A DNA stretch of 64,000 nt from Acidimicrobiia bacterium (GTDB lineage Bacteria; Actinomycetota; Acidimicrobiia; Spongiisociales; UBA11373). Every line of letters begins with the position of its first letter. The first letter of the stretch is position 1. Location: assembly GCA_040878325.1 (NCBI GenBank), contig JBBDMM010000007.1:6635-70634 (forward strand). Direction: 5' to 3'. The translations under genes and the position numbers were made by a program. Below are positions 1 through 64,000 of this stretch, piece by piece. A model generated the notes under the pieces. It worked only from the letters and a program-made list of their open reading frames with translations. It did not search any database and had not been told where the DNA came from.

Positions 1-2543
1 TCGGAAAGAATCGACAACTCGGGCTTCTCAATGCCAGCTTCGGCGTAGATATCGACGATACCCTCGCCCGCAACTGCTTCGGAGACGAGTTGCGCAATGG
101 CGGTGTCGACCTCTTCGGTGCCGCCTCGTCCTGCTTTGTCGGGTGTGCCTTGCTTCTCGAGCTTGATGATGTAGCCGCGTATGTCGGTGAAGAACCTGAC
201 GTCGTCGCGGATCTCGAGTGCCTCATCGCGTGCGCCGGCCAGGGCGAAGGCCTTCGCGAGGGCGAGGGTCTGGTCGAGGACGCGAGTCTTCCGGTCGGAA
301 TCAGCGAGGACGAAGTCGACCCCCTTCTGGAGCTGCGCGACCCGTTCGCCAGGTGTCAATAATGGATCAGAGGACCAGTCGAGTTCATGCAAGATTCCAC
401 GAACGATGTCGTGCTTCTCCAACATGACCTCGACGACCTGTTCGATCGGCACACCCGCCTGGTCACGATCCGAGGGTGAGTAGTTGGCAAGTGCCTCCCG
501 CAGGTTCTGGGCGACGCCGATGTAGTCGACGATCAGACCACCCGGCTTGTCGCGGAAGGTCCGGTTGACTCGGGCAATTGCCTGCATGAGGCCGTGGCCC
601 TGCATCGGCTTGTCCACGTACATGGTGTGCATCGACGGTGAGTCGAATCCGGTGAGCCACATATCGCGGACGATCACCATCTCCAGCGGATCGTCCGGGT
701 CCTTGGCGCGTGCTTTGATCTTGCGGAGGGTGTCCTTCGGGTAGAGGTGAGGCTGGAACTCGGCAGGGTCGGCAGCCGAACCGGTCATCACCACCTTGAT
801 CCGCCCCTTGAGCGGATCGTCGGAGTGCCAATCTGGACGCAGTGCCACGATGTGCTGGTAGAGCTTCACGGCAATTCGGCGACTCATCGCCACGACGAGA
901 GCCTTGCCGAGAAGGTTGTCGCGGCGCTTCTCCCAGTGATCCACGATGTCGGCGGCGATCAGGTCGAGCCGCTCGTCCGCGCCAACGATTGCTTCCAGCC
1001 GGGCCCAACGGCTTTTGGCACGCTCGACCTCGGTCATCTCCTGACCCTCAGTGATGTGAGCGACTTCCTCGTCTATCTGGGCGCGCACGTCGTCCGGAAG
1101 GCTCACCTTGGCGAGCCGCGATTCGTAGAACAGCCGAACCGTCGCACCGTCCTCGACGGCTCGGGTGAGATCGTAGATGTCGATGTAATCACCGAACACC
1201 TGGCGGGTCGACCTGTCGGTCGCCTCGATAGGCGTTCCCGTGAACCCGATATAGGTGGCGTTCGGCAGCGCGTCCCGCAGGTGCCGAGCGAAGCCATCAA
1301 CGAAGTCGTACTGGCTGCGGTGCGCCTCGTCCGCGATCACCACAACGTTGCGGCGGTCGGTGAGCACGGGATGAACATCGCCGCGTGTCTCAGGAGCGAA
1401 CTTCTGGATCGTCGTGAAGATGATCCCGCCGGAAGCCCTATCCAGCAGGCGCCGCATATCGGCACGACTGCCGGCCTGCTTCGGATGCTCGGGGAGCGTC
1501 TTCGCCGGAGCGAACACCTCGCCGAACAACTGATCATCCAGGTCGTTGCGGTCCGTTAGCAACACGAGAGTCGGGTTGCCCATCTTCTCGGAGCGCATGA
1601 TCTTCCCGGCGTAGCAGAGCATCTCGAAGCTCTTGCCTGAACCTTGGGTGTGCCAGACAACACCACCTCGTCGATCGCCGTCCTGGCCCGATGCTTCGAT
1701 GGTCGACTCGACAGCAGCGTCGACAGCCCAGTACTGGTGGTACTTGGCGACCCGCTTCACCAGACCATCAGGTTCGTCGGAATGGACGACGAAGTAGCGC
1801 AGGAGATCCAAGAACCGCTCCGGCTCGAAGACCCCGCGGATGAGCACCTCAAGTTGAGGTTTGTCTGCGACGACTTCTCGTCCGTCGATTGTCTTCCATG
1901 GCGCGTAGTGCTCGAAGCCCGCCGAGAACGAACTCATCACTGCACCGAGGCCATCCGATGCGACACAGACGGCGTTGGGTGCGAAGACCGGCGGGATATC
2001 GGCGCGGTAGGTCTGGATCTGGTTCCAGGCTCCCTTCAAGGTGGCATTCTCGTCGCCCGGGTTCTTCAGCTCGATGAGACCAAGCGGCAGACCGTTGACG
2101 AACACGAGAACGTCGGGGCGCCGGTTCTTGCCGTCCTCTATCACGGTGAACTGATTGACGACAAGCCAATCGTTGTTGGCCGGATCCTCGAAGTCGACGA
2201 GCCAGGCGAGCTCGTGACGGATACCGCCGTCGACTGCCCGGTACTCGGCCGCAACGCCTTTCGTGATCAACTCATGCACCCGGAGGTTCTCGACCAGCGA
2301 GCTCTGAGATTCGGCCCGGAGGACCCGAGTGACGACCTCTTCTGCGGTGCCGGCCGGAAGGCCTTGGTTGATGCGCGTGACGGCCTTCGTGAGTCGATCG
2401 CGAAGCACCACGTCACGCCACTCCGCCCGTTCCTGCGCTGTACCACCAGGGCCGATGTCAGGACCGAACAGGCACTCGTAACCAAGTGCAGCGAAGTAGT
2501 CGAGGCAGGCGTCCTCGACGATTCCCTCCGTAATACCGCTCAC
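1..2543 (-). CDS. hsdR: Type I restriction enzyme R subunit HsdR (partial; C-terminus beyond the window start)
   Basis: Manual minus-strand translation gives an N-terminus starting [26 protein letters not shown] and a Walker A motif VVWHTQGSGKSFEMLCY near 1611-1660. GTG start at 2543 overlaps the hsdS stop (GTGA). The reading frame stays open to position 1, so it is absent from the ORF track (no stop in window). Confidence 0.85.
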   Translation of the reverse strand, partial: MSGITEGIVEDACLDYFAALGYECLFGPDIGPGGTAQERAEWRDVVLRDRLTKAVTRINQGLPAGTAEEVVTRVLRAESQSSLVENLRVHELITKGVAAEYRAVDGGIRHELAWLVDFEDPANNDWLVVNQFTVIEDGKNRRPDVLVFVNGLPLGLIELKNPGDENATLKGAWNQIQTYRADIPPVFAPNAVCVASDGLGAVMSSFSAGFEHYAPWKTIDGREVVADKPQLEVLIRGVFEPERFLDLLRYFVVHSDEPDGLVKRVAKYHQYWAVDAAVESTIEASGQDGDRRGGVVWHTQGSGKSFEMLCYAGKIMRSEKMGNPTLVLLTDRNDLDDQLFGEVFAPAKTLPEHPKQAGSRADMRRLLDRASGGIIFTTIQKFAPETRGDVHPVLTDRRNVVVIADEAHRSQYDFVDGFARHLRDALPNATYIGFTGTPIEATDRSTRQVFGDYIDIYDLTRAVEDGATVRLFYESRLAKVSLPDDVRAQIDEEVAHITEGQEMTEVERAKSRWARLEAIVGADERLDLIAADIVDHWEKRRDNLLGKALVVAMSRRIAVKLYQHIVALRPDWHSDDPLKGRIKVVMTGSAADPAEFQPHLYPKDTLRKIKARAKDPDDPLEMVIVRDMWLTGFDSPSMHTMYVDKPMQGHGLMQAIARVNRTFRDKPGGLIVDYIGVAQNLREALANYSPSDRDQAGVPIEQVVEVMLEKHDIVRGILHELDWSSDPLLTPGERVAQLQKGVDFVLADSDRKTRVLDQTLALAKAFALAGARDEALEIRDDVRFFTDIRGYIIKLEKQGTPDKAGRGGTEEVDTAIAQLVSEAVAGEGIVDIYAEAGIEKPELSILS

Positions 2544-3823
2544 GACCCGACCTCGACTGGAACTGCCCTCGACTGTGAGAGCGAAAGATCGCCTGACATG
2601 AGTCTCGGCAGTAGCGCATCCCGCAACTGCGAGAGGACTCCGCTCTCGTCCATTCCAACCACTAGCCGATCTCGCAACGATTCAACATGACGTGCGAACT
2701 CGGAAGCAACAGCGCCTGAAGGGACAACGAGCGGGAATCGCGACAAGGTCTGGGCATTCAAGGTTGAACGGGTCGTTCCTGCACCTCTCCCACGAACGAG
2801 GTCCCAGTAGGCACTAGAGCGAAGCCAGTACTGAAGAAAGCGACCGAACCGTTCGTCCACCGGCCGAAAGCGAATCAGGTAGGAAGCGAAGACTGCTTCA
2901 GGCCCTTCTTCGATGAACGCAGCATGCCCCGGGTCTGCCATACGAGCGATAACGATGTCCCCTTTGCGGAGGAGATATTTCTTCCGGTCCGATGGGCCTG
3001 CGTCGCAGTACGGCACCGCCCGCCAGTCGATCCAAGCGGTCTTGTTGATATCCGTAATCCGCAGGAACCTGGGTCCGACGGGGTCGTCGGATGCGCTTGC
3101 GGTATATCCGTACTGCGGCTTCTCTGTGATGGCCCCCAATGAGGCCACGGCCCAACCGGCTGGGATCTCTCCGATCGGGGAGTCCTCGAATGAATCGGGG
3201 AACAGGTCAGAGATCGGCTTGTGCAGTCCTGGATCCTCACCCTCGGCCTTTGCGCGAACCGGGTCGAAGTCGACGAACCATGACTTGAACAACGCCCGGG
3301 CGATCCCTTCCAGGGTCTCGCTCCTGCGCCGGTTCAACTCGATCTTGTCGTCGAAGGCACCAAGCACAGCTGCTATAGCGCGCTGCTCATCCATCGGGGG
3401 TACCGGTACCTCGAGCCGGGACACGAAGTCCCAGTTCGCTCTAGGCATCTTCGTACCAGTCGATCCGCGGGTAGCGGCGTCCACGAACGGTTGTGATGCC
3501 ATGTAATAGAACAGGTATCCCGGATCGATGCCCTCCGTCGGCCGAACAACCCAGATGTCGGTCGAGCAGATCCCGTCGAACGGGGCCCGCACCACCTTGC
3601 GGAAGTAGGGGCGAAGCTTCCCGAAAAGGATGTCGCCACGCCTGAATCGCGCCTTGGCGCTCGTGACATCGGCTGAAGTGCCTGCACCGAGAAGGGACAA
3701 AGATCCCTCTCCGATGTGTTCGAGGCCGACATACCGCTCTTCTCCACCCGCCGCGGGTTGGACGGTATCTCTTACGAGCACAGCGCAGTCGCCGAACGCG
3801 GTCGTTGTCCAATCACTCGCCAT
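2540..3823 (-). CDS. hsdS: Type I RM specificity subunit HsdS
   Basis: 427-aa ORF. Two target-recognition-domain halves separated by a conserved central repeat ([25 protein letters not shown]). Sits between hsdM and hsdR and overlaps both. Confidence 0.85.
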
Positions 3824-5396
3824 AACCCAGCTCCTTGAGACTGGCGGCCATGAGCTGGTCGAGCCGCGCGGCCTCGGTCTGTTGTTCGGCGAGTCGCGCT
3901 GTGAGTCGCTTCATCTTGTCGTCGAACGGTTCGTCGTCGTCTTCCAGGTCCTCGGCCCCGACGTATCTGCCCGGTGTGAGGACGTGCCCGTGTTCTCGGA
4001 TGTCATTGAGTGTCGCGCTCTTGCAGAACCCCGGGATGTCCTCGTAAACGCCAGCCTCGGGTTCGCCGCGCCAGGCGTGGTAGGTGCCGGCGATGAGGGC
4101 GATGTCTTCGTGGGTAAGGGTTCGGTGCGTGCGGTCGATCATGGTGCCGAGCTTCCGCGCATCGATGAAGAGCGTCTCTCCGCTGCGGTCTCGAAAGCGA
4201 CCGTTCTTCTTGTTCCTGGCGAGGAACCAGAGACAGACGGGGATCCCGGTGGTGTAGAAGAGTTGGCCGGGTAGAGCGACCATGCAGTCAACAAGGTCGG
4301 CTTCGATGATGTTCTTACGGATCTCGCCTTCGCCGGACTGATTGGAGGTCATCGATCCGTTGGCTAGGACGAACCCGGCGGTGCCGCTGGGTGCGAGGTG
4401 ATGGAGGAAGTGCTGGACCCAGGCGAAGTTGGCGTTACCGGTAGGTGGCACGCCGTGCTTCCAGCGGGGATCGGCTCGGAGGCGCTCTCCACCCCAGTCT
4501 GAGTCATTGAATGGCGGGTTGGCGAGCACGAAGTCGGCTCGGAGGTCAGGAAACTTGTCGTCATGGAAGGAGTCGCTCCAGGAGTCGGCGAGGTTGCCTT
4601 CAAGTCCCCGGAGGGCGAGGTTCATCTTGGCGAGTCGCCAGGTGGTGGCCATGGACTCCTGGCCGTAGATGGAGATGTCGCTGCGTCGGCCGTTGTGAGC
4701 GGCGACGAATTCCGCCGATTGAACGAACATCCCGCCTGAACCACAGCAGGGATCAAAGACTCGCCCTTCGTACGGTTCAAGCATTTCGACGAGTAGCTGT
4801 ACGACGTGTCGGGGTGTGTAGAACTCCCCCTGGTTCGTCCCTTCGGCTGCTGCGAATTGGCCGAGGAAGTACTCGTAGACCCGTCCGAGAACGTCGTCGG
4901 CGCCGTGGTCGACCTCGGTGAAGCCGATCGAGCCGATCAGGTCGACGAGTTCACCCAGAAGGCGCTTGTCGATCTCAGCACGGCCATAGGTCTTGGGCAG
5001 GACGCCACGGAGGGATCGGTTCTCCTTCTCGATGAGGTCCATCGCCTTGTCGATGAGGACGCCAATCTCGGGTTGCTTCGCCTTCGCCTGCAGGACATCC
5101 CATCGACCCTCGGCAGGAATCCAGAAGACGTTCTCACGTGTGTACTCGTCGCGTGACTCAAGAATCCGAGTCCGACGGTCCTCGTTCGGGATGTAGTCCT
5201 TGGACTCAGGATCCGAGAGTGAAGCCTCGATGGCATTGCGCCGGTTCTCGAAGGAGTCGGAAACATACTTGAGGAACACCAGACCCAAGACGACGTGCTT
5301 GTACTCGGCAGTCTCGAGGCTCCCGCGCATCATGGCGGCTGCTTCCCAGAGTGTGGCCTTGAGTGTCTTGTTCTTCTTGGTGCTCTTCTTCGCCAA
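3813..5396 (-). CDS. hsdM: Type I RM N6-adenine DNA methyltransferase HsdM
   Basis: 527-aa ORF with [15 protein letters not shown], the AdoMet motif [10 protein letters not shown] and the catalytic NPPF motif ([12 protein letters not shown]). Confidence 0.9.
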
Positions 5397-5461
5397 TGTA
5401 GCGTCCTTTACATTATTTGGTAATCAGTATGAATCAGTTTGCGGAATCCGACAAGCAAACC
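5397..5461 (-). promoter_or_regulatory. AT-rich intergenic region upstream of hsdM (putative hsdMSR promoter)
   Basis: cattatttggtaatcagtatgaatcagtttgcggaatc is conspicuously AT-rich in a roughly 65-70% GC context and lies directly 5' of the hsdM start. Confidence 0.35.
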
Positions 5462-6199
5462 TCACATGCTCCACGCGGCCAGCCGTTTCAGTCCTTCGGC
5501 GTCGAATTCGTTCTCGCCGTGACGAATGAATCGCTCCCCGTAAGTGTCAACGTATTCGCCGAGCATGCCCTCCAATCGCTTCCCTGCGGCTCGTGCTGCG
5601 AGTTCGTGTTCCGCGACCTGTGAGGCGTACTCGGGCGCTCCTTGCTTGCGGAGGGCGGCGATGGTCTCGGCTCGCAGGGTGTACACCTCGGCCCAGATCC
5701 GGGAGATCAGCTCCTCCTGAGCAGTCAGGTCATCGTCAGTGAGCTTCGGGGTGTCGCCGGTCGGTTCCATGGCCTCGAGGGCCCTGCGGGAGCGGCTCTT
5801 GTAGCGGAGGCTGTCCCGGTGGAGCAGCAGGGCGACCTCTCGCCTAAGCCTGGGTTCGATCTTCTTGCGGAAGTGGTCGTCGTCATAGCCCTGCAGGGCT
5901 GCGGCCCGTGACCTGCGGTTGGTGAGGTTGAGGCCTTTCGTACCCTGGGCGATCCCGAAGATGATCTGCGTGGCCTGCCGTTCGAAGTCGTCCTTGATCT
6001 TGGGGATCAGTCGTGGAACGAGTTCGTTGAAGGCGTCGGCGCGACTGACCCGTTCGTCAGGATGAACCGAGCGGGCGGCTACACCGAGCAGGTCGAGTAG
6101 CGCGTCGTCGATGACCTGGTCGGATGTGGGTAGGCCGGCGTGGATGACCGACTTGAGTTTGTCGTCGATCACGTCGACTTCTCCGGCGGTCAGCCGCAC
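5462..6199 (-). CDS. Hypothetical protein (245 aa), co-oriented and immediately upstream of hsdM
   Basis: ORF with protein-like, charged composition. No motif I recognise. Ends 65 bp before hsdM. Confidence 0.5.
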   Translation of the reverse strand: MRLTAGEVDVIDDKLKSVIHAGLPTSDQVIDDALLDLLGVAARSVHPDERVSRADAFNELVPRLIPKIKDDFERQATQIIFGIAQGTKGLNLTNRRSRAAALQGYDDDHFRKKIEPRLRREVALLLHRDSLRYKSRSRRALEAMEPTGDTPKLTDDDLTAQEELISRIWAEVYTLRAETIAALRKQGAPEYASQVAEHELAARAAGKRLEGMLGEYVDTYGERFIRHGENEFDAEGLKRLAAWSM

Positions 6200-6301
6200 G
6201 TCGTCCTCCGATACCCAGTTCGTACCCAGTATTGCACCTTGCGCCGCGCCCTCCTGGAGCAGGCAGCGTGGAGTTGCTCATACGAGATCGAAGGAGGTGT
6301 C

Positions 6302-6604
6302 ATGAGCAACGAACTGGTCAAGCGGATCAGTGACAACACCGGGATCAGCCGGGTTGGCGCGCCGCGGGTGCCGAAGCCGGTAGTGCGTGCGGTCGAGCAT
6401 GCCGCTCACCGCGGGTTGATCGCTGCCGCCAAAGTGCAGGCGGCGGGGTACGTGACGCACGTGGCTTTGAGCCAGGTGGCGATGCTGACCGCGGAGGAGG
6501 GTCGGCTGATCGAGCAGTGTCCGCTCGGTGAGCCCCGCTTCCGGGTGATCGTCGACACCTACGCCGGGCTGGCCGCGGCTGAGATCGCGCAGCTGGGGTA
6601 CTAG
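6302..6604 (+). CDS. Hypothetical small protein (100 aa)
   Basis: ATG at 6302 preceded by a strong RBS GAAGGAGG. MSNELVKRISDNTGISRV... No TM segment. Confidence 0.45.
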   Translation: MSNELVKRISDNTGISRVGAPRVPKPVVRAVEHAAHRGLIAAAKVQAAGYVTHVALSQVAMLTAEEGRLIEQCPLGEPRFRVIVDTYAGLAAAEIAQLGY

Positions 6605-6606
6605 CC

Positions 6607-6825
6607 ATGGAACTCCTTGGCGTGTTTCTCATCCTGGCGGCGGCTCTGATCGGCGGCGGTTGGGCGATGTACGAGTACATGACCTACACCCAGCCCGAGC
6701 GCGAGCGGGCATTGCGTGACGAACTGGAGGCCCTCCAGGCGGCGCAGCGTCTGTCGATCGCGGCGTGGCAGGCCCGTCAGTACATGGCCGGGGTCGTCCG
6801 CGGCGATGTCATCGACGAGGCGTGA
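6607..6825 (+). CDS. Small membrane protein (72 aa), Spd-like
   Basis: N-terminal hydrophobic helix LLGVFLILAAALIGGGWAMY. Starts 3 nt after the previous stop. Confidence 0.4.
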   Translation: MELLGVFLILAAALIGGGWAMYEYMTYTQPERERALRDELEALQAAQRLSIAAWQARQYMAGVVRGDVIDEA

Positions 6826-6977
6826 TGGCGAAGTGGGCGATCAGCGGCCTGGCCTACCTGGTCGTGCTGTCGGTGGCGGTGCGGGTCTCAGCGAATCTGC
6901 TGGGGCCCGCATTGCCGTTACTGGTGGTGCTGCTGGGCTTGGCGATCCTGTTTCGCAGGCTGTGGAAGGGCTATTGA
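6825..6977 (+). CDS. Small membrane protein (50 aa, two hydrophobic segments), Spd-like
   Basis: ATG overlaps the previous TGA (TGATG). MAKWAISGLAYLVVLSVAV...LPLLVVLLGLAILF. Confidence 0.35.
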   Translation: MAKWAISGLAYLVVLSVAVRVSANLLGPALPLLVVLLGLAILFRRLWKGY

Positions 6978-7181
6978 TGGCGTTGCGAAACGGTTGTTCA
7001 TTCCACCATATGCAAGGCGCATGCCTGCAACGTACGATGAATGGGCGCTGCCAGCTCGGCGCAGCCGACGCTTCCGTCTCCGTTTCTCCCCTGACCGACC
7101 CGGTCTTCGCTCTCCGTGGTCTGTCGCGCTCGGGCGGGCTGGCGTGCGCACCTGCACCTAATCCCTGAAAGGAGGTGAATC

Positions 7182-7331
7182 GTGTCCGAACCACGCCGGA
7201 TCCGAGTCATCGGACAACAACGTAAGGAACCAGACCTCAAGGCGCTGGCGAGGGCGGTCATTGAACTGGCCCGCCTGCTCGACCAGGAACCCGGCGGACA
7301 GCCGGACACGAAGAGGGAGACCGCCGAGTGA
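7182..7331 (+). CDS. Small ORF (49 aa), translationally coupled to the downstream ATPase
   Basis: RBS GAAAGGAGGTGAATC then GTG. Stop overlaps the GTG start of the next gene (GTGA). Confidence 0.35.
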   Translation: MSEPRRIRVIGQQRKEPDLKALARAVIELARLLDQEPGGQPDTKRETAE

Positions 7332-9403
7332 CCACCTATCGGATCTCCCATCCCGGATCGGTCGACCGCCGCCAGATCGCAGCCGCCCTCCGAGCACTCC
7401 TCGCCACACTTTCCCGCTCACACGGTTTCGACTCGGCGCGCAGGTTCTTGTGCTTGGAGGTGTGGGCATCTCAGGCGGGCATCACTCATCTCATCACCGT
7501 TCCCGACGGCGATGCCGCCGTCTCCGCTCTCACCTCGGCAATCCCCGGGATCAGAGTCGAGGCCGCCGACCGACCAATCGATCGCCTTGTCGGCGGAGCC
7601 TTTGGGCTGCAGCTCGTCGGCCCGACCCCCGGGGTGTTGCGCACCGATATCAGCGACGACATGGCCGCAGCGCTGCTCGGCTCTCTCAGCAGCCTCCGCA
7701 AGGGCGAGGTGGTGGTCGTGCAGTGGCTCGCTGCGCCGCTGACGCATCCCCGACGCTGGGGCTTTCCCTCCAAAGAACTCGACCGCACCGAGAAGGCCAA
7801 GCAAGCCGAAGCCGAGGTCGTCGCCTCGGGCCGTGTCACCGCCTGGTCCGCCAACCCGGCCCGGGCACGAAGTCTCGCCGGGAACGCGGCTCGAGTGCTG
7901 CGACTGATGAGCGGACCCGATGGTCACCTGCGGGCCCGACGCTCAGCCAGAGTCCCTCGGTCAGTCATCAGCATGAGACCACCGCTACTGGTCTGGCCAT
8001 CGCACCTCAATATCAGTGAACTGGTCGGTCTGGTCGGATGGCCGACAGAACCAACCCCGATCCGGGGGCTGGCCCGCGGCGCAAGCCGCCTTCTGCCACC
8101 GCCAGCGGGAGCACCGACGACCGGGCCATCGGTGGGGATCTCCACCTTTCCCGGCACCAACGATCAGATCCGCCTCGGGACCAGTGGGCGGCTACGGCAC
8201 CTCCACGTGATCGGCCCGACCGGGGTCGGCAAGTCCACCCTGCTGACCCACCTGATCGCCGCCGATATCCGAACAGGCCGTGGGGTGGTGGTGTTCGATC
8301 CGCTGGGGGATCTGACCGACCTGGTGTGCGAGCGGGTCCCGGCGAGCCGTGTCGACGAGGTGGTCGTCATCGACCCGACCGAGATCGATCGGCCGGTCGG
8401 TCTCAATATTCTCTCCGGTCCCGACCGGCATCGGACCACCGACTTCCTCGTTGGGGTGATGGCCCGACTGTTTGCCTCGTCGTGGGGACCCCGAACCGCC
8501 GATGTGCTCCGCGCCGGGCTGCTCACCCTCGGAGCGTCCCCGGCAGCGACACTGGCTGATCTGCCGGACCTGCTCACCAACCCGGCATTCCGGCGACGCC
8601 ACCTGCCAGCGGTCATTGACGACCGGGTGCTGGCTGGCTTCTGGACCTGGTACGAGGCGCTGAGCGACACCGAACGAACCTCGGTGATTGCCCCGGTGCT
8701 CAACAAGATCCGCGCCGTCGTGCTCCGACCCGAAGCTCTGCGGGTTCTTTGTCATCGAGACGGCCTACTCGATCTCGGGGAAGTGTTCACCAAGCGACGT
8801 GTCGTCATCATCCGCCTGGCCAAGGGACTCGTCGGCGAGGACACCGCCGCGCTGATCGGTGGGCTGCTGCTCGCCCGACTATGGCAGGCGGTCCTCGGCC
8901 GGGCAGCCGTCCATCCCGACCATCGCCACCCGGTGTTCTTTTACCTCGACGAGTTCCAGGACTACCTGCGGCTTCCAATCGGGATGGGCGACATGCTGGC
9001 CCAGGCCCGCGGTATGAGTGTCGGACTTGTCGTTGCCCACCAGCACCTCGGGCAGCTCCCCGACGGCATCCGTCGTGACGTCCTGTCCAACACCGGATCG
9101 AGGGTCACGTTTCAGACCACCGCCGATGACGCCCGGGTTCTCGCCCGAGACCTCGAGCCGTACCTCACCGCGGCTGACCTGCGCGGCTTGGCGTCTCGGG
9201 AGATCGCGGTGCGGATCGCCACACCCGACCGGGTGCTGCCGCCGTTCACCGGCAGAACATTGCCGCCCTCCGACCCGATCGGTGACGCCGAAGCCGTCAG
9301 GTCACGGTCGCGGGCCCTGTACGGCCGGCCGATCCCCACTGATATTCACGTCGAGGACGGTGACGGTCAGGTGGGGCGGAAGCCACGCGGAGTCGACCGA
9401 TGA
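7328..9403 (+). CDS. TraD/TraG/VirD4-family type IV coupling protein-like P-loop ATPase (conjugal DNA transfer)
   Basis: 691 aa. Walker A HVIGPTGVGKST, Walker B-like FFYLDEFQ, and VAHQHLGQL typical of T4CP/TraG-D_C proteins. The roughly 270-aa N-terminal domain has no TM helices. Confidence 0.7.
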   Translation: MTTYRISHPGSVDRRQIAAALRALLATLSRSHGFDSARRFLCLEVWASQAGITHLITVPDGDAAVSALTSAIPGIRVEAADRPIDRLVGGAFGLQLVGPTPGVLRTDISDDMAAALLGSLSSLRKGEVVVVQWLAAPLTHPRRWGFPSKELDRTEKAKQAEAEVVASGRVTAWSANPARARSLAGNAARVLRLMSGPDGHLRARRSARVPRSVISMRPPLLVWPSHLNISELVGLVGWPTEPTPIRGLARGASRLLPPPAGAPTTGPSVGISTFPGTNDQIRLGTSGRLRHLHVIGPTGVGKSTLLTHLIAADIRTGRGVVVFDPLGDLTDLVCERVPASRVDEVVVIDPTEIDRPVGLNILSGPDRHRTTDFLVGVMARLFASSWGPRTADVLRAGLLTLGASPAATLADLPDLLTNPAFRRRHLPAVIDDRVLAGFWTWYEALSDTERTSVIAPVLNKIRAVVLRPEALRVLCHRDGLLDLGEVFTKRRVVIIRLAKGLVGEDTAALIGGLLLARLWQAVLGRAAVHPDHRHPVFFYLDEFQDYLRLPIGMGDMLAQARGMSVGLVVAHQHLGQLPDGIRRDVLSNTGSRVTFQTTADDARVLARDLEPYLTAADLRGLASREIAVRIATPDRVLPPFTGRTLPPSDPIGDAEAVRSRSRALYGRPIPTDIHVEDGDGQVGRKPRGVDR

Positions 9404-9527
9404 GGTGGCCGCTCGCCCGACCGCTCGTGTCGACCCATTGCAGGCGAAATCGTAAGTGGGTCATCAGCGGCGCGACCGGTGTTGCGACGAATGACCTACC
9501 CCTGGTGGTCGCGGTGGGAGGTGGATC

Positions 9528-10280
9528 ATGAGAGTGACCAGCCAGGTCGCCGCTGAGATCCGCCGTCGCCTCAGCCCGGTCGATTGGGCGATTGCTGAAA
9601 CCCTCGACCGAGTGGACATCGCCTCGGCTGGGCAGCTCCGGCGACTCCACTGGCCTGAACCGAGCCAGGCTCGAACTGCCCGCCGTCGCCTCAGCCAACT
9701 CACCGACCTGCGGGTCATCAGCCGCCTCGATCGCCGCGTCGGCGGCGTGCGGGCTGGCTCCGAGGGCTTCGTGTACCGGCTCGATGTCACCGGCCGCCGC
9801 CTACTCGGACTCGCACCGGGCCGCCGACCCCACACCCCGGGACGCACCTTCTTGGAACACTCGCTGGCGATCACCGAGGTCTACGTCCGAGCCGTCGAGA
9901 CTTCCCGGGTCGACCTCATCGAAGTCACCGCGTTCGAGACCGAACCATCCTGCTGGCGGACCTGGGGTGCCGGGCTCCTCAAACCCGACGCCTATCTGGT
10001 CACCGTGACACCTGACTTCGAGGACCACTGGTTCGTCGAAGTCGACCGGGCAACCGAGTCGACCACCACGATTGTCCGCAAGGCCGCGGTCTACGAGCAG
10101 TACCACCGCACCGGCATCGAACAGGAACGCCACGGCGTGTTCCCCCGGGTCCTGTGGATCGTGCCCCACGAACGACGCAAGAACCAGATCGTCGACGCGC
10201 TCGGAATCCGGCCCGCCGACGCCTGGTCGCTCCACCAGGTCGCCCTCGAGAGCGACATCCCGAACATCTTCAATCCGTAA
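9528..10280 (+). CDS. Replication-relaxation family protein (putative relaxase/replication initiator of the element)
   Basis: 250 aa. Composition and motifs (DHWFVEVDRATE) resemble actinobacterial Replic_Relax proteins that sit beside coupling ATPases. Confidence 0.55.
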   Translation: MRVTSQVAAEIRRRLSPVDWAIAETLDRVDIASAGQLRRLHWPEPSQARTARRRLSQLTDLRVISRLDRRVGGVRAGSEGFVYRLDVTGRRLLGLAPGRRPHTPGRTFLEHSLAITEVYVRAVETSRVDLIEVTAFETEPSCWRTWGAGLLKPDAYLVTVTPDFEDHWFVEVDRATESTTTIVRKAAVYEQYHRTGIEQERHGVFPRVLWIVPHERRKNQIVDALGIRPADAWSLHQVALESDIPNIFNP

Positions 10281-10303
10281 CGGAAAGGACATACAACAGT
10301 GCC

Positions 10304-10870
10304 ATGGAACAACAGCCACGAACATCACCCGAAGCCGAACCCGAGATCCGTCCCCGCATCTACGTGGCGTCGCTCAGCGACTACAACGCCGGACGCCTCT
10401 ACGGGACCTGGATCGACGCCACCCAGGAACCCGAAGACATCCACCAAGCGGTACAGCGGATGCTCGCCGCCAGCCCACAGCTCTTCGCCGAAGAGTGGGC
10501 CATCCACGACTACGAAGGATTCGGCTACGCCCGCATCCACGAGTACTCGCAATTCGACACCGTCTCACGCATCGCCCAGGGCATCGAAGCCCACGGCGAC
10601 GCCTTCAGCGCCTGGGTCGCCTACAGCGGAGACGAGTCCGAGGAGAACCTCGACAAGTTCGAGGAGGCGTACCTCGGACGCTGGGACAGTCTCCGCGACT
10701 ACGCCGAGCAACTCGCCGAAGACACCGGACTCACCGAAGACATCATCCCCAAAGAGCACCGCGCCTACATCAGCATCGACATCGACCGGCTCATCCGCGA
10801 CCTCGAAATGGACCTCGTCGTCGCCAAAGCCGCAGACGGAGGAATCCATGTCTTCAACCCCTACGTCTGA
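10304..10870 (+). CDS. ardA: Antirestriction protein ArdA
   Basis: IYVASLSDYNAGRLYGTWIDAT and WAIHDYEGFGY match the ArdA signature (compare Tn916 ArdA VYIANLGKYNEGELVGAWF / YAIHDYE). Acidic, DNA-mimic composition. Confidence 0.85.
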   Translation: MEQQPRTSPEAEPEIRPRIYVASLSDYNAGRLYGTWIDATQEPEDIHQAVQRMLAASPQLFAEEWAIHDYEGFGYARIHEYSQFDTVSRIAQGIEAHGDAFSAWVAYSGDESEENLDKFEEAYLGRWDSLRDYAEQLAEDTGLTEDIIPKEHRAYISIDIDRLIRDLEMDLVVAKAADGGIHVFNPYV

Positions 10871-11771
10871 GCCACGCAACCGGCTCCTCATCGGCGACGC
10901 TCGCACCACCCTCCAGACCCTTCCCAGCGGCTCAGTCGACTGCGTCGTCACCTCACCGCCGTACTACCAACTCCGTGACTACGGCCAGAAGGATCAGATC
11001 GGCCACGAACCCGATGTCCACGGCTGGGTCGCCAACCTCGTCGCGGTCTTCGATGAGATCCAGCGAGTCATCAAGCCCACCGGCACCGTCTGGCTCAACC
11101 TCGCCGACACCTACTCCCAGCACCACAGGCAGGGCAGTCGCCGCAAGAGCCTCCTCTTCGGACCCGAGCGGCTTCTGCTCGCCCTCGCCGCCCACGGATG
11201 GATCGTCCGCAACAAGATCATCTGGTCCAAGACCAACCCGATGCCCCACTCGGTGCGCGACCGACTCAGCGGCACCTGGGAGTACATCTATCTGCTCACC
11301 GCCACCGAGAAGGGCTACTGGTTCGATCTCGATGCGATTCGCATCCCGCACCTCACCAAACCGCCGAAGCCGTCACGGTCGCTCCGCACCTGGGATGGCT
11401 CCTACGGCGGCAGCCATGACGGAATCACCAAGCTCAAACGAGCCGGTCGGATCGGCCACCCGCTCGGCAAGAACCCCGGCGATGTGTGGCGTTTCGCCAA
11501 GGCCGCGCACCGAGGCAGACACTCGGCCACGTTCCCAGAGCGGCTGATCGAGGCCCCGATCCTCGCCGGATGCCCGCCGACTACCTGCAGCCGCTGCGGC
11601 GCTCCCAACTGCGGGCACGACGCTCCCAGGGTGCCCGGTCTGGTGCTCGATCCATTCATCGGTACCGGTACCACCGCCCACGTCGCCAGACGCCTCGGCC
11701 GCGACTGGGTCGGAATCGACCTCACCGATGAGCACTTCACATTTCCCGACGTGTACAGGGAGGCTGCATAG
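10848..11771 (+). CDS. Orphan DNA methyltransferase (N6-adenine/N4-cytosine, beta class)
   Basis: SPPY catalytic motif (VVTSPPYYQLRDY) followed by AdoMet FxGxG motif LDPFIGTGTT. Start overlaps the ardA 3' end. Confidence 0.75.
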   Translation: MSSTPTSEPRNRLLIGDARTTLQTLPSGSVDCVVTSPPYYQLRDYGQKDQIGHEPDVHGWVANLVAVFDEIQRVIKPTGTVWLNLADTYSQHHRQGSRRKSLLFGPERLLLALAAHGWIVRNKIIWSKTNPMPHSVRDRLSGTWEYIYLLTATEKGYWFDLDAIRIPHLTKPPKPSRSLRTWDGSYGGSHDGITKLKRAGRIGHPLGKNPGDVWRFAKAAHRGRHSATFPERLIEAPILAGCPPTTCSRCGAPNCGHDAPRVPGLVLDPFIGTGTTAHVARRLGRDWVGIDLTDEHFTFPDVYREAA

Positions 11772-11790
11772 ATGTTGTCGATTCCACCAT

Positions 11791-11806
11791 TGCGCGCCTC
11801 CGCGCA
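11791..11806. promoter_or_regulatory. Inverted repeat TGCGCG-cctc-CGCGCA (putative operator) upstream of the xre gene
   Basis: Perfect 6-bp arms with a 4-bp spacer, followed by a lower-GC stretch (ataaacggagaccaaatatatg) before the xre start. Confidence 0.3.
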
Positions 11807-11844
11807 TCATGAGACTCTGGAGTGGATAAACGGAGACCAAATAT

Positions 11845-12204
11845 ATGAGCGACCCAGCGACCGCCTTGGGACGCACCATCCACGCCGCTCGACACGCCAA
11901 GGACCTCACCGCTTATGAGGTCGCCCACCGCACCGGCGGCGTCCACCGAGCCACCATCCAACGCATCGAATCAGGCGAGATCACCAGACCTCGACCCGAG
12001 ACGTTGCAGAGGCTCGCGCTGGTCCTCGACCTCGACCTCGACGACCTGCTTGCCCTGGCTGGATACGCCCAACTCGAAGACCTTCCCGGCTTCGAGCCAT
12101 ACCTGCGAGCCAAACACAGTGACTTCCCCGACGCGGCCATCGACCAGCTCGTCGAACACTTCAACCTCATCGCCGACAAGTACCGCCAACAGCACATCAA
12201 CTAA
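11845..12204 (+). CDS. XRE-family HTH transcriptional regulator (ImmR-like)
   Basis: 119 aa. HTH LTAYEVAHRTGGVHRATIQRIESGE. Confidence 0.75.
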   Translation: MSDPATALGRTIHAARHAKDLTAYEVAHRTGGVHRATIQRIESGEITRPRPETLQRLALVLDLDLDDLLALAGYAQLEDLPGFEPYLRAKHSDFPDAAIDQLVEHFNLIADKYRQQHIN

Positions 12205-12253
12205 CACCCGGTCAGCCCCTCCTCACGCGGGCGCGACCGCGAAAGGAGGAACC

Positions 12254-12840
12254 ATGATCATCACCACCCTGCAGGAACTCGTTCCCCGACGACGCCTGCA
12301 CTACCTCGAAGCACTCGCCGTCGCCGAGAAACAGGCACAACGCCTCCGCGGCCACCTCAGCATCGACTCAGCCGCCATCAGCGATCAGCAACTTCGGTCC
12401 ATTCCCGGAGTGGTCATCGAAGAAGTAGCCAGGCTCGGAGTCTCCGGCGCCACCCGCCAGGTCGGTGACCTGTGGATCGTTCTGCTCAACGCCGACGAGT
12501 CGCCGGTCCGCCGCCGCTTCACCGCCGCGCATGAGATCAAGCACATCCTCGACGACCAGGCCGTCAACCATCTCCGCAAAGCAGGCCCTGGCACCGCCCC
12601 CGACTGGCTCACCGAACGGATCTGCGACTACTTCGCTGCCTGCCTGCTGATGCCCCGAATCTGGGTCAAACGAGCCTGGGGCAGCAACGCTCAGGACGAG
12701 GCCACGCTCGCCAAGATGTTCAACGTCTCCCTCGACGCCGCCCGCATCCGCCTCCAACAAGTCGGTCTCACCGACGCACCCAAGAGGTGCCACGGGTACA
12801 CCCGTGATGTGATACCCCTTCCAACACGAACGGCAGCAGC

Positions 12841-12844
<4 letters not shown>
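12254..12844 (+). CDS. ImmA/IrrE-family metallopeptidase (anti-repressor protease)
   Basis: HExxH motif AAHEIKH. RBS GAAAGGAGGA before the ATG. Paired with the XRE regulator as in ICEBs1 ImmR/ImmA. Confidence 0.7.
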
Positions 12845-14599
<1,755 letters not shown>

Positions 14600-14645
14600 A
14601 CCGAACGGGAGTGTACGTGCGACGAGGGCTGCGGGCTGCCGACGG

Positions 14646-15068
14646 CTACTTGCCACTCCGGCTGATCCCGGCTTCCTTGAGGAGGGCGGCTGGTACTCCG
14701 GCTTCCCGCCATGCGGCGTAGGAGATGCCCTTCCGCTTCGAGTAGGACTTGGCGTTCTTGGCGAAGGCCTTCTCGAGGTCGGCCAGATCGGCGGAGGACG
14801 ACGCCCTCGCGAGAGCCTGCTCGGCATCGATTCGCGCCTGCCGCAAGTCGACAGCCCTCAGCGGGTCGGTCGCAGAGGCGATTCGCTCCTCGAGGTCGCC
14901 GATCCGATTCTTCAGAGTGACCGGTGTCACCGGGCGTCCAGGACGCCGGCTCTTCAAACCCTCGAGATACTGCTTGATCGCCCGCGACTCGCGACGACCC
15001 TTGGCGAGAGCCGCTTTGTGTTCATCGGACATCGGCATGAGTTGCGTTCCTTCCAAAGTGAGTGCCAC
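14646..15068 (-). CDS. Hypothetical protein (about 130-140 aa, charged and Ala-rich)
   Basis: ORF with alternative start at 15038 (MPMSDEHKAAL). No recognisable motif. Confidence 0.45.
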   Translation of the reverse strand: MALTLEGTQLMPMSDEHKAALAKGRRESRAIKQYLEGLKSRRPGRPVTPVTLKNRIGDLEERIASATDPLRAVDLRQARIDAEQALARASSSADLADLEKAFAKNAKSYSKRKGISYAAWREAGVPAALLKEAGISRSGK

Positions 15069-15298
15069 TCGAACCCACAGATTACGAGAGTCATCATTCT
15101 ATGGCTAGATCGATATTCACTGTTTATTGCCGGTTTCTTACAGGGCAAACCCCGAGTCCAATCACCGTCCATTCGCTCACCGCCCTTGGCCGACAGAACT
15201 CAGCCGCTCGGTCAGCGGCGATGACGGTCCCGCCGCACCACTAGTTTGCCATCCGGTACCTCGGGTATGTCATGGGCAACGGCAAGAGGAGATGACAC

Positions 15299-15442
15299 AT
15301 GGTGGTGATCGCGATTCTGCTTCTCGCGCTCTTGTTGGGCGGCGTCGGGATATTCGTCGCGGCGCTTCGTTGGCTGCTGATCATCGCGTTGGTGCTCTTC
15401 ATCGTCGGCGCGCTCACTGGCTACTCGCGTCGGACCCGGTAG
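15299..15442 (+). CDS. Tiny hydrophobic membrane protein (47 aa)
   Basis: RBS AAGAGGAGA then ATG. MVVIAILLLALLLGGVGIFVAALRWLLIIALVLFIVGALTGYSRRTR. Confidence 0.3.
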   Translation: MVVIAILLLALLLGGVGIFVAALRWLLIIALVLFIVGALTGYSRRTR

Positions 15443-15580
15443 GGCGGAGCGGCGGAGCCGTACTGTTGGTGTGACGGCACCCAGCACTTGCCCCGCACTC
15501 CGGCACCGGGCCATGGTCTTCTGACCTGACTCGTACCGGATCGGGGTGCTTCACTTGAGCATCGACGGTGGTGGTCGTGC

Positions 15581-15628
15581 TCTTGGTCTAACTCGAACGG
15601 TGACTCTTGGTCTAACTCGAACGGTGAA
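15581..15628. repeat. Perfect 24-bp tandem duplication (ctcttggtctaactcgaacggtga x2) in the antiporter 5' region
   Basis: Read directly in the sequence. Lies 38 bp upstream of the CPA2 antiporter start. Confidence 0.9.
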
Positions 15629-15666
15629 GGGCTGCTGGCGCTGGTCACCGGCTACCGTCTCGGCCC

Positions 15667-17469
15667 ATGCCCAGCGCATTCCTCGCCGCAGGCCCGGGAC
15701 TCCCGGAACTCATCCTCGACATCGGACTCGCCCTGGTGGGAGCCGGGTTCCTCGCCATCCTGTTCACCCGCATCCGCATCCCCACCGTGGCGGCATTCCT
15801 GCTCGCCGGGGTGCTGCTCGGGCCGGTCGGCGGGGTGATCTCGGACGAGGGGGCCATCGACACCATCGCCCAACTCGGACTCATTCTCCTGCTGTTTCTG
15901 ATCGGACTCGAGATCGACATGCGCTCCCTGGTGGCGAGTGGGCGCACCGTGCTGATGTCCGGCATCCTCCAATTCCCGGTGACCGTGATCTTCGGCCTTC
16001 TGGCCGCCCAGGGTCTCGTCCTCATCGGGGTGGGCAGCGGTGTGATCGGGGGCGAGTACGGAGCCCTCTATGTGGGCCTGGCGATCGCAGCGTCGTCGAC
16101 CCTGCTGGTGGTCGCCCTGCTCCAGCAGTCGTTCACACTCGACACCGTCAGCGGACGCATGGCGATCGCGCTCCTCATCTTCCAGGACGTGTGGGCGATC
16201 ATCGTCCTCGCGCTCCAGCCGAACCTCGATAGCCCGCGGATCGGCCCGATCGCTGCATCGCTGGCGGGTATCGCCCTCCTCGGGGTGGTCGCCGCCGTCG
16301 TGGCTCGCACCGCGCTGAACCGCGGCCTCTCCTGGGTGGCGAAGCAACCTGCCACCGTCCTGGTCGCCTCCCTCGCATGGTGTTTCGGCGTCGTCATCGC
16401 CGGAATCCACATCGACGAAGGCCTCTCACGGGCATTCGACATCTCGCCCGGGCTATCGGTGAGTGCGGGCATGGGGGCGATGATCGCGGGCACCACGATT
16501 GCCAGCCTGCCATTCGCCATCGAGATCACACGCCAGGTGTCGGTCGTCCGGGACTTCTTCGTCACCCTGTTCTTCGTGGGCATCGGGATGACCATCCCCG
16601 CGCCCGACGAGCTGGCCATCGTCGTGCTCGCGGTGCTCCTGGCCGCCCTCGCCATCGCGTCGCGGTTCCTGGTCATGCTTCCCCTGCTCTACGCGAGCGG
16701 CCTCGATCGCCGCAACGCCACGCTCACCTCCACCAAGCTCGCCCCGATCTCCGAGTTCGGGCTTGTTATCGCCTTCATCGGCCTGCAACTGGGCCACATC
16801 GACGCCAAGGTGAGCGCCGTGATCGTGCTCGCATTTGTGATCACCGCGGTGTTGAGTCCGTGGCTCTTCGCTCGTTCCGACAAGGTGTACGACGCGCTCG
16901 CCCCGCTCCTCGATCGGCTGGGCCTCAAGCAGCCAACCTCGGGGCCGGGCGGTTCGGCTGAGGCATATGACCTCGCGCTCCTCGGTCTGCACCGCACTGG
17001 ATCTTCACTGCTTGCCGAACTGCACGCCACCGAGCCGGAGCTGCTCCACCGAAGCCTCGTGATCGACTTCAACGTCTCGATTCACGAACAGATCGCTGCA
17101 CTCGGGCCCCATGTCGTGTACGGAGACTTCACCATTCCGGAGACGCTGCAACACGCAGGGGTCGACCGGGCCCGGGTGGTGCTCTGCACGATTCCTGGAG
17201 ACATCCTGGTCTCGACCTCGCCTCAGCGACTGGTCAAGACGATTCGCGAGTTGTGCCCCGACTCGACGCTCATCTTCACCGCCACCACCTTCCCTGAGGC
17301 CCGGTCGCTGTACGCCGCCGGGGCAGACTTCGTGCTCATCCCCCGGGTGGACGCCGCCCAGTCGGCGCTGAACGCGGTCCGGGCAGCCCTCAACGGCAAG
17401 ATCGGAGACCTGCGCGCCGATTCGGACGCCCGCTTCGAGGGGTCTGACCGGCGCGAAGCGCTCGAGTGA
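15667..17469 (+). CDS. Cation:proton antiporter, CPA2 family (KefB-like) with C-terminal RCK/TrkA-N domain
   Basis: 600 aa, about 12 TM helices then a soluble Rossmann-like domain. Confidence 0.85.
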   Translation: MPSAFLAAGPGLPELILDIGLALVGAGFLAILFTRIRIPTVAAFLLAGVLLGPVGGVISDEGAIDTIAQLGLILLLFLIGLEIDMRSLVASGRTVLMSGILQFPVTVIFGLLAAQGLVLIGVGSGVIGGEYGALYVGLAIAASSTLLVVALLQQSFTLDTVSGRMAIALLIFQDVWAIIVLALQPNLDSPRIGPIAASLAGIALLGVVAAVVARTALNRGLSWVAKQPATVLVASLAWCFGVVIAGIHIDEGLSRAFDISPGLSVSAGMGAMIAGTTIASLPFAIEITRQVSVVRDFFVTLFFVGIGMTIPAPDELAIVVLAVLLAALAIASRFLVMLPLLYASGLDRRNATLTSTKLAPISEFGLVIAFIGLQLGHIDAKVSAVIVLAFVITAVLSPWLFARSDKVYDALAPLLDRLGLKQPTSGPGGSAEAYDLALLGLHRTGSSLLAELHATEPELLHRSLVIDFNVSIHEQIAALGPHVVYGDFTIPETLQHAGVDRARVVLCTIPGDILVSTSPQRLVKTIRELCPDSTLIFTATTFPEARSLYAAGADFVLIPRVDAAQSALNAVRAALNGKIGDLRADSDARFEGSDRREALE

Positions 17470-17530
17470 CCGACCAGGGGCTGCGACTCCTACAATCCGG
17501 GCGCCAGGAGGTTCCGTCATCCGCTACGCC

Positions 17531-18127
17531 ATGCTCGCCTTGCTCGCCGTCGTGCTTGTCGCCTGTGGCGACGATTCGTCGGAGCACGCTGCGCAGCTGC
17601 ACCCGCTCAGCGGCGCGGTCGAAGTGGAGATCGACGGGGTGATCCATCCCGTCGACGAGGATCACCCCCTCGAGGTCGGCTACACGGTGCGCACCGGCCC
17701 GACGGGGCGCGCCGAGATCCTCTGGCCCGACGGAAGCGTCACCCGGCTCGACTACCTCACCGTGTTCTCCATCGTCGAGATCGGCGATAGCCCGAGCACG
17801 GTCAGAGGGCGCCAGACCGCCGGCAACACCTAAAGCCGGGTGGTCGACTTCACCGAGGCAGGCAGCCGGTTCGAGATCGACACGCCCTCAGCGGTGGCGT
17901 CGGTCCAGGGCACTGCCGTGTTGATCGACCCGAGCGAGTTCACCACGGTGGTGGTGGTCGACCGGACGGTCCTGGTCACCACCCCGGGCGGTGAGGCGAC
18001 CGTGGCGGCCGGGTTCAGCCTTACGGTCGGCCCCCCCGAGGTGTCGACCGGCCCGATCGGCGACCCCGAACCCACCCCGACCGAAGTGCTCGAGAGCGAC
18101 TGGATCGCATTCAACACAGAAGGGTGA
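17531..18127 (+). pseudogene. FecR-domain lipoprotein gene interrupted by an in-frame TAA at 17831-17833
   Basis: Lipoprotein signal MLALLAVVLVACGDD. The two listed ORFs (17531-17833 and 17840-18127) are in the same frame. The FecR-type motif (AEILWPDGSVTRLDYLTV ... VASVQGTAVLID) spans the stop. Confidence 0.55.
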
Positions 18128-18150
18128 GCGCCGGGAGGGAAAGACGCAAG

Positions 18151-18222
18151 CTCCGGGGGGGAGATTCGAACTCCCAACAAACGGATTAACAGTCCGCTGC
18201 TCTGCCGTTGAGCTACCCCGGA
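18151..18222 (-). tRNA. tRNA-Asn (anticodon GTT), no encoded CCA
   Basis: Reverse complement tccggggtagctcaacggcagagcagcggactGTTaatccgtttgttgggagttcgaatctccccccggag gives a cloverleaf. Confidence 0.8.
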
Positions 18223-18406
18223 AGGGACGGCCGGGAAGGGTACCACCGGGCCTGGGCGACTCTTTCCCCACGGTTTCCGGCCCCGCAGGCCCGGGTATCA
18301 CCTCCGGTAACATTTGCAGTTGGAGTCCACTCCGACCACCCTGATGAGGTAGCTCACGGCAAGTCGGTACTCGCCGTGAACCGATTCAGCTAGAGGGACA
18401 ATCACA

Positions 18407-18730
18407 ATGGCAGAACCAACGAAGCTCATAGTCTGGATCGACCAGGACCTCTGCACCGGTGACGGGATCTGCGAGGAGATCGCCCCCGACGTGTTCGTCG
18501 GACGCGAGGACGGGCTCTGGGTCGTGAAGGAAGAGGCCCGGCACTTCGGCAAGACGATCGTGTTCGACGCCAAGGAAGGCGATGGCCACGGCCCCGACGG
18601 TTCCCGCGGGGTCGCCCGGATACCCGACTCGCAGACCGACATCGCCATCGAGGCCGCCGAGGAGTGCCCCGGCGAGTGCATCATGATCGAGCCCTACGAC
18701 GCCGCGTCGATCGACGGTCGCGGGGTCTAG
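18407..18730 (+). CDS. Ferredoxin (single [3Fe-4S]/[4Fe-4S] cluster type)
   Basis: CTGDGICEEIAP ... CPGEC cysteine pattern. Confidence 0.75.
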   Translation: MAEPTKLIVWIDQDLCTGDGICEEIAPDVFVGREDGLWVVKEEARHFGKTIVFDAKEGDGHGPDGSRGVARIPDSQTDIAIEAAEECPGECIMIEPYDAASIDGRGV

Positions 18731-18732
18731 CG

Positions 18733-19869
18733 CTACGAGTCGCCCAGGTAGTCCTTGAGACGCCCGGCGCGTGATGGTTGACGCAGCTTGGCGAGGGCCT
18801 TCGTCTCCAACTGGCGCACCCGCTCCCGGGTCACCTTGAAGTGCTTCCCCACCTCTTCGAGAGTGTGAATGTTGCCGTCGGCAAGCCCGAACCTCATCAG
18901 CAGCACCTGCCGCTCCCGATCGGAGAGCTCCTCGAGGACTATGCGGAGATAATCCTGCAACAAGCGGAACGAGGCCGCCGCCACCGGCGCTTCGGCATCG
19001 TGGTCCTGGACGAAGTCGCCGAGAGTCGAGTCGTCCTCCTCGCCCAGCGGCGACTCGAGCGACAGCGGGTCCTGGGCGATCCGCCGTAGCTCGGTGATCT
19101 TTTCGGGCTCGAGCTCGAGGTCGCTGGCGATCTCGGCGATGGTCGGCTCGCGACCCAGCTCCTGGCTCAGGGTCCGTTGCACCGCGGCCAGCTTGTTGAT
19201 GGTCTCCACCATGTGCACCGGCACCCGAATCGTGCGGCCCTGATCGGCGAGTGCCCGGGTCACCGACTGCCGGATCCACCATGAGGCGTATGTCGAGAAC
19301 TTGAAGCCCTTGCGGTAGTCGAACTTCTCGACCGCCCGCATCAGGCCGAGATTGCCCTCCTGGATCAGGTCGAGGAGGGGCATTCCCCGGCCGACGTACT
19401 TCTTGGCAATCGAGACGACGAGGCGGAGGTTCGCCTCGACGAGACGCTGTTGGGCTCGCTCGCCGAACCGGGCGGCCCGGTCGAGAATCGCCCGCTCGGC
19501 GACGCCGATCGGCTCCTCGATGTGGGACAGCTTCTCTTTGGCCCTCAGCCCGGATTCCATCTGCATCGACAGCTCCACCTCCTGCTGGGTATCGAGCAGG
19601 GGCACCCGACCGATCTCCTGGAGGTACATCCTGACGGGATCGCTCACTTCGATCTCGTCGTCCACCTGGACCAGATCGAAGACGGCCTCAGGGGTGTCCT
19701 CGCGTATCTCCACCCCGCCGGAGCGCAGCGCCTCCAACACACGATCGAACGCGTCGGGCGGAGCCTCGGCGTCCTCCAGCTCCTGCTGCACCTCCATCAT
19801 CATCAAGAAGCCGCGTTGGCGGGCGCGCGCCAGCAGGTCTTCGAGTACCAGATCTGCCGGTGTGGTCAT
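18733..19869 (-). CDS. rpoD: RNA polymerase principal sigma factor (sigma-70 family, group 1)
   Basis: Regions 1.1-4 present. [48 protein letters not shown]. Lies directly downstream of dnaG with a 4-nt overlap. Confidence 0.85.
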
Positions 19870-21638
19870 TCATGGCTCCAGAGATCGCGGCGCTGCTTTT
19901 CCAAAGCTATCAACTCCCTGAAGGCGACCGAATACGCCTCTGGCTCTGTGTCGGCATCGAGCGAGCCCACCTGAAACTGCAGTTCGCGGAGGCGGCCCTC
20001 CAGCGCGCCCACCTGCACCTTCTTGACGACTTCCGCCGCATCGGGCAGCGGGCGGCCATCGAGGGCCAAACGACCGAGCATTTCGCCGATGGCCGGATCG
20101 GCGCCGCCCACCAATGAACCGAGGTCGGGGGGTTCCCCCGGTTCCATCGCCTCGAGCGTCGGGGCGATCACGTCATACGCGGCGAGGTGCTCCGGCACCG
20201 AGAGAAGAGTCGACCAGTCGATCCCCCGCACATCCGGATGGTTCGCCAACAGAAGGCGCAGCACCTCGACCTCCGCCTTCTCGGACCCGGTCTGGGATCG
20301 GGCCACCGCGTTGGACCGTGCCGGGGACCCTCCCTGTTGATTGAGCAGTTGGCGCTGCTCCTCGACCAGGTCGATCACATCGTCCACCGAGTTGGTGATC
20401 ACCCGACTGGCGATGAATCCCGCCCCTTCCCGTCGCGACTGGCGATCCGGGTGCTGGGCGACGATCGCCGCCGCCGCCCGCACCGCCCGGGCCGCGGCCT
20501 GACGGTCGGCCTTGTATGCGAACTTGGCGATCTCGGCCTCGATCCGATATTCGATGAGCGAGGTGGATGTGTCGATCGACTTGCGGAGAGCATGGGCATC
20601 CCCCGAGAACACGACATCGGCCGGGTCCCTGCCCTCCGGCAATTCGGCGATGCGGAGGTCGAGGTCGCCGGGAGCCGACCGCTCCAGGCCGCGCAGGCTC
20701 GCACCGGCGCCTGCTTCATCCGCATCGAACATCAGCACGATCCGGTCGGTGAATCGTCGCAACAGGTCGAGGTGTTCCTCACCGAGCGCGGTCCCGCAGG
20801 TGGCGACCGCGATCGGCAACCCGGCCAGGTGCAGTGCGATCACGTCGGTGTAGCCCTCGACCACCACCACCTCGCTCCCTCTCACCACCTCACTCTTCGC
20901 CCAGTTGAGCCCGTACAGGAGGCGGGATTTGTGATAGATCGGTGTCTCTGGAGAGTTCAGGTACTTGGGGCCATCTCCTTCGAGCAGTCGAGCGCCGAAC
21001 CCCACGGCGTCACCCCGCACGTCGAAGATCGGGAACATGATCCGGCCTCTGAACCGGTCGAATATGCGGCCGGCACGACTCCGCAGCGCCAGGCCGGCCG
21101 ACACCATCACGTCCTCGGGCACCTTGGCGGCACGGAGATGGGCCACCAGCGCCTCACCGCTGGTCGGGCTGAAACCGATCGAGAACCGCTCCACCACGTC
21201 GGCGTCGTATCCCCTGCCCCGCAGGTAGGAGCGGGCAGTTCCTGCCTCCTGGCCCGCCTTCAGACGGGCGTGGTAGAAGTCCACCGCGGTGCTGGTGGCA
21301 TCCACCAGCACTTCGCGCCGATCGCGGCGCTTGGCCGCCTCGGGGTCACGCTCGAGCGTGATGTTCGACCGGCGGGCGAGCATCTCCACCGCGTCGGAGA
21401 AGTCGACCGTCTGGTTCTCCTGCACGAACCGGAAGACATCCCCGCTCGCCCCGCACCCGAAGCAGTGGTACAGCCCGCGGGACGGATCGACCGACATCGA
21501 GGCGGTCTTCTCCTGGTGGAAGGGGCACACCGCCATGACCGAGCGCCCGGCCCGCTTGACCTTGGTGACCTCGGCCACCAGCTCGACGAGGTCGGTGGCG
21601 TCACGAACGCGCTCGATGTCTTCCCGCCGGTAGGCCAC
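19866..21638 (-). CDS. dnaG: DNA primase DnaG
   Basis: Zn-finger [13 protein letters not shown]...CFGCG, TOPRIM domain. GTG start. Confidence 0.9.
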
Positions 21639-21685
21639 GCGAGGAGTGTAAGTGGTCCGCCGGTGCTGAGACAGGGACGGGATTC

Positions 21686-21838
21686 GCGAGGCGAGCGAGG
21701 CGCGATAAGCAATTCGCGAAGCGACGAACGAAGCAAGGATGCTCGCTTGGCTCGCCCGCTTGGGTGGCCCTTGTTTGGCTGAGGCTGGAGCTGTGGCTGG
21801 GCCGGTTCTCTGGCTGGAGCTGGAGCCGGGGCTGGCTC
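21686..21838. repeat. Degenerate heptamer-periodic tandem repeats in the dnaG upstream intergenic region
   Basis: gaggcga gcgaggc gcgataa gcaattc gcgaagc gacgaac gaagcaa, then ggctggagctgtggctgg...ggctggagctggagcc. Confidence 0.7.
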
Positions 21839-21839
21839 G

Positions 21840-23159
21840 CTACACCAACCCGCCGAACCTGCCATTGAGGTGCTCGACCAGGTCGGTGATGGGGATCCGG
21901 ACCTGTTCGGTGGTGTCTCGGTCGCGGACCGTGACCGCCTGATCCTGGAGCGTGTCGAAGTCGATCGTCACGCAGTAGGGGGTGCCGATCTCGTCCTGGC
22001 GCCGGTAGCGGCGGCCGATCGACTGGGTGACATCCACCTCGATGGGCCACCGGCGACGCAACTCGGCGGCGACTTCGTCGGTGACCGCGACCAGGTCGTC
22101 CTTCTTGGAGAGGGGAAGCACGGCCACCTTCACGGGAGCCAAACGAGGATGAAGGCGAAGCACCACCCGCGATTCGCCGCCGACTTCGTCCTCTTCGTAC
22201 GCGTCGACCAGAAACGCGAAAGCCGAGCGCGTCACCCCGGCGGCGGGCTCGATCACATGCGGAAAGAACCGCTCGTCGCTCTCCTGGTCGTAGTAGCGCA
22301 AGTCGACGCCACTGTGTTCGGTGTGGGCCCGGAGGTCGAAGTCCGCCCGGTTGGCGATCCCCTCCAGCTCGTCCCACCCCCATGGGAACAAGTACTCGAC
22401 GTCGCTGGTGGCGTTGGAGTAGTGGGCCAACTCGTCGGTCTCGTGCGCCCGCAGCCGCACCCGCTCGGGAGCCATGCCCAGGTCGATGTACCACTGCAGC
22501 CGGGCATCGAGCCAGTAGCGATGCCACTTTTCGGCTTCCTCGGGTCTGCAGAAGAACTCCATCTCCATCTGCTCGAATTCGCGGGTACGGAACACGAACT
22601 GGCCGGGGGTGATCTCGTTACGGAAAGCCTTGCCGATCTGGGCGATGCCGAAGGGGAGGCGCATCCGGGTGGTGCGCCGCACGTTCTCGTAGTTGATGAA
22701 GATCCCCTGGGCGGTTTCCGGACGCAGGTAGACGAGGGCGGCATCGTCCTCGACCGGCCCCAAATGGGTGCGCAGCATGAGGTGGAAGGGGCGGGGCTCG
22801 GTGAAAGTGCCTTCCTTGCCGCAGTTCGGGCACTTGTTCGGGTCATCGAGCTTGTCGACCCGGAACCGGTTGTTGCAGTTGCGGCACTCGACCAGCGGAT
22901 CGGTGAAGGACGCCTCGTGGCCGGAGGCGACCCAGACCTGACGGGCCTGGAGGATCGACGAGTCGAGGCCGACGATGTCGTCGCGGTCGCGCACCATCGT
23001 TCGCCACCATGCGTCGCGCAGGTTTCGGAGCAACTCCACCCCGAGGGGCCCGTAGTCCCACGACGACCGCAAACCCCCATAGATCTCGGACGCCGGGAAC
23101 ACGAACCCCCGCCGCTTGGCGAGATTCGCAATGGTGTCGAGGGAAGGGGCAGGCATGGG
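21840..23159 (-). CDS. glyQS: Glycine--tRNA ligase (alpha2 dimeric GlyQS type)
   Basis: Class II aaRS motifs and anticodon-binding domain. The likely start is [20 protein letters not shown]. The ORF's 27-aa N-extension is probably not translated. Confidence 0.85.
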
Positions 23160-23178
23160 GGGCGATGTTAGGGGGAAG

Positions 23179-23257
23179 CCGCCAGCCTCCAGCCTCCCGC
23201 CTCCAGCAAGACCGACTCCAGCGCGCCGCGCATTGCTCATTGCGCATTGCGCATTGC
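23179..23257. repeat. Tandem heptamer arrays (CCTCCAG)n and (CATTGCG)n in the glyQS 5' region
   Basis: gccagcctccagcctcccgcctccagcaag ... cgcattgctcattgcgcattgcgcattgcg. Confidence 0.85.
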
Positions 23258-23277
23258 GGCGAGCGAAGGGAAGCCCC

Positions 23278-23985
23278 TTACCCCACTCCTCCGAACCTTC
23301 GTTCGCGCGCCTGGTACTCCTCCACCGCTTGCTTCAGGTCTTCGGTGCGGAAGTCGGGCCAGAGGATGTCGGGGAAGGCGTACTCGCTGTAGGCGGACTG
23401 CCACAGCAGGAAGTTGCTGACCCTCTGCTCGCCGCTGGTGCGGATCACCAGATCGGGGTCGGGCATATCGGGGATCTCGAAACGGGCCGCCAACGCGTCT
23501 TGGTCGATGTCGGCCGGGTCGATCTGCCCGGCGACCGCGTCGGCAGCCAGACGGCGGGCGGCGGCGGCAATCTCGGCCCTGGCCCCGTAGTTGAAGGCGA
23601 AGACCATCGTCATGTTGGTGTCTTGCGCGGTGAGCTCCTCCGCCTCATGGATTCGGGTGCGGAGACGATCGCCCACCCGTGGATCATCCCGATCTCCGAG
23701 GAAGAGCACTCGCACACCCAACTCGTGCAATTCGTCACGACGCCGGGTGAGGAGGTCCTCCTTGAATCCCATCAGGAACTCGACCTCGTCCGCCGGACGG
23801 GACCAGTTTTCGGTGGAGAACGTAAAAACTGTCAGCCATTCGATCCCGAGCTCCAATGCGCCGTGGACGATGTCGAAGAGGGCGGCCTCGCCGGCGGCGT
23901 GCCCGGCGGTGCGGGGCAACCCTCGGGCCTCGGCCCACCGCCCGTTGCCGTCCATGACGATGGCGACGTGGCGGGGATCAGCCAT
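23278..23985 (-). CDS. uppS: Isoprenyl transferase (undecaprenyl diphosphate synthase)
   Basis: [13 protein letters not shown] ... FNYGARAEI ... [11 protein letters not shown]. Confidence 0.85.
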
Positions 23986-24697
23986 CGATCGCCAGGCTCT
24001 TGATCCGCCGATCGAGGTGGTACTCGATGAAGCGCCGGGTCACCCCCATCGCCTCGCCGGAGAAAGCGGCGTCGTGCACCGGGAGTGCGCTGAGATCGGC
24101 GGCGGCGAGGCGCGCCAGGTAGGTGGTGAGGCCGGGTCGCAGGGCCACTGCCCCCGGGGCGGTGTCCTTGTCGCACAGCGCCCCTCCGGCAGCGAAGGAG
24201 AACTTGTTCAAGCCGTCCGTCCGCCCGCACCCGGCACATTCTTCGAAGGCGGGGGCGACGCCGACGACCTGGGCGGCCTTCAGCAGGAACGCCGCCACGA
24301 TGTCAGGGTGGCGGGGGCCTGCTTCGAGTGCTGCGAGACCCTGGCGCAGCAGCAGGAAAGCCCGGATCGAGCTCTCCTCTTCCTGGGTGACGGCGTCGAT
24401 CACCTCGACCATCGTCCCGGCCGCCAACACCCGGTCGAGGTCGCCGCGGAGATTCGGGTACGCCTCGATCACCGACACCTGGGTGATGGTCCCCAGATTG
24501 CGCCCTTCGTAGAGGACCAGATCGACATGGGTAAAGGGCTCGAGACGGCCCCCGAACCGGCTCTTGGTCTTGCGGACGCCTTTGGCCACCGCCCGGACCT
24601 TGCCGTGGTTGGGGCTGAGCAGCACCACGACCCGGTCGGCCTCCCCGAACGGGAAGCCGCGGAGGACGATGCCCTGATCGTCGCGGAGTGGCACCAC
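23978..24697 (-). CDS. recO: DNA repair protein RecO
   Basis: 239 aa, OB-fold N-terminus, C4 zinc motif CAGCG, synteny with uppS. Confidence 0.8.
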   Translation of the reverse strand: MVPLRDDQGIVLRGFPFGEADRVVVLLSPNHGKVRAVAKGVRKTKSRFGGRLEPFTHVDLVLYEGRNLGTITQVSVIEAYPNLRGDLDRVLAAGTMVEVIDAVTQEEESSIRAFLLLRQGLAALEAGPRHPDIVAAFLLKAAQVVGVAPAFEECAGCGRTDGLNKFSFAAGGALCDKDTAPGAVALRPGLTTYLARLAAADLSALPVHDAAFSGEAMGVTRRFIEYHLDRRIKSLAIDG

Positions 24698-24785
24698 CCC
24701 AGGCTACCGGCGGGCGCCGACAGGCCCGGGAACCGGCGACGGCCTCCGGGTCGTCCCACCCTCAACAGTCCCAGGAGGATGCCCG

Positions 24786-27062
24786 ATGACTCGACGTGTG
24801 GCGATCGCCATCGCCATGATCCTGGCGATCCCGGCACCGGGATTTGCTCAGACCGGTGACGACGTGATCATCGAGCCGAGGCCGTGCCCGTGGTGGCACT
24901 GCGGCGGCGAGGCGGACGTCTCCATCGAGGAGTACCGCGTCGACACCGTGATCGAGGACGGCATCGCCACAACCCGCGTGCGCCAGGTGATCCGCAACGA
25001 GTCGGACTTCACGGCCGAAGGAACCTTCCTCTTCCCTCTTCCCGCCGACGCTTCGGTGACCGGGCTCACGCTATGGATCGACGGCGAGGCCGTCTCCGGC
25101 GAAGTGCTCGAAGGCGAGACCGCCCGTCGCACCTACGAGGAGATCATCCGCCGCACACTCGACCCTGCCCTTCTCGAGTTCGTAGACGACGGCATCCTTC
25201 GCCTTTCAGTGTTTCCCATCCCCGCCGAGAAGACCAGAACGGTCGAAATCGAGTACCGCCAGGTCCTCGCCGTCGACGGCGGGCTCACCCGCTACCGGCA
25301 CCCCTTCGCGGCTGAGACCAACGCGGAGATCGAGGTGATCTCGGCGCGGATCGAGATTCGCCACTCATCCGGGGTGAAGGCGGTTCACTCCCCCACCCAT
25401 GAAGTCTCCATCGACCGACCCGATGGGGACACTGCGATCATCGGCTTCGAAGGCGATGGTGACGACCTGGCCGAGTTGATCGTGTACTACTCCACCGACG
25501 CCGGCCCGATCTCTCTCGATGTGATCACTCATCGTCAGGACGGCGAGGGTTACTTCCTGATGCTGGTCTCCCCCGGTCTGGCGACCGATCAACAGGTCGT
25601 CGCCAAGGATGTCGTGCTGGTGCTCGACACTTCGGGATCGATGGAGGGTGAGAAGTTCTCCCAGGCACAGGACGCCGCCCGATTCGTGCTCGATCGCCTC
25701 AACCCGGAGGACCGTTTCGAGGTGATCGCCTTCTCGACGACCACCGACGCGTACGCCGGTTCACTCCAACCGGCGTCGCAGGCTCCCCTGGCGCGAACGT
25801 GGATCGGCGGCCTTGCAGCCGGCGGATCGACCAACATCGACCTCGCCCTGGGCGAAGCCCTCGACCTGGGCGAGGATCGCCCGCTGTACGTGGTCTTCCT
25901 CACGGACGGTCTGCCCACCGAGGGTGTGACCGACTCCGCCAGGATCCTGGACCGCCTCGAAGACCGCGGCGGGTCATCGACTTCGGTGTTCGCGTTCGGT
26001 GTCGGCTACGACGTCGACACTTTCCTCCTCGACTCGATCGCTCGTGACCATCACGGGACCACCGCGTACGTCGGTCCCGGCGAGGAGATCGATCTCGCGG
26101 TCGAGACGCTCTACTCGAAGGTGGCCTCCCCGGTCCTCACCGACGTCACCATCGAGGTGAACGGCGTCACGGTCTCCGACATCCATCCTTCGCCCCTCCC
26201 CGACGTCTTTTCAGGCGGCCAGTTGGTCGTGGCAGGCCGTTACGACGAACCCGGCGATGCCACCGTCGTCCTCTCCGGACGGGTCCGCGGCGAGACGGTG
26301 GACTTCACATTCCGTGACGTCCGCTTCGGCGACTCGGGCCAGGACGATTCCATCCCGCGTCTGTGGGCCACCCGCAAGGTGGGAGACCTGTTGCGGCAGG
26401 TGCGCCTCGAGGGGCCGGACGAAGAGACCATCGACCAGATCGTGCGCCTGTCGATCCGCTGGGGCATCGTCACTCCGTACACCTCGTACCTCGTCACCGA
26501 CGACGCCCCGTTCGGCGAAGAGGCGATCGGCGACATCGCCGCGAGGGCGGCCGCCGAGGCCGAGAGCACCCCGCCGCCCGTGTCGGGCGAGACCGCTTTC
26601 GGCGCCGCCGATGCTGCGGCCTCGATGAGCGACTCCGATGTGGTCTCCGGACCCGACGACACGTATGCGTCGTTGGTGCGGGTGGCTGGCGGCCGCACCT
26701 TCCGGTTGACCGAGGGCAAGTGGGTCGACACCACCTATGAACCGGGGATGGAGGCGATCCGGGTGCCGTTCGGATCAGACGACTACTTCGCCCTGGCCAC
26801 CTCCGACCGGGCCCTCGGACTGGCCCTGACCGTGGATGCCTCGATGATCGTGGTCCACCAAGGCGTGGCATATGAAGTCGTCGACGCGGGCGAGACGGGT
26901 GACCCCCTGCCGGTGCTGCCAGACGAGGAGATCATCGTCGCGCCGGCCAGTGCCCCCGAACCCTCCGGAGACGACCCGCCGATCGCCCTGATCGTGTTGG
27001 CGGGCGCTGCCGCCCTCGCGGTGACGGCCGGTCTGATCCGCGCCGCCACCCGCAGGGGCTAG
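24786..27062 (+). CDS. Secreted VIT domain + von Willebrand factor A domain protein with C-terminal TM anchor
   Basis: Signal peptide, VIT region, vWA MIDAS motif DTSGSM, C-terminal hydrophobic segment IALIVLAGAAALAVTAGLI. Confidence 0.8.
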   Translation: MTRRVAIAIAMILAIPAPGFAQTGDDVIIEPRPCPWWHCGGEADVSIEEYRVDTVIEDGIATTRVRQVIRNESDFTAEGTFLFPLPADASVTGLTLWIDGEAVSGEVLEGETARRTYEEIIRRTLDPALLEFVDDGILRLSVFPIPAEKTRTVEIEYRQVLAVDGGLTRYRHPFAAETNAEIEVISARIEIRHSSGVKAVHSPTHEVSIDRPDGDTAIIGFEGDGDDLAELIVYYSTDAGPISLDVITHRQDGEGYFLMLVSPGLATDQQVVAKDVVLVLDTSGSMEGEKFSQAQDAARFVLDRLNPEDRFEVIAFSTTTDAYAGSLQPASQAPLARTWIGGLAAGGSTNIDLALGEALDLGEDRPLYVVFLTDGLPTEGVTDSARILDRLEDRGGSSTSVFAFGVGYDVDTFLLDSIARDHHGTTAYVGPGEEIDLAVETLYSKVASPVLTDVTIEVNGVTVSDIHPSPLPDVFSGGQLVVAGRYDEPGDATVVLSGRVRGETVDFTFRDVRFGDSGQDDSIPRLWATRKVGDLLRQVRLEGPDEETIDQIVRLSIRWGIVTPYTSYLVTDDAPFGEEAIGDIAARAAAEAESTPPPVSGETAFGAADAAASMSDSDVVSGPDDTYASLVRVAGGRTFRLTEGKWVDTTYEPGMEAIRVPFGSDDYFALATSDRALGLALTVDASMIVVHQGVAYEVVDAGETGDPLPVLPDEEIIVAPASAPEPSGDDPPIALIVLAGAAALAVTAGLIRAATRRG

Positions 27063-27082
27063 CCGAAGCGTCAGCCGGAGCG

Positions 27083-27487
27083 CTAGCCAGACGCCTCGAC
27101 CGTGCCCACCATCCCGGCCTCGATGTGCCCGGGGATGTGGCAGACCACCTGGTAGGTACCCGCCGCTGGGAGGGTGAACGAGATCGAATCCGACGCACCG
27201 CCGTCGAGGTGGGCGGTGGCGGCGAGGATGCGGTCGGGCGTCGCGTCTGCGCTGGTCGTCACCGCGACCCCCTGGTTGAGGACGACCCAGCTGTGCTGGA
27301 TACCACCGATGTTGGAGACGTCGACCGTGACCTCCACTCCCGCCGCGAGGGTGACGCTCGCCGGGGTGAACGAGAAGTCGTCGAGGGCGACCGAAGCCGA
27401 GGTCGGCCCACCGTTGTCCGACGAGTCATCATCGCCGCAGGCGCCGAAGGCCAGCGGGAGCAAGAGGAGCAAGACCAGCTTCTTCAT
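27083..27487 (-). CDS. Cupredoxin-like type 1 copper lipoprotein (plastocyanin/azurin family)
   Basis: Lipobox LAFGAC. Cu ligands in QHSW..., CHIPGHIEAGM. Confidence 0.7.
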   Translation of the reverse strand: MKKLVLLLLLPLAFGACGDDDSSDNGGPTSASVALDDFSFTPASVTLAAGVEVTVDVSNIGGIQHSWVVLNQGVAVTTSADATPDRILAATAHLDGGASDSISFTLPAAGTYQVVCHIPGHIEAGMVGTVEASG

Positions 27488-27565
27488 TGACCATTCCTTG
27501 TTGAGAGCGATCCGGGACGGTAGCGGCATTCCCGGTTTGTCCGTTCGCTACACCAAACTGAAGGC

Positions 27566-27850
27566 ATGTCCACACCACTCAGCCCGAAAGAGAAGCAGTC
27601 CCTCGCCGACACGCACCCGTCGTGGTCGATCGAGGGTGAGGAGATCTCGCGAACGTTCGAATTCTCGGATTTTGCCGAAGCCATCGGTTTCATCAACCGG
27701 GTCGCTCTGGTGGCCGAGAAGGCGGACCATCACCCCGACATCGACATCCGCTGGAACAAGGTCACCCTGGTTTTCAGCACCCACTCGGCCGGAGCACTCA
27801 CCGACCTGGATCGAAAGCTGGTCGAGACGATCGACGCCTGGGAGGGCTGA
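27566..27850 (+). CDS. phhB: 4a-hydroxytetrahydrobiopterin dehydratase (PCD/DCoH)
   Basis: FINRVALVAEKADHHPDIDIRWNKVTL signature. Confidence 0.8.
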   Translation: MSTPLSPKEKQSLADTHPSWSIEGEEISRTFEFSDFAEAIGFINRVALVAEKADHHPDIDIRWNKVTLVFSTHSAGALTDLDRKLVETIDAWEG

Positions 27851-27912
27851 CCCGGGCTGTCGGGTCCCGCTCAAGGGCTTGCCGGTAGCCGGAAGCGGGT
27901 AGCCCTCCTCCT
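27850..27912. repeat. Heptamer-periodic degenerate repeats (ccggtag ccggaag cgggtag ccctcct cctccct atccctc)
   Basis: Read directly. Lies between convergent phhB and the thioesterase gene. Confidence 0.6.
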
Positions 27913-27914
27913 CC

Positions 27915-28703
27915 CTATCCCTCCCGCGGCAATAGCGCCAACTGGCGGGACTGGGCCACCAGCCGCCCGGTGGAATCCCACACCTCACCGTCCTCCTCGA
28001 GGAACCCGCCCGTGATGAACCGCGTGGTGAAGGCGCACCGCAGCCACCCAGGAGCGGGCCGGGCCCGCACATGGGTAGTCAGCTCGAGGGTCGGCACCCA
28101 GGCAACCGGCAGGTCGGCGAAGAAGATCGTCGGAGGGAACGCGTCTACTGCCACCAGCAGCGCGAGAGTGTCGATCGGCTCGTCGTCTCGAAGGCGGAAC
28201 CAGCCGCTCACCCTGGGGGCACCCGGCAGCCCTCCGAAACCCACATGGTCCGGGTGCAGCCGCAGCTCGATCCTTCCCACGAAGGGCGGAGGGAACGTCT
28301 CGGTCGGCTCGACCGGCACGCACTCCTCCGGTGGCGGCAAGTCGGGCGGTCCCGATTCCAACCGCTCGGTGGTGGCGACCGGTTCGAGTTGACCAAAGCT
28401 GCCCAGGATGGAAACCAGCGGACGGTCGGGAGAGGAGAGCGTCGCGGATGCGGTGGCGAAACGTCGCCCTTCCTTGAGCACCTTGGCCTCGACCGTCACC
28501 GGACCCGGCTTCCCGGGGGCCAGGTAGTGCGCGGTAACCGAGACCGGGTCGGGCCTTCCCGTCGCCGCGACCGCGGCGCGCGCCGCGATCGCCAGCATGT
28601 AGCCACCGTTGGCGTTGCCGGCGATGTCCCAGCCGGCGGCGATCTCGCCGCGCCAGAGCGAGTCACCGGCCGGCGTCACTCGAGTTGCGTCGGCGAAGCT
28701 CAT
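27915..28703 (-). CDS. Acyl-CoA thioesterase (TesB-like)
   Basis: Double hot-dog fold composition. The ORF has an 11-aa upstream extension. Confidence 0.65.
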   Translation of the reverse strand: MSFADATRVTPAGDSLWRGEIAAGWDIAGNANGGYMLAIAARAAVAATGRPDPVSVTAHYLAPGKPGPVTVEAKVLKEGRRFATASATLSSPDRPLVSILGSFGQLEPVATTERLESGPPDLPPPEECVPVEPTETFPPPFVGRIELRLHPDHVGFGGLPGAPRVSGWFRLRDDEPIDTLALLVAVDAFPPTIFFADLPVAWVPTLELTTHVRARPAPGWLRCAFTTRFITGGFLEEDGEVWDSTGRLVAQSRQLALLPREG

Positions 28704-28954
28704 GGCTCGCCCCCGATGATCACCGAGTCGGGGCACTCGGCGCGCAATGCGTCGGCAAACTCACTCTCCGTGTAGCCAAGATCCAACGCGGTGCTGGTGG
28801 TTTCGAACAGGATCAGCGACGAGTCTTCGAGGGAAGTGTCCGGGTCGGCGAGCACCGCGCAGGCGTCCGCCGCCAGGTCACGCAACTCTGAGCTGCCCCC
28901 GCACCCGGCCAGCGCAACCGGGAGCAAGATCATTCCGACGAGGCGCCGGGTCAC
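28700..28954 (-). CDS. Small lipoprotein, hypothetical
   Basis: Lipobox LPVALAGCGG. Confidence 0.4.
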   Translation of the reverse strand: MTRRLVGMILLPVALAGCGGSSELRDLAADACAVLADPDTSLEDSSLILFETTSTALDLGYTESEFADALRAECPDSVIIGGEP

Positions 28955-29823
28955 ATTCCGAGCCGTTCGATCATGGTCGGATGCGACTGCCAGTCCTTTT
29001 CGACCTTCGCCCGGAGCTCCAGATGGACCGGCGTTCCCAGACGAGTCTCCAGCTCGATCCTTGCCTCGGTGCCCGCGTCCTTGATCAGCAACCCGCCCTT
29101 GCCGATGACGATCCCCTTCTGACTCTCACGCTCGACGATCAACCGCGCTTCGATCCTGGTCAGCCCGTCGGCTCTCACCTGCACCTCGTCCACCATCACC
29201 GCCAAGGAGTGAGGCATCTCCTCGCGGAGCCGGGCGAGGAACTTCTCCCGAACGATCTCCCCGATCATGAAGTTCTCGGTCTGATCGGTGGGCATGCCCG
29301 GCGGAAAGAACTTTGGACCCTCGGGCAGGAGGGCCGTGAGCTCTTCGACGATCGGCTCGAGATTGGCCCCCTCGAGGGCACTCACGGGCACGTACGCCGC
29401 AAAGTCCCACTCGCCCGCCATCATCAGGCGCTCGGTGATGTCGTCGGTCGAGGCCGCATCGGTCTTGTTGACCACGCACACCACCGGTGGCGACCCTCCG
29501 ATCAGGCGCTCGGCGATACGACGATCACCCGGGCCGATCTTCCCGGTTGCCTCGATGACGAAGAGGACGGCATCCGAGTCGTCGATGGAGGCTTCGACCA
29601 GCGAGTTCAGCCGGGTTCCGAGCGCCGTCTTGGGCCGATGGATGCCGGGGGTGTCGACGAAGACGATCTGGTAGTCATCGGTGTCGAGGACCCCTCGAAT
29701 GGTGCGGCGCGTGGTCTGAGGTCGCGCCGAAGTGATCGCCACCTTCGTCCCGACGAGGGCGTTGACCAGGGTGCTCTTGCCGACATTGGGACGGCCGACG
29801 ACCGATACGAAACCGGATTTCAC
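28951..29823 (-). CDS. era: GTPase Era
   Basis: G1 GRPNVGKST, G3 DTPG, G4 NKTD, KH domain. Confidence 0.9.
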   Translation of the reverse strand: MKSGFVSVVGRPNVGKSTLVNALVGTKVAITSARPQTTRRTIRGVLDTDDYQIVFVDTPGIHRPKTALGTRLNSLVEASIDDSDAVLFVIEATGKIGPGDRRIAERLIGGSPPVVCVVNKTDAASTDDITERLMMAGEWDFAAYVPVSALEGANLEPIVEELTALLPEGPKFFPPGMPTDQTENFMIGEIVREKFLARLREEMPHSLAVMVDEVQVRADGLTRIEARLIVERESQKGIVIGKGGLLIKDAGTEARIELETRLGTPVHLELRAKVEKDWQSHPTMIERLGM

Positions 29824-30989
29824 TTGACGGCCACGCGGACGCGGGCCACCCGCCTGCCCTGCACCCGATCGGCGGTCAGCACGAGACCTTCGATTTCGAA
29901 CCGCTCGCCTTCTTCGGGAACCCTCCCCGCCAGGGCGAGCATGAGACCCCCGACCGTGTCCCAGCCCTCGTCGGGCAGCTCGCGGGCGATCAGGTCGGCG
30001 AGATCGTCGACCGACAGCCGGGCGTCCACCAGAAGCGATCCGTCGTCGAGGGTGATCACCATCGGCTCCTCTACGTCGTACTCGTCGACGATCTCCCCGA
30101 CGATCTCCTCGAGCAGGTCTTCGATCGTCACGAGGCCCGCCGTGCCGCCGAACTCGTCGACCACGACGGCGAGGTGGACCTTTGACTTCTGGAGCTCCTT
30201 CAGCAGCTCGGACACCCGCTTGGTTTCAGGGATGAAGTGGACCGGGCGCATCACCTTCGTCACGGGAAGCGGGCCCTCGCCGCTGTCCATCAGCACGAGG
30301 AGGTCGCGGGCGTACAGCACACCAACGACATGATCGAGATCATCGCCGGTGACCGGAACGCGTGACTTGCCGCTGGCGAGGACCAGATCGAGCGCACCGT
30401 CGGTGCCGGTAGAGGCAGGCACGGTGATCATGTCGGTGCGAGGGACCATCACCTCGCGAACGATCGCGTCGGTGAACTCCAGCACCGACGAGATCAGCTC
30501 GATCTCCTGCGTGTCCTGGTTGTCCTCGTCCTCGTCGTCCTCTTCCCCTTCGTCCTCGTCGTCGATGAGGTCGACGGCGCGCCTACCGACATCCACCGCG
30601 ATGGCCAGGAAACGAGACAACCGGTACGCGGGCCGCTTCGGCAGCGATCGGCCGAACCCCCGTGGCAAGGTGTCGCCGAAAAGCACCAGGAACACCCCCA
30701 GCGCAAAAAGGGTCGCCAGCAGCGTGCCCCCCGAGACGCGGGCCGAGATGGCCCAAGTGGCCGGGATCGCGGCAGCGACCAGCAGAGCTGCATGGACGAT
30801 CCCGAGACTGGGCTGAACGCTGACCGGGTCCTCCAGAAGTTCGGCTACCCGCGCCGCTCCTTCGTTCCCGTCGGCAGCATCGTGGAGAGCGTCCGCCCGG
30901 TGGGTGCGCAAGAGCGACGCCCCACCGAACCGCAATGCAGCGGCGGCGACGATTGCGAGCACCGAAACCCCCAGCGCGATCCCGTTCAT
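29820..30989 (-). CDS. CNNM/DUF21-CBS-CorC_HlyC family transporter (hemolysin-like, Mg/Co efflux related)
   Basis: N-terminal TM DUF21, CBS pair, C-terminal CorC domain. Conserved position between era and ybeY. Confidence 0.8.
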   Translation of the reverse strand: MNGIALGVSVLAIVAAAALRFGGASLLRTHRADALHDAADGNEGAARVAELLEDPVSVQPSLGIVHAALLVAAAIPATWAISARVSGGTLLATLFALGVFLVLFGDTLPRGFGRSLPKRPAYRLSRFLAIAVDVGRRAVDLIDDEDEGEEDDEDEDNQDTQEIELISSVLEFTDAIVREVMVPRTDMITVPASTGTDGALDLVLASGKSRVPVTGDDLDHVVGVLYARDLLVLMDSGEGPLPVTKVMRPVHFIPETKRVSELLKELQKSKVHLAVVVDEFGGTAGLVTIEDLLEEIVGEIVDEYDVEEPMVITLDDGSLLVDARLSVDDLADLIARELPDEGWDTVGGLMLALAGRVPEEGERFEIEGLVLTADRVQGRRVARVRVAVK

Positions 30990-31450
30990 CCGATCGACCT
31001 CCCGATGAGTCCGAGCAGTTCGTCCTCTCGGCGCTCCATCGCATCGGCGGCGGTGTCCTCTTCGTGGTCGTATCCCATCAGGTGAAGGATGCCGTGCACC
31101 AGCAGAAGATGCAGGAAGTCGTCGTAGCCGATGTTCTCCGCCTTGGCGCGCTGCTCGATTTCAGATGGGCACAGGAAGACGTCGCCGAGCACGATGGGGG
31201 GGTCGCCGGCGAACCGCGGCGGCACCTGCCCGGGCTTCATCTCCTCGATCGGAAAGGCGAGGACATCCGTCGGGCCGGCCCGGCCCATGAACTTCTGGTT
31301 GTACTCGGCCATCTGATCGGGCCCGACCGTGATCACCGACAGCTCGGTGTCCGGGCCAAAACCCTCGGCTTGCATCACCGCATCGGCGAACCCCCGCAGC
31401 GAGTGGGCATCGACCGGGAGGTCCTGTTCGTCGCTGAAGAAGATGTTCAC
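30986..31450 (-). CDS. ybeY: rRNA maturation endoribonuclease YbeY
   Basis: HGILHLMGYDH zinc motif. Confidence 0.85.
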   Translation of the reverse strand: MNIFFSDEQDLPVDAHSLRGFADAVMQAEGFGPDTELSVITVGPDQMAEYNQKFMGRAGPTDVLAFPIEEMKPGQVPPRFAGDPPIVLGDVFLCPSEIEQRAKAENIGYDDFLHLLLVHGILHLMGYDHEEDTAADAMERREDELLGLIGRSIG

Positions 31451-33699
31451 GCGGGCTGGGCACTCCTCGGCGCGGGGAACCCGGGGTACGGAATCCGGGT
31501 GTGGTAGTACCCGATGAGGGCGTCGACAAAGGCCTCCTTGATGCGGGTGAGCTCGCCAAAGGTCACTTCGGACTCCTCCAGCTGCCCGTCCTCGACCTTC
31601 TCGGCGATGATTGCCTCCACCAGGCGCCTGATGCCCTCACTGGTGGGGTCCTCGCTCTGTACCAGGGTCCGGGTGGCCGCCTCGGTCGCATCGGCGAGCA
31701 TGAGGATGACCATCTCCTTGGTGCGCGGCTTGCGCCCCCGGTGGCGATAATCGGCAGGCTCCATCCGGTCGCCGTACACCTCCTCCGCCTTGTGGCTGAA
31801 GAACCGCATCAGGCTGGTGCCGTGGTGGGTGAGGATCCCCTGGGCCACGTCGGGAGGGATCCGGAACTCGCGAGCGAGGCGAAGCCCCTCGGAGACATGA
31901 CCCCGAATGATCGCGGCCGACTCCTCGGGCGGCAGCCGGTCGTGTGGGTTGGTGACCCCGAACTGGTTCTCGACGAAGTACTTGGGCTGAACCGTCTTGC
32001 CAAGGTCGTGGTAGTACGCCATCGCCCTGGCAAGCAGCGGGTTGGCGCCGATCGCTCGAGCCGCCCGGTCGGCGAGGCTGCCGACCAGCACGCTGTGGTT
32101 GAAGGTCCCCGGTGCCACCTCCTCCACCCGGCGCAATGCGGGATGGTTGCGGTCGGTGAGGTCGAGCAGGGTCTGCGTCGTCGTTATCCCGAACGCCGAC
32201 GACAGGATCGGCATCACCCCCAGGGCGGCGACGCCGGAGACGATCCCTCCGACGAACCCCCACACGGCCGACACGAGCAGCAGATCCTGCAGGTCGGCAG
32301 CGTCAGGGCCGTAGAAGAACCAGGCGAGAGCAACGGCTAGGGGCACCTGGATGACCGCCGAGAAGATCACCGCGAGGTTCAGCTCGGCACGGGAGGCGAC
32401 CGAGGTCACCAATGGGATCGGAGTCAGGGTCGCCCCGGCGGCGAATACCACGAGAGCCAGATCGCCGGTGGCGAGTGCGGTGAAGGCGGTTATCGGCACC
32501 GCCATCAGCACCGCTATGCGCGCATCGAACAGGTTCGCCGCCAGGTAACCGAAGAATGCCGCCGGCAACAGGAAGCCCAGTTCGATCCGATCGCGCGCCA
32601 CGACTTCGGGCACCCGCGAGCTCACCGCGGCCAGCACCACCAGCAGGCCGAAGAGGGCGACCTTCTTGGGATCTCGCCACAGGTCGCGAGTGACCCGGGC
32701 CATGAACACAGCCGCGAGGAGAACGACGATGGCGGCGATGGCCGCCATCGCCCGCAACGGGATCGGCTCGTCGCCGGGCGCGGCCAGCCCGAGATCCTTG
32801 ATCGCAGTGGCCTGCACCTGAGTGATCAGCTGACCGATCGACACGATGCTCTGACCCGCCACATAGTGCTCCTGAATCGGCTCCACCGAGTCGCGCGCCG
32901 CCAGGCGATCACGCTCCGTGGCGTCGGGGTCGAAGAACTCGTTCGACTGGAGGTACGCCCCGAGGACATCTGCCACCGACGCCTCGGCGGCATCTCGCAG
33001 CTCCTCCGGCAGCAGCACCATCGGGCGGGGGTCGGTGACCAGGGTGGCCTTGACGGCATCGAGCTCCGTCGGGCGAATTCCGTCTAGAGCGTGCGCGGTG
33101 GCGATGTCGAGGGCCGCCTGCTGGACGATCGGGAACAGCTCCGTCTCGCCGTTCTCCACCCGCTCGCGGTCGTCATTGACGAGGGCCACGAGCGTGTCCA
33201 GGGTCTCATCCTGCACCAACGGGTGGAGAACTTGAAGGACGGCGATCTGATCCTGGCGAGGGGGAGGTTCCAGGGCGATGGTGGTCGTCGTCGTCTCTGC
33301 AACAGTCGTCGTGGTGTCGTCCGGCGAAGTCGTCGTCGTCTCGGGCACCGTCGTGGAAGTGGGATCGTCGGGAGGTGCAACCGGCTGGGCCCCGGTGTGA
33401 ACGTTCTGGAACAGCTCGGCGATGCTGTTCAGCATGGCTTCGGTGGCCGACGGCTCCACCCGGTACACATCCGCCACCGCCGCAGCCGCCGCCTGCCGCT
33501 CGGCCTCGGTCCTCGCCTCGTCCTCCACCGAGATGCCCACCGGGGCGATGAATGTCACCGGCGACGGGTCGCCGACGTTGAGGGCAATCGGTTCCACCGC
33601 CTGCTCCTGGCCGACGAGGAGGGCGATCGATGCGAAGAGAACTGTCGCGGCGAGCACCGCGAACCGGGCCGCTCCCGAAAGCCGGGCTCTCAATCTCAC
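31447..33699 (-). CDS. 7TM receptor with intracellular HD hydrolase (7TM-HD, PgpH-like)
   Basis: Large extracellular N-domain, 7 TM, HD motif HSVLVGSLA ... YYHDLGK. Confidence 0.8.
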   Translation of the reverse strand: MRLRARLSGAARFAVLAATVLFASIALLVGQEQAVEPIALNVGDPSPVTFIAPVGISVEDEARTEAERQAAAAAVADVYRVEPSATEAMLNSIAELFQNVHTGAQPVAPPDDPTSTTVPETTTTSPDDTTTTVAETTTTTIALEPPPRQDQIAVLQVLHPLVQDETLDTLVALVNDDRERVENGETELFPIVQQAALDIATAHALDGIRPTELDAVKATLVTDPRPMVLLPEELRDAAEASVADVLGAYLQSNEFFDPDATERDRLAARDSVEPIQEHYVAGQSIVSIGQLITQVQATAIKDLGLAAPGDEPIPLRAMAAIAAIVVLLAAVFMARVTRDLWRDPKKVALFGLLVVLAAVSSRVPEVVARDRIELGFLLPAAFFGYLAANLFDARIAVLMAVPITAFTALATGDLALVVFAAGATLTPIPLVTSVASRAELNLAVIFSAVIQVPLAVALAWFFYGPDAADLQDLLLVSAVWGFVGGIVSGVAALGVMPILSSAFGITTTQTLLDLTDRNHPALRRVEEVAPGTFNHSVLVGSLADRAARAIGANPLLARAMAYYHDLGKTVQPKYFVENQFGVTNPHDRLPPEESAAIIRGHVSEGLRLAREFRIPPDVAQGILTHHGTSLMRFFSHKAEEVYGDRMEPADYRHRGRKPRTKEMVILMLADATEAATRTLVQSEDPTSEGIRRLVEAIIAEKVEDGQLEESEVTFGELTRIKEAFVDALIGYYHTRIPYPGFPAPRSAQPA

Positions 33700-34664
33700 C
33701 GCTTCTCCTCGTACTCGCGGTAGGCCTCGACGATCGCCGCCACAATGCGATGGCGAACGACGTCCTCGGCGCCGAGGATCACGAAGGACACCCCCGGGAT
33801 CTCATCGAGGACATCGCGCACCTGGCGCAATCCGGAGGCCTTCCCGGTGGGGAGGTCGACCTGAGTGACGTCGCCGGTGATCACCATCTTGGAGTTGAAA
33901 CCGAGCCGGGTGAGGAACATCTTCATCTGCTCCGGAGAAGTGTTCTGGGCCTCGTCGAGCACTACGAAGGCATCGTTGAGGGTTCGGCCCCGCATGTAGG
34001 CAAGGGGGGCGATCTCGATGGTGCCTCGTTCCATCATGCGCTGGGTCTCGTCGGGTCCCAGCATGTCATAGAGGGCGTCGTACAGGGGCCGCAGGTACGG
34101 ATCCACCTTGGCGGCGAGGTCCCCCGGCAGGAAGCCCAACCGCTCCCCCGCCTCCACGGCGGGCCGGGTGAGGATGAGGCGAGATACCGCCCCCGATTCG
34201 AGGCCGGCAACCGCCACCGCCATCGCCAGGTAGGTCTTGCCCGTCCCCGCCGGGCCGATCGAGAAGATCACGGTGTTGCGGCGGATGGCGTCGAGATACC
34301 GCTTCTGGTTGAGGGTCTTCGGCCGCACTATCTTGCCCCGCCCTACCGCGACGCCATCGCTGAACACTTCCGACGGGCTCGCCACCTCAGCCTTGACGAG
34401 GTCGATCACCCGCCGTACCCGGTCCTCGTCGAGGGATTGGCCCTCTCGCACCAGGACGAGCAGTTCTTCGAGCGTGGTCTTGGCGAGCGTCTTCGACGGC
34501 TCCGGCCCGGCGATCCGCAGCTCGTCGCCCCTCGCCACGATGAGCACGTCGATGAACGCCTCTTCCACGAGGCGCAGGAACGCGTCGCGTTCGCCCAGGA
34601 GAGCCAGCATCAGGTGGTCGCCGGGGACGCGCAGCGTGACCTCATCGAGAGATGCTTGCGTCAC
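33696..34664 (-). CDS. phoH: PhoH-like ATPase
   Basis: Walker A GPAGTGKTYLA. Confidence 0.85.
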   Translation of the reverse strand: MTQASLDEVTLRVPGDHLMLALLGERDAFLRLVEEAFIDVLIVARGDELRIAGPEPSKTLAKTTLEELLVLVREGQSLDEDRVRRVIDLVKAEVASPSEVFSDGVAVGRGKIVRPKTLNQKRYLDAIRRNTVIFSIGPAGTGKTYLAMAVAVAGLESGAVSRLILTRPAVEAGERLGFLPGDLAAKVDPYLRPLYDALYDMLGPDETQRMMERGTIEIAPLAYMRGRTLNDAFVVLDEAQNTSPEQMKMFLTRLGFNSKMVITGDVTQVDLPTGKASGLRQVRDVLDEIPGVSFVILGAEDVVRHRIVAAIVEAYREYEEKR

Positions 34665-34716
34665 AGAAATCCTCGTATTGGGAGGAACATTGAGAGGACA
34701 GGACTATACCGGGGCC

Positions 34717-34843
34717 CAGCCACAGCCACAGCCCCGAGACGGCTCGAGCCACTGCCACGGCCCCAGCCAGAGACGCGTTGGAGATACTCGAAAGGTAGGA
34801 GCCGCCTCCGGCCGGGGCTGGAGCCCTGGGGCTGGGGGGCTGA
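34717..34843. repeat. Heptamer-type tandem repeats (ccacagccacagcc; gccactgccacggccccagccag; ggggctggagccctggggctggggggctgag)
   Basis: Read directly in the phoH upstream intergenic region. Confidence 0.7.
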
Positions 34844-34864
34844 GCCGGCCGAAAGGCCGGCTCA
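34841..34864 (-). terminator. GC hairpin tgagccggcc-gaaa-ggccggctca at the 3' end of the XRE gene
   Basis: Perfect 10-bp stem with a 4-nt loop, overlapping the stop codon. Confidence 0.4.
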
Positions 34865-35452
34865 GGCTTCCGTTGTTAGGCCGAGTTCGGCGAGGCGTTC
34901 GGAGAACGACTCCTCAGACTGGTCGATCAAGAGTGCCAGGAGCCGCAGGTCGTCGCGGCGGATGGTGAGCACCTTGCCGTTGTAGTCCTGGCGCATCATC
35001 TGGATGGACCGCAGGAACCGGGTGAAGATCACGGATTCGGTGCCGGAGAGGCGCTCGAGCCGGTTCAGGTCGATGGTGACGCCGCCACTCGGCAGTGGCT
35101 CCATGGTGCGCTCGCCATTCTCCTCTTGAGGGAGGAATTGGGTGATCGGCACCTGGAAGAACTTCGAGAGCCGCTGCAGCCGGGGAAGGGACAGGCTGCG
35201 TTCGCCCCGCTCGTAGGCACCCACCACGGCAGCCTTGAACTCGCCATTGGAGAGCCGCTGGACGTCCTGGAGCGACAGGCCGCGCTGCCGCCTGATGGAG
35301 CGCAGCCGCGATCCGACCGACTCGTTGTAAGTATCCGCCACCGGACCTCCACTCCCCGCCCCCCGCACCGCGGGGTCCGTTGAATTCGCCGAGTGTTCAC
35401 CGAGAACGCTCTGCGCACATGCTAGCGACACGGAGAGCGCGTAGTCCAGCAC
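34862..35452 (-). CDS. XRE-family HTH transcriptional regulator with C-terminal domain
   Basis: HTH RLRSIRRQRGLSLQDVQRLSNGEF. The true start may be internal. Confidence 0.6.
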   Translation of the reverse strand: MLDYALSVSLACAQSVLGEHSANSTDPAVRGAGSGGPVADTYNESVGSRLRSIRRQRGLSLQDVQRLSNGEFKAAVVGAYERGERSLSLPRLQRLSKFFQVPITQFLPQEENGERTMEPLPSGGVTIDLNRLERLSGTESVIFTRFLRSIQMMRQDYNGKVLTIRRDDLRLLALLIDQSEESFSERLAELGLTTEA

Positions 35453-35476
35453 GTGGTCCTGGTTGCCGATCCAGCC

Positions 35477-36550
35477 TCAGGAGCGACGGCGCTTCTTTCG
35501 CCCGGCGACCGGTGCCTCCCCCATCGCCGCCCCATAGGCGCGCAGCGCCTCCTCGGAGGCACTGTCGAGGCGTTGGGGCACGAGCAACCGCACCTCGACG
35601 AGCAGGTCGCCCCGACCGCGGCCGTGGAGCCGCGGCATCCCCTGCCGGGAGAGCTTGAAGACCGTACCGGGCTGGGTGCCCGCGGGAATGTCGATCTCCA
35701 CGGGGTCGCCGTCGACCATGGGGATTTCCGCCGAGGTCCCCAGGGCCGCCTCCGAGAGGCCGATCTCGACCCGGTGCACCAGATCAGGCCCGTGCCGCTC
35801 GAAGCGGGGATCGGCCTCCACCGTCACCTCCACGAACAGGTCACCGGATCGTCCGCCGGGCTCGCCCGCAGCCCCCCTCCCCTGGAGGCGGAGCCGGGAG
35901 GCATCCTCGATCCCGGCCGGAATGTCGATCTCTTCCTCGAGGTCCCCAACGACCGAGCCGGTGCCTGAGCACCCCAAGCAGGGCTCGGCGACGATCCTCC
36001 CCCGGCCCCGGCACTGCTCGCAGCGGGCGATGGTCATGGCGGCGCCGAGCAGCGTCTGTCGGGTCACCCGCACCGATCCCTGACCCCCGCACCGCTCGCA
36101 GGTGTCGAGGTCCGAACCGGGGGCCGCTCCCGAACCGGCACAGGTGGCGCAAGTGGCCGGAACCCGGTACGCCACCGAGCGCGACGTGCCGCTCGCCGCT
36201 TCGGCGAGGCTGATGCTCACCGCCACCCCCACATCCCTGCCTTGAGCCGGACCGCGGGAGGCGCCGCCGAATCCTCCCCCGAAGAAGCGGCTCAGCAGAT
36301 CGTCGACACCGGCGAAGGAGGAGAACAGGTCACCCAGATCGATCCGGTCACCACGGTCGTAGGCAGCCCGTCGCTGCGGATCCGACAACACCTCATATGC
36401 CTCGGCGATGATCCGGAATCGTTCCTCGGTGCCCCGATCCCCGTTGTTGGCGTCGGGATGGGTTTCGCGGGCCAACTGGCGGAACGCCTTCTTGATCTCC
36501 TCTTGTGAGGCATCGCGTTCGACGCCGAGCACCTGGTAGTAGTCGGCCAT
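35477..36550 (-). CDS. dnaJ: Molecular chaperone DnaJ
   Basis: J domain with HPD, Gly-rich linker, four CxxCxGxG zinc repeats. Confidence 0.85.
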
Positions 36551-37539
36551 CAAGGTGCCAGCGTGTCGCCGAGGGCGTCCGAGACCTCTTCGACGACGCG
36601 AATCGTGCGTCGATAGTCCATCCGCATCGGGCCGAGCACGCCCATCCGGCCTCGGGAGCGGCCGGCGGCGAAGGGTGCCGACACCACCGCCAGGTCCTCC
36701 TCGCCGGCGTGGATCTCAGGACCGAGTCGGACCGTCGTCCCCTCCGCCGAGTCGTCGAGCAGCTCAAGGACTGTGGCCTCCCGCTCGAGCAACGCGAGAA
36801 TCCGATGGAGTTTGGTGAGGTCTTCCCACAGCTCGACCATCCGGCTGGCGCCGCCGACATGGATCTCACGGCCGCTGGAGGCGGCGCCCTCGACCGCTTC
36901 GAGCACCCGATCGACGAGGGACCGCGCCATCGGGGCCAGGCCGCCGAAGTCGTAGCCGATGGGTGCCGACGGCATCGTCGTCCCCACCAGGGCCTCGATC
37001 AGGGCCGAATTCGCCTCGGCAACCTCTGCTGGAGTCGCCGGTGCCGGGCAGCGAACGATGGACTGATGTACCCGCCCGCCTTCAGCCACGAGCACCACCA
37101 GCACCACCCCGGGCTCGACCCAGAGCAGGTGGACGTCGCGCAGGGTCTGGTCTCGTAGGCCCGGCCCGAGCACCACCGCCGGGTAGGCGGTGATCTCCGA
37201 CAGGAGGTCGGAAGTCTCCCGGAGAACCTTGCCGAACTCGGATTGGAAGGAGCCGAAGAAATCGGCGATCCGGCCGCGGGTGGAGGCACGGAGGAGGCCG
37301 GGCGAGAGGTGGTCGATGTAGTAGCGATATCCGCGATTGGTCGGCACCCGGCCGGCGGAGGTGTGGGGCTTGGAGACGTATCCCTCGCGCTCGAGCACGA
37401 CCAACTCGTTGCGCACCGTGGCGCTCGAGCAATCGAGCCCGGAGCGGTCCAGAATCGTCTGGGAGGCCACGGGCGCACCGGAGTCGATGTACTCCTCGAC
37501 GAGTGCGGCCAGGATCCCGGCCTTGCGATCATCCAGCAT
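36550..37539 (-). CDS. hrcA: Heat-inducible transcription repressor HrcA
   Basis: Winged HTH N-terminus; hrcA-dnaJ synteny. Confidence 0.85.
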
Positions 37540-37561
37540 CAGGCGGAGGTTAGCAGTGCTG

Positions 37562-38738
37562 CTAGCAGTCGCCTGGGGGGAGTGCTAACAGGGTGCGGGC
37601 GACTTCGTCGCCCAGCAGCGCCCGAATCACCCGGATGCGGTCGCCCGATCGTTCGATCACGCCGGTGGCAACCAGTCGCTGGCCCGCCGCAGAGGCCAAC
37701 ATCGCCGATCCGGCGACGCCGGGGACGACTCCCGCCACCCGCCGCAACCCGATGGCGACCCGCTCCACCTCTCTCCCCCAGCGCTCCAGCCGCTCCTCGC
37801 CCGCCACGGCGCCGGTCGCCGCCCGCTCGATGTAACGATCCACCCGGCGCACGTTCCACGAGCGGACGCCATCGCGATGGCGATGAGCACCGTTCCCGAA
37901 GGCGGCGTACTCGCCCTGGCCCCAGGTGAGAAGGTTGTACCGGCAGTGATGCCCGGGACGGGCGAAGTTCGACGTCTCATATCGAACGAGTCCGGCGGCC
38001 TCCGCGGCCGCCGCCACGATCTCGTACTTCGACGCCTGGTCGTCGGGGTCGGGCGCCGCCGCCCCGGCGAGGACGGCTCGACCCAGCGGGGTGCCCTTCT
38101 CCACCGTCAAGGCATACGCCGACAAGTGGTCGATGCCGGCATCGATCACCCGGGCGACGGAGTCCGACCAGGAACGGTCGGACTCACCCGGGGTGCCGTA
38201 GATGAGGTCGACGTTCACCGAGGCGAGCGCACCCACCGCTTCGGCTATCGCCGCAAGGGCCCCTCCCGGATCGTGCGTGCGGCCGAGTGAGAGGAGCACC
38301 ACCGGATCCAGGGACTGCACGCCGAGCGAGATTCGGTTGAAACCCGTCCCGGCGAGCGCGGCGGGAACCCCCGGCAGGAGGTCTTCGGGGTTCGCCTCGA
38401 TCGACACCTCGGCGCCCGCAGCCAGCCCCAGCTGCGCCTCGAGCGCTGCGAGAACCCTGCCGAGGTCGGATGGGTTCATCGAGGTGGGGGTACCGCCGCC
38501 GACGAAGACCGCATCCAGCGGTCGGGCGAAACGCGGCTCCGACGCGATCTCCTCGACAAGCGCCTCGAGATATGGCCCCCGCGCGTCCGACGCACCTCCA
38601 TCGGCCGAGAGCGCGACGACGGCAAAGTCGCAGTACGGGCACACCGAACGGCAGAACGGGATGTGGACATAGGCCCCCACCCACTCCGCCGCATCGTCGG
38701 CAAGGGATGGATCGTCCGGACGACGCGGGGTGGTCCGG

Positions 38739-38746
<8 letters not shown>
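37562..38746 (-). CDS. hemW: Radical SAM heme chaperone HemW (HemN-like)
   Basis: CxxxCxxC motif [14 protein letters not shown]. Confidence 0.8.
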
Positions 38747-40544
<1,798 letters not shown>

Positions 40545-40638
40545 GGTGCTTCCGGGAGGCGACGGGGCGCATTGTACCGGCGGTCCCGGGGGTGCTATCG
40601 TGCCGCCGTTCCCCCTATTTTCGACGGCTGGATCCAAC

Positions 40639-40905
40639 ATGGCCAACATCGCCTCCCAGATCAAGCGCAACCGCCAGAACGGCAAGCTGCGCGCCCGCAA
40701 CCTCGCCATTCGCTCCGAGTTGAAGACTCGCATCAAGAAGGCCGAGCAGGCAGTCGAAGCGGCCGACGACGCAGCGTTCGCCGACGCGTACCGCGAGGCC
40801 CAGAAGCGCATCGACACTGCGGTCGCCAAGGGCGTGCTGCACAAGCGCACCGCGGCCCGGCGCAAGGCGCGCCTGGCCCGCCGGGGCCCGCAGCCCGCCT
40901 CCTGA
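40639..40905 (+). CDS. rpsT: 30S ribosomal protein S20
   Basis: [21 protein letters not shown]... Confidence 0.85.
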
Positions 40906-40923
40906 CACCCGGGTCCTCCCCCG

Positions 40924-41403
40924 ATGACCGAAGACGCCACCACCTGGCTATCCCCGGCGGCTCACAAGCGGCTCGTCGACGAACTCGAGCACCTGATGAC
41001 CGACGGGCGGCAAGAAGTCACTGAGAGGATCGCCGAAGCGCGCTCGCACGGCGACATCCGCGAGAACGCCGACTACGAGGCGGCCAAGAACGAGCAGGGC
41101 CTCATGGAGGCCCGAATCCGCAAGATCCAGTCGATCCTCGACACCGCGGAGGTCGGCGAAGTCGTCGTGGGCGACACCGTGGAAGAAGGCTCGGTGGCGA
41201 CCGTGAAGCGTGAGGACGGCGGCGAAATGGATGTGTTCGTCGCTACCCAGGAGAACAAGGTCCCCGGCCACATCCTCGCTTCCCCGTCCAGTCCCCTGGG
41301 AGCGGCCCTTCTCGGCGCCTCGGTCGGCGACAAGGTCTCCTACGAAGCCCCCAGTGGGAAGTTCCAGGTGACGGTGCTGGCGATCAAGCCGTTTGAGGGC
41401 TAG
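40924..41403 (+). CDS. greA: Transcription elongation factor GreA
   Basis: Coiled-coil N-domain then FKBP-like C-domain. Confidence 0.85.
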
Positions 41404-41406
41404 GAA

Positions 41407-41432
41407 GCCTCCAGCCTCCAGCCTCCAGCCTC
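41407..41432. repeat. (CCTCCAG)3 heptamer array, near-identical to the copy at 23179-23208
   Basis: gcctccagcctccagcctccagcaag lies between convergent greA and the downstream gene. Confidence 0.85.
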
Positions 41433-41485
41433 CAGCAAGAGAAGAGAGCGGGCCTGCGGCCGCTGGGCGGCCTGCTTCTCCAGAT

Positions 41486-42130
41486 TCAGTCTGTGGGGGG
41501 TTCGTAGCGGAACACGGCGGTGAACGACACCGTTTCGCCGCTGCGAATTTCGGCGACGTCCTTGCAGATCACGTGACCGGTGAAGTACGGCGTGGCGATC
41601 ACGAGTCCGGCCGCTCCCGTCGGTGTCAGGTCGAGGTGATATCCCGACCGGGACAACTCGAGCGAGCAGTCACCGCTCCTCGAAGTGAACGATTGCCCGT
41701 CGATTGTGAACAGGACGGTCATGGCTGCGGTGCGGGCCTGGCCGGCCATCGCCTGCCCTGCGATCACCGCCAGCGTCCCGCCGCCCCGGCTGTAGCGCGC
41801 GTTCACGTCGACCGGGCCGTCCCGCATGTAGGCACCGGTCGCGTCTGAGGGCACCCATACGAAGGGAATCGACACGTGGTCGAGCACCGAGCGCCCGGCG
41901 ATTGCTCCTGACCACTCGATCACGGCGCCGTCCTGATTCAGAGCAGCAAGCTCGACGCCCAGCTCATCGAGGAGACTTGTTTCCTGATCAGCACCTTGGG
42001 CGACCACCTGGGCGATCCCCAAACCCGACGATGGCAGGAAGATCCGCCCCACAATGAACACGAACGCGAACACCACGCCAAAGCCGATGAGAGCACCGCT
42101 CAGGTCCTGGCGGATCGCTCGAGTCGTCAT
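41486..42130 (-). CDS. Hypothetical membrane-anchored protein
   Basis: N-terminal TM ALIGFGVVFAFVFIVG followed by a soluble domain. Confidence 0.5.
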   Translation of the reverse strand: MTTRAIRQDLSGALIGFGVVFAFVFIVGRIFLPSSGLGIAQVVAQGADQETSLLDELGVELAALNQDGAVIEWSGAIAGRSVLDHVSIPFVWVPSDATGAYMRDGPVDVNARYSRGGGTLAVIAGQAMAGQARTAAMTVLFTIDGQSFTSRSGDCSLELSRSGYHLDLTPTGAAGLVIATPYFTGHVICKDVAEIRSGETVSFTAVFRYEPPTD

Positions 42131-42267
42131 GTGACTTCGATAGCCCTGACTCGTCCGATTGCCGGTGACATTGCCACACCTTGGGGAGGCTGCTCGGTCA
42201 GCGTACCTGGATGCCTTCTCTCACAAGGTCGCGTGCCGTGGGACCGAGCATCCACGATCAAATCCGC

Positions 42268-42316
42268 CGCGCCGCGCATTGCGCATCCACTTCTGGCCAA
42301 TCGCCAATCGCGGGCC
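42268..42316. repeat. Heptamer arrays (CATTGCG)2 and (CCAATCG)2
   Basis: gccgcgcattgcgcatcc ... ggccaatcgccaatcgcggg. Related to the 23228-23257 array. Confidence 0.7.
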
Positions 42317-42337
42317 GAGCGCAAGGCTGAGCGGCCC

Positions 42338-43327
42338 CTATCGGCCGCGGCCCTTGTACCACCTTGCCAGGGCGACGGTGAGGCGCTCCAGGGTCACCCG
42401 GTGGGTCGGTTCCGGGGCGGTCTTCAGGGCCAGGTCGGCGCGGGCCACCGCGTCGAGCGCCTTACGCAGGTCGTCATCCGTCGTGGCGGTCCGGGCGCCC
42501 CATGCTTTCTTGACCGGGTAGTGATCCGGACGCGCACCAACCCATTCGGCGAATACTTCGATCGAGGGAGCCGACGAGGCGAGTGCCCGCTTCTTGAGAT
42601 CGGACTCGACGAAAGCCAGCAGCTGCAGTGGATGACCGTGAGTCAGGAAGTCCGAGAGGCGCCGAAGCGCATCGCCTGTCTTGCCGGCGGCAAGCGCGTC
42701 GGCGTAATGCCACATCGGCTCGTCGGGCCGGTTACGGAACCGGGCGGCGACTGCCTCCACGGTGATCGGCCCCTCGAGCGTGGCCAGCTGGTCCAAAGCC
42801 TGGCCGAGGGCGGCGACATCGGACCCGAAGCGCTGCACCAGGGCGGCGTCGACGCCGGGACCGAGGCGGATACGACGGTCGCGCGCCGCCTGGCCAAGCC
42901 ATTGATAGGCATCGTTCTCGCGCATCTTCTTGACGGGATGCGACTCGCCCTCCGCCTTGACGATCTTGGCGACGGCAGAAGGAAGCGCCCCCTCGGACAC
43001 CAGCACAACCGCCGACTCCCCCGCCACCAGCCCGGTGATCAATGAAGCGACCACCGCCGCCTCCGCCACCTGGAGGTTCTGGGCATCGACGATCAACACT
43101 CCCCGCAAGCCACCGAAGAGCGATCCGCTCTGTAGCGCGGGGATCAAGCGCTCCACTTCGGGACGCAGCGTCCCCTCGCCTTCCTCACCGGCGCCGCGTC
43201 CAGGTACGTCGAAACGATCGAAACCCTCGGTGCCCGCCTGCTCGATGAGTCGGCGGGCCCGTTCGAGCATCTCCTGACGCTCGCCCGGGCCTGTGTCCGG
43301 AGGCCCGGTGATGGCGTGGAGCGGCTT
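42338..43327 (-). CDS. holA: DNA polymerase III delta subunit (HolA)
   Basis: Delta-subunit AAA+-like fold; synteny with comEC. Start position approximate (GTG near 43327). Confidence 0.65.
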   Translation of the reverse strand, partial: KPLHAITGPPDTGPGERQEMLERARRLIEQAGTEGFDRFDVPGRGAGEEGEGTLRPEVERLIPALQSGSLFGGLRGVLIVDAQNLQVAEAAVVASLITGLVAGESAVVLVSEGALPSAVAKIVKAEGESHPVKKMRENDAYQWLGQAARDRRIRLGPGVDAALVQRFGSDVAALGQALDQLATLEGPITVEAVAARFRNRPDEPMWHYADALAAGKTGDALRRLSDFLTHGHPLQLLAFVESDLKKRALASSAPSIEVFAEWVGARPDHYPVKKAWGARTATTDDDLRKALDAVARADLALKTAPEPTHRVTLERLTVALARWYKGRGR

Positions 43328-45378
43328 CACCCGGCGGACGGTAGTGCGGCGACTCGATCGAGGCGGATGACGATCGTGCCCTCCTCGTCGGTTCGCCGCA
43401 CATCCGCCCCGCTGGCCTCCAGCGTCGCGATCACCTCGTCCGACGGATGGCCGAAGGTATTGGGGCCTACGCTGATCACCGCGATCTCCGGCGCCGACGC
43501 CTCCAACCACCTCAGATCCGAGGTCCGCGCTCCCTGGTGGGGCACCTTGAGCACGTCCGCCCTGAGAGGGCCCAGCTCCGCCTGGGCAATGGCTTCGATA
43601 TCCCCGCTGAAAAGGACCGAGGCTCCGGCGGCCTCGACCAACAGCACCAGGGATCCGTCATTGGGCGACTCGTATCGGCGGAGGGGTCCGAGGACCTCGA
43701 TGACGAATGACCCGACGCGGACCGCGGTCCCCACCGGCGGTGACTCGACCACCCCGCCCCCCGCCGCCACCTCGGCCGCAACCGAGTCGAGGGGCGACCC
43801 CTCTCCCAGCTGCGGAGCGTGCCACATCCTTACGACCCGGGCGACCGCAGTGACGCCCTCCAGCCCGGCGGCGTGGTCGGCGTGGCGATGGGAGACGACC
43901 AGGAGATCGATCCGCCGGACGCCCCGATCGCGTAGGTGGGCTCGCAGAACGGAGGGATCCGCGCCGCCGTCGATAAGAACCACTTCGCCCGCCGGCCCGA
44001 GGAGGAGGGAAGCATCACCCTGGCCCACGTCGAGGAACGCCACCGTGGGTTGGGATGGGAGCCCTGGCGGCACCAGCGCCGCCAGCACCAGTGCGGCCGC
44101 CCCAACTGCGGCAACCGGCCGCATCGGCCTGAAGCGAGCGGCCAGCAACCCGGCCGAACCGAGGCCGATCACCGCCACCACCCCGAGTTGAGGCAGACCG
44201 GCCGCCCCGCGCCCCACCGCCAGTACCCAGTATGCGAACTTCACGCCGGCGTCCACGAGGAGATCCAGATGAAGGACCGCTCCGACGCCACCGACCGAGG
44301 TCGCGACAGCCACCAGGGGCGCCGACACCAGATTCGTCGCCGGGGCGAGCAGCGGGATCTCGCCGAAGTGGTAGAGCAGCAGAGGTGCCACCGCGGTCTG
44401 CGCCGCCACGGTGGCCACCAGGATGGCCCACAGCCACCGGGGACGTCGTCCCGCGGCCAGCGGTGCGCCGAGCATGATTCCCGCCGTCGCCGCCACCGAG
44501 AGTTGAAAACCGACCTGTCCGGCAATGCCGCCGTCGAGAGCGATCAACCCTCCCACGGCGACGCCGAGAGCAGTCCATGGACGCACCGGCACCCCGGCGA
44601 TACGACCGCCCAGAACGATCCCCGCCATCGCCGCCGCCCGTACCACCGACGGCTCCCACCGGGTGACGATCACGAAGACGCCCAAGCCGATGAGCCCGGC
44701 GAGAGCGCGCCCACGAGGACTCCACCCCAAAGGGGCCACTACCAGCCACCAGGCCACGAGGAACAGCGCGACGTTGCTGCCCGAAACGGCCACGAAATGG
44801 CTGAGCCCGGCGAGGCGGAGCGCCTCGAGATCGGCTTCGGGAAGCCGGCTGACATCGCCGATCAGGAAGCCGGAGAGCAACGCGCCTTCTGGTCTCGCTG
44901 CCACCCGATCGAGACCGCCGAGCACGTGCGACCGCAGCCGGTTCCCCACCCGGTACAGCGGGTTGGCGGCGGCACCCAATCGCTCGATCTCCCGAGCATC
45001 GACCACCCCGCCCACCAGGGCACCCCGTACGCGGAAACTTCCGGCTCGTACCGAGCCGGTGACGAGCACCGGTTCCCCGGCAGCGATGCTCATCGGCACC
45101 TCACCCCGCACAAGCACCACCGGGAGGTCGGCTCGCACCCAAGCTCTGTCGACGAGCACCGACTCGGGGGCGACGACGATCCAGGGGGCAGATCGCGATC
45201 CCGAGGGATCGCCGACGGCTACCCCGACGAAGGTCAACGGACCGTCTTCGATCCCGGGCTGAGGCGCCCGGGCAACCTCACCGGAGTGGAGACCGAGCAG
45301 CAGGAGGACCGCCGTGCCCAGGACCAGTGCTCGACGACGCACCACCGCGGCCACGAGCAGGGCCGATACCAAGAGCAC
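43327..45378 (-). CDS. comEC: DNA internalization competence protein ComEC/Rec2
   Basis: Polytopic membrane region plus C-terminal metallo-beta-lactamase domain (HRHADH). Confidence 0.8.
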   Translation of the reverse strand: MLLVSALLVAAVVRRRALVLGTAVLLLLGLHSGEVARAPQPGIEDGPLTFVGVAVGDPSGSRSAPWIVVAPESVLVDRAWVRADLPVVLVRGEVPMSIAAGEPVLVTGSVRAGSFRVRGALVGGVVDAREIERLGAAANPLYRVGNRLRSHVLGGLDRVAARPEGALLSGFLIGDVSRLPEADLEALRLAGLSHFVAVSGSNVALFLVAWWLVVAPLGWSPRGRALAGLIGLGVFVIVTRWEPSVVRAAAMAGIVLGGRIAGVPVRPWTALGVAVGGLIALDGGIAGQVGFQLSVAATAGIMLGAPLAAGRRPRWLWAILVATVAAQTAVAPLLLYHFGEIPLLAPATNLVSAPLVAVATSVGGVGAVLHLDLLVDAGVKFAYWVLAVGRGAAGLPQLGVVAVIGLGSAGLLAARFRPMRPVAAVGAAALVLAALVPPGLPSQPTVAFLDVGQGDASLLLGPAGEVVLIDGGADPSVLRAHLRDRGVRRIDLLVVSHRHADHAAGLEGVTAVARVVRMWHAPQLGEGSPLDSVAAEVAAGGGVVESPPVGTAVRVGSFVIEVLGPLRRYESPNDGSLVLLVEAAGASVLFSGDIEAIAQAELGPLRADVLKVPHQGARTSDLRWLEASAPEIAVISVGPNTFGHPSDEVIATLEASGADVRRTDEEGTIVIRLDRVAALPSAG

Positions 45379-45470
45379 GACGAGCAGTCGAGGGCCGGCG
45401 GCGCCGAACCAGACTGCGGCGGCTCCGAAGAGGGCCTTCCGATCGATCCCGACAGGGATCCCAAGGCCAT

Positions 45471-46004
45471 TCAGGGAACGAGCACCATCTCCCGCAGCGC
45501 CGCCAGCTTCGCCTCACCGATCCCGGGGACGTCGAGCAGGTCCTCGACCACGGTGAAAGGCCCATGACGCTCCCGGTGCTCGACGATCCGCTGAGCGAGC
45601 ACCGGCCCCACCCCGGGGAGGGTCTCCAGGGCCACCGCATCGGCGAGGTTGATCGCCACCCTGCCGTCCTGGTGGCTGATCGCCGAGTCGTCCGGGCTGA
45701 CGGCGGGCACCACCAACTGCTGCCCGTTGACGACATTGGCGGCCAGGTTGAGCGCGGTGAGCAACGCGTCCGCCCGCGCCCCTCCCGCCGCCAGGATGGC
45801 GTCGGCGATCCGGGACCCGCCCGGTAGGGACACGAGTCCGGGCCGGACTACCGCTCCCGACACGTGGACGGTCAGGTGGGTCTCGGGGCGCTGCCCCGCC
45901 ACGACCTCGAAGGGCGGCGGCGTCGAATCGTTCGCCGGCCAGAGCAACAGGGCTCCGCCCGCCAGGGCGACCACGGTCGCGGCGGCGATCCAGGTGCGTT
46001 CCAC
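45471..46004 (-). CDS. comEA: ComEA (helix-hairpin-helix DNA receptor)
   Basis: SLH-like N-part and HhH tail INLADAVALETLPGVGPVLAQRIVEHR. Confidence 0.8.
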   Translation of the reverse strand: MERTWIAAATVVALAGGALLLWPANDSTPPPFEVVAGQRPETHLTVHVSGAVVRPGLVSLPGGSRIADAILAAGGARADALLTALNLAANVVNGQQLVVPAVSPDDSAISHQDGRVAINLADAVALETLPGVGPVLAQRIVEHRERHGPFTVVEDLLDVPGIGEAKLAALREMVLVP

Positions 46005-46138
46005 GGGGAAGACATATCAGCGGGGTGTGACGAGGGGAAGGGGGTCGATCGCCCGTCGACTGGGGAGACCGCGAGGCCGTGGACGGGGCGCACCGGCCAT
46101 GCAACACTTCGAGTTGACACGTCTAGGGGGAGATTCGC

Positions 46139-46330
46139 ATGGCTCGAAGAACCGGTCTGAATCTGAGCGCGCCCAAGGTGATCACCTTTGTGATCGCGGT
46201 GGTACTGATGGCAATCGGAATAGTCGGGTACTACACCGACGTCTTCGACCTAAAGGTCGATACGGCGTTCATGGTCCTCACCGGCGGTGGTGTCCTGCTC
46301 GCCATTTCGGTCCTGCTCAAGGACCTCTAA
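46139..46330 (+). CDS. Small membrane protein (63 aa)
   Basis: Two hydrophobic helices. Followed by a hairpin terminator. Confidence 0.4.
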   Translation: MARRTGLNLSAPKVITFVIAVVLMAIGIVGYYTDVFDLKVDTAFMVLTGGGVLLAISVLLKDL

Positions 46331-46346
46331 CCGCGACGAACTGCTC

Positions 46347-46380
46347 GATCCGCCCCCTGGTCCCAACCGGGGGGCGGATC
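46347..46380 (+). terminator. Rho-independent-like terminator hairpin gatccgcccc...ggggggcggatc followed by ttgtttc
   Basis: Perfect 10-bp GC stem followed by a T-rich tract. Confidence 0.45.
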
Positions 46381-46480
46381 TTGTTTCGGCACCCGCGTTC
46401 TTCGGAAGACTGAATGCGAAGAGCCGGAACTTGGCGGCAGCCCCTCGGCCCCGCCTCGAATCCGGCTCCGTGGCATCTCC

Positions 46481-46933
46481 CTAGCCTGTCTCCTCCCCGG
46501 CCAGCAAGCCGAGTTGGGTGAGGACTCCGAAAATGTCAGGTGCCGCCCAGACCTCTCCTAGCAGGCCGTTCTCGATCCGAAAGATGTCGATCTCCTGCGC
46601 TGTGATCTGCTTCCCGCTGGGCGGCGCGCCCATGAATTCACCCTGGTGCGTTGCTCTCGCCGTCACCCTGGCTACCACCCGATCGCCCTCTTCAATCAGA
46701 TCTTCTACCGCAATCGTCGCGTCGGGGAATGCGCCGTACCAATAGGCGAGTTCGGCCCGAACACCGTCGCGGCCCTGATTCGTGGAACTGTTGTTGATGA
46801 AGTCGGGAGCAACCATCTCGGCGACAGCATCGACGTCGTGACGGTTGTACGCCTCATACCATCGTCGGACCAGTTCCTTGTTCTCCTGCGACACGGTCTT
46901 CTTCCTTTCGTCCCGGGGTTTCGCGATCACCAT
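46481..46933 (-). CDS. SnoaL-like/ester cyclase (NTF2-like superfamily)
   Basis: RRWYEAYNRHDVDAVAEMVAPDFINN pattern. Confidence 0.6.
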   Translation of the reverse strand: MVIAKPRDERKKTVSQENKELVRRWYEAYNRHDVDAVAEMVAPDFINNSSTNQGRDGVRAELAYWYGAFPDATIAVEDLIEEGDRVVARVTARATHQGEFMGAPPSGKQITAQEIDIFRIENGLLGEVWAAPDIFGVLTQLGLLAGEETG

Positions 46934-47005
46934 GCCGCAATGTCGATTGCGACGCTTGGCATTCGAGACCTGGGAATCGACATCCAGAGGTGCAAGGAGA
47001 TGGCC

Positions 47006-47845
47006 CTACAGAAAGAGCACGGCGATCACCGTCACCAGGTTGAAGCCGGCGTGGATGGCGATGGCCCGGCCGAGCCTGCCGGTACGCGCCACCGAATATC
47101 CGAGGGCCATTCCCAGCACCAGGAACACCGGCATCGCCAACAACAGGTTGGGGTCGAGCAAGTGGAGGAGGGCGAAGGCGACGGACGAGCCGATCACGGC
47201 AGCCCGCATCCCATATCGTGATGCCAGCCCGCGCAGCAGCACCCCCCGGAAGACCAGTTCCTCCGAGATCGGGGCGAGCACGACCAGGGCAATGACCACC
47301 GCGATCTGTTCGAGACCGCCCACGGCGAGCCCGGCGTCGTCGACTATCTCTTGGGAAGGAAGGGTCCCGCCGAACAGCCCGAGTATCAACGCGATGAGAA
47401 TGCTCAATCCGAGTTGGAGACCTACGCCCTCGAGGAGACCCCGCCAATCCTGTGGCTCCGCCCTGAATGCCAGTGCTTCACGCCACGGCTCCCGGGTCCG
47501 CCCGAGCACCGCGATCCCGACGAATATCCCAAGGGCCTGGAACGGGGCGATGATCCCGAACAGCTCGAACACCGTGATCTCGTCGGAGCCGATGAAGGGC
47601 CCGGATGCGATCGCCCCGGCAATCCAGAAGAACAGGAGGTACAGAGCATCGATCGCCCGCCATGGCCGCCGATCAGCCCGAGAGTCGAGCGGCAGTTCCA
47701 CGCGCCTCCACCTCCAATCCAATCGCCCGGTAGGCGTCGTGGTGAGGCAGGCCGCCCCGTCGGCTCCGCAGGTAATCGCCCACATAGGACCGGAGCCAAC
47801 CGATTGCCCCCAGCCTCCTCCACTGTTCGATGTGGGTGAGCTCAT
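47006..47845 (-). CDS. CPBP family intramembrane glutamic endopeptidase (CAAX protease-like); start probably near 47701
   Basis: EELVFRG and FALLH motifs. The N-terminal part of the ORF overlaps the upstream gene. Confidence 0.6.
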   Translation of the reverse strand: MSSPTSNSGGGWGQSVGSGPMWAITCGADGAACLTTTPTGRLDWRWRRVELPLDSRADRRPWRAIDALYLLFFWIAGAIASGPFIGSDEITVFELFGIIAPFQALGIFVGIAVLGRTREPWREALAFRAEPQDWRGLLEGVGLQLGLSILIALILGLFGGTLPSQEIVDDAGLAVGGLEQIAVVIALVVLAPISEELVFRGVLLRGLASRYGMRAAVIGSSVAFALLHLLDPNLLLAMPVFLVLGMALGYSVARTGRLGRAIAIHAGFNLVTVIAVLFL

Positions 47846-48074
47846 GCACCATCAACGGCCCCAGATCGGCCAGCGAGGCACGGAGCCGGTCGGGATGGAC
47901 ATAGACCCCCCACGGGAGCGCCACGGCGGTGACGCCTCGGGCCCAGAAGAACCGGAACCAGCGGGCGGCCTCCCACACCGGGACGCGAGTGGCGTCGACC
48001 CGGGGAAGCGCCTGCGCCAGAGCCGCCCGGTCGATGCCGGCGGCATCCACGGCCTCGGCGATCGAGAACCTCAC
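47673..48074 (-). CDS. Hypothetical protein with HExxH motif (HELTHIEQW), DUF4157-like
   Basis: 133-aa ORF immediately downstream of leuS. Confidence 0.4.
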   Translation of the reverse strand: MRFSIAEAVDAAGIDRAALAQALPRVDATRVPVWEAARWFRFFWARGVTAVALPWGVYVHPDRLRASLADLGPLMVHELTHIEQWRRLGAIGWLRSYVGDYLRSRRGGLPHHDAYRAIGLEVEARGTAARLSG

Positions 48075-50809
48075 TGGACCACGTTGACGAGACTCGGTGG
48101 GCGCACGATCACCCGCCGCGGCTCGGCTCCCCCCAGTAGGGCCTGCACCTTCTCCGAGCCGAGTGCCAACTGGCGGGCCGCGTCTTCACCGATGGCGGCC
48201 GGCACCTCGATGCGGTCCCGCACCTTGCCGTTCACCTGGACGACCATCGTTACCGTCTCCTCGGCCGCGAGCGCCTCGTCGAACTCGGGCCACGGCGCCA
48301 TCGCGATCGACGGCTCGTGACCGAGGCGCTCCCACAACTCCTCGCAGATGTGAGGAGCGAGGGGGGCGAGCAGCCGGATGAAGACCTCGGAGACGACTCG
48401 CGGGACCCGCTCCAGGGGCACCAGGGCGTTGTTCAACTCGAACATTCGCGCCAGCGCGGTGTTGAAGCGGAGTTGGCCCATGTCCTCGGTTACCTCCCGG
48501 ATGGTCCGATGGAGCAGACGCAACGTCCCGTCGTCCGGGGACTCCTCGGTCACCAGCAGCTCGCCGCTGTCGGGGTCGACATGATTCCGCCACAGCCGCT
48601 GCAGAAAGCGGATCACTCCGACGATGTCGCGAGTGGTCCACGGCTTCGACGCGTCGAGCGGTCCCATGAACATCTCGTAGAGACGGAGCGTGTCGGCGCC
48701 ATGCTCGGCGACGAACTCATCGGGAGTGACGGAGTTCTTCTTCGACTTGCCCATTTTGCCGGTGCGGAGGTGCACCACCTCGTCCTCGTAGAGGTATGCC
48801 CCATCGCGGAACTCGACCTTTTCCGCCGGAACGTAGAAGCCCCGGTCGTCCTGGAAGGCGTCGGCGAGGATGTACCCCTGGTTGAACAGGCGCCCGAACG
48901 GCTCGGCGGTCGAGACCAACCCGAGGTCGTAGAGGACCTTGTGCCAGAAGCGGGCATACAGCAGGTGGAGGACGGCGTGCTCCACTCCGCCGACGTAGAG
49001 ATCCACCCCGTGCTCGCCCATCCAGTAGCGCTCGGCGGCCTCCCCGACAAGGCGTTCGGTGTTCCCCGGGTCGGCGAATCGCAGGTAATACCAGCAGGAG
49101 CCCGCCCATTGGGGCATCGTGTTCAGCTCGCGCCGGTAGGGCACGCCGTCGATCTCGACGACACGCCACTCCTCGTCTGCCCGGCCGAGAGCGGGAACCG
49201 GATCCGAGCGCTCGTCTTGATTCGTGTCCGGCTTGAAGTCGTCGAGAGCGGGCAGGAGCACGGGGAGGTCGGCGTCCTCCACTGCGCGCAACTCACCGTC
49301 AGGCCCGTGAAGGATCGGGATTGGCTCGCCCCAATACCGCTGGCGGCTGAACAGCCAGTCATGGAGCTTGTAGGTGATCGTCGCCCTGCCCAACTTGCCG
49401 TTCTTGAGCCACTCGATGATCCGTGCCTTGGCGGCGGCGACACTCAGACCGTCGAGGAACCCACTGTTGATGGCCGGTCCCTCTTCCAGGTAGGCCTTTC
49501 CGTCCCAGCCTGCCGGCGGGTCGACGGTCCGGAGGATCGGGAGATCGAACAGCTCGGCAAACTCCCAGTCGCGCTCGTCCTGCCCCGGCACTGCCATGAT
49601 CGCTCCAGTGCCATACCCCAACAGCACGTAGTCGGCGACAAACACCGGGATCGGTTCGTCGGTCACCGGGTTGATGCAGAACGAGCCGGCGAAGACCCCG
49701 GTCTTCTCCCGGGCCTCCATCTGGCGGTCGATCTCGGTGCGGCTGAGCGCATCGGCGACGTACGCGGTGACGGCCTCGCCCGGCGTGGCGGCACCACCGG
49801 TCCACACCGGGCGGGTCCCGGCGGGCCACTCTTCGACAACCAGCGAGGGGACGAGCGGGTGGTCCGGGGCCACGACCACGTAGGTCGCCCCGAAGATGGT
49901 GTCGGGCCGGGTGGTGAACACTTCGATCGCGCTCTCCCCGCCGGCAACCGCAAAGCGAATCGTCGCTCCTTCGCTGCGGCCGATCCAATTCCGCTGCATC
50001 GCCTTCACTGACTCCGGCCATTCCACGAGGTCGAGATCGTCGATGAGTCGGTCGGCATACGCGGTGATGCGCAGCATCCATTGACGCAAAGGCCGGCGGA
50101 ACACCGGATGATCGCCGCGTTCGCTCTTGCCGTCGCGGGTCACTTCCTCGTTGGCGAGGACGGTCCCCAGAGCCGGGCACCAGTTCACCATCACCTCGTC
50201 GATGTAGGCGAGGCGGCGACCATTCAGGTACCGCCTCCTGGCAGATGGGTCGAGGTCAGCCCATGGAGTTCCTTCCGCACTTCGCTCACCCGCCTCGAGT
50301 TCCTCTTCCAGCTCGTCGATCGGACGGGCGTGCTGGCGATCGGGGTCGAACCAGGAGCCGAACAGCCGCAGAAAGATCCACTGAGTCCACCGGTAGTAGC
50401 CCACATCCGTGGTCGACAGCATCCGGTCCCAGTCATACGACAGACCGATCGATCTCAGCTGCCGCTCGTAGTTGGCGACATTCCGCTCGGTGGTGATCCG
50501 CGGGTGGATGCCCGTCTCGACGGCGTACTGCTCGGCGGGGAGCCCGAACGCGTCGAACCCCATCGGGTGAAGGACGTTGTGGCCCCGCATGCGTTGATAC
50601 CGCGAGTAGATGTCGGTGCCGATGTATCCGATCGGCTGGCCGACGTGGAGCCCCTCCCCCGACGGGTACGGGAACATGTCGAGCACATACATCTTCGGCT
50701 TCGAGGCGTCGAAGTTCGGATCGTCGGGGTCACCCGCGCGAAACGTCCCGTGGCGGTCCCAGTACTCCTGCCACTTCCGTTCGATCTCGAGGTGGTCGTA
50801 AGCCGTCAA
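48071..50809 (-). CDS. leuS: Leucine--tRNA ligase
   Basis: HMGH-type motif region, KMSKS (KMGKSKKN), CP1 editing domain. No in-frame ATG before YDHLEIERKW, so a TTG (50809) or GTG (50839) start is inferred. Confidence 0.85.
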   Translation of the reverse strand: MTAYDHLEIERKWQEYWDRHGTFRAGDPDDPNFDASKPKMYVLDMFPYPSGEGLHVGQPIGYIGTDIYSRYQRMRGHNVLHPMGFDAFGLPAEQYAVETGIHPRITTERNVANYERQLRSIGLSYDWDRMLSTTDVGYYRWTQWIFLRLFGSWFDPDRQHARPIDELEEELEAGERSAEGTPWADLDPSARRRYLNGRRLAYIDEVMVNWCPALGTVLANEEVTRDGKSERGDHPVFRRPLRQWMLRITAYADRLIDDLDLVEWPESVKAMQRNWIGRSEGATIRFAVAGGESAIEVFTTRPDTIFGATYVVVAPDHPLVPSLVVEEWPAGTRPVWTGGAATPGEAVTAYVADALSRTEIDRQMEAREKTGVFAGSFCINPVTDEPIPVFVADYVLLGYGTGAIMAVPGQDERDWEFAELFDLPILRTVDPPAGWDGKAYLEEGPAINSGFLDGLSVAAAKARIIEWLKNGKLGRATITYKLHDWLFSRQRYWGEPIPILHGPDGELRAVEDADLPVLLPALDDFKPDTNQDERSDPVPALGRADEEWRVVEIDGVPYRRELNTMPQWAGSCWYYLRFADPGNTERLVGEAAERYWMGEHGVDLYVGGVEHAVLHLLYARFWHKVLYDLGLVSTAEPFGRLFNQGYILADAFQDDRGFYVPAEKVEFRDGAYLYEDEVVHLRTGKMGKSKKNSVTPDEFVAEHGADTLRLYEMFMGPLDASKPWTTRDIVGVIRFLQRLWRNHVDPDSGELLVTEESPDDGTLRLLHRTIREVTEDMGQLRFNTALARMFELNNALVPLERVPRVVSEVFIRLLAPLAPHICEELWERLGHEPSIAMAPWPEFDEALAAEETVTMVVQVNGKVRDRIEVPAAIGEDAARQLALGSEKVQALLGGAEPRRVIVRPPSLVNVVQ

Positions 50810-50905
50810 GTCCTGCCATCCGAGAGGATGCCGGAGAATAGACAGCACGCGTGAGACGGCGGCCAGCCGGGGAGCGGGCAGCCACTGATACAATCCGCCC
50901 ATTCC

Positions 50906-50978
50906 GGGGCTGTAGCTCAGTTGGCAGAGCACTTGCATGGCATGCAAGGGGTCAGGGGTTCAAATCCCCTCAGCTCCA
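50906..50978 (+). tRNA. tRNA-Ala (anticodon GGC)
   Basis: ggggctgtagctcagttggcagagcacttgcatGGCatgcaaggggtcaggggttcaaatcccctcagctcca. The G3:U70 Ala identity pair is present. Confidence 0.8.
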
Positions 50979-51041
50979 CCCGGTTCATGCCCGGGCCGAC
51001 TTCGGCGGCTTTGCCGCCGAACAGACGCCGGTCGGCCCGCC

Positions 51042-51547
51042 CTACCAGTGCTCGCGGTGGACGACTTCGTCGAGTGGCCTCCGGTTGGGTGATCGGATCG
51101 GGGCCAGCGGCCAGCCCGCGGGATATCCCAGCGAGATGATCGCGGCGCAGAATCTGTCTTCGGGGAACCCGAGCAACTGGCGCGCCAACGCCTGGTCGGC
51201 CACCGCGGCGTGGGCGGAGCCGATACCGAGGCCGGTGGCAGCGCGCGCGATGCTCATCGTTGCCTGCCCCAGGTCGTAGTAGAGCCAGTTCCTGGTCTCC
51301 TCCGTCGGGCGATGATGGCCACCGCCGCGGCGGCACCGGCGACGTGGCGGGCACCTTGCCACACGGCTGCGAGAGGTTCGAGGACGCCACGATCGGTCAC
51401 GACGACGAAGTCCCAGGGCTGCCCATTGCGCGACGACGGGGTGCGCCGGGCGGCCTCGAGCACCTTGTCGAGGTCGCCTGCAGCGATCGGCACCTCGGTG
51501 AACTCACGCACGTTGCGGCGGGACCGGACTGCCTCCCACATGTCCAT
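51042..51547 (-). pseudogene. Nitroreductase family gene with a -1 frameshift near 51300
   Basis: The N-half (MDMWEAVRSRRNVREF ... AAVAIIA) and C-half (RPTEETRNWLYYDLGQAT ... LGYPA) are in different frames. Adding one nucleotide in the GCC-CGA region restores ...AIIAPTEETRNW... Confidence 0.55.
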
Positions 51548-51558
51548 GGCTGCTCCGA

Positions 51559-51933
51559 TCAGCCCGGAGCAGCCTGGAACGCGAGCCGGGGGGCGTCTCG
51601 CCAAAGGCGCTCGAGGTCGTAGTACCGCCGGGTCTCGGCGTCGAAGAGATGGACCACGATGTCGCCGAAGTCGAGGAGCACCCAACCGGCGTCCTCTAGG
51701 CCCTCCCTCCGCAGGGGCTTACGGTCGAGCGCAGAGAGACGCACCTCGACTTCCTCAGCCAGAGACAGAACGTGGCGACGAGAGGTACCCGTTGCGATCA
51801 CAAAGACATCGGTGAGGACGATCACCGACGAGACGTCGAGCAGGGCTACGTCGAGGCCCTTCTTGTCGTCGACCGCAGACGCGGCTGCCTCGGCGGCTTC
51901 GGACGTGTCTGTGTGCAGAGCTATGGGTTCAAC
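51559..51933 (-). CDS. rsfS: Ribosome silencing factor RsfS (Iojap)
   Basis: DDKKGLDVALLDV ... DVFVIATGTS ... YYDLERLW. Confidence 0.7.
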   Translation of the reverse strand, partial: VEPIALHTDTSEAAEAAASAVDDKKGLDVALLDVSSVIVLTDVFVIATGTSRRHVLSLAEEVEVRLSALDRKPLRREGLEDAGWVLLDFGDIVVHLFDAETRRYYDLERLWRDAPRLAFQAAPG

Positions 51934-53116
51934 CCTCCCCGGACGGGATGTCGTCGCCCACGATGATAGATACGTCGACGACACCTGAAGGAGCGCGCAC
52001 CTCGAGAAAGAGGCTGCCGCGCCCGAGCAGCTCTACGATCTCGCGCGCCGTCGCCTGGTGCTCGCCGCCCTGCGCGATGACGAGGGTCACGGCATATTCG
52101 AACGTGTCCGCGTTGTCGGTACGCACCAACCGGAATCCGTGTCGGATGAGCACGTCGGCTACCACCCGGGTGGTGCCGATTCGACCGTTCCCATTCAGTA
52201 TCTCGATCCGGGGCCGACCTTCCGGCCGCAACAGCAGGTGGCCGATCCGCTCCGCGACGAAGGCGTCCGCTCGACCGGAGACGGGGGCCAGGCCGGATCC
52301 AGCCACCGACTCGGCTCGTTCGACAGGAATGGTGCCAACGACGCCGGCGTCGTGACCTGCAACCGTCACCAGGATGTCCGCAGCCGAGGTGCCTCCACCC
52401 TCCGCCAGCAGCCGATCGGCCACCCGGGGGTCGGCCGCCACCTGCTCCAGAATCGTCCGCCATGCCGCCCCCTGGCGTTGAATGAACTCGAAGACATCGC
52501 CCTCCCCGTGTTCCACCAGCAGGGTCTCGAGCATCTCCGGGGTGACCACCGACGGGCCGGCCGGGACCAGTCGCTCGATGCCGGCATCGCCCCGGGCGAA
52601 CAACGGTGCAGTCAGGTCCACCGTCACCGGGCCCGGCATGGCCGCAGCCACCGCACCGCGCTCGAGCGCGACCACCTGGTCGATCCTCACTCCGAACTGG
52701 TTGGTCACCGCGAGCGCTGCCAGATCGGGACCCTCGAAATCGAGGGCGTCGACCAGACGGAACTCTCCGAAGCCGGGGACCGCGAGCAGCAGAGTCTGCG
52801 GCAGCACGATCACGGTCGGGGTCCCGGACGGTGACACCGCGACCAGGGCAAATGCCGAGCCTCCTTCGGCGGACCCGAGGGTCACCAACATCGAGCGCGA
52901 TTCCCCCACCACCCGCGAGTCGATCTCGGCTTCGGGAATTGCGGCGGCTAGGTCTCTCAGGCTGGTGCTCCACCCTGCCACCACGCTCTGCGCCTCTGAT
53001 GCGCGAACAGCCACCCAGTCGCGGTAAAAGTAACCGGCCGCTGCGGCGACCATGGCGAGGCCGACTGCGAGGACAATGACGAGCCGGCGGCGCTTACGCC
53101 CAGGCATAGAGGTCAT
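51929..53116 (-). CDS. LCP/LytR_C-domain membrane protein
   Basis: N-terminal TM. C-terminal LytR_C-like segment RIEILNGNGRIGTTRVVADVL. Confidence 0.55.
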   Translation of the reverse strand: MTSMPGRKRRRLVIVLAVGLAMVAAAAGYFYRDWVAVRASEAQSVVAGWSTSLRDLAAAIPEAEIDSRVVGESRSMLVTLGSAEGGSAFALVAVSPSGTPTVIVLPQTLLLAVPGFGEFRLVDALDFEGPDLAALAVTNQFGVRIDQVVALERGAVAAAMPGPVTVDLTAPLFARGDAGIERLVPAGPSVVTPEMLETLLVEHGEGDVFEFIQRQGAAWRTILEQVAADPRVADRLLAEGGGTSAADILVTVAGHDAGVVGTIPVERAESVAGSGLAPVSGRADAFVAERIGHLLLRPEGRPRIEILNGNGRIGTTRVVADVLIRHGFRLVRTDNADTFEYAVTLVIAQGGEHQATAREIVELLGRGSLFLEVRAPSGVVDVSIIVGDDIPSGEG

Positions 53117-53663
53117 GCTCGACGATGTACGCGTGTACCGACTCGCGGACGAGGAAGCGAATACTCCGTCCACTTGCTCGCCGTTCGCGCAGCATCGTCC
53201 CGCTCATCGGGAACTCCGGCACATCGAGCCAGACGATCCGCGCTCCGGTCGCTTCGACCTTGGCCGGGTCGACGCCTGCCCGCGGCATCACGGCGACAAT
53301 GGCCCGCTCGATGACTTCGTCGAAGCGGTGCCACGAATCGAGCCCGGCAGCGGCATCCGCGCCGAGGATCAGGACGACCTCGTCGGCACCGAGCTCGTCG
53401 AGGGTGTCGATGGTGTACGTCCACCCATCGCGCCGCACTTCGCGGTCGTCCGCATCGAAATAGTCGACTTCGTCGATCGCCAATTGAGTCATCGCCCACC
53501 GGTGCTCGGCTGCGCTCACCCGGTTGCGGGCCTTCTGCCACGGGGACCCTGCAGGGAAGAAGGTGACGACATCCAGACCCAGGTCGCGGTAGGCGGCTTC
53601 CCCGGCTACCAGATGGGCCCAATGCGGTGGATCGAATGTTCCCCCGAGAATGCCGCGGCGCAC
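53094..53663 (-). CDS. nadD: Nicotinate-nucleotide adenylyltransferase
   Basis: GGTFDPPHWAH motif. Confidence 0.85.
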   Translation of the reverse strand: MRRGILGGTFDPPHWAHLVAGEAAYRDLGLDVVTFFPAGSPWQKARNRVSAAEHRWAMTQLAIDEVDYFDADDREVRRDGWTYTIDTLDELGADEVVLILGADAAAGLDSWHRFDEVIERAIVAVMPRAGVDPAKVEATGARIVWLDVPEFPMSGTMLRERRASGRSIRFLVRESVHAYIVEHDLYAWA

Positions 53664-53699
53664 CGGCGACAGGATAGGAGGTAGTTCGCCAATGGTCGC

Positions 53700-54131
53700 T
53701 CAGGCCGCTGCCACCAGCCGCACGCCAGGCCCAGGACTGAGCGAACCGCAACCAGCCCGCATCGGATCGAGGTAGCGATCTCCGAGCCGGAGGGAGAAAT
53801 GGATCGCCTCCAACCCGTGATCGACGCCCGACAGTCCGATGATCTCGCCCGCACGGACATGCTGACCCTGCGCCACGGAACGGCTGCTCAGATAAGAGTA
53901 GGAGGTGCGCACCGACCCGCCGTGGCTGATGGTGACGCTGGCGCGCCCGGCGACTTGCCCCGAGAAGGTGACCACACCCGCATCGGCGGCCCCCACCGAG
54001 GTCCCCGCAGGCACCGCGATGTCTATCCCCCAGTGGCCGCCGTAGAGCCCCTCAGGCGCGAATCCCCGGACGACCGGACCGTCGGCCGGTAGCCCAATTA
54101 GGCATGAAACGAAGAGCGCCGCGATCAACAA
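53700..54131 (-). CDS. M23 family (LytM-like) peptidase
   Basis: HWGIDIAVPAGTSV ... HFSLR motifs. Confidence 0.65.
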   Translation of the reverse strand: MLIAALFVSCLIGLPADGPVVRGFAPEGLYGGHWGIDIAVPAGTSVGAADAGVVTFSGQVAGRASVTISHGGSVRTSYSYLSSRSVAQGQHVRAGEIIGLSGVDHGLEAIHFSLRLGDRYLDPMRAGCGSLSPGPGVRLVAAA

Positions 54132-54192
54132 GGCAGCGGCAAGGTATCAACGCGGAGAGTCGGTTAGAAGACCCACAACCGACGTGCGACTT

Positions 54193-54255
54193 GGCCGGCC
54201 GGAGGCCGGCCCAAGGCGGCCAAAGGCCGCCCGGCCGCCCGGAGACTGGAGACTG
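54193..54255. repeat. Intergenic GC hairpins plus (GGAGACT)2 heptamer repeat
   Basis: ggccggccggaggccggcc; ggcggccaaaggccgcc; ggagactggagactg. Confidence 0.6.
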
Positions 54256-54256
54256 A

Positions 54257-54646
54257 TTACGCGATCGCTTGGGCAGCGGGGCCCGCGAGCAGCCCGAGGG
54301 CGACGCTACGCAGGTCGTCCGGGCGGAACGGTTTGGTGAGAAAGGCGTCGGCGCCACCGCGGTCGGCTCGCTCTCGCGTCTCCTCCTGGGCGTGGGCGGT
54401 CAGCACCAGCACCTTCATGCCCCGGGTCCGAACATCCGAGCGGATTCTCTCGAGCACTTCCCACCCATCCATTCGCGGGAGGCCCACGTCGAGGATCAGT
54501 AGGTCGGGCCGAGTAGTCAGGGCCGCCTCGAGGCCGGTGGGGCCGTCTGACCGCGTCTCGACCTCTACGCCCGCGGGGCGGAGGCATACCGAGATCAACC
54601 GCTGGATGACGGCTGAGTCCTCGACCACCAATACACGCTGAGCCAC
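54257..54646 (-). CDS. Single-domain response regulator (CheY-like receiver)
   Basis: VLVVEDSAVIQ ... LLILDVGLPRMDG ... KP. Confidence 0.7.
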   Translation of the reverse strand: MAQRVLVVEDSAVIQRLISVCLRPAGVEVETRSDGPTGLEAALTTRPDLLILDVGLPRMDGWEVLERIRSDVRTRGMKVLVLTAHAQEETRERADRGGADAFLTKPFRPDDLRSVALGLLAGPAAQAIA

Positions 54647-54763
54647 TGCTGCGACCTTTCTCTGATCTAGTGAATGTATCGACCCCCCGCTCCAGCGCCT
54701 TGAGCCGGGCGGGCCGATACCCCGATCTGCGGGGGGCCATTCGCCTGGGCGACGACGGACTAG

Positions 54764-56191
54764 TCAGACGAGACGCCTCACCGGCCGACTGACGGGGATC
54801 GCCACCTTCTCGACGAATCTCTCGAGTTGGCGAAGGCTCCTCACCTCGTGGACCTCATCACAGACCGCGGCATAGGCGCCCATCACCGAATCGCCGGTGT
54901 CCCAGTACCGGCGCCGCTCGGGGTTCAGCCAGTAGACCGACCGCGCCACCGAAGCGATCCGGGCGAGGGCCGCCGGGTTGGGATCGTGGTAGTTGGTGCG
55001 AGCGTCGCCCGTCACGATGACGATGCTCCTTGGGGTGATCGCCTCGAAGTGATCGAGCACAAAGGTGCCGAACGCATTGCCGTAGTCGCTGTGCCCGTCG
55101 AGCCACACGACTTCCGCCTCGGTGCCCACCCTCCGCAATGCCTCGGTGAAGTCGACTCCGGGTCCGAAGAATCGGGTGACCTCGTCGATCGTGTCGATGA
55201 AGGCAAAGGTCCTGACCCGATTCAGCTGCGCGGCGATGGCGTAGACGAATTGCATGGTGAATCGGGCAAACGTGGCTACCGACCCGCTGATGTCGGTGAG
55301 GAGCACGATCTCGGGTTTCGTCGGTCGAGGTGTGCGGAATCGAGGGTCGATGGGCACTCCCCCGGTCTGCAGCGACGACCTGACGGTTCTCCGCACGTCC
55401 AATCGCCCGTCCCGCCCTCGCCGCCTGCGCCGGGCGAGGCGGCTCGCCAGCTTCCGGGTGAGGGGGTGTACCGCCGCCTCGACCCGGGCGAGGTCGTCGC
55501 GAGACGCCGTGGTCAGATCGAGGTCTTCCACCAGGGGTCGCCGCAGCGTGCGGGCAACGGCCTGCCGGCCGCGATCCGCCACCAGCCGCCGCCTGATCTC
55601 GGCCCGAAGCGCCTCCCGGAACTCCTCGAGCCTGCGTTCTACCTCCTCCGCGGTCAAGCGCGACTCGATCGGGGACGCCCCCGGGGTCTCGAGCTCGTCA
55701 CGCAGCCGCGCCCCCACCTCATCCAGCTCGAGCCGTCGGAGGACGCGATACAGGTAATACGCCCCGCCGACCGGCCGGCCCGGTTCCATCCCGGCAAGCC
55801 GGGTCACCGCTGACCGCACCACAGACTGCATCAGGCCGAGGTCGCCGTCGCGCAGCGAGCTGAACAGTGCCGCCACCAGGTCCTCGACCTCGCTGGCTCC
55901 GGCGCCCGCTCCCCCCGACCCGGAAACGGCAACCTGGTCGTCAAGCGCCCGGCGATCGGCATCCTCGCCTCCGGGAGGCATCAGGGCGAAAAATGCCTCG
56001 AATGCCGCGTCGAACGCGTCGATATGGCGGGCGCTCTTCACGAGGGTGGCGCCGAGGGCCGCCTTCAGCGACAGTCGGGATTCGATGTCGACGTGCTCGA
56101 GTGCTCGGGCTGCATCGACGGCTTCCACCATCGAGACCGGGACACCGGCCTCGCGTAGTTCGCCGATGAAGGCGGTCAGAAAGGCAGCCAT
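54764..56191 (-). CDS. VWA domain protein (CoxE-like), partner of MoxR ATPase
   Basis: MIDAS motif DISGS in a C-terminal vWA domain. Start overlaps the moxR stop. Confidence 0.7.
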   Translation of the reverse strand: MAAFLTAFIGELREAGVPVSMVEAVDAARALEHVDIESRLSLKAALGATLVKSARHIDAFDAAFEAFFALMPPGGEDADRRALDDQVAVSGSGGAGAGASEVEDLVAALFSSLRDGDLGLMQSVVRSAVTRLAGMEPGRPVGGAYYLYRVLRRLELDEVGARLRDELETPGASPIESRLTAEEVERRLEEFREALRAEIRRRLVADRGRQAVARTLRRPLVEDLDLTTASRDDLARVEAAVHPLTRKLASRLARRRRRGRDGRLDVRRTVRSSLQTGGVPIDPRFRTPRPTKPEIVLLTDISGSVATFARFTMQFVYAIAAQLNRVRTFAFIDTIDEVTRFFGPGVDFTEALRRVGTEAEVVWLDGHSDYGNAFGTFVLDHFEAITPRSIVIVTGDARTNYHDPNPAALARIASVARSVYWLNPERRRYWDTGDSVMGAYAAVCDEVHEVRSLRQLERFVEKVAIPVSRPVRRLV

Positions 56192-57057
56192 CAGCCTGCC
56201 GCAGTGCCCTCGGTGAGGCCGGCGGCCACCCGCTCGATGTCGGTTTGGTGCTTGAGCAACACATTGAGGGTGTCGCCGATGACGGCCTCGTCGATATCGG
56301 CGACACCGAGGGCAATCAGGGTGCGCGCCCAGTCGACCGATTCACTGACCGACGGCGGCTTGCGCAGGTTCTGGGCCCTGACCCCGGCGACGAACCTCGC
56401 CACCCGATCGGCCAGGGCAGCGGCGAGCCCGGGTACCCGGGTCAAGAGGATCTCGCGCTCGCGTTCGATCGTCGGATATCCGATGTGAAGGAAGAGGCAG
56501 CGCCGTTTCAGCGCCTCCGACAGTTCGCGAGTGTTGTTGGAGGTGAGGTACACCGCCGGGAGGCTCGACGCCCCGATCGTCCCCAACTCGGGGATCGAGA
56601 CCTGAAAGTCACTGAGGACCTCGAGCATCAGGGCTTCGGTCTCGACCTCGACCCGGTCGACCTCGTCGATCAACAGCACCACCGGTTCCGGCGAGCGGAT
56701 TGCCTCGAGCAGCGGCCGGGTGAGTAGAAAGTCCTCCCCGAATATGTCGGCCTCGATCTCTAACCACTCGCGGCCCTGGTCGGCCTGCAGTCTCAGCAGC
56801 TGCTTGCGGTAGTTCCATTCGTACAGAGCCTTCGACTCGTCGAGACCCTCGTAGCACTGCAGCCGGATGAGCCGCTTGCCGGTGGCGCCGGCGACGGCCT
56901 TCGCCAGCTCCGTCTTGCCGACCCCGGCAGGCCCCTCGACCAGCACCGGCTTGTCGAGCCGATCGGCCAGGAAGACCACCTGGGCGATGCGGTCGTCGGC
57001 CAGATAGCCCTGGGCGGCGAGGGCAGAACGTACCGCCGAGGCATCTGAGAACATCAT
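56191..57057 (-). CDS. MoxR-like AAA+ ATPase
   Basis: Walker A GPAGVGKT. The start is probably MMFSDASAV. Confidence 0.75.
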   Translation of the reverse strand: MMFSDASAVRSALAAQGYLADDRIAQVVFLADRLDKPVLVEGPAGVGKTELAKAVAGATGKRLIRLQCYEGLDESKALYEWNYRKQLLRLQADQGREWLEIEADIFGEDFLLTRPLLEAIRSPEPVVLLIDEVDRVEVETEALMLEVLSDFQVSIPELGTIGASSLPAVYLTSNNTRELSEALKRRCLFLHIGYPTIEREREILLTRVPGLAAALADRVARFVAGVRAQNLRKPPSVSESVDWARTLIALGVADIDEAVIGDTLNVLLKHQTDIERVAAGLTEGTAAG

Positions 57058-57136
57058 CGGATCGTGACGGTCTGGCACAGAGGGGAGTGTATGAAGACCC
57101 GGGCGCCGAGGATGCCTGAGGGTTTGGTGCTCGGCC

Positions 57137-58411
57137 TCACGACGACTTCTCGTCATCGATATCGGGGTCACTGAACTCGAAGACGACGTCGCCGATTCGA
57201 ACCTCGTCGCCGGGCAGTGCGCCCGCCTTGCGGAGAGCTTCGTCGACACCCGCTCGGGAGAGCCTCCTGGCGGCGAATCCGGCCGCCTCCGGCTTGGTCA
57301 GGTCGTCCAGCGCCACCGCCCGCTCGGCCACCTGCCCCTCGACGACCCACCGGCTGCCGTCGTGGTGGATCTCGAAGCCCCGCGGGCTCGGTCGATGCAG
57401 CACGTACCCCTCGGCGTCGGGCACCTCCCGCTCCACCCGCTCCACCGCATCGCCGATGGCATGCAAGAGCCCGTTGATTCCCTCACCGGTGACCGCGGAG
57501 ATCGCCCGCGCCGCGACACCGATTGCAGCAAGCGCCGCGATCGCCACTGCGGCTTCGGGAAGGTCCGCCTTTGACACCGCGACGATCTCCTCCCGCGCCG
57601 CCAGGCGGGGGTCATGGTTCATCAGTTCCTGGCGGAGGATGCCCAACTGACGCACGCAATCGACCTCCTGGAGGGTCGAAGGGTCGAGCAGCACGACCAA
57701 CGCCCGGGCCCGTTCGGCGTGGCGCAGGAACCGATGGCCCAGCCCTCGACCCTCGGCCGCTCCCTCGATGAGACCCGGAATGTCTGCAAGCACGAAACGA
57801 CGATCATCAATCTCTACCACGCCCAGATTCGGCTCCAGTGTGGTGAACGGATAGTCGGCGATCTTGGGGCGGGCGGCCGAGACCCGGGCGATCAGGGTGC
57901 TCTTGCCGGCATTGGGGAATCCGATCAGAGCGGCATCGGCGATGAGCTTCAATTCGAAAGTGAAGTCGGCCTCGGGTCCGTACTCACCCTGTTCGGCGAA
58001 CGCCGGCGCCAGCGCCTTGGGACCGGCGAGAGCGACGTTTCCCTTGCCGCCGCGGCCCCCCCGCACCAGAACCACCCGCTGTCCCGGGCGGGCAAGATCG
58101 GCGATCATCGTGCCGGCGTCGTCGCGAATCACCGTCCCTGGTGGGACCGCAAGGACCAGGTCCGACCCCTGCCGCCCCTGCTGAAAGTCGCCCTTGCCGT
58201 GGGTTCCAGACTCGGCGCGCCGGTGGGGACGCCGCTGAAAGTCGAGCAGCGTCGAGACCTCGGAGTTGGCCTCCGCGATGACATCGCCCCCGGCCCCGCC
58301 CGATCCGCCCAAAGGCTTGCCTCGCGGGCGACCGCGGACGCGCTCGAATGCGACGATCCCCGCGCCGCCATCACCGGCGCGAAGGTGAACGGTGACCTCG
58401 TCGACGAACAC
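57137..58411 (-). CDS. obgE: GTPase ObgE/CgtA
   Basis: Obg fold N-domain; GFPNAGKST, DIPGLIEGA. Confidence 0.9.
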   Translation of the reverse strand: MFVDEVTVHLRAGDGGAGIVAFERVRGRPRGKPLGGSGGAGGDVIAEANSEVSTLLDFQRRPHRRAESGTHGKGDFQQGRQGSDLVLAVPPGTVIRDDAGTMIADLARPGQRVVLVRGGRGGKGNVALAGPKALAPAFAEQGEYGPEADFTFELKLIADAALIGFPNAGKSTLIARVSAARPKIADYPFTTLEPNLGVVEIDDRRFVLADIPGLIEGAAEGRGLGHRFLRHAERARALVVLLDPSTLQEVDCVRQLGILRQELMNHDPRLAAREEIVAVSKADLPEAAVAIAALAAIGVAARAISAVTGEGINGLLHAIGDAVERVEREVPDAEGYVLHRPSPRGFEIHHDGSRWVVEGQVAERAVALDDLTKPEAAGFAARRLSRAGVDEALRKAGALPGDEVRIGDVVFEFSDPDIDDEKSS

Positions 58412-58430
58412 GGCTCAGCCGAGCCGCGGA

Positions 58431-58685
58431 CTATTCGCCGGCGAGGACGCTGACTTCGCGGCGTCCTCGCCGCGAGCCATAGCTGACGACCCCGTCGGCA
58501 GTGGCGAAGAGCGTGTCGTCGTTGCCGCGGCCGACGTTGCGACCGGGGTGGATCTTTGTGCCGCGCTGCCTGACGATGATCGACCCGGCCGTCACTTCCT
58601 GGCCGTCGAAAACCTTCGAACCGAGGCGCTTGGCGTGTGAGTCACGGCCGTTCTTGGTCGAACCGCCGCCCTTGGTCTTCGACAT
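58431..58685 (-). CDS. rpmA: 50S ribosomal protein L27
   Basis: [16 protein letters not shown]... Confidence 0.9.
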
Positions 58686-58686
58686 C

Positions 58687-59244
58687 TCAGGACTCCTTCT
58701 TGGGCTTGGGCTTGGCCGCAGCGGGCTTCTTGCTCGCCGCCGGCTTCTTGGCCGCCGCGGCAGTCTTGGCCGCAGGCTTCTTGGCCGCAGGCTTCTTGGC
58801 CGCTGCGGGTTTTGCTGCCGCGGGTTTGGCTGCGGCGGGTTTGGCCGCCGCGGGTTTGGCCGCCGGCGGCGAATCCTTGGGGGCGTTCTCCTTCGAGGCG
58901 TCCTCGGTGGTCGCGGGTTCCTTGGCTGCCTGCTTCTTGGGTAGTTCGATCTTCAGGACTTCGAGGGTCGTGTACTTCTGGCGGTGCCCGCCGCGCTTGC
59001 GGTAACCGGTCTTTGCCTTGTACTTGAAGATCTCGATCTTGTCGCCCGCCGACTCCCCGACGACCTTGGCGGTCACCTTTGCCGACTTGAGCTCGTCACG
59101 GCTCGAATAGACCTTGCCCTTGTCGTCGACGACGAGCAGAGGGGTGAAGCTGAGCTCGCCGTCAGCGCGCACGCGCTCGACGTCGATGACGTCGCCTTCG
59201 CGCACTTTCGTCTGCTTGCCGCCGGAGCGGATGATGGCGTACAT
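58687..59244 (-). CDS. rplU: 50S ribosomal protein L21 with an approximately 80-aa Ala/Lys/Pro-rich C-terminal extension
   Basis: [11 protein letters not shown]... core, followed by an (AAKPA)n tail encoded by tandem 15-bp repeats. Confidence 0.85.
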
Positions 59245-59288
59245 AGTCAGAGGTCCTAAGGCCGGGAGGTGTAAATCCTAGCCGATAG

Positions 59289-59352
59289 CCACCAGCCACC
59301 AGCCACCAGCCAGATATGCCTCTTGCTATGGGCCGTGGGCTGTGGGCTGTCG
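59289..59352. repeat. Heptamer arrays (CCACCAG)3 and (TGGGCTG)3
   Basis: ccaccagccaccagccaccagcca ... gggccgtgggctgtgggctgtcg, between rplU and rne. Confidence 0.85.
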
Positions 59353-59360
59353 ACTTCCCG

Positions 59361-60878
59361 CTATTCGCCGTCCGCCGGCATGGCGGCGCCGACGGTGGCC
59401 GCTTCCGCAAAGAGGACCACCCCGCGGCCGGCGCAGGTCGGGCACAGGTGAGAAAACGACTCGAGGAGGCCTTCCGACTCGTTTTTTCGGGTCATCTCGA
59501 CGAGCCCTAGGTTGGAGACCTCGAACACCTGGGTGCGGGTCTTGTCTCGAGCGAGCGCCTCCCGCAGCCGTCGCAGCACGGCTTCTCGATTCTTCGAGAT
59601 CTCCATGTCGATGAAGTCGATCACGATGATCCCGCCGATGTCGCGCAGCCGGAGTTGGTGAGCGATCTCCTCGGCCGCCTCGAGGTTGTTCTGCAGCACG
59701 GTTTCTTCGAGATTGGAGTGCCCCACGAATCGACCGGTGTTGACGTCGATCACCGTGAGCGCCTCGGTCCGATCGATGACGATATGGCCGCCGGATGGCA
59801 GCCAGACCTTCCGTTCGAGCGCCTTGCGGAGTTGGTCCTCGACATGGAATCGTTCGAAGATCGACATCTCTTCCTCATACAGCGACACCTTGGTGAGAAG
59901 GTCCGGGTCGGTCTCCTTGAGATACCCGATCACCTCGTCGTGGACTGCGGGGTCGTCGATGAGGAGGCGCCGAAACTCCGAGGTGAAGTGCTCGCGGATG
60001 ACGCGGATCACCATCGGGGGCTCCTCGTAGACCAGTCGGGGCGCTGCTCCCTGCGGCACTGATTGATCGATGTCGGCCCAGATGCCGAGCAGGCGTTCGA
60101 TGTCGGCGGAAATCTCCGCCTTGGTGGCGCCCTCGGAGGCGGTACGCATGATCATCCCGAAATCGCCGAGGTCCATCTCGGCGGTGAGCTGCCGGTGGAT
60201 CTCCTTGAGTCGGTCGCGCTCGGCGTCGCCGAGGCGGCGGCTTACCGACGGCGAGGTGACGTTGGGGTCGAGCACGACGAACCGGCCAGAGAGGCTCACC
60301 TCGTTGGTGAGACGTGCCCCCTTGTGGCCCATGGCGTCCTTGACCACCTGCACGAGTACCTCGTCGCCCACCTTCAGCGCCTTCTCGATCCGGGGGCGAC
60401 GGCCATCCTTCGCCGCCTTGAGGTCCCCGGCGTAGAGCACCCCGTTCTTCGGTTCGCCGAAGTCGATGAACGCCGCCTCCATGCCGGGAAGCACGTTGCG
60501 AACCTTGCCGACATAGATGTTGTCGGTCAGCGAGGGGCGATCGGATCGGGCGACGTAGTGCTCGACCAGCAGTGCGCCCTCCAGCACGACGATCTGGGTC
60601 TGATGGGGGGTCCGTCGCACCAGCATCTGCTTGCGCTCGGTGCTCGGCGGCGGAGTGATGATCTCCGGCTCGGGGCGAGACTCGCGCCGTGTCCGTCCCG
60701 TGCGCCGGGGCTCCCGGGGCTGACGGCCCCGCTTCGCGGGTGCCGGCGGCGTGACCTCGCGGACACGCGTGATTTCGACGGTGCTACCGCCGAAACGCCT
60801 TGTGGTCTTCTCCTCGACGGCGGTGTCCCCCACGCCGCGGCGGATGATCTCGACACGCTTCTTCTTGAACAAACCCAT
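59361..60878 (-). CDS. Ribonuclease E/G family endoribonuclease
   Basis: S1 domain then catalytic core. Start inferred at MGLFKKKRVEI, with an Arg-rich N-terminal segment. Confidence 0.75.
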   Translation of the reverse strand: MGLFKKKRVEIIRRGVGDTAVEEKTTRRFGGSTVEITRVREVTPPAPAKRGRQPREPRRTGRTRRESRPEPEIITPPPSTERKQMLVRRTPHQTQIVVLEGALLVEHYVARSDRPSLTDNIYVGKVRNVLPGMEAAFIDFGEPKNGVLYAGDLKAAKDGRRPRIEKALKVGDEVLVQVVKDAMGHKGARLTNEVSLSGRFVVLDPNVTSPSVSRRLGDAERDRLKEIHRQLTAEMDLGDFGMIMRTASEGATKAEISADIERLLGIWADIDQSVPQGAAPRLVYEEPPMVIRVIREHFTSEFRRLLIDDPAVHDEVIGYLKETDPDLLTKVSLYEEEMSIFERFHVEDQLRKALERKVWLPSGGHIVIDRTEALTVIDVNTGRFVGHSNLEETVLQNNLEAAEEIAHQLRLRDIGGIIVIDFIDMEISKNREAVLRRLREALARDKTRTQVFEVSNLGLVEMTRKNESEGLLESFSHLCPTCAGRGVVLFAEAATVGAAMPADGE

Positions 60879-61173
60879 AGGAAAGCCCCTTCGACGCCCG
60901 CGCCTGCGGGCCTGTGGTTGGAAAGGCACGCCGGTCCGGCGCGCCGATGTCCGTCCGCGGGACGGCCGACGAAGAAGGTCGGTCGGCGCGATCGACGGAG
61001 ACGGACATGAACATTCGAAAAACTCCGGTCTCGACGGAGCGGGCGGGCGGTTTGACCACCGGGCCGCGCCCACGGCGGCTCACAATAGCAGTGGCCCCCC
61101 TGGGTCCCGGCATTGCCGCCCTTGATGCTTTGGCTCCCCGAGTGACGGGCTCTCTCCCTGTTAGGTTGGGGGG

Positions 61174-61770
61174 ATGGACCGGAGAGACGATCGCGGCTGG
61201 GTAGAAGTCATCTGCGGCCCGATGTTCTCCGGCAAGAGCGAAGAGCTCATTCGCCGCATCACCCGGTACAAGATCGCCCGCCTGGCCACCCAGACCTTCA
61301 AGCCCGTGATCGACGACCGCTACGCCGCCGACCAAGTGGTCTCCCATTCATCGCTGTCCACCGCCGCAGAGCCGGTGGCCGACAGCGCCGAGCTGCTGAG
61401 CCGGGTTCTCGATCGCACCGTCGTCGTGGGCATCGACGAAGCACAGTTCTTCGACGATGGGCTGGTGGAAGTCGTGGCGATGCTCGCCGAATCGGGGAAG
61501 AAGGTCATCGTCGCCGGCCTCGATCTCGACTACCTGGGGAGACCGTTCGAACCTATCCCCACGCTGATGACCCGGGCCGAGTACGTCACCAAGAGCCTCG
61601 CTGTGTGCCACCGGTGCGGCGGGGCCGGTATGTTCACCCAGCGGGTGATCGCCTCTGATGAGCTCGTGGTGCTAGGGGCCGAGGGTGCGTACGAGGCACG
61701 GTGTCGCTACTGCTACGACCCGTCCGAAGGGCAGCAAGAGCGCCTCGAGATCGGATCGGTTCAGGGCTAG
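61174..61770 (+). CDS. tdk: Thymidine kinase
   Basis: P-loop GPMFSGKS, C-terminal zinc motif CHRCG ... CRYC. Confidence 0.85.
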   Translation: MDRRDDRGWVEVICGPMFSGKSEELIRRITRYKIARLATQTFKPVIDDRYAADQVVSHSSLSTAAEPVADSAELLSRVLDRTVVVGIDEAQFFDDGLVEVVAMLAESGKKVIVAGLDLDYLGRPFEPIPTLMTRAEYVTKSLAVCHRCGGAGMFTQRVIASDELVVLGAEGAYEARCRYCYDPSEGQQERLEIGSVQG

Positions 61771-61776
61771 GGAGCG

Positions 61777-62925
61777 TCAGTTCCGCGGAACGGGGCTGCG
61801 GGTCATCCAGATCGAGTTCACGATCCCCACGCTCACCGCCATGGCGATGTAGAAGGATCCCCCGAACGACAGAAATGGCAGGGGAAGGCCGGTCACCGGG
61901 AGCAACCCGACCGCCATTCCGATGTTCACGAAGACGTGAAACCCGAACATCGCGGCGATCCCCGTCGCCGCCAGTTGTCCGAATCGATCGCGGGCACCCG
62001 CGGCGACGATCAGCATTCGCCAAATGAGGGCGGCATAGAGGCCGATCACCAGGGTGCCGCCGACGAACCCGAGCTGCTCGGCAACCGCGGTGAATATGAA
62101 GTCTGTGGTCTGGGACGGGACGAATGCCAGGTTGGTCTGAGACCCCTCGAAGAGACCCTGGCCGAACATGCCGCCGCTGCCGATGGCGATCTGGCTCTGG
62201 TTCTGGTTGTAGTTGACCAGCAGTGTCTGCTCGTTGGGGTTGAGGAACCCTTCCAACCGCTCCAACTGGTAGCCGCGCAGGAGGTCGAGTTCCACCGCGA
62301 GCCCGAGCGCGACGATCGCCAGGACGATCAGCATGACCAGCTGCCGAACCGTGGTGCCTGCGACGAACAGCATCACGAACGTGACGAACGCAAAGACGAG
62401 CATCGTGCCGAGGTCTGGCTGGAGAAAGATGAAGATGGCCGGGAAGCCCACGAGGGCCCCCACCTTGAGGAGTCGAAGCCACTTCATCCGGCCCTCCTCG
62501 ACCGGAGCCAGCATCAGGGCGAGTGCCAGGATCACCCCCACCTTCGCCACTTCAGACGGTTGGAGGTCGAACAGCCCCAGCGAGATCCACCGCTGGGCCC
62601 CCTGCCGCAGCGCGCCGATCGGGCTGAGCACCGCCAGTAGCAGGACGACCATCCCCGCGTATAGATACGGCGCGGCGAGCTTCCACACCCGGTCCGAGAC
62701 CAGGGAGGTGACGATGAGGACCCCCGCACCCAGACCGACGTAGATCATTTGTCTGAGCATTTGGGAGTTCCGGCCCAGGCCTGCCGCCTCGAGACGCGGA
62801 CCCGAAGTGCTCAAGATCATCAGCAGCCCCAACGCGCTGAGCACGGCGGTGATCCCGATCAGAACGAAGTCGGGCCGGGAGCGCCTGGGCCGCGGCCTGA
62901 GATCGATGGCGGAAACGCTGCTCAT
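61777..62925 (-). CDS. rodA: SEDS family peptidoglycan glycosyltransferase (RodA/FtsW)
   Basis: 10 TM helices; directly downstream of PBP2. Confidence 0.8.
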   Translation of the reverse strand: MSSVSAIDLRPRPRRSRPDFVLIGITAVLSALGLLMILSTSGPRLEAAGLGRNSQMLRQMIYVGLGAGVLIVTSLVSDRVWKLAAPYLYAGMVVLLLAVLSPIGALRQGAQRWISLGLFDLQPSEVAKVGVILALALMLAPVEEGRMKWLRLLKVGALVGFPAIFIFLQPDLGTMLVFAFVTFVMLFVAGTTVRQLVMLIVLAIVALGLAVELDLLRGYQLERLEGFLNPNEQTLLVNYNQNQSQIAIGSGGMFGQGLFEGSQTNLAFVPSQTTDFIFTAVAEQLGFVGGTLVIGLYAALIWRMLIVAAGARDRFGQLAATGIAAMFGFHVFVNIGMAVGLLPVTGLPLPFLSFGGSFYIAMAVSVGIVNSIWMTRSPVPRN

Positions 62926-64000
62926 CGCTCGGTATCGTCCCCGGCCCGGAGCGGATCAGGCTGCTCGCCCATCAGATATTGAAGGATGCGGCGGGCCGCC
63001 GGCGCCGCCACCTGACCGCCGGATCCACCTTGTTCGATGACGACCGCGACGATGAACTGCGGATCGCTCAGAGGGGCACCGCCGACGAACCAGGCCGTGT
63101 CGACCGCGGTGACGCCGTCTTCGGTGGCCTGGACGATCTCGGCGGTACCGGTCTTGCCCCCGACCTCTCGAAGGGGAGCGCACTCGCTGTCGGGAACATC
63201 GCCGCTACAGAAGCCCTCGAAGGCCCGGCGGGCGGTGCCGTTCTGGGCGGTGACCACTCCGTTGAGGTCCCGCTTGAGGGCGGCGACGGTGTCAGCGCCG
63301 ATCGTGATCTTGCGGGCAACGCTCGGGGGGTTGGTGAACAGCACTTCGTTGTCGGAGTCGACGACCGTCGAAACCACCCGCGGCTCCCAGACCGTGCCGC
63401 CGTTGAGCAGCGCCGCATAGGCGACCGCCATCTGCAGGGGCGTGACCACCAGGGCCCCTTGGCCGGTGGCGATGTTCATCAGGTCGCCGCCCGACCATCC
63501 ACCTTCTGACCGAACCAACTCGGAACCTGCCGCCTGGAGGTCCTGAAACCACTCACGATCAGGCACCCGGCCCGTGCCTTCGAACGGAAGGTCGATCTCG
63601 GTCCGCGCACCGAAGCCGAGATCCCGGGCCCAGTCCTGCAACAGGTTCTCGGACCACGCGATATCTCGCCCCTGCCAGATGGCGAGGGCGATGGACCAGT
63701 AGTAGGTGTTCACTGATTCGATCAGCGATGAAGACAACCCCACGAAACCGTGACCGCCGTCCTTCCAGTCGTTCAGAGGAGGCGTGTTGGTGAAGAGCAG
63801 CTCACCGTCGCTGAAGAAGGCGAAGGGGTCTTCGGTCTGGTCGACGACGTCGCGGTACTCCTCCTCGACGATCGGCGAGATCAGCTTCTCCAGCGCCAGG
63901 GCATACACGATCGCCTTGAACGACGACCCCGGCGGGTAGTTGCCCTGCATCGCGTAGTTGTTGAAGACTTCTTCCTGCCGAAGGTCGAGCCACTCCGACT
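62922..64000 (-). CDS. mrdA: Penicillin-binding protein 2 transpeptidase (partial; N-terminus beyond window end)
   Basis: SSFK (SxxK), KTGTA motifs. The reading frame is open to the window edge. Confidence 0.8.
   Translation of the reverse strand, partial: SEWLDLRQEEVFNNYAMQGNYPPGSSFKAIVYALALEKLISPIVEEEYRDVVDQTEDPFAFFSDGELLFTNTPPLNDWKDGGHGFVGLSSSLIESVNTYYWSIALAIWQGRDIAWSENLLQDWARDLGFGARTEIDLPFEGTGRVPDREWFQDLQAAGSELVRSEGGWSGGDLMNIATGQGALVVTPLQMAVAYAALLNGGTVWEPRVVSTVVDSDNEVLFTNPPSVARKITIGADTVAALKRDLNGVVTAQNGTARRAFEGFCSGDVPDSECAPLREVGGKTGTAEIVQATEDGVTAVDTAWFVGGAPLSDPQFIVAVVIEQGGSGGQVAAPAARRILQYLMGEQPDPLRAGDDTER

Follow-up and report, generated by a model that had tools for sequence, protein, structure and literature searches.

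The window, a 64,000-nucleotide stretch of DNA from an uncultured Acidimicrobiia clade, carries short repeat arrays in the spacers around dnaG, glyS, uppS, phoH, greA, holA, rne and rplU. Tandem arrays were called with TRF, after which the sequence was read directly. At least eight sites with a strict 7-bp period had been predicted originally; of the eight listed, five are true heptamer arrays, two others are degenerate or have a 6/12 period, and the last is weak.

In the spacer upstream of glyS (minus strand), a partly self-complementary (GCAATGC)4.4 array (23228 to 23258; (GCGCATT)4.4 on the plus strand) lies 19 nt past the uppS stop codon. A second TRF array, (GGAGGCT)4.4 on the glyS sense strand (23177 to 23207; AGCCTCC on the plus strand), designated the B array, carries the junction motif CCAGCAAGA at its inner end (23203 to 23211, plus strand; TCTTGC on the glyS sense strand) and abuts TAACAT, a -10-like hexamer located 8 nt 5' of the glyS ATG (23165 to 23170). 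This hexamer, a putative leaderless-type glyS promoter, is kept in the related sequences L122, L123 and L124, each of which has a GCGGANG array of 4 to 5 copies orthologous to the B array. The GCAATGC unit recurs at 42253 to 42286 with an identical GCGGCGCG flank. Two nucleotides past the greA stop codon lies a perfect (AGCCTCC)4.4 array (41406 to 41436, plus strand), which terminates in AGCAAGAG. It is followed by a GC hairpin (41437 to 41485) between AAGAGAAGAGA and CTTCTCC, present in the folds of both strands and a putative bidirectional terminator for greA (plus) and ORF214 (minus). From the holA stop codon to the ORF214 start (42268 to 42311, minus strand), 1.9 copies of GCGCAAT are joined by (GCGATTG)2.3, which read on the plus strand as 1.9 copies of GCGCATT (42268 to 42285) and (GCCAATC)2.3 (42296 to 42311); the orthologous array in L220 (158 to 184) is (CGCAATT)3.9. 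Two nucleotides past a response-regulator stop codon, (AGTCTCC)2.1 is followed by two GC hairpins (54195 to 54255, minus strand). Taken alone, this array ((GGAGACT)2.1 on the plus strand, 54241 to 54255) is at chance level; its orthologue in L215 (16713 to 16740) has 4.0 copies. In the rne-rplU spacer (minus strand), a C-rich 5' arm of (ACAGCCC)3.7, 10 nt past the rne stop codon (59325 to 59350; (GCTGTGG)3.7 on the plus strand), a hairpin loop (59313 to 59324) and a G-rich 3' arm of (TGGCTGG)3.7 (TRF span, 59287 to 59312; (AGCCACC)3.7 on the plus strand) are followed by the -10-like box TAGGAT (59275 to 59280) 5' of rplU. The AGCAAGAG motif (GCAAGAG, 59320 to 59326) overlaps the 5' side of the loop and enters the C-rich arm by 2 to 3 nt. 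The two arms form a hairpin (z = -2.07), and TAAGAT or TAACAT occupies the position of the -10-like box in L215 to L219.

The sites at 21686 to 21838, 34717 to 34843 and 27850 to 27912 are not clean heptamers by TRF, direct reading or lag-7 self-match. Upstream of dnaG (19866 to 21638, minus strand), a degenerate run of about six NNNTCGC-type units (21686 to 21726, minus strand) received no TRF call in the window. A clearer heptamer, (CCATCGC)2.3, occupies the orthologous place in L122 (1571 to 1586), and (ATCCGCA)3.3 plus (CCAATTG)3.4 in L130 (1889 to 2015). The neighboring C-rich CCAGCY run, 4 nt past the glyS stop codon (21778 to 21838, minus strand), has TRF periods of 12 and 6 rather than 7 and terminates in CCAGCCAGA (21809 to 21817). 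The phoH spacer combines period 6 with irregular C-rich and G-rich arms. Immediately past the stop codon of a BldD-like gene, a strong terminator-like hairpin precedes a C-rich AGCCCCC/AGCCCCA arm (34815 to 34866, minus strand), which pairs with a G-rich arm of GGCTGT/GGCTGG units of period 6 to 7 on the phoH sense strand (34717 to 34771; z = -2.98), bounded by the -10-like box TATAGT (34703 to 34708). Between convergent genes, a weak CCTNNNC-like run adjoining a GC hairpin (27890 to 27912) is a doubtful member; this site has a lag-7 self-match of 0.42 in a 64-nt segment, a fold z of about 0 and no TRF call in the window. An integrated mobile element occupies 1 to 14.6 kb of the window, in which TRF and the lag-7 analysis found no arrays.

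Runs of at least three exact copies of a heptamer occur three times in the window, in contrast to none at periods 5, 8, 10 and 11, and never in 200 dinucleotide-preserving shuffles (mean 0, maximum 0). Two-copy heptamers by themselves barely exceed expectation (12 observed versus 6.25 in the shuffles, shuffle maximum 15). Across the short intergenic segments of the window (n = 25, 3.1 kb), the top self-match is at lag 7 (0.313 versus 0.282 shuffled, z = 4.1), and harmonics appear at lags 14 and 21. The arrays recur in independent NCBI, JGI, ENA and Logan assemblies; one Logan contig is 100% identical. The shuffles and the agreement across assemblies reject a chance origin, and the period-7 arrays are real.

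The arrays occupy the stretch from a stop codon to the following gene's -10 box, flanking a GCAAGAG...CTCTTGC core. On the sense strand, the stop codon is followed by a first array, usually C-rich and G-poor, and GCAAGA(G); then come a GC-rich hairpin or loop, (C)TCTTGC, a second array and the TANNNT -10 box of the following, frequently leaderless gene. The second array is often an imperfect complement of the first (5 to 6 of 7 positions), so that array pairs are often imperfectly inverted and lengthen a hairpin. Convergent gene pairs and 5' leaders were thought to account for most sites; however, only 27851 to 27914 and 41404 to 41485 separate convergent genes, and the other six lie between co-directional genes, from stop codon to next start. 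The predicted proximity to GC hairpins is borne out by the folds, with z-scores of -4.65 (L122), -5.2 (L123) and -3.0 (L130) for hairpins formed by array pairs; several array-bearing spacers (the glyS spacer of the window and those of L124 and L127) fold no better than shuffles. Within 25 nt of arrays, GCAAGA/TCTTGC shows a 23-fold enrichment, and GCAAGAG occurs 14 times in the window versus 6.5 expected. A TANNNT starting 12 to 15 nt (ending 7 to 10 nt) 5' of the start codon is present at 7 of 58 genes, glyS and dnaG among them. Consensus scans detected neither terminators nor promoters at the arrays, and the terminator and promoter roles proposed here for these spacers are inferred from sequence.

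The family is not specific to one genome, as had been supposed, but common to a clade of related genomes. Among clade genome fragments picked through a few marker genes, 37 period-7 arrays were found in 162 kb (22.9 per 100 kb), compared to 6 in 707 kb (0.8 per 100 kb) of more distant relatives with related GC-rich genomes. This roughly 27-fold difference is specific to period 7, the dominant repeat class in the clade, where periods 4, 5, 8, 10 and 11 yield 0 to 1 arrays. Arrays also occur in the relatives outside the region covered by the window, contrary to the refuting expectation that they would be confined to it or follow base composition. In the window, L215, L219 and L221, every array with roughly three copies or more falls between called genes.

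In orthologous spacers upstream of glyS, dnaG and rplU, the array is retained while its unit sequence is altered. The array position upstream of glyS is kept with differing units in the window, L122, L123, L124, L126, L127 and L131; the 32-nt glyS spacer of L125 has no array. The metagenome-assembled genomes (MAGs) L215 and L216 are 99.75% identical, and their only non-coding indels, N-gaps aside, measure 19 nt and 35 nt (5 x 7) and both fall inside the rne-rplU arrays, where the (ACAGCCC) arm also varies in copy number among L215, L216 and L217. Other copy-number differences are 2.1 versus 4.0 (window/L215), 4.4 versus 6.3 (window/L220) and 2.4 versus 3.4 (L221/L224). Part of this variation could be assembly noise, since MAGs can mis-size short repeats; however, it is found in the independent NCBI, JGI, ENA and Logan assemblies. 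Arrays are built from blocks of identical variant units. Together with the indels, these blocks directly support slippage, one of the mechanisms originally put forward, and the length change between near-identical MAGs is slippage behavior. The broader proposal of a common generating mechanism rather than chance is likewise supported by the shuffles, the lag-7 signal and these slippage-type indels.

We therefore favor, with a probability of roughly 60%, the reading that the arrays are heptanucleotide microsatellites (long simple-sequence repeats of period 7) in the intergenic spacers of an uncultured Acidimicrobiia clade. Their tandem intergenic nature, the dominance of period 7, unit turnover in place, length changes in repeat multiples and blocks of variant units together bear the signature of slipped-strand mispairing followed by local homogenization. 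The GCAAGAG/CTCTTGC core may provide the A- and U-tracts of a bidirectional intrinsic terminator, whose stem the paired arrays would extend while occupying a sequence-unconstrained stretch upstream of -10-only promoters. The hairpins may favor stalling and misalignment, whole modules may occasionally be copied between loci, and the arrays would largely be neutral or weakly useful side products of a slippage bias peculiar to this lineage.

This is a known repeat class in a new lineage, and the class of phenomenon has already been described (PMC4679880, PMC4692102). According to the survey data relayed in PMC4679880, heptamers are the commonest 5- to 11-nt long simple-sequence repeats in repeat-rich prokaryotes, and Actinobacteria account for three of the ten richest genomes. 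The LSSR 5-11 heptamers of Mrazek, Guo and Shah (2007), as represented in PMC4679880 and PMC4692102, similarly run head to tail beyond chance length, are mostly intergenic with period 7 commonest, occur in free-living bacteria and GC-rich genomes, Actinobacteria included, and are proposed to originate by slippage. The present arrays differ in their host, in combining many unrelated units within one genome and in their tie to a terminator-like core and -10 boxes; the heptamer-repeat literature (PMC4679880, PMC4692102) yielded no description of such repeats in the Acidimicrobiia clade. The GGGAATC repeats of Xanthomonas and GGGGA(C/T)T repeats of Nostoc (Rehm et al. 2015, PMC4692102) are also intergenic and highly variable in length and sequence between close relatives, and some form inverted pairs capable of stem-loops; in Xanthomonas they occupy the same gene spacers in related strains. 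However, those genomes have one dominant G3-4-containing unit with G-quadruplex potential, whereas the clade studied here has dozens of units with at most GG tracts, many without any G-tract. The STRR of Calothrix PCC 7601 (as cited in PMC4692102) and the TAACTGA repeats of Beggiatoaceae, Cyanobacteria and Bacteroidetes (MacGregor 2015, PMC4679880) are tandem intergenic heptamers often just 5' of start codons. As these sources portray them, they also precede ribosomal-protein genes, and their genomes are richer in AT and carry one or a few fixed units each (PMC4692102, PMC4679880). TAACTGA arrays are found no more than a few nucleotides from the start codon (PMC4679880), in contrast to the GC-rich, variable units found here past stop codons and upstream of -10 boxes.

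Slippage alone leaves four features unaccounted for: the exclusive 7-nt step, for which the polymerase footprint is the only published idea in the accounts relayed (Mrazek 2007 via PMC4679880, PMC4692102); the flanks that copies of the (AGCCTCC)n module share across non-homologous loci; the C-rich bias right past stop codons (14 C>G versus 4 G>C); and the recurring one-mismatch-per-unit pattern of paired arms.

The third feature would be explained if the C-rich, G-poor tracts past stop codons were functional 3'-untranslated RNA, either loading Rho as rut-like sites or forming the 5' arm of a regulated terminator, with the G-rich arm competing for pairing so that array length tunes termination and read-through to the next gene. 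Canonical terminators are few in Actinobacteria, which depend strongly on Rho. Of 20 arrays within 25 nt past a stop codon, 14 (about 10 of 13 independent loci) contain more C than G on the sense strand, with typical values near 55% C and 16% G. The (AGCCTCC)n module lies 0 to 5 nt past a stop codon at six loci, and at all four loci with paired arms of unequal C/G content it is the upstream arm that is C-rich. Nevertheless, this reading is unlikely: non-C-rich arrays are numerous (GCAATGC, AAGCGGC, ACGATGA, AAGTTGA and GAATCAA), a rut site paired with the G-rich arm would be inaccessible, and the 7-nt spacing mismatches the roughly 11 to 13 nt reported between YC dimers for Rho. In addition, the arrays have no counterpart in the orthologous spacers of L125, L128 and L129 and are therefore dispensable.

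The shared module lends some support to the earlier suggestion of a small dispersed element, in which the arrays would be arms of a REPIN- or MITE-like palindrome with a GCAAGAG...CTCTTGC core, copied enzymatically and carrying the heptamers with it. The module, TAG-GAAGCC(TCCAGCC)nTCCAGCAAGA, occurs in at least three genomes, at loci that are not homologous. Its 38- to 41-nt GGAAGCC(TCCAGCC)nTCCAGCAAGA form is 95 to 98% identical between 23174 to 23211 and 41403 to 41440 of the window (95% over 38 nt for the region of the greA array) as well as two sites in L054, an unrelated contig, with variants in non-homologous gene contexts in L219 and L221. Its AGCAAGA flank was found in none of about 119 other (CCAGCCN)3-bearing loci matched in other genomes, both the window and L054 show (AGCCTCC)n paired with (NCATTGC)n, and the core is strongly tied to the arrays. 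However, terminal inverted repeats, target-site duplications and fixed boundaries were not seen, loops and most arm sequences are unrelated from copy to copy, and orthologous arrays evolve in place. The window has no transposase or RAYT gene, only a serine recombinase that belongs to the island; a viral-contig scan returned chance matches only, and ORF214, with a module on either side, has a 67% homologue elsewhere without arrays. Proteobacterial REP/REPIN and BIME sequences are likewise genome-specific intergenic imperfect palindromes with long hairpins, often at 3' ends and at non-homologous loci, with proposed terminator or mRNA-stabilizer roles. REPs differ in their fixed 20- to 40-nt units without internal 7-nt periodicity, conserved GTAG and associated RAYT transposase; no fixed unit, GTAG or RAYT transposase was found for the present arrays, and we regard a dispersed element as quite unlikely. 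Mycobacterial MIRU-VNTRs are also intercistronic tandem repeats at or near the upstream stop codon, with strain-variable copy number, but their units are 40 to 100 bp and translatable as small coupling ORFs, unlike the 7-nt, out-of-frame unit described here.

The 3' arrays stop 0 to 7 nt before a TANNNT box at five loci (glyS, phoH, rplU, ndk in L215 and tdk in L219), and GG-tract-rich 3' arms are common (GGAGGCT, GGAAGGC, TGGCTGG and GCGGGAG), as would be expected of DNA-level promoter devices, whether protein-binding sites in phase, non-template-strand G-quadruplexes of two tetrads, or phase-variable spacers with a copy number that sets how active the promoter is. Precedents exist in the G-quadruplex-forming heptamers of Xanthomonas and Nostoc and in the binding role proposed for TAACTGA (PMC4692102, PMC4679880). 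Such a role is nonetheless improbable, given that the units are too diverse for one sequence-specific binder, several lack any G-tract (AGTAACC, CTTTGAA and ACGATGA), the flanked genes are housekeeping genes (glyS, dnaG, rplU and ndk) unlikely to be phase-variation targets, and arrays are missing from some relatives.

An origin in GC-rich composition, hidden coding repeats or assembly artifacts has a negligible probability: the two-copy counts stay within the shuffle maximum and the sites at 27850 to 27912 and 54241 to 54255 are unconvincing individually, but the three-copy runs, the period-7-specific enrichment over related GC-rich genomes, the location of the arrays outside coding ORFs with a 7-nt period that is out of frame, and their recurrence in independent assemblies all argue against it.

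The window has a G+C content of 66%, and the reported sites are surrounded by genes with housekeeping roles. Neighbors on the minus strand comprise dnaG (19866 to 21638), glyS (21840 to 23156), uppS (23278 to 23985), phoH (33696 to 34664), a gene for a BldD-like regulator (34862 to 35452), the membrane hypothetical protein gene ORF214 (41486 to 42130), holA (42338 to 43510), an M23 peptidase gene (53700 to 54131), a response regulator gene (54257 to 54646), rplU (58687 to 59244), and rne (59361 to 61073); greA lies on the plus strand (40924 to 41403), and recO is also among these genes. Between them, Tandem Repeats Finder (TRF) delineated arrays of AGCCTCC at 23177 to 23207 (4.4 copies) and 41406 to 41436 (4.4 copies, perfect), GCGCATT at 23228 to 23258 (4.4 copies), GCCAATC at 42296 to 42311 (2.3 copies), GGAGACT at 54241 to 54255 (2.1 copies), AGCCACC at 59287 to 59312 (3.7 copies), and GCTGTGG at 59325 to 59350 (3.7 copies). 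Three period-7 runs in the window contain three or more exact copies, a length never reached in 200 dinucleotide-preserving shuffles, and no run with at least three exact copies was found in the window at periods 5, 8, 10, or 11. Across the 25 short intergenic segments (3.1 kb), the top self-match falls at lag 7 (0.313 versus 0.282 in shuffles; z = 4.1), and harmonics appear at lags 14 and 21. All arrays of approximately three or more copies lie between called genes; the sole coding period-7 match in the window spans 25028 to 25043 (2.3 copies). The original prediction of heptamer arrays at no fewer than eight intergenic sites is partly confirmed: TRF bears out most sites, and three are weaker: 21778 to 21835 and 34717 to 34733 have a period of 6/12, 21686 to 21726 is a degenerate run, and 27850 to 27912 is barely periodic. 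Its interpretation, that a common generating mechanism rather than chance underlies the arrays, is essentially right, and the phenomenon is real.

Orthologous loci were fetched for comparison via GlyRS, RNase E, and ORF214; when contigs encoding the window proteins were sought, all those recovered were short Logan contigs with the same sequence as the window. Multicopy heptamer arrays are also present in close relatives (71 to 98% GlyRS identity or 77 to 93% nucleotide identity), with many different units, including GCTACCC, GCGGAAG, GCCGTCC, AGTAACC (13 copies), ACGATGA, AAGTTGA, CTTTGAA, GCAATAC, AGTCTCC, AAGCGGC, CGGGCGT, and GAATCAA. By TRF, arrays of 3.7 to 4.4 copies are present in the window, and those of relatives reach as many as 13.3. 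The sample of this clade of uncultured Acidimicrobiia (162 kb) contains 37 period-7 arrays, or 22.9 per 100 kb, compared to six (0.8 per 100 kb) in 707 kb of glyS loci from more distant relatives; at periods 4, 5, 8, 10, and 11, the same clade sample yields 0, 0, 1, 1, and 1 arrays, respectively. In some clade fragments, arrays occur in over half of all intergenic spacers of approximately 100 nt or longer, and dozens of unrelated units coexist within one genome. The description of the family as genome specific therefore gives way to one of arrays common to a clade of relatives. Nor is the phenomenon confined to the window, since L215, a contig from a relative, carries arrays between a folC-like gene and ndk, a region past the window end.

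The clade offers orthologous series at 99.7%, 92%, 85%, and 78% identity. Upstream of glyS, a G-rich array of GCGGANG/GCTGGAG units (four to five copies) is common to the window, L122 (92% nucleotide identity), and L123 and L124 (approximately 80%), with TCTTGC before it and CCTAACATCGCC-ATG after it. The array upstream of it is different in each of these genomes. Three further relatives (L126, L127, and L131) carry unrelated arrays at the same place, and in three others (L125, L128, and L129), the spacer is short and lacks an array. The rne-rplU spacer of the window reads (ACAGCCC)3.7, a AGCAAGAG loop, and (TGGCTGG)3.7. In L215 and L216, it has more copies and an additional (GGCTGTC)n block; in L217 and L218, it reads (AGCCCAC)3.7 ... 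(GGCTGTT)3.4, and in L219, it is a plain long hairpin.

L215 and L216 share 99.75% identity over 13.7 kb. Setting aside a pair of scaffold N-gaps and a single 3-nt indel in coding DNA, they differ in length only within the rne-rplU spacer, where the C-rich arm has a 19-nt indel (7+5+7) and the G-rich arm has one of 35 nt (5x7). Copy numbers also differ between the window array at 54241 to 54255 and its L215 orthologue (2.1 versus 4.0), between that at 41406 to 41436 and its L220 orthologue (4.4 versus 6.3), and between L221 and L224 (2.4 versus 3.4), all as assembled in metagenome-assembled genomes (MAGs), a caveat on array lengths. Within arrays, identical variant units form blocks, as in (TGGCTGG)5 TGGCTGT (CGGCTGT)7 and (CGTCGGG)5 (CAACGGG)2 (TAACGGG)3. 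Persistence at orthologous spacers, together with the indels and unit blocks, is the behavior expected of slipped-strand mispairing with local homogenization.

The arrays occupy the spacers from the stop codon of one gene to the start region of the next. Of 49 catalogued arrays, 20 start within 25 nt after a stop codon, and 14 of these 20 are C-rich and G-poor on the sense strand of the upstream gene. The hexamer GCAAGA/TCTTGC is enriched 23-fold within 25 nt of arrays, C-rich arrays ending in GC-AAGA(G/C) occur at no fewer than nine independent loci, and several spacers have a GC-rich inner hairpin with GCAAGAG on one side and CTCTTGC on the other. We infer that bidirectional intrinsic terminators form here, with GCAAGAG as their A-tract and CTCTTGC as their U-tract. 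A consensus terminator scan, which demands five U within eight bases, flags nothing at the arrays. GC hairpins are present, but their tails are short U/C tracts (UUCUUGC, CUCUUCUCUUGC), compared with the run of at least five U that follows the stem-loop of a canonical intrinsic terminator. A sigma-70 consensus scan likewise returned nothing at the arrays, and both consensus models are a poor fit to actinobacterial signals. The A-tract motif is itself amplified as a heptamer array in L221 (2731 to 2788) and L054 (6633 to 6662), where (GAATCAA)n and, in inverted orientation, (CTCTTGA)n correspond to TCAAGA(A/G) units; because of this, the GCAAGAG core and the arrays may share an origin.

In five spacers, the arrays flanking the core are imperfect complements that form a long hairpin, with fold z-scores of -4.65 (L122), -5.2 (L123), -3.0 (L130), -2.98 (window phoH), and -2.07 (window rplU). 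Paired arrays typically match at five to six of seven positions, the mismatch falling at the same position in each unit. Folding above shuffles was not seen for the window glyS spacer, L124, or L127. A covariation check of the rplU hairpin found no compensatory changes; its arms remain 5-6/7 complementary with the fixed mismatch.

At the other end of the spacer, the downstream array ends 0 to 7 nt before a TANNNT hexamer at glyS (TAACAT), phoH (TATAGT), rplU (TAGGAT, TAAGAT, or TAACAT, in five genomes), ndk (TACCAT, L215), and tdk (L219). In the window, TANNNT starts 12 to 15 nt (and ends 7 to 10 nt) upstream of the start codon in 7 of 58 genes, including glyS and dnaG, versus approximately one gene expected by chance. 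None of these start codons (21638, 23156, 61073, 61174, 37539, 15667, and 54131) has a Shine-Dalgarno sequence. TANNNT at this distance is the layout of leaderless actinobacterial transcripts known from mycobacteria, which suggests that leaderless transcripts are frequent in the window organism as well. The arrays would thus fill a little-constrained stretch upstream of -10-only promoters. TCTTGC was rejected as a -35 box, as it lies approximately 33 nt from the -10 box at a distance that shifts with copy number, and tandem GGAGG was rejected as Shine-Dalgarno or standby sites, since the corresponding L122 and L123 units are GGAAGGC and GGATGGC and the motif is not conserved.

The best-supported mechanism, to which we assign a probability of roughly 60%, is replication slippage that would act on intergenic DNA around terminator hairpins and leave arrays with near-neutral or modest structural consequences. 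A more elaborate reading, which we consider unlikely, sees the arrays not as passive microsatellites but as functional components of an intergenic element system particular to this lineage. Both arms of the terminator hairpins would be built and resized by a process that inherently moves in 7-nt steps, C-rich tracts after stops and G-rich tracts before -10 boxes would form a code for tunable termination and insulation, and whole modules, such as (AGCCTCC)n-AGCAAGAG, would spread between loci and genomes by some copying mechanism. Some room is left for such a functional or self-propagating system because slippage leaves the strict 7-nt step, the post-stop strand bias, and the shared modules unaccounted for.

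One such module is the 38-nt sequence GGAAGCC(G/T)CCAGCCTCCAGCCTCC(C/A)GCCTCCAGCAAGA, 95% identical between 23174 to 23211 and 41403 to 41440. It occurs twice, with the same flanks, in L054, a MAG contig labeled "Actinomycetota bacterium" with a gene content unrelated to that of the window, and variants are present in L219 and L221. L054 pairs (AGCCTCC)4 with (CCATTGC)5.9, and the window pairs its AGCCTCC array with (GCATTGC)4. Since the same module and flanks recur at unrelated loci, some modules have either been copied between loci or converged. A genome collection scan with the query CCAGCCNCCAGCCNCCAGCC found arrays in more than 120 species of many phyla; among the matches listed, the AGCAAGA flank is in none of the other approximately 119 (CCAGCCN)3-bearing loci, and L054 alone shares the flanks. 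The (CCAGCCN) arrays of at least three copies among these matches come from phyla including Proteobacteria, Planctomycetota, Acidobacteriota, Actinomycetota, and Bacteroidota and often adjoin other heptamer arrays such as (TAGCCTT)n, (GGCTATC)n, or (CCCCAAC)n. Repeats of AGCC-containing heptamers may be widespread. As to a mobile carrier, no transposase is evident in the window, a scan of 28 window proteins revealed no RAYT (Y1 transposase) gene, and occupied spacers compared with the highly diverged "empty" ones (L125, L128, and L129) gave no clear element boundaries or target-site duplications.

ORF214, which lies between greA and holA, is flanked by the two array types that are adjacent at 23177 to 23258. 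Its reading as a "split element" or cassette bounded by arrays was rejected, as it encodes a membrane hypothetical protein without a mobility domain. Its 80% orthologue (L220) keeps both context and arrays, and a 67% homologue lies elsewhere, without arrays. That homologue (L221 to L224; approximately 8750 to 9400 in L221) sits beside a PemK/RHH toxin-antitoxin pair and DinB/Y-family polymerase genes, a different neighborhood, so this membrane protein, specific to the lineage, has relocated or undergone duplication in the clade. A single sequence-specific binding protein and a general G-quadruplex role are both disfavored because the unit sequences are so diverse. A phage origin was rejected, as a viral-contig scan for CCAGCCTCCAGCAAGA gave nine chance or coding matches and no arrays.

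The arrays belong to the heptanucleotide class of long simple-sequence repeats (LSSRs; units of 5 to 11 nt), and all defining features tested were found: head-to-tail tandem copies longer than composition predicts, period 7 above neighboring periods that are not multiples of three, a mainly noncoding location, and, from MAG assemblies, copy number instability fitting slipped-strand mispairing. They are set apart from described cases by lineage, by the number of coexisting units, by the link to a terminator-like GCAAGAG/CTCTTGC core, and by their position against -10 boxes. As Mrazek et al. (2007) are cited in PMC4679880 and PMC4692102, heptanucleotides are the commonest class among 5- to 11-nt long SSRs, Actinobacteria supply 3 of the 10 richest genomes, and 7 nt was proposed to be the DNA segment held by the polymerase, favoring slippage. 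Rehm et al. (2015; PMC4692102) described intergenic GGGAATC repeats in Xanthomonas and GGGGA(C/T)T in Nostoc, which occupy the same gene pairs in related strains with variable length and sequence, sometimes as inverted pairs, and MacGregor (2015; PMC4679880) described TAACTGA repeats upstream of start codons. The Xanthomonas and Nostoc G-quadruplex heptamers have runs of at least three G per unit, whereas clade units reach at most GG (GGAGGCT, TGGCTGG), and many lack any G-tract (e.g., GCAATGC, AGTAACC, and CTTTGAA). Calothrix STRR repeats are another heptamer case, cyanobacterial STRR units being CCCCAGT, TTGGTCA, and CAACAGT; neither these nor TAACTGA are present among the 49 catalogued arrays. 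REP/REPIN elements are many near-identical copies of a conserved 20- to 40-nt imperfect palindrome with a GTAG end. In the arrays, only the 7-nt GCAAGAG core and one 38- to 41-nt module recur, loops and arms vary by locus, and no GTAG end was seen at the array loci. MITEs have terminal inverted repeats and a target-site duplication around a fixed-length element, of which the diverged spacers show no clear instance; CRISPR repeats of 25 to 40 nt are split by unique spacers of similar length, in contrast to contiguous 7-nt units; and the defining features of MIRUs are absent from the heptamer arrays. Searched against Rfam 15 at the gathering score, the window matches three tRNAs only and no family at the arrays, the hairpin-like matches in array regions all being subthreshold.

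Why 7-nt units dominate the long SSRs of many free-living bacteria has been a standing question since 2007, and only a handful of heptamer cases are well described, in each of which one unit or a few prevail. With its very high array density, many coexisting units, and graded orthologous series, the clade is a useful natural data set, in which a mutational origin (slippage, a 7-nt polymerase footprint) can be told from a selective one (terminator or Rho-loading function). The arrays are also likely break points and missizing hot spots in metagenome assemblies and could serve as strain-typing (VNTR) markers for this uncultured lineage.

Other features of the window include an integrated mobile element (1 to 14600) that adjoins tRNA-Met (14522 to 14598), has a lower GC content and strong GC/AT skew, and contains no heptamer arrays (1 to 14.6 kb). 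It encodes a type I restriction-modification system, hsdR/S/M (3 to 5396, minus strand), a coupling-protein-like ATPase (7328 to 9403), a Replic_Relax protein (9528 to 10280), an N6/N4 DNA methylase (10299 to 11771), an IrrE-like peptidase (11915 to 12844), and a large serine recombinase (12841 to 14565). On the minus strand, the E. coli Chi octamer GCTGGTGG recurs with every unit of the (TGGCTGG)n array at 59287 to 59312, which makes the CCACCAG unit first reported there its complement; in an actinobacterium rich in GC, this is probably coincidental. Within rplU, 15-nt and 30-nt tandem repeats (58708 to 58869) encode an Ala/Lys/Pro-rich C-terminal tail of L21, which is 185 amino acids long versus approximately 100 for the L21 domain. 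Finally, the listed TTG start of a 958-amino-acid ORF (48071 to 50947, minus strand) overlaps tRNA-Ala-GGC on the opposite strand (50906 to 50980), and its true start probably lies further downstream.
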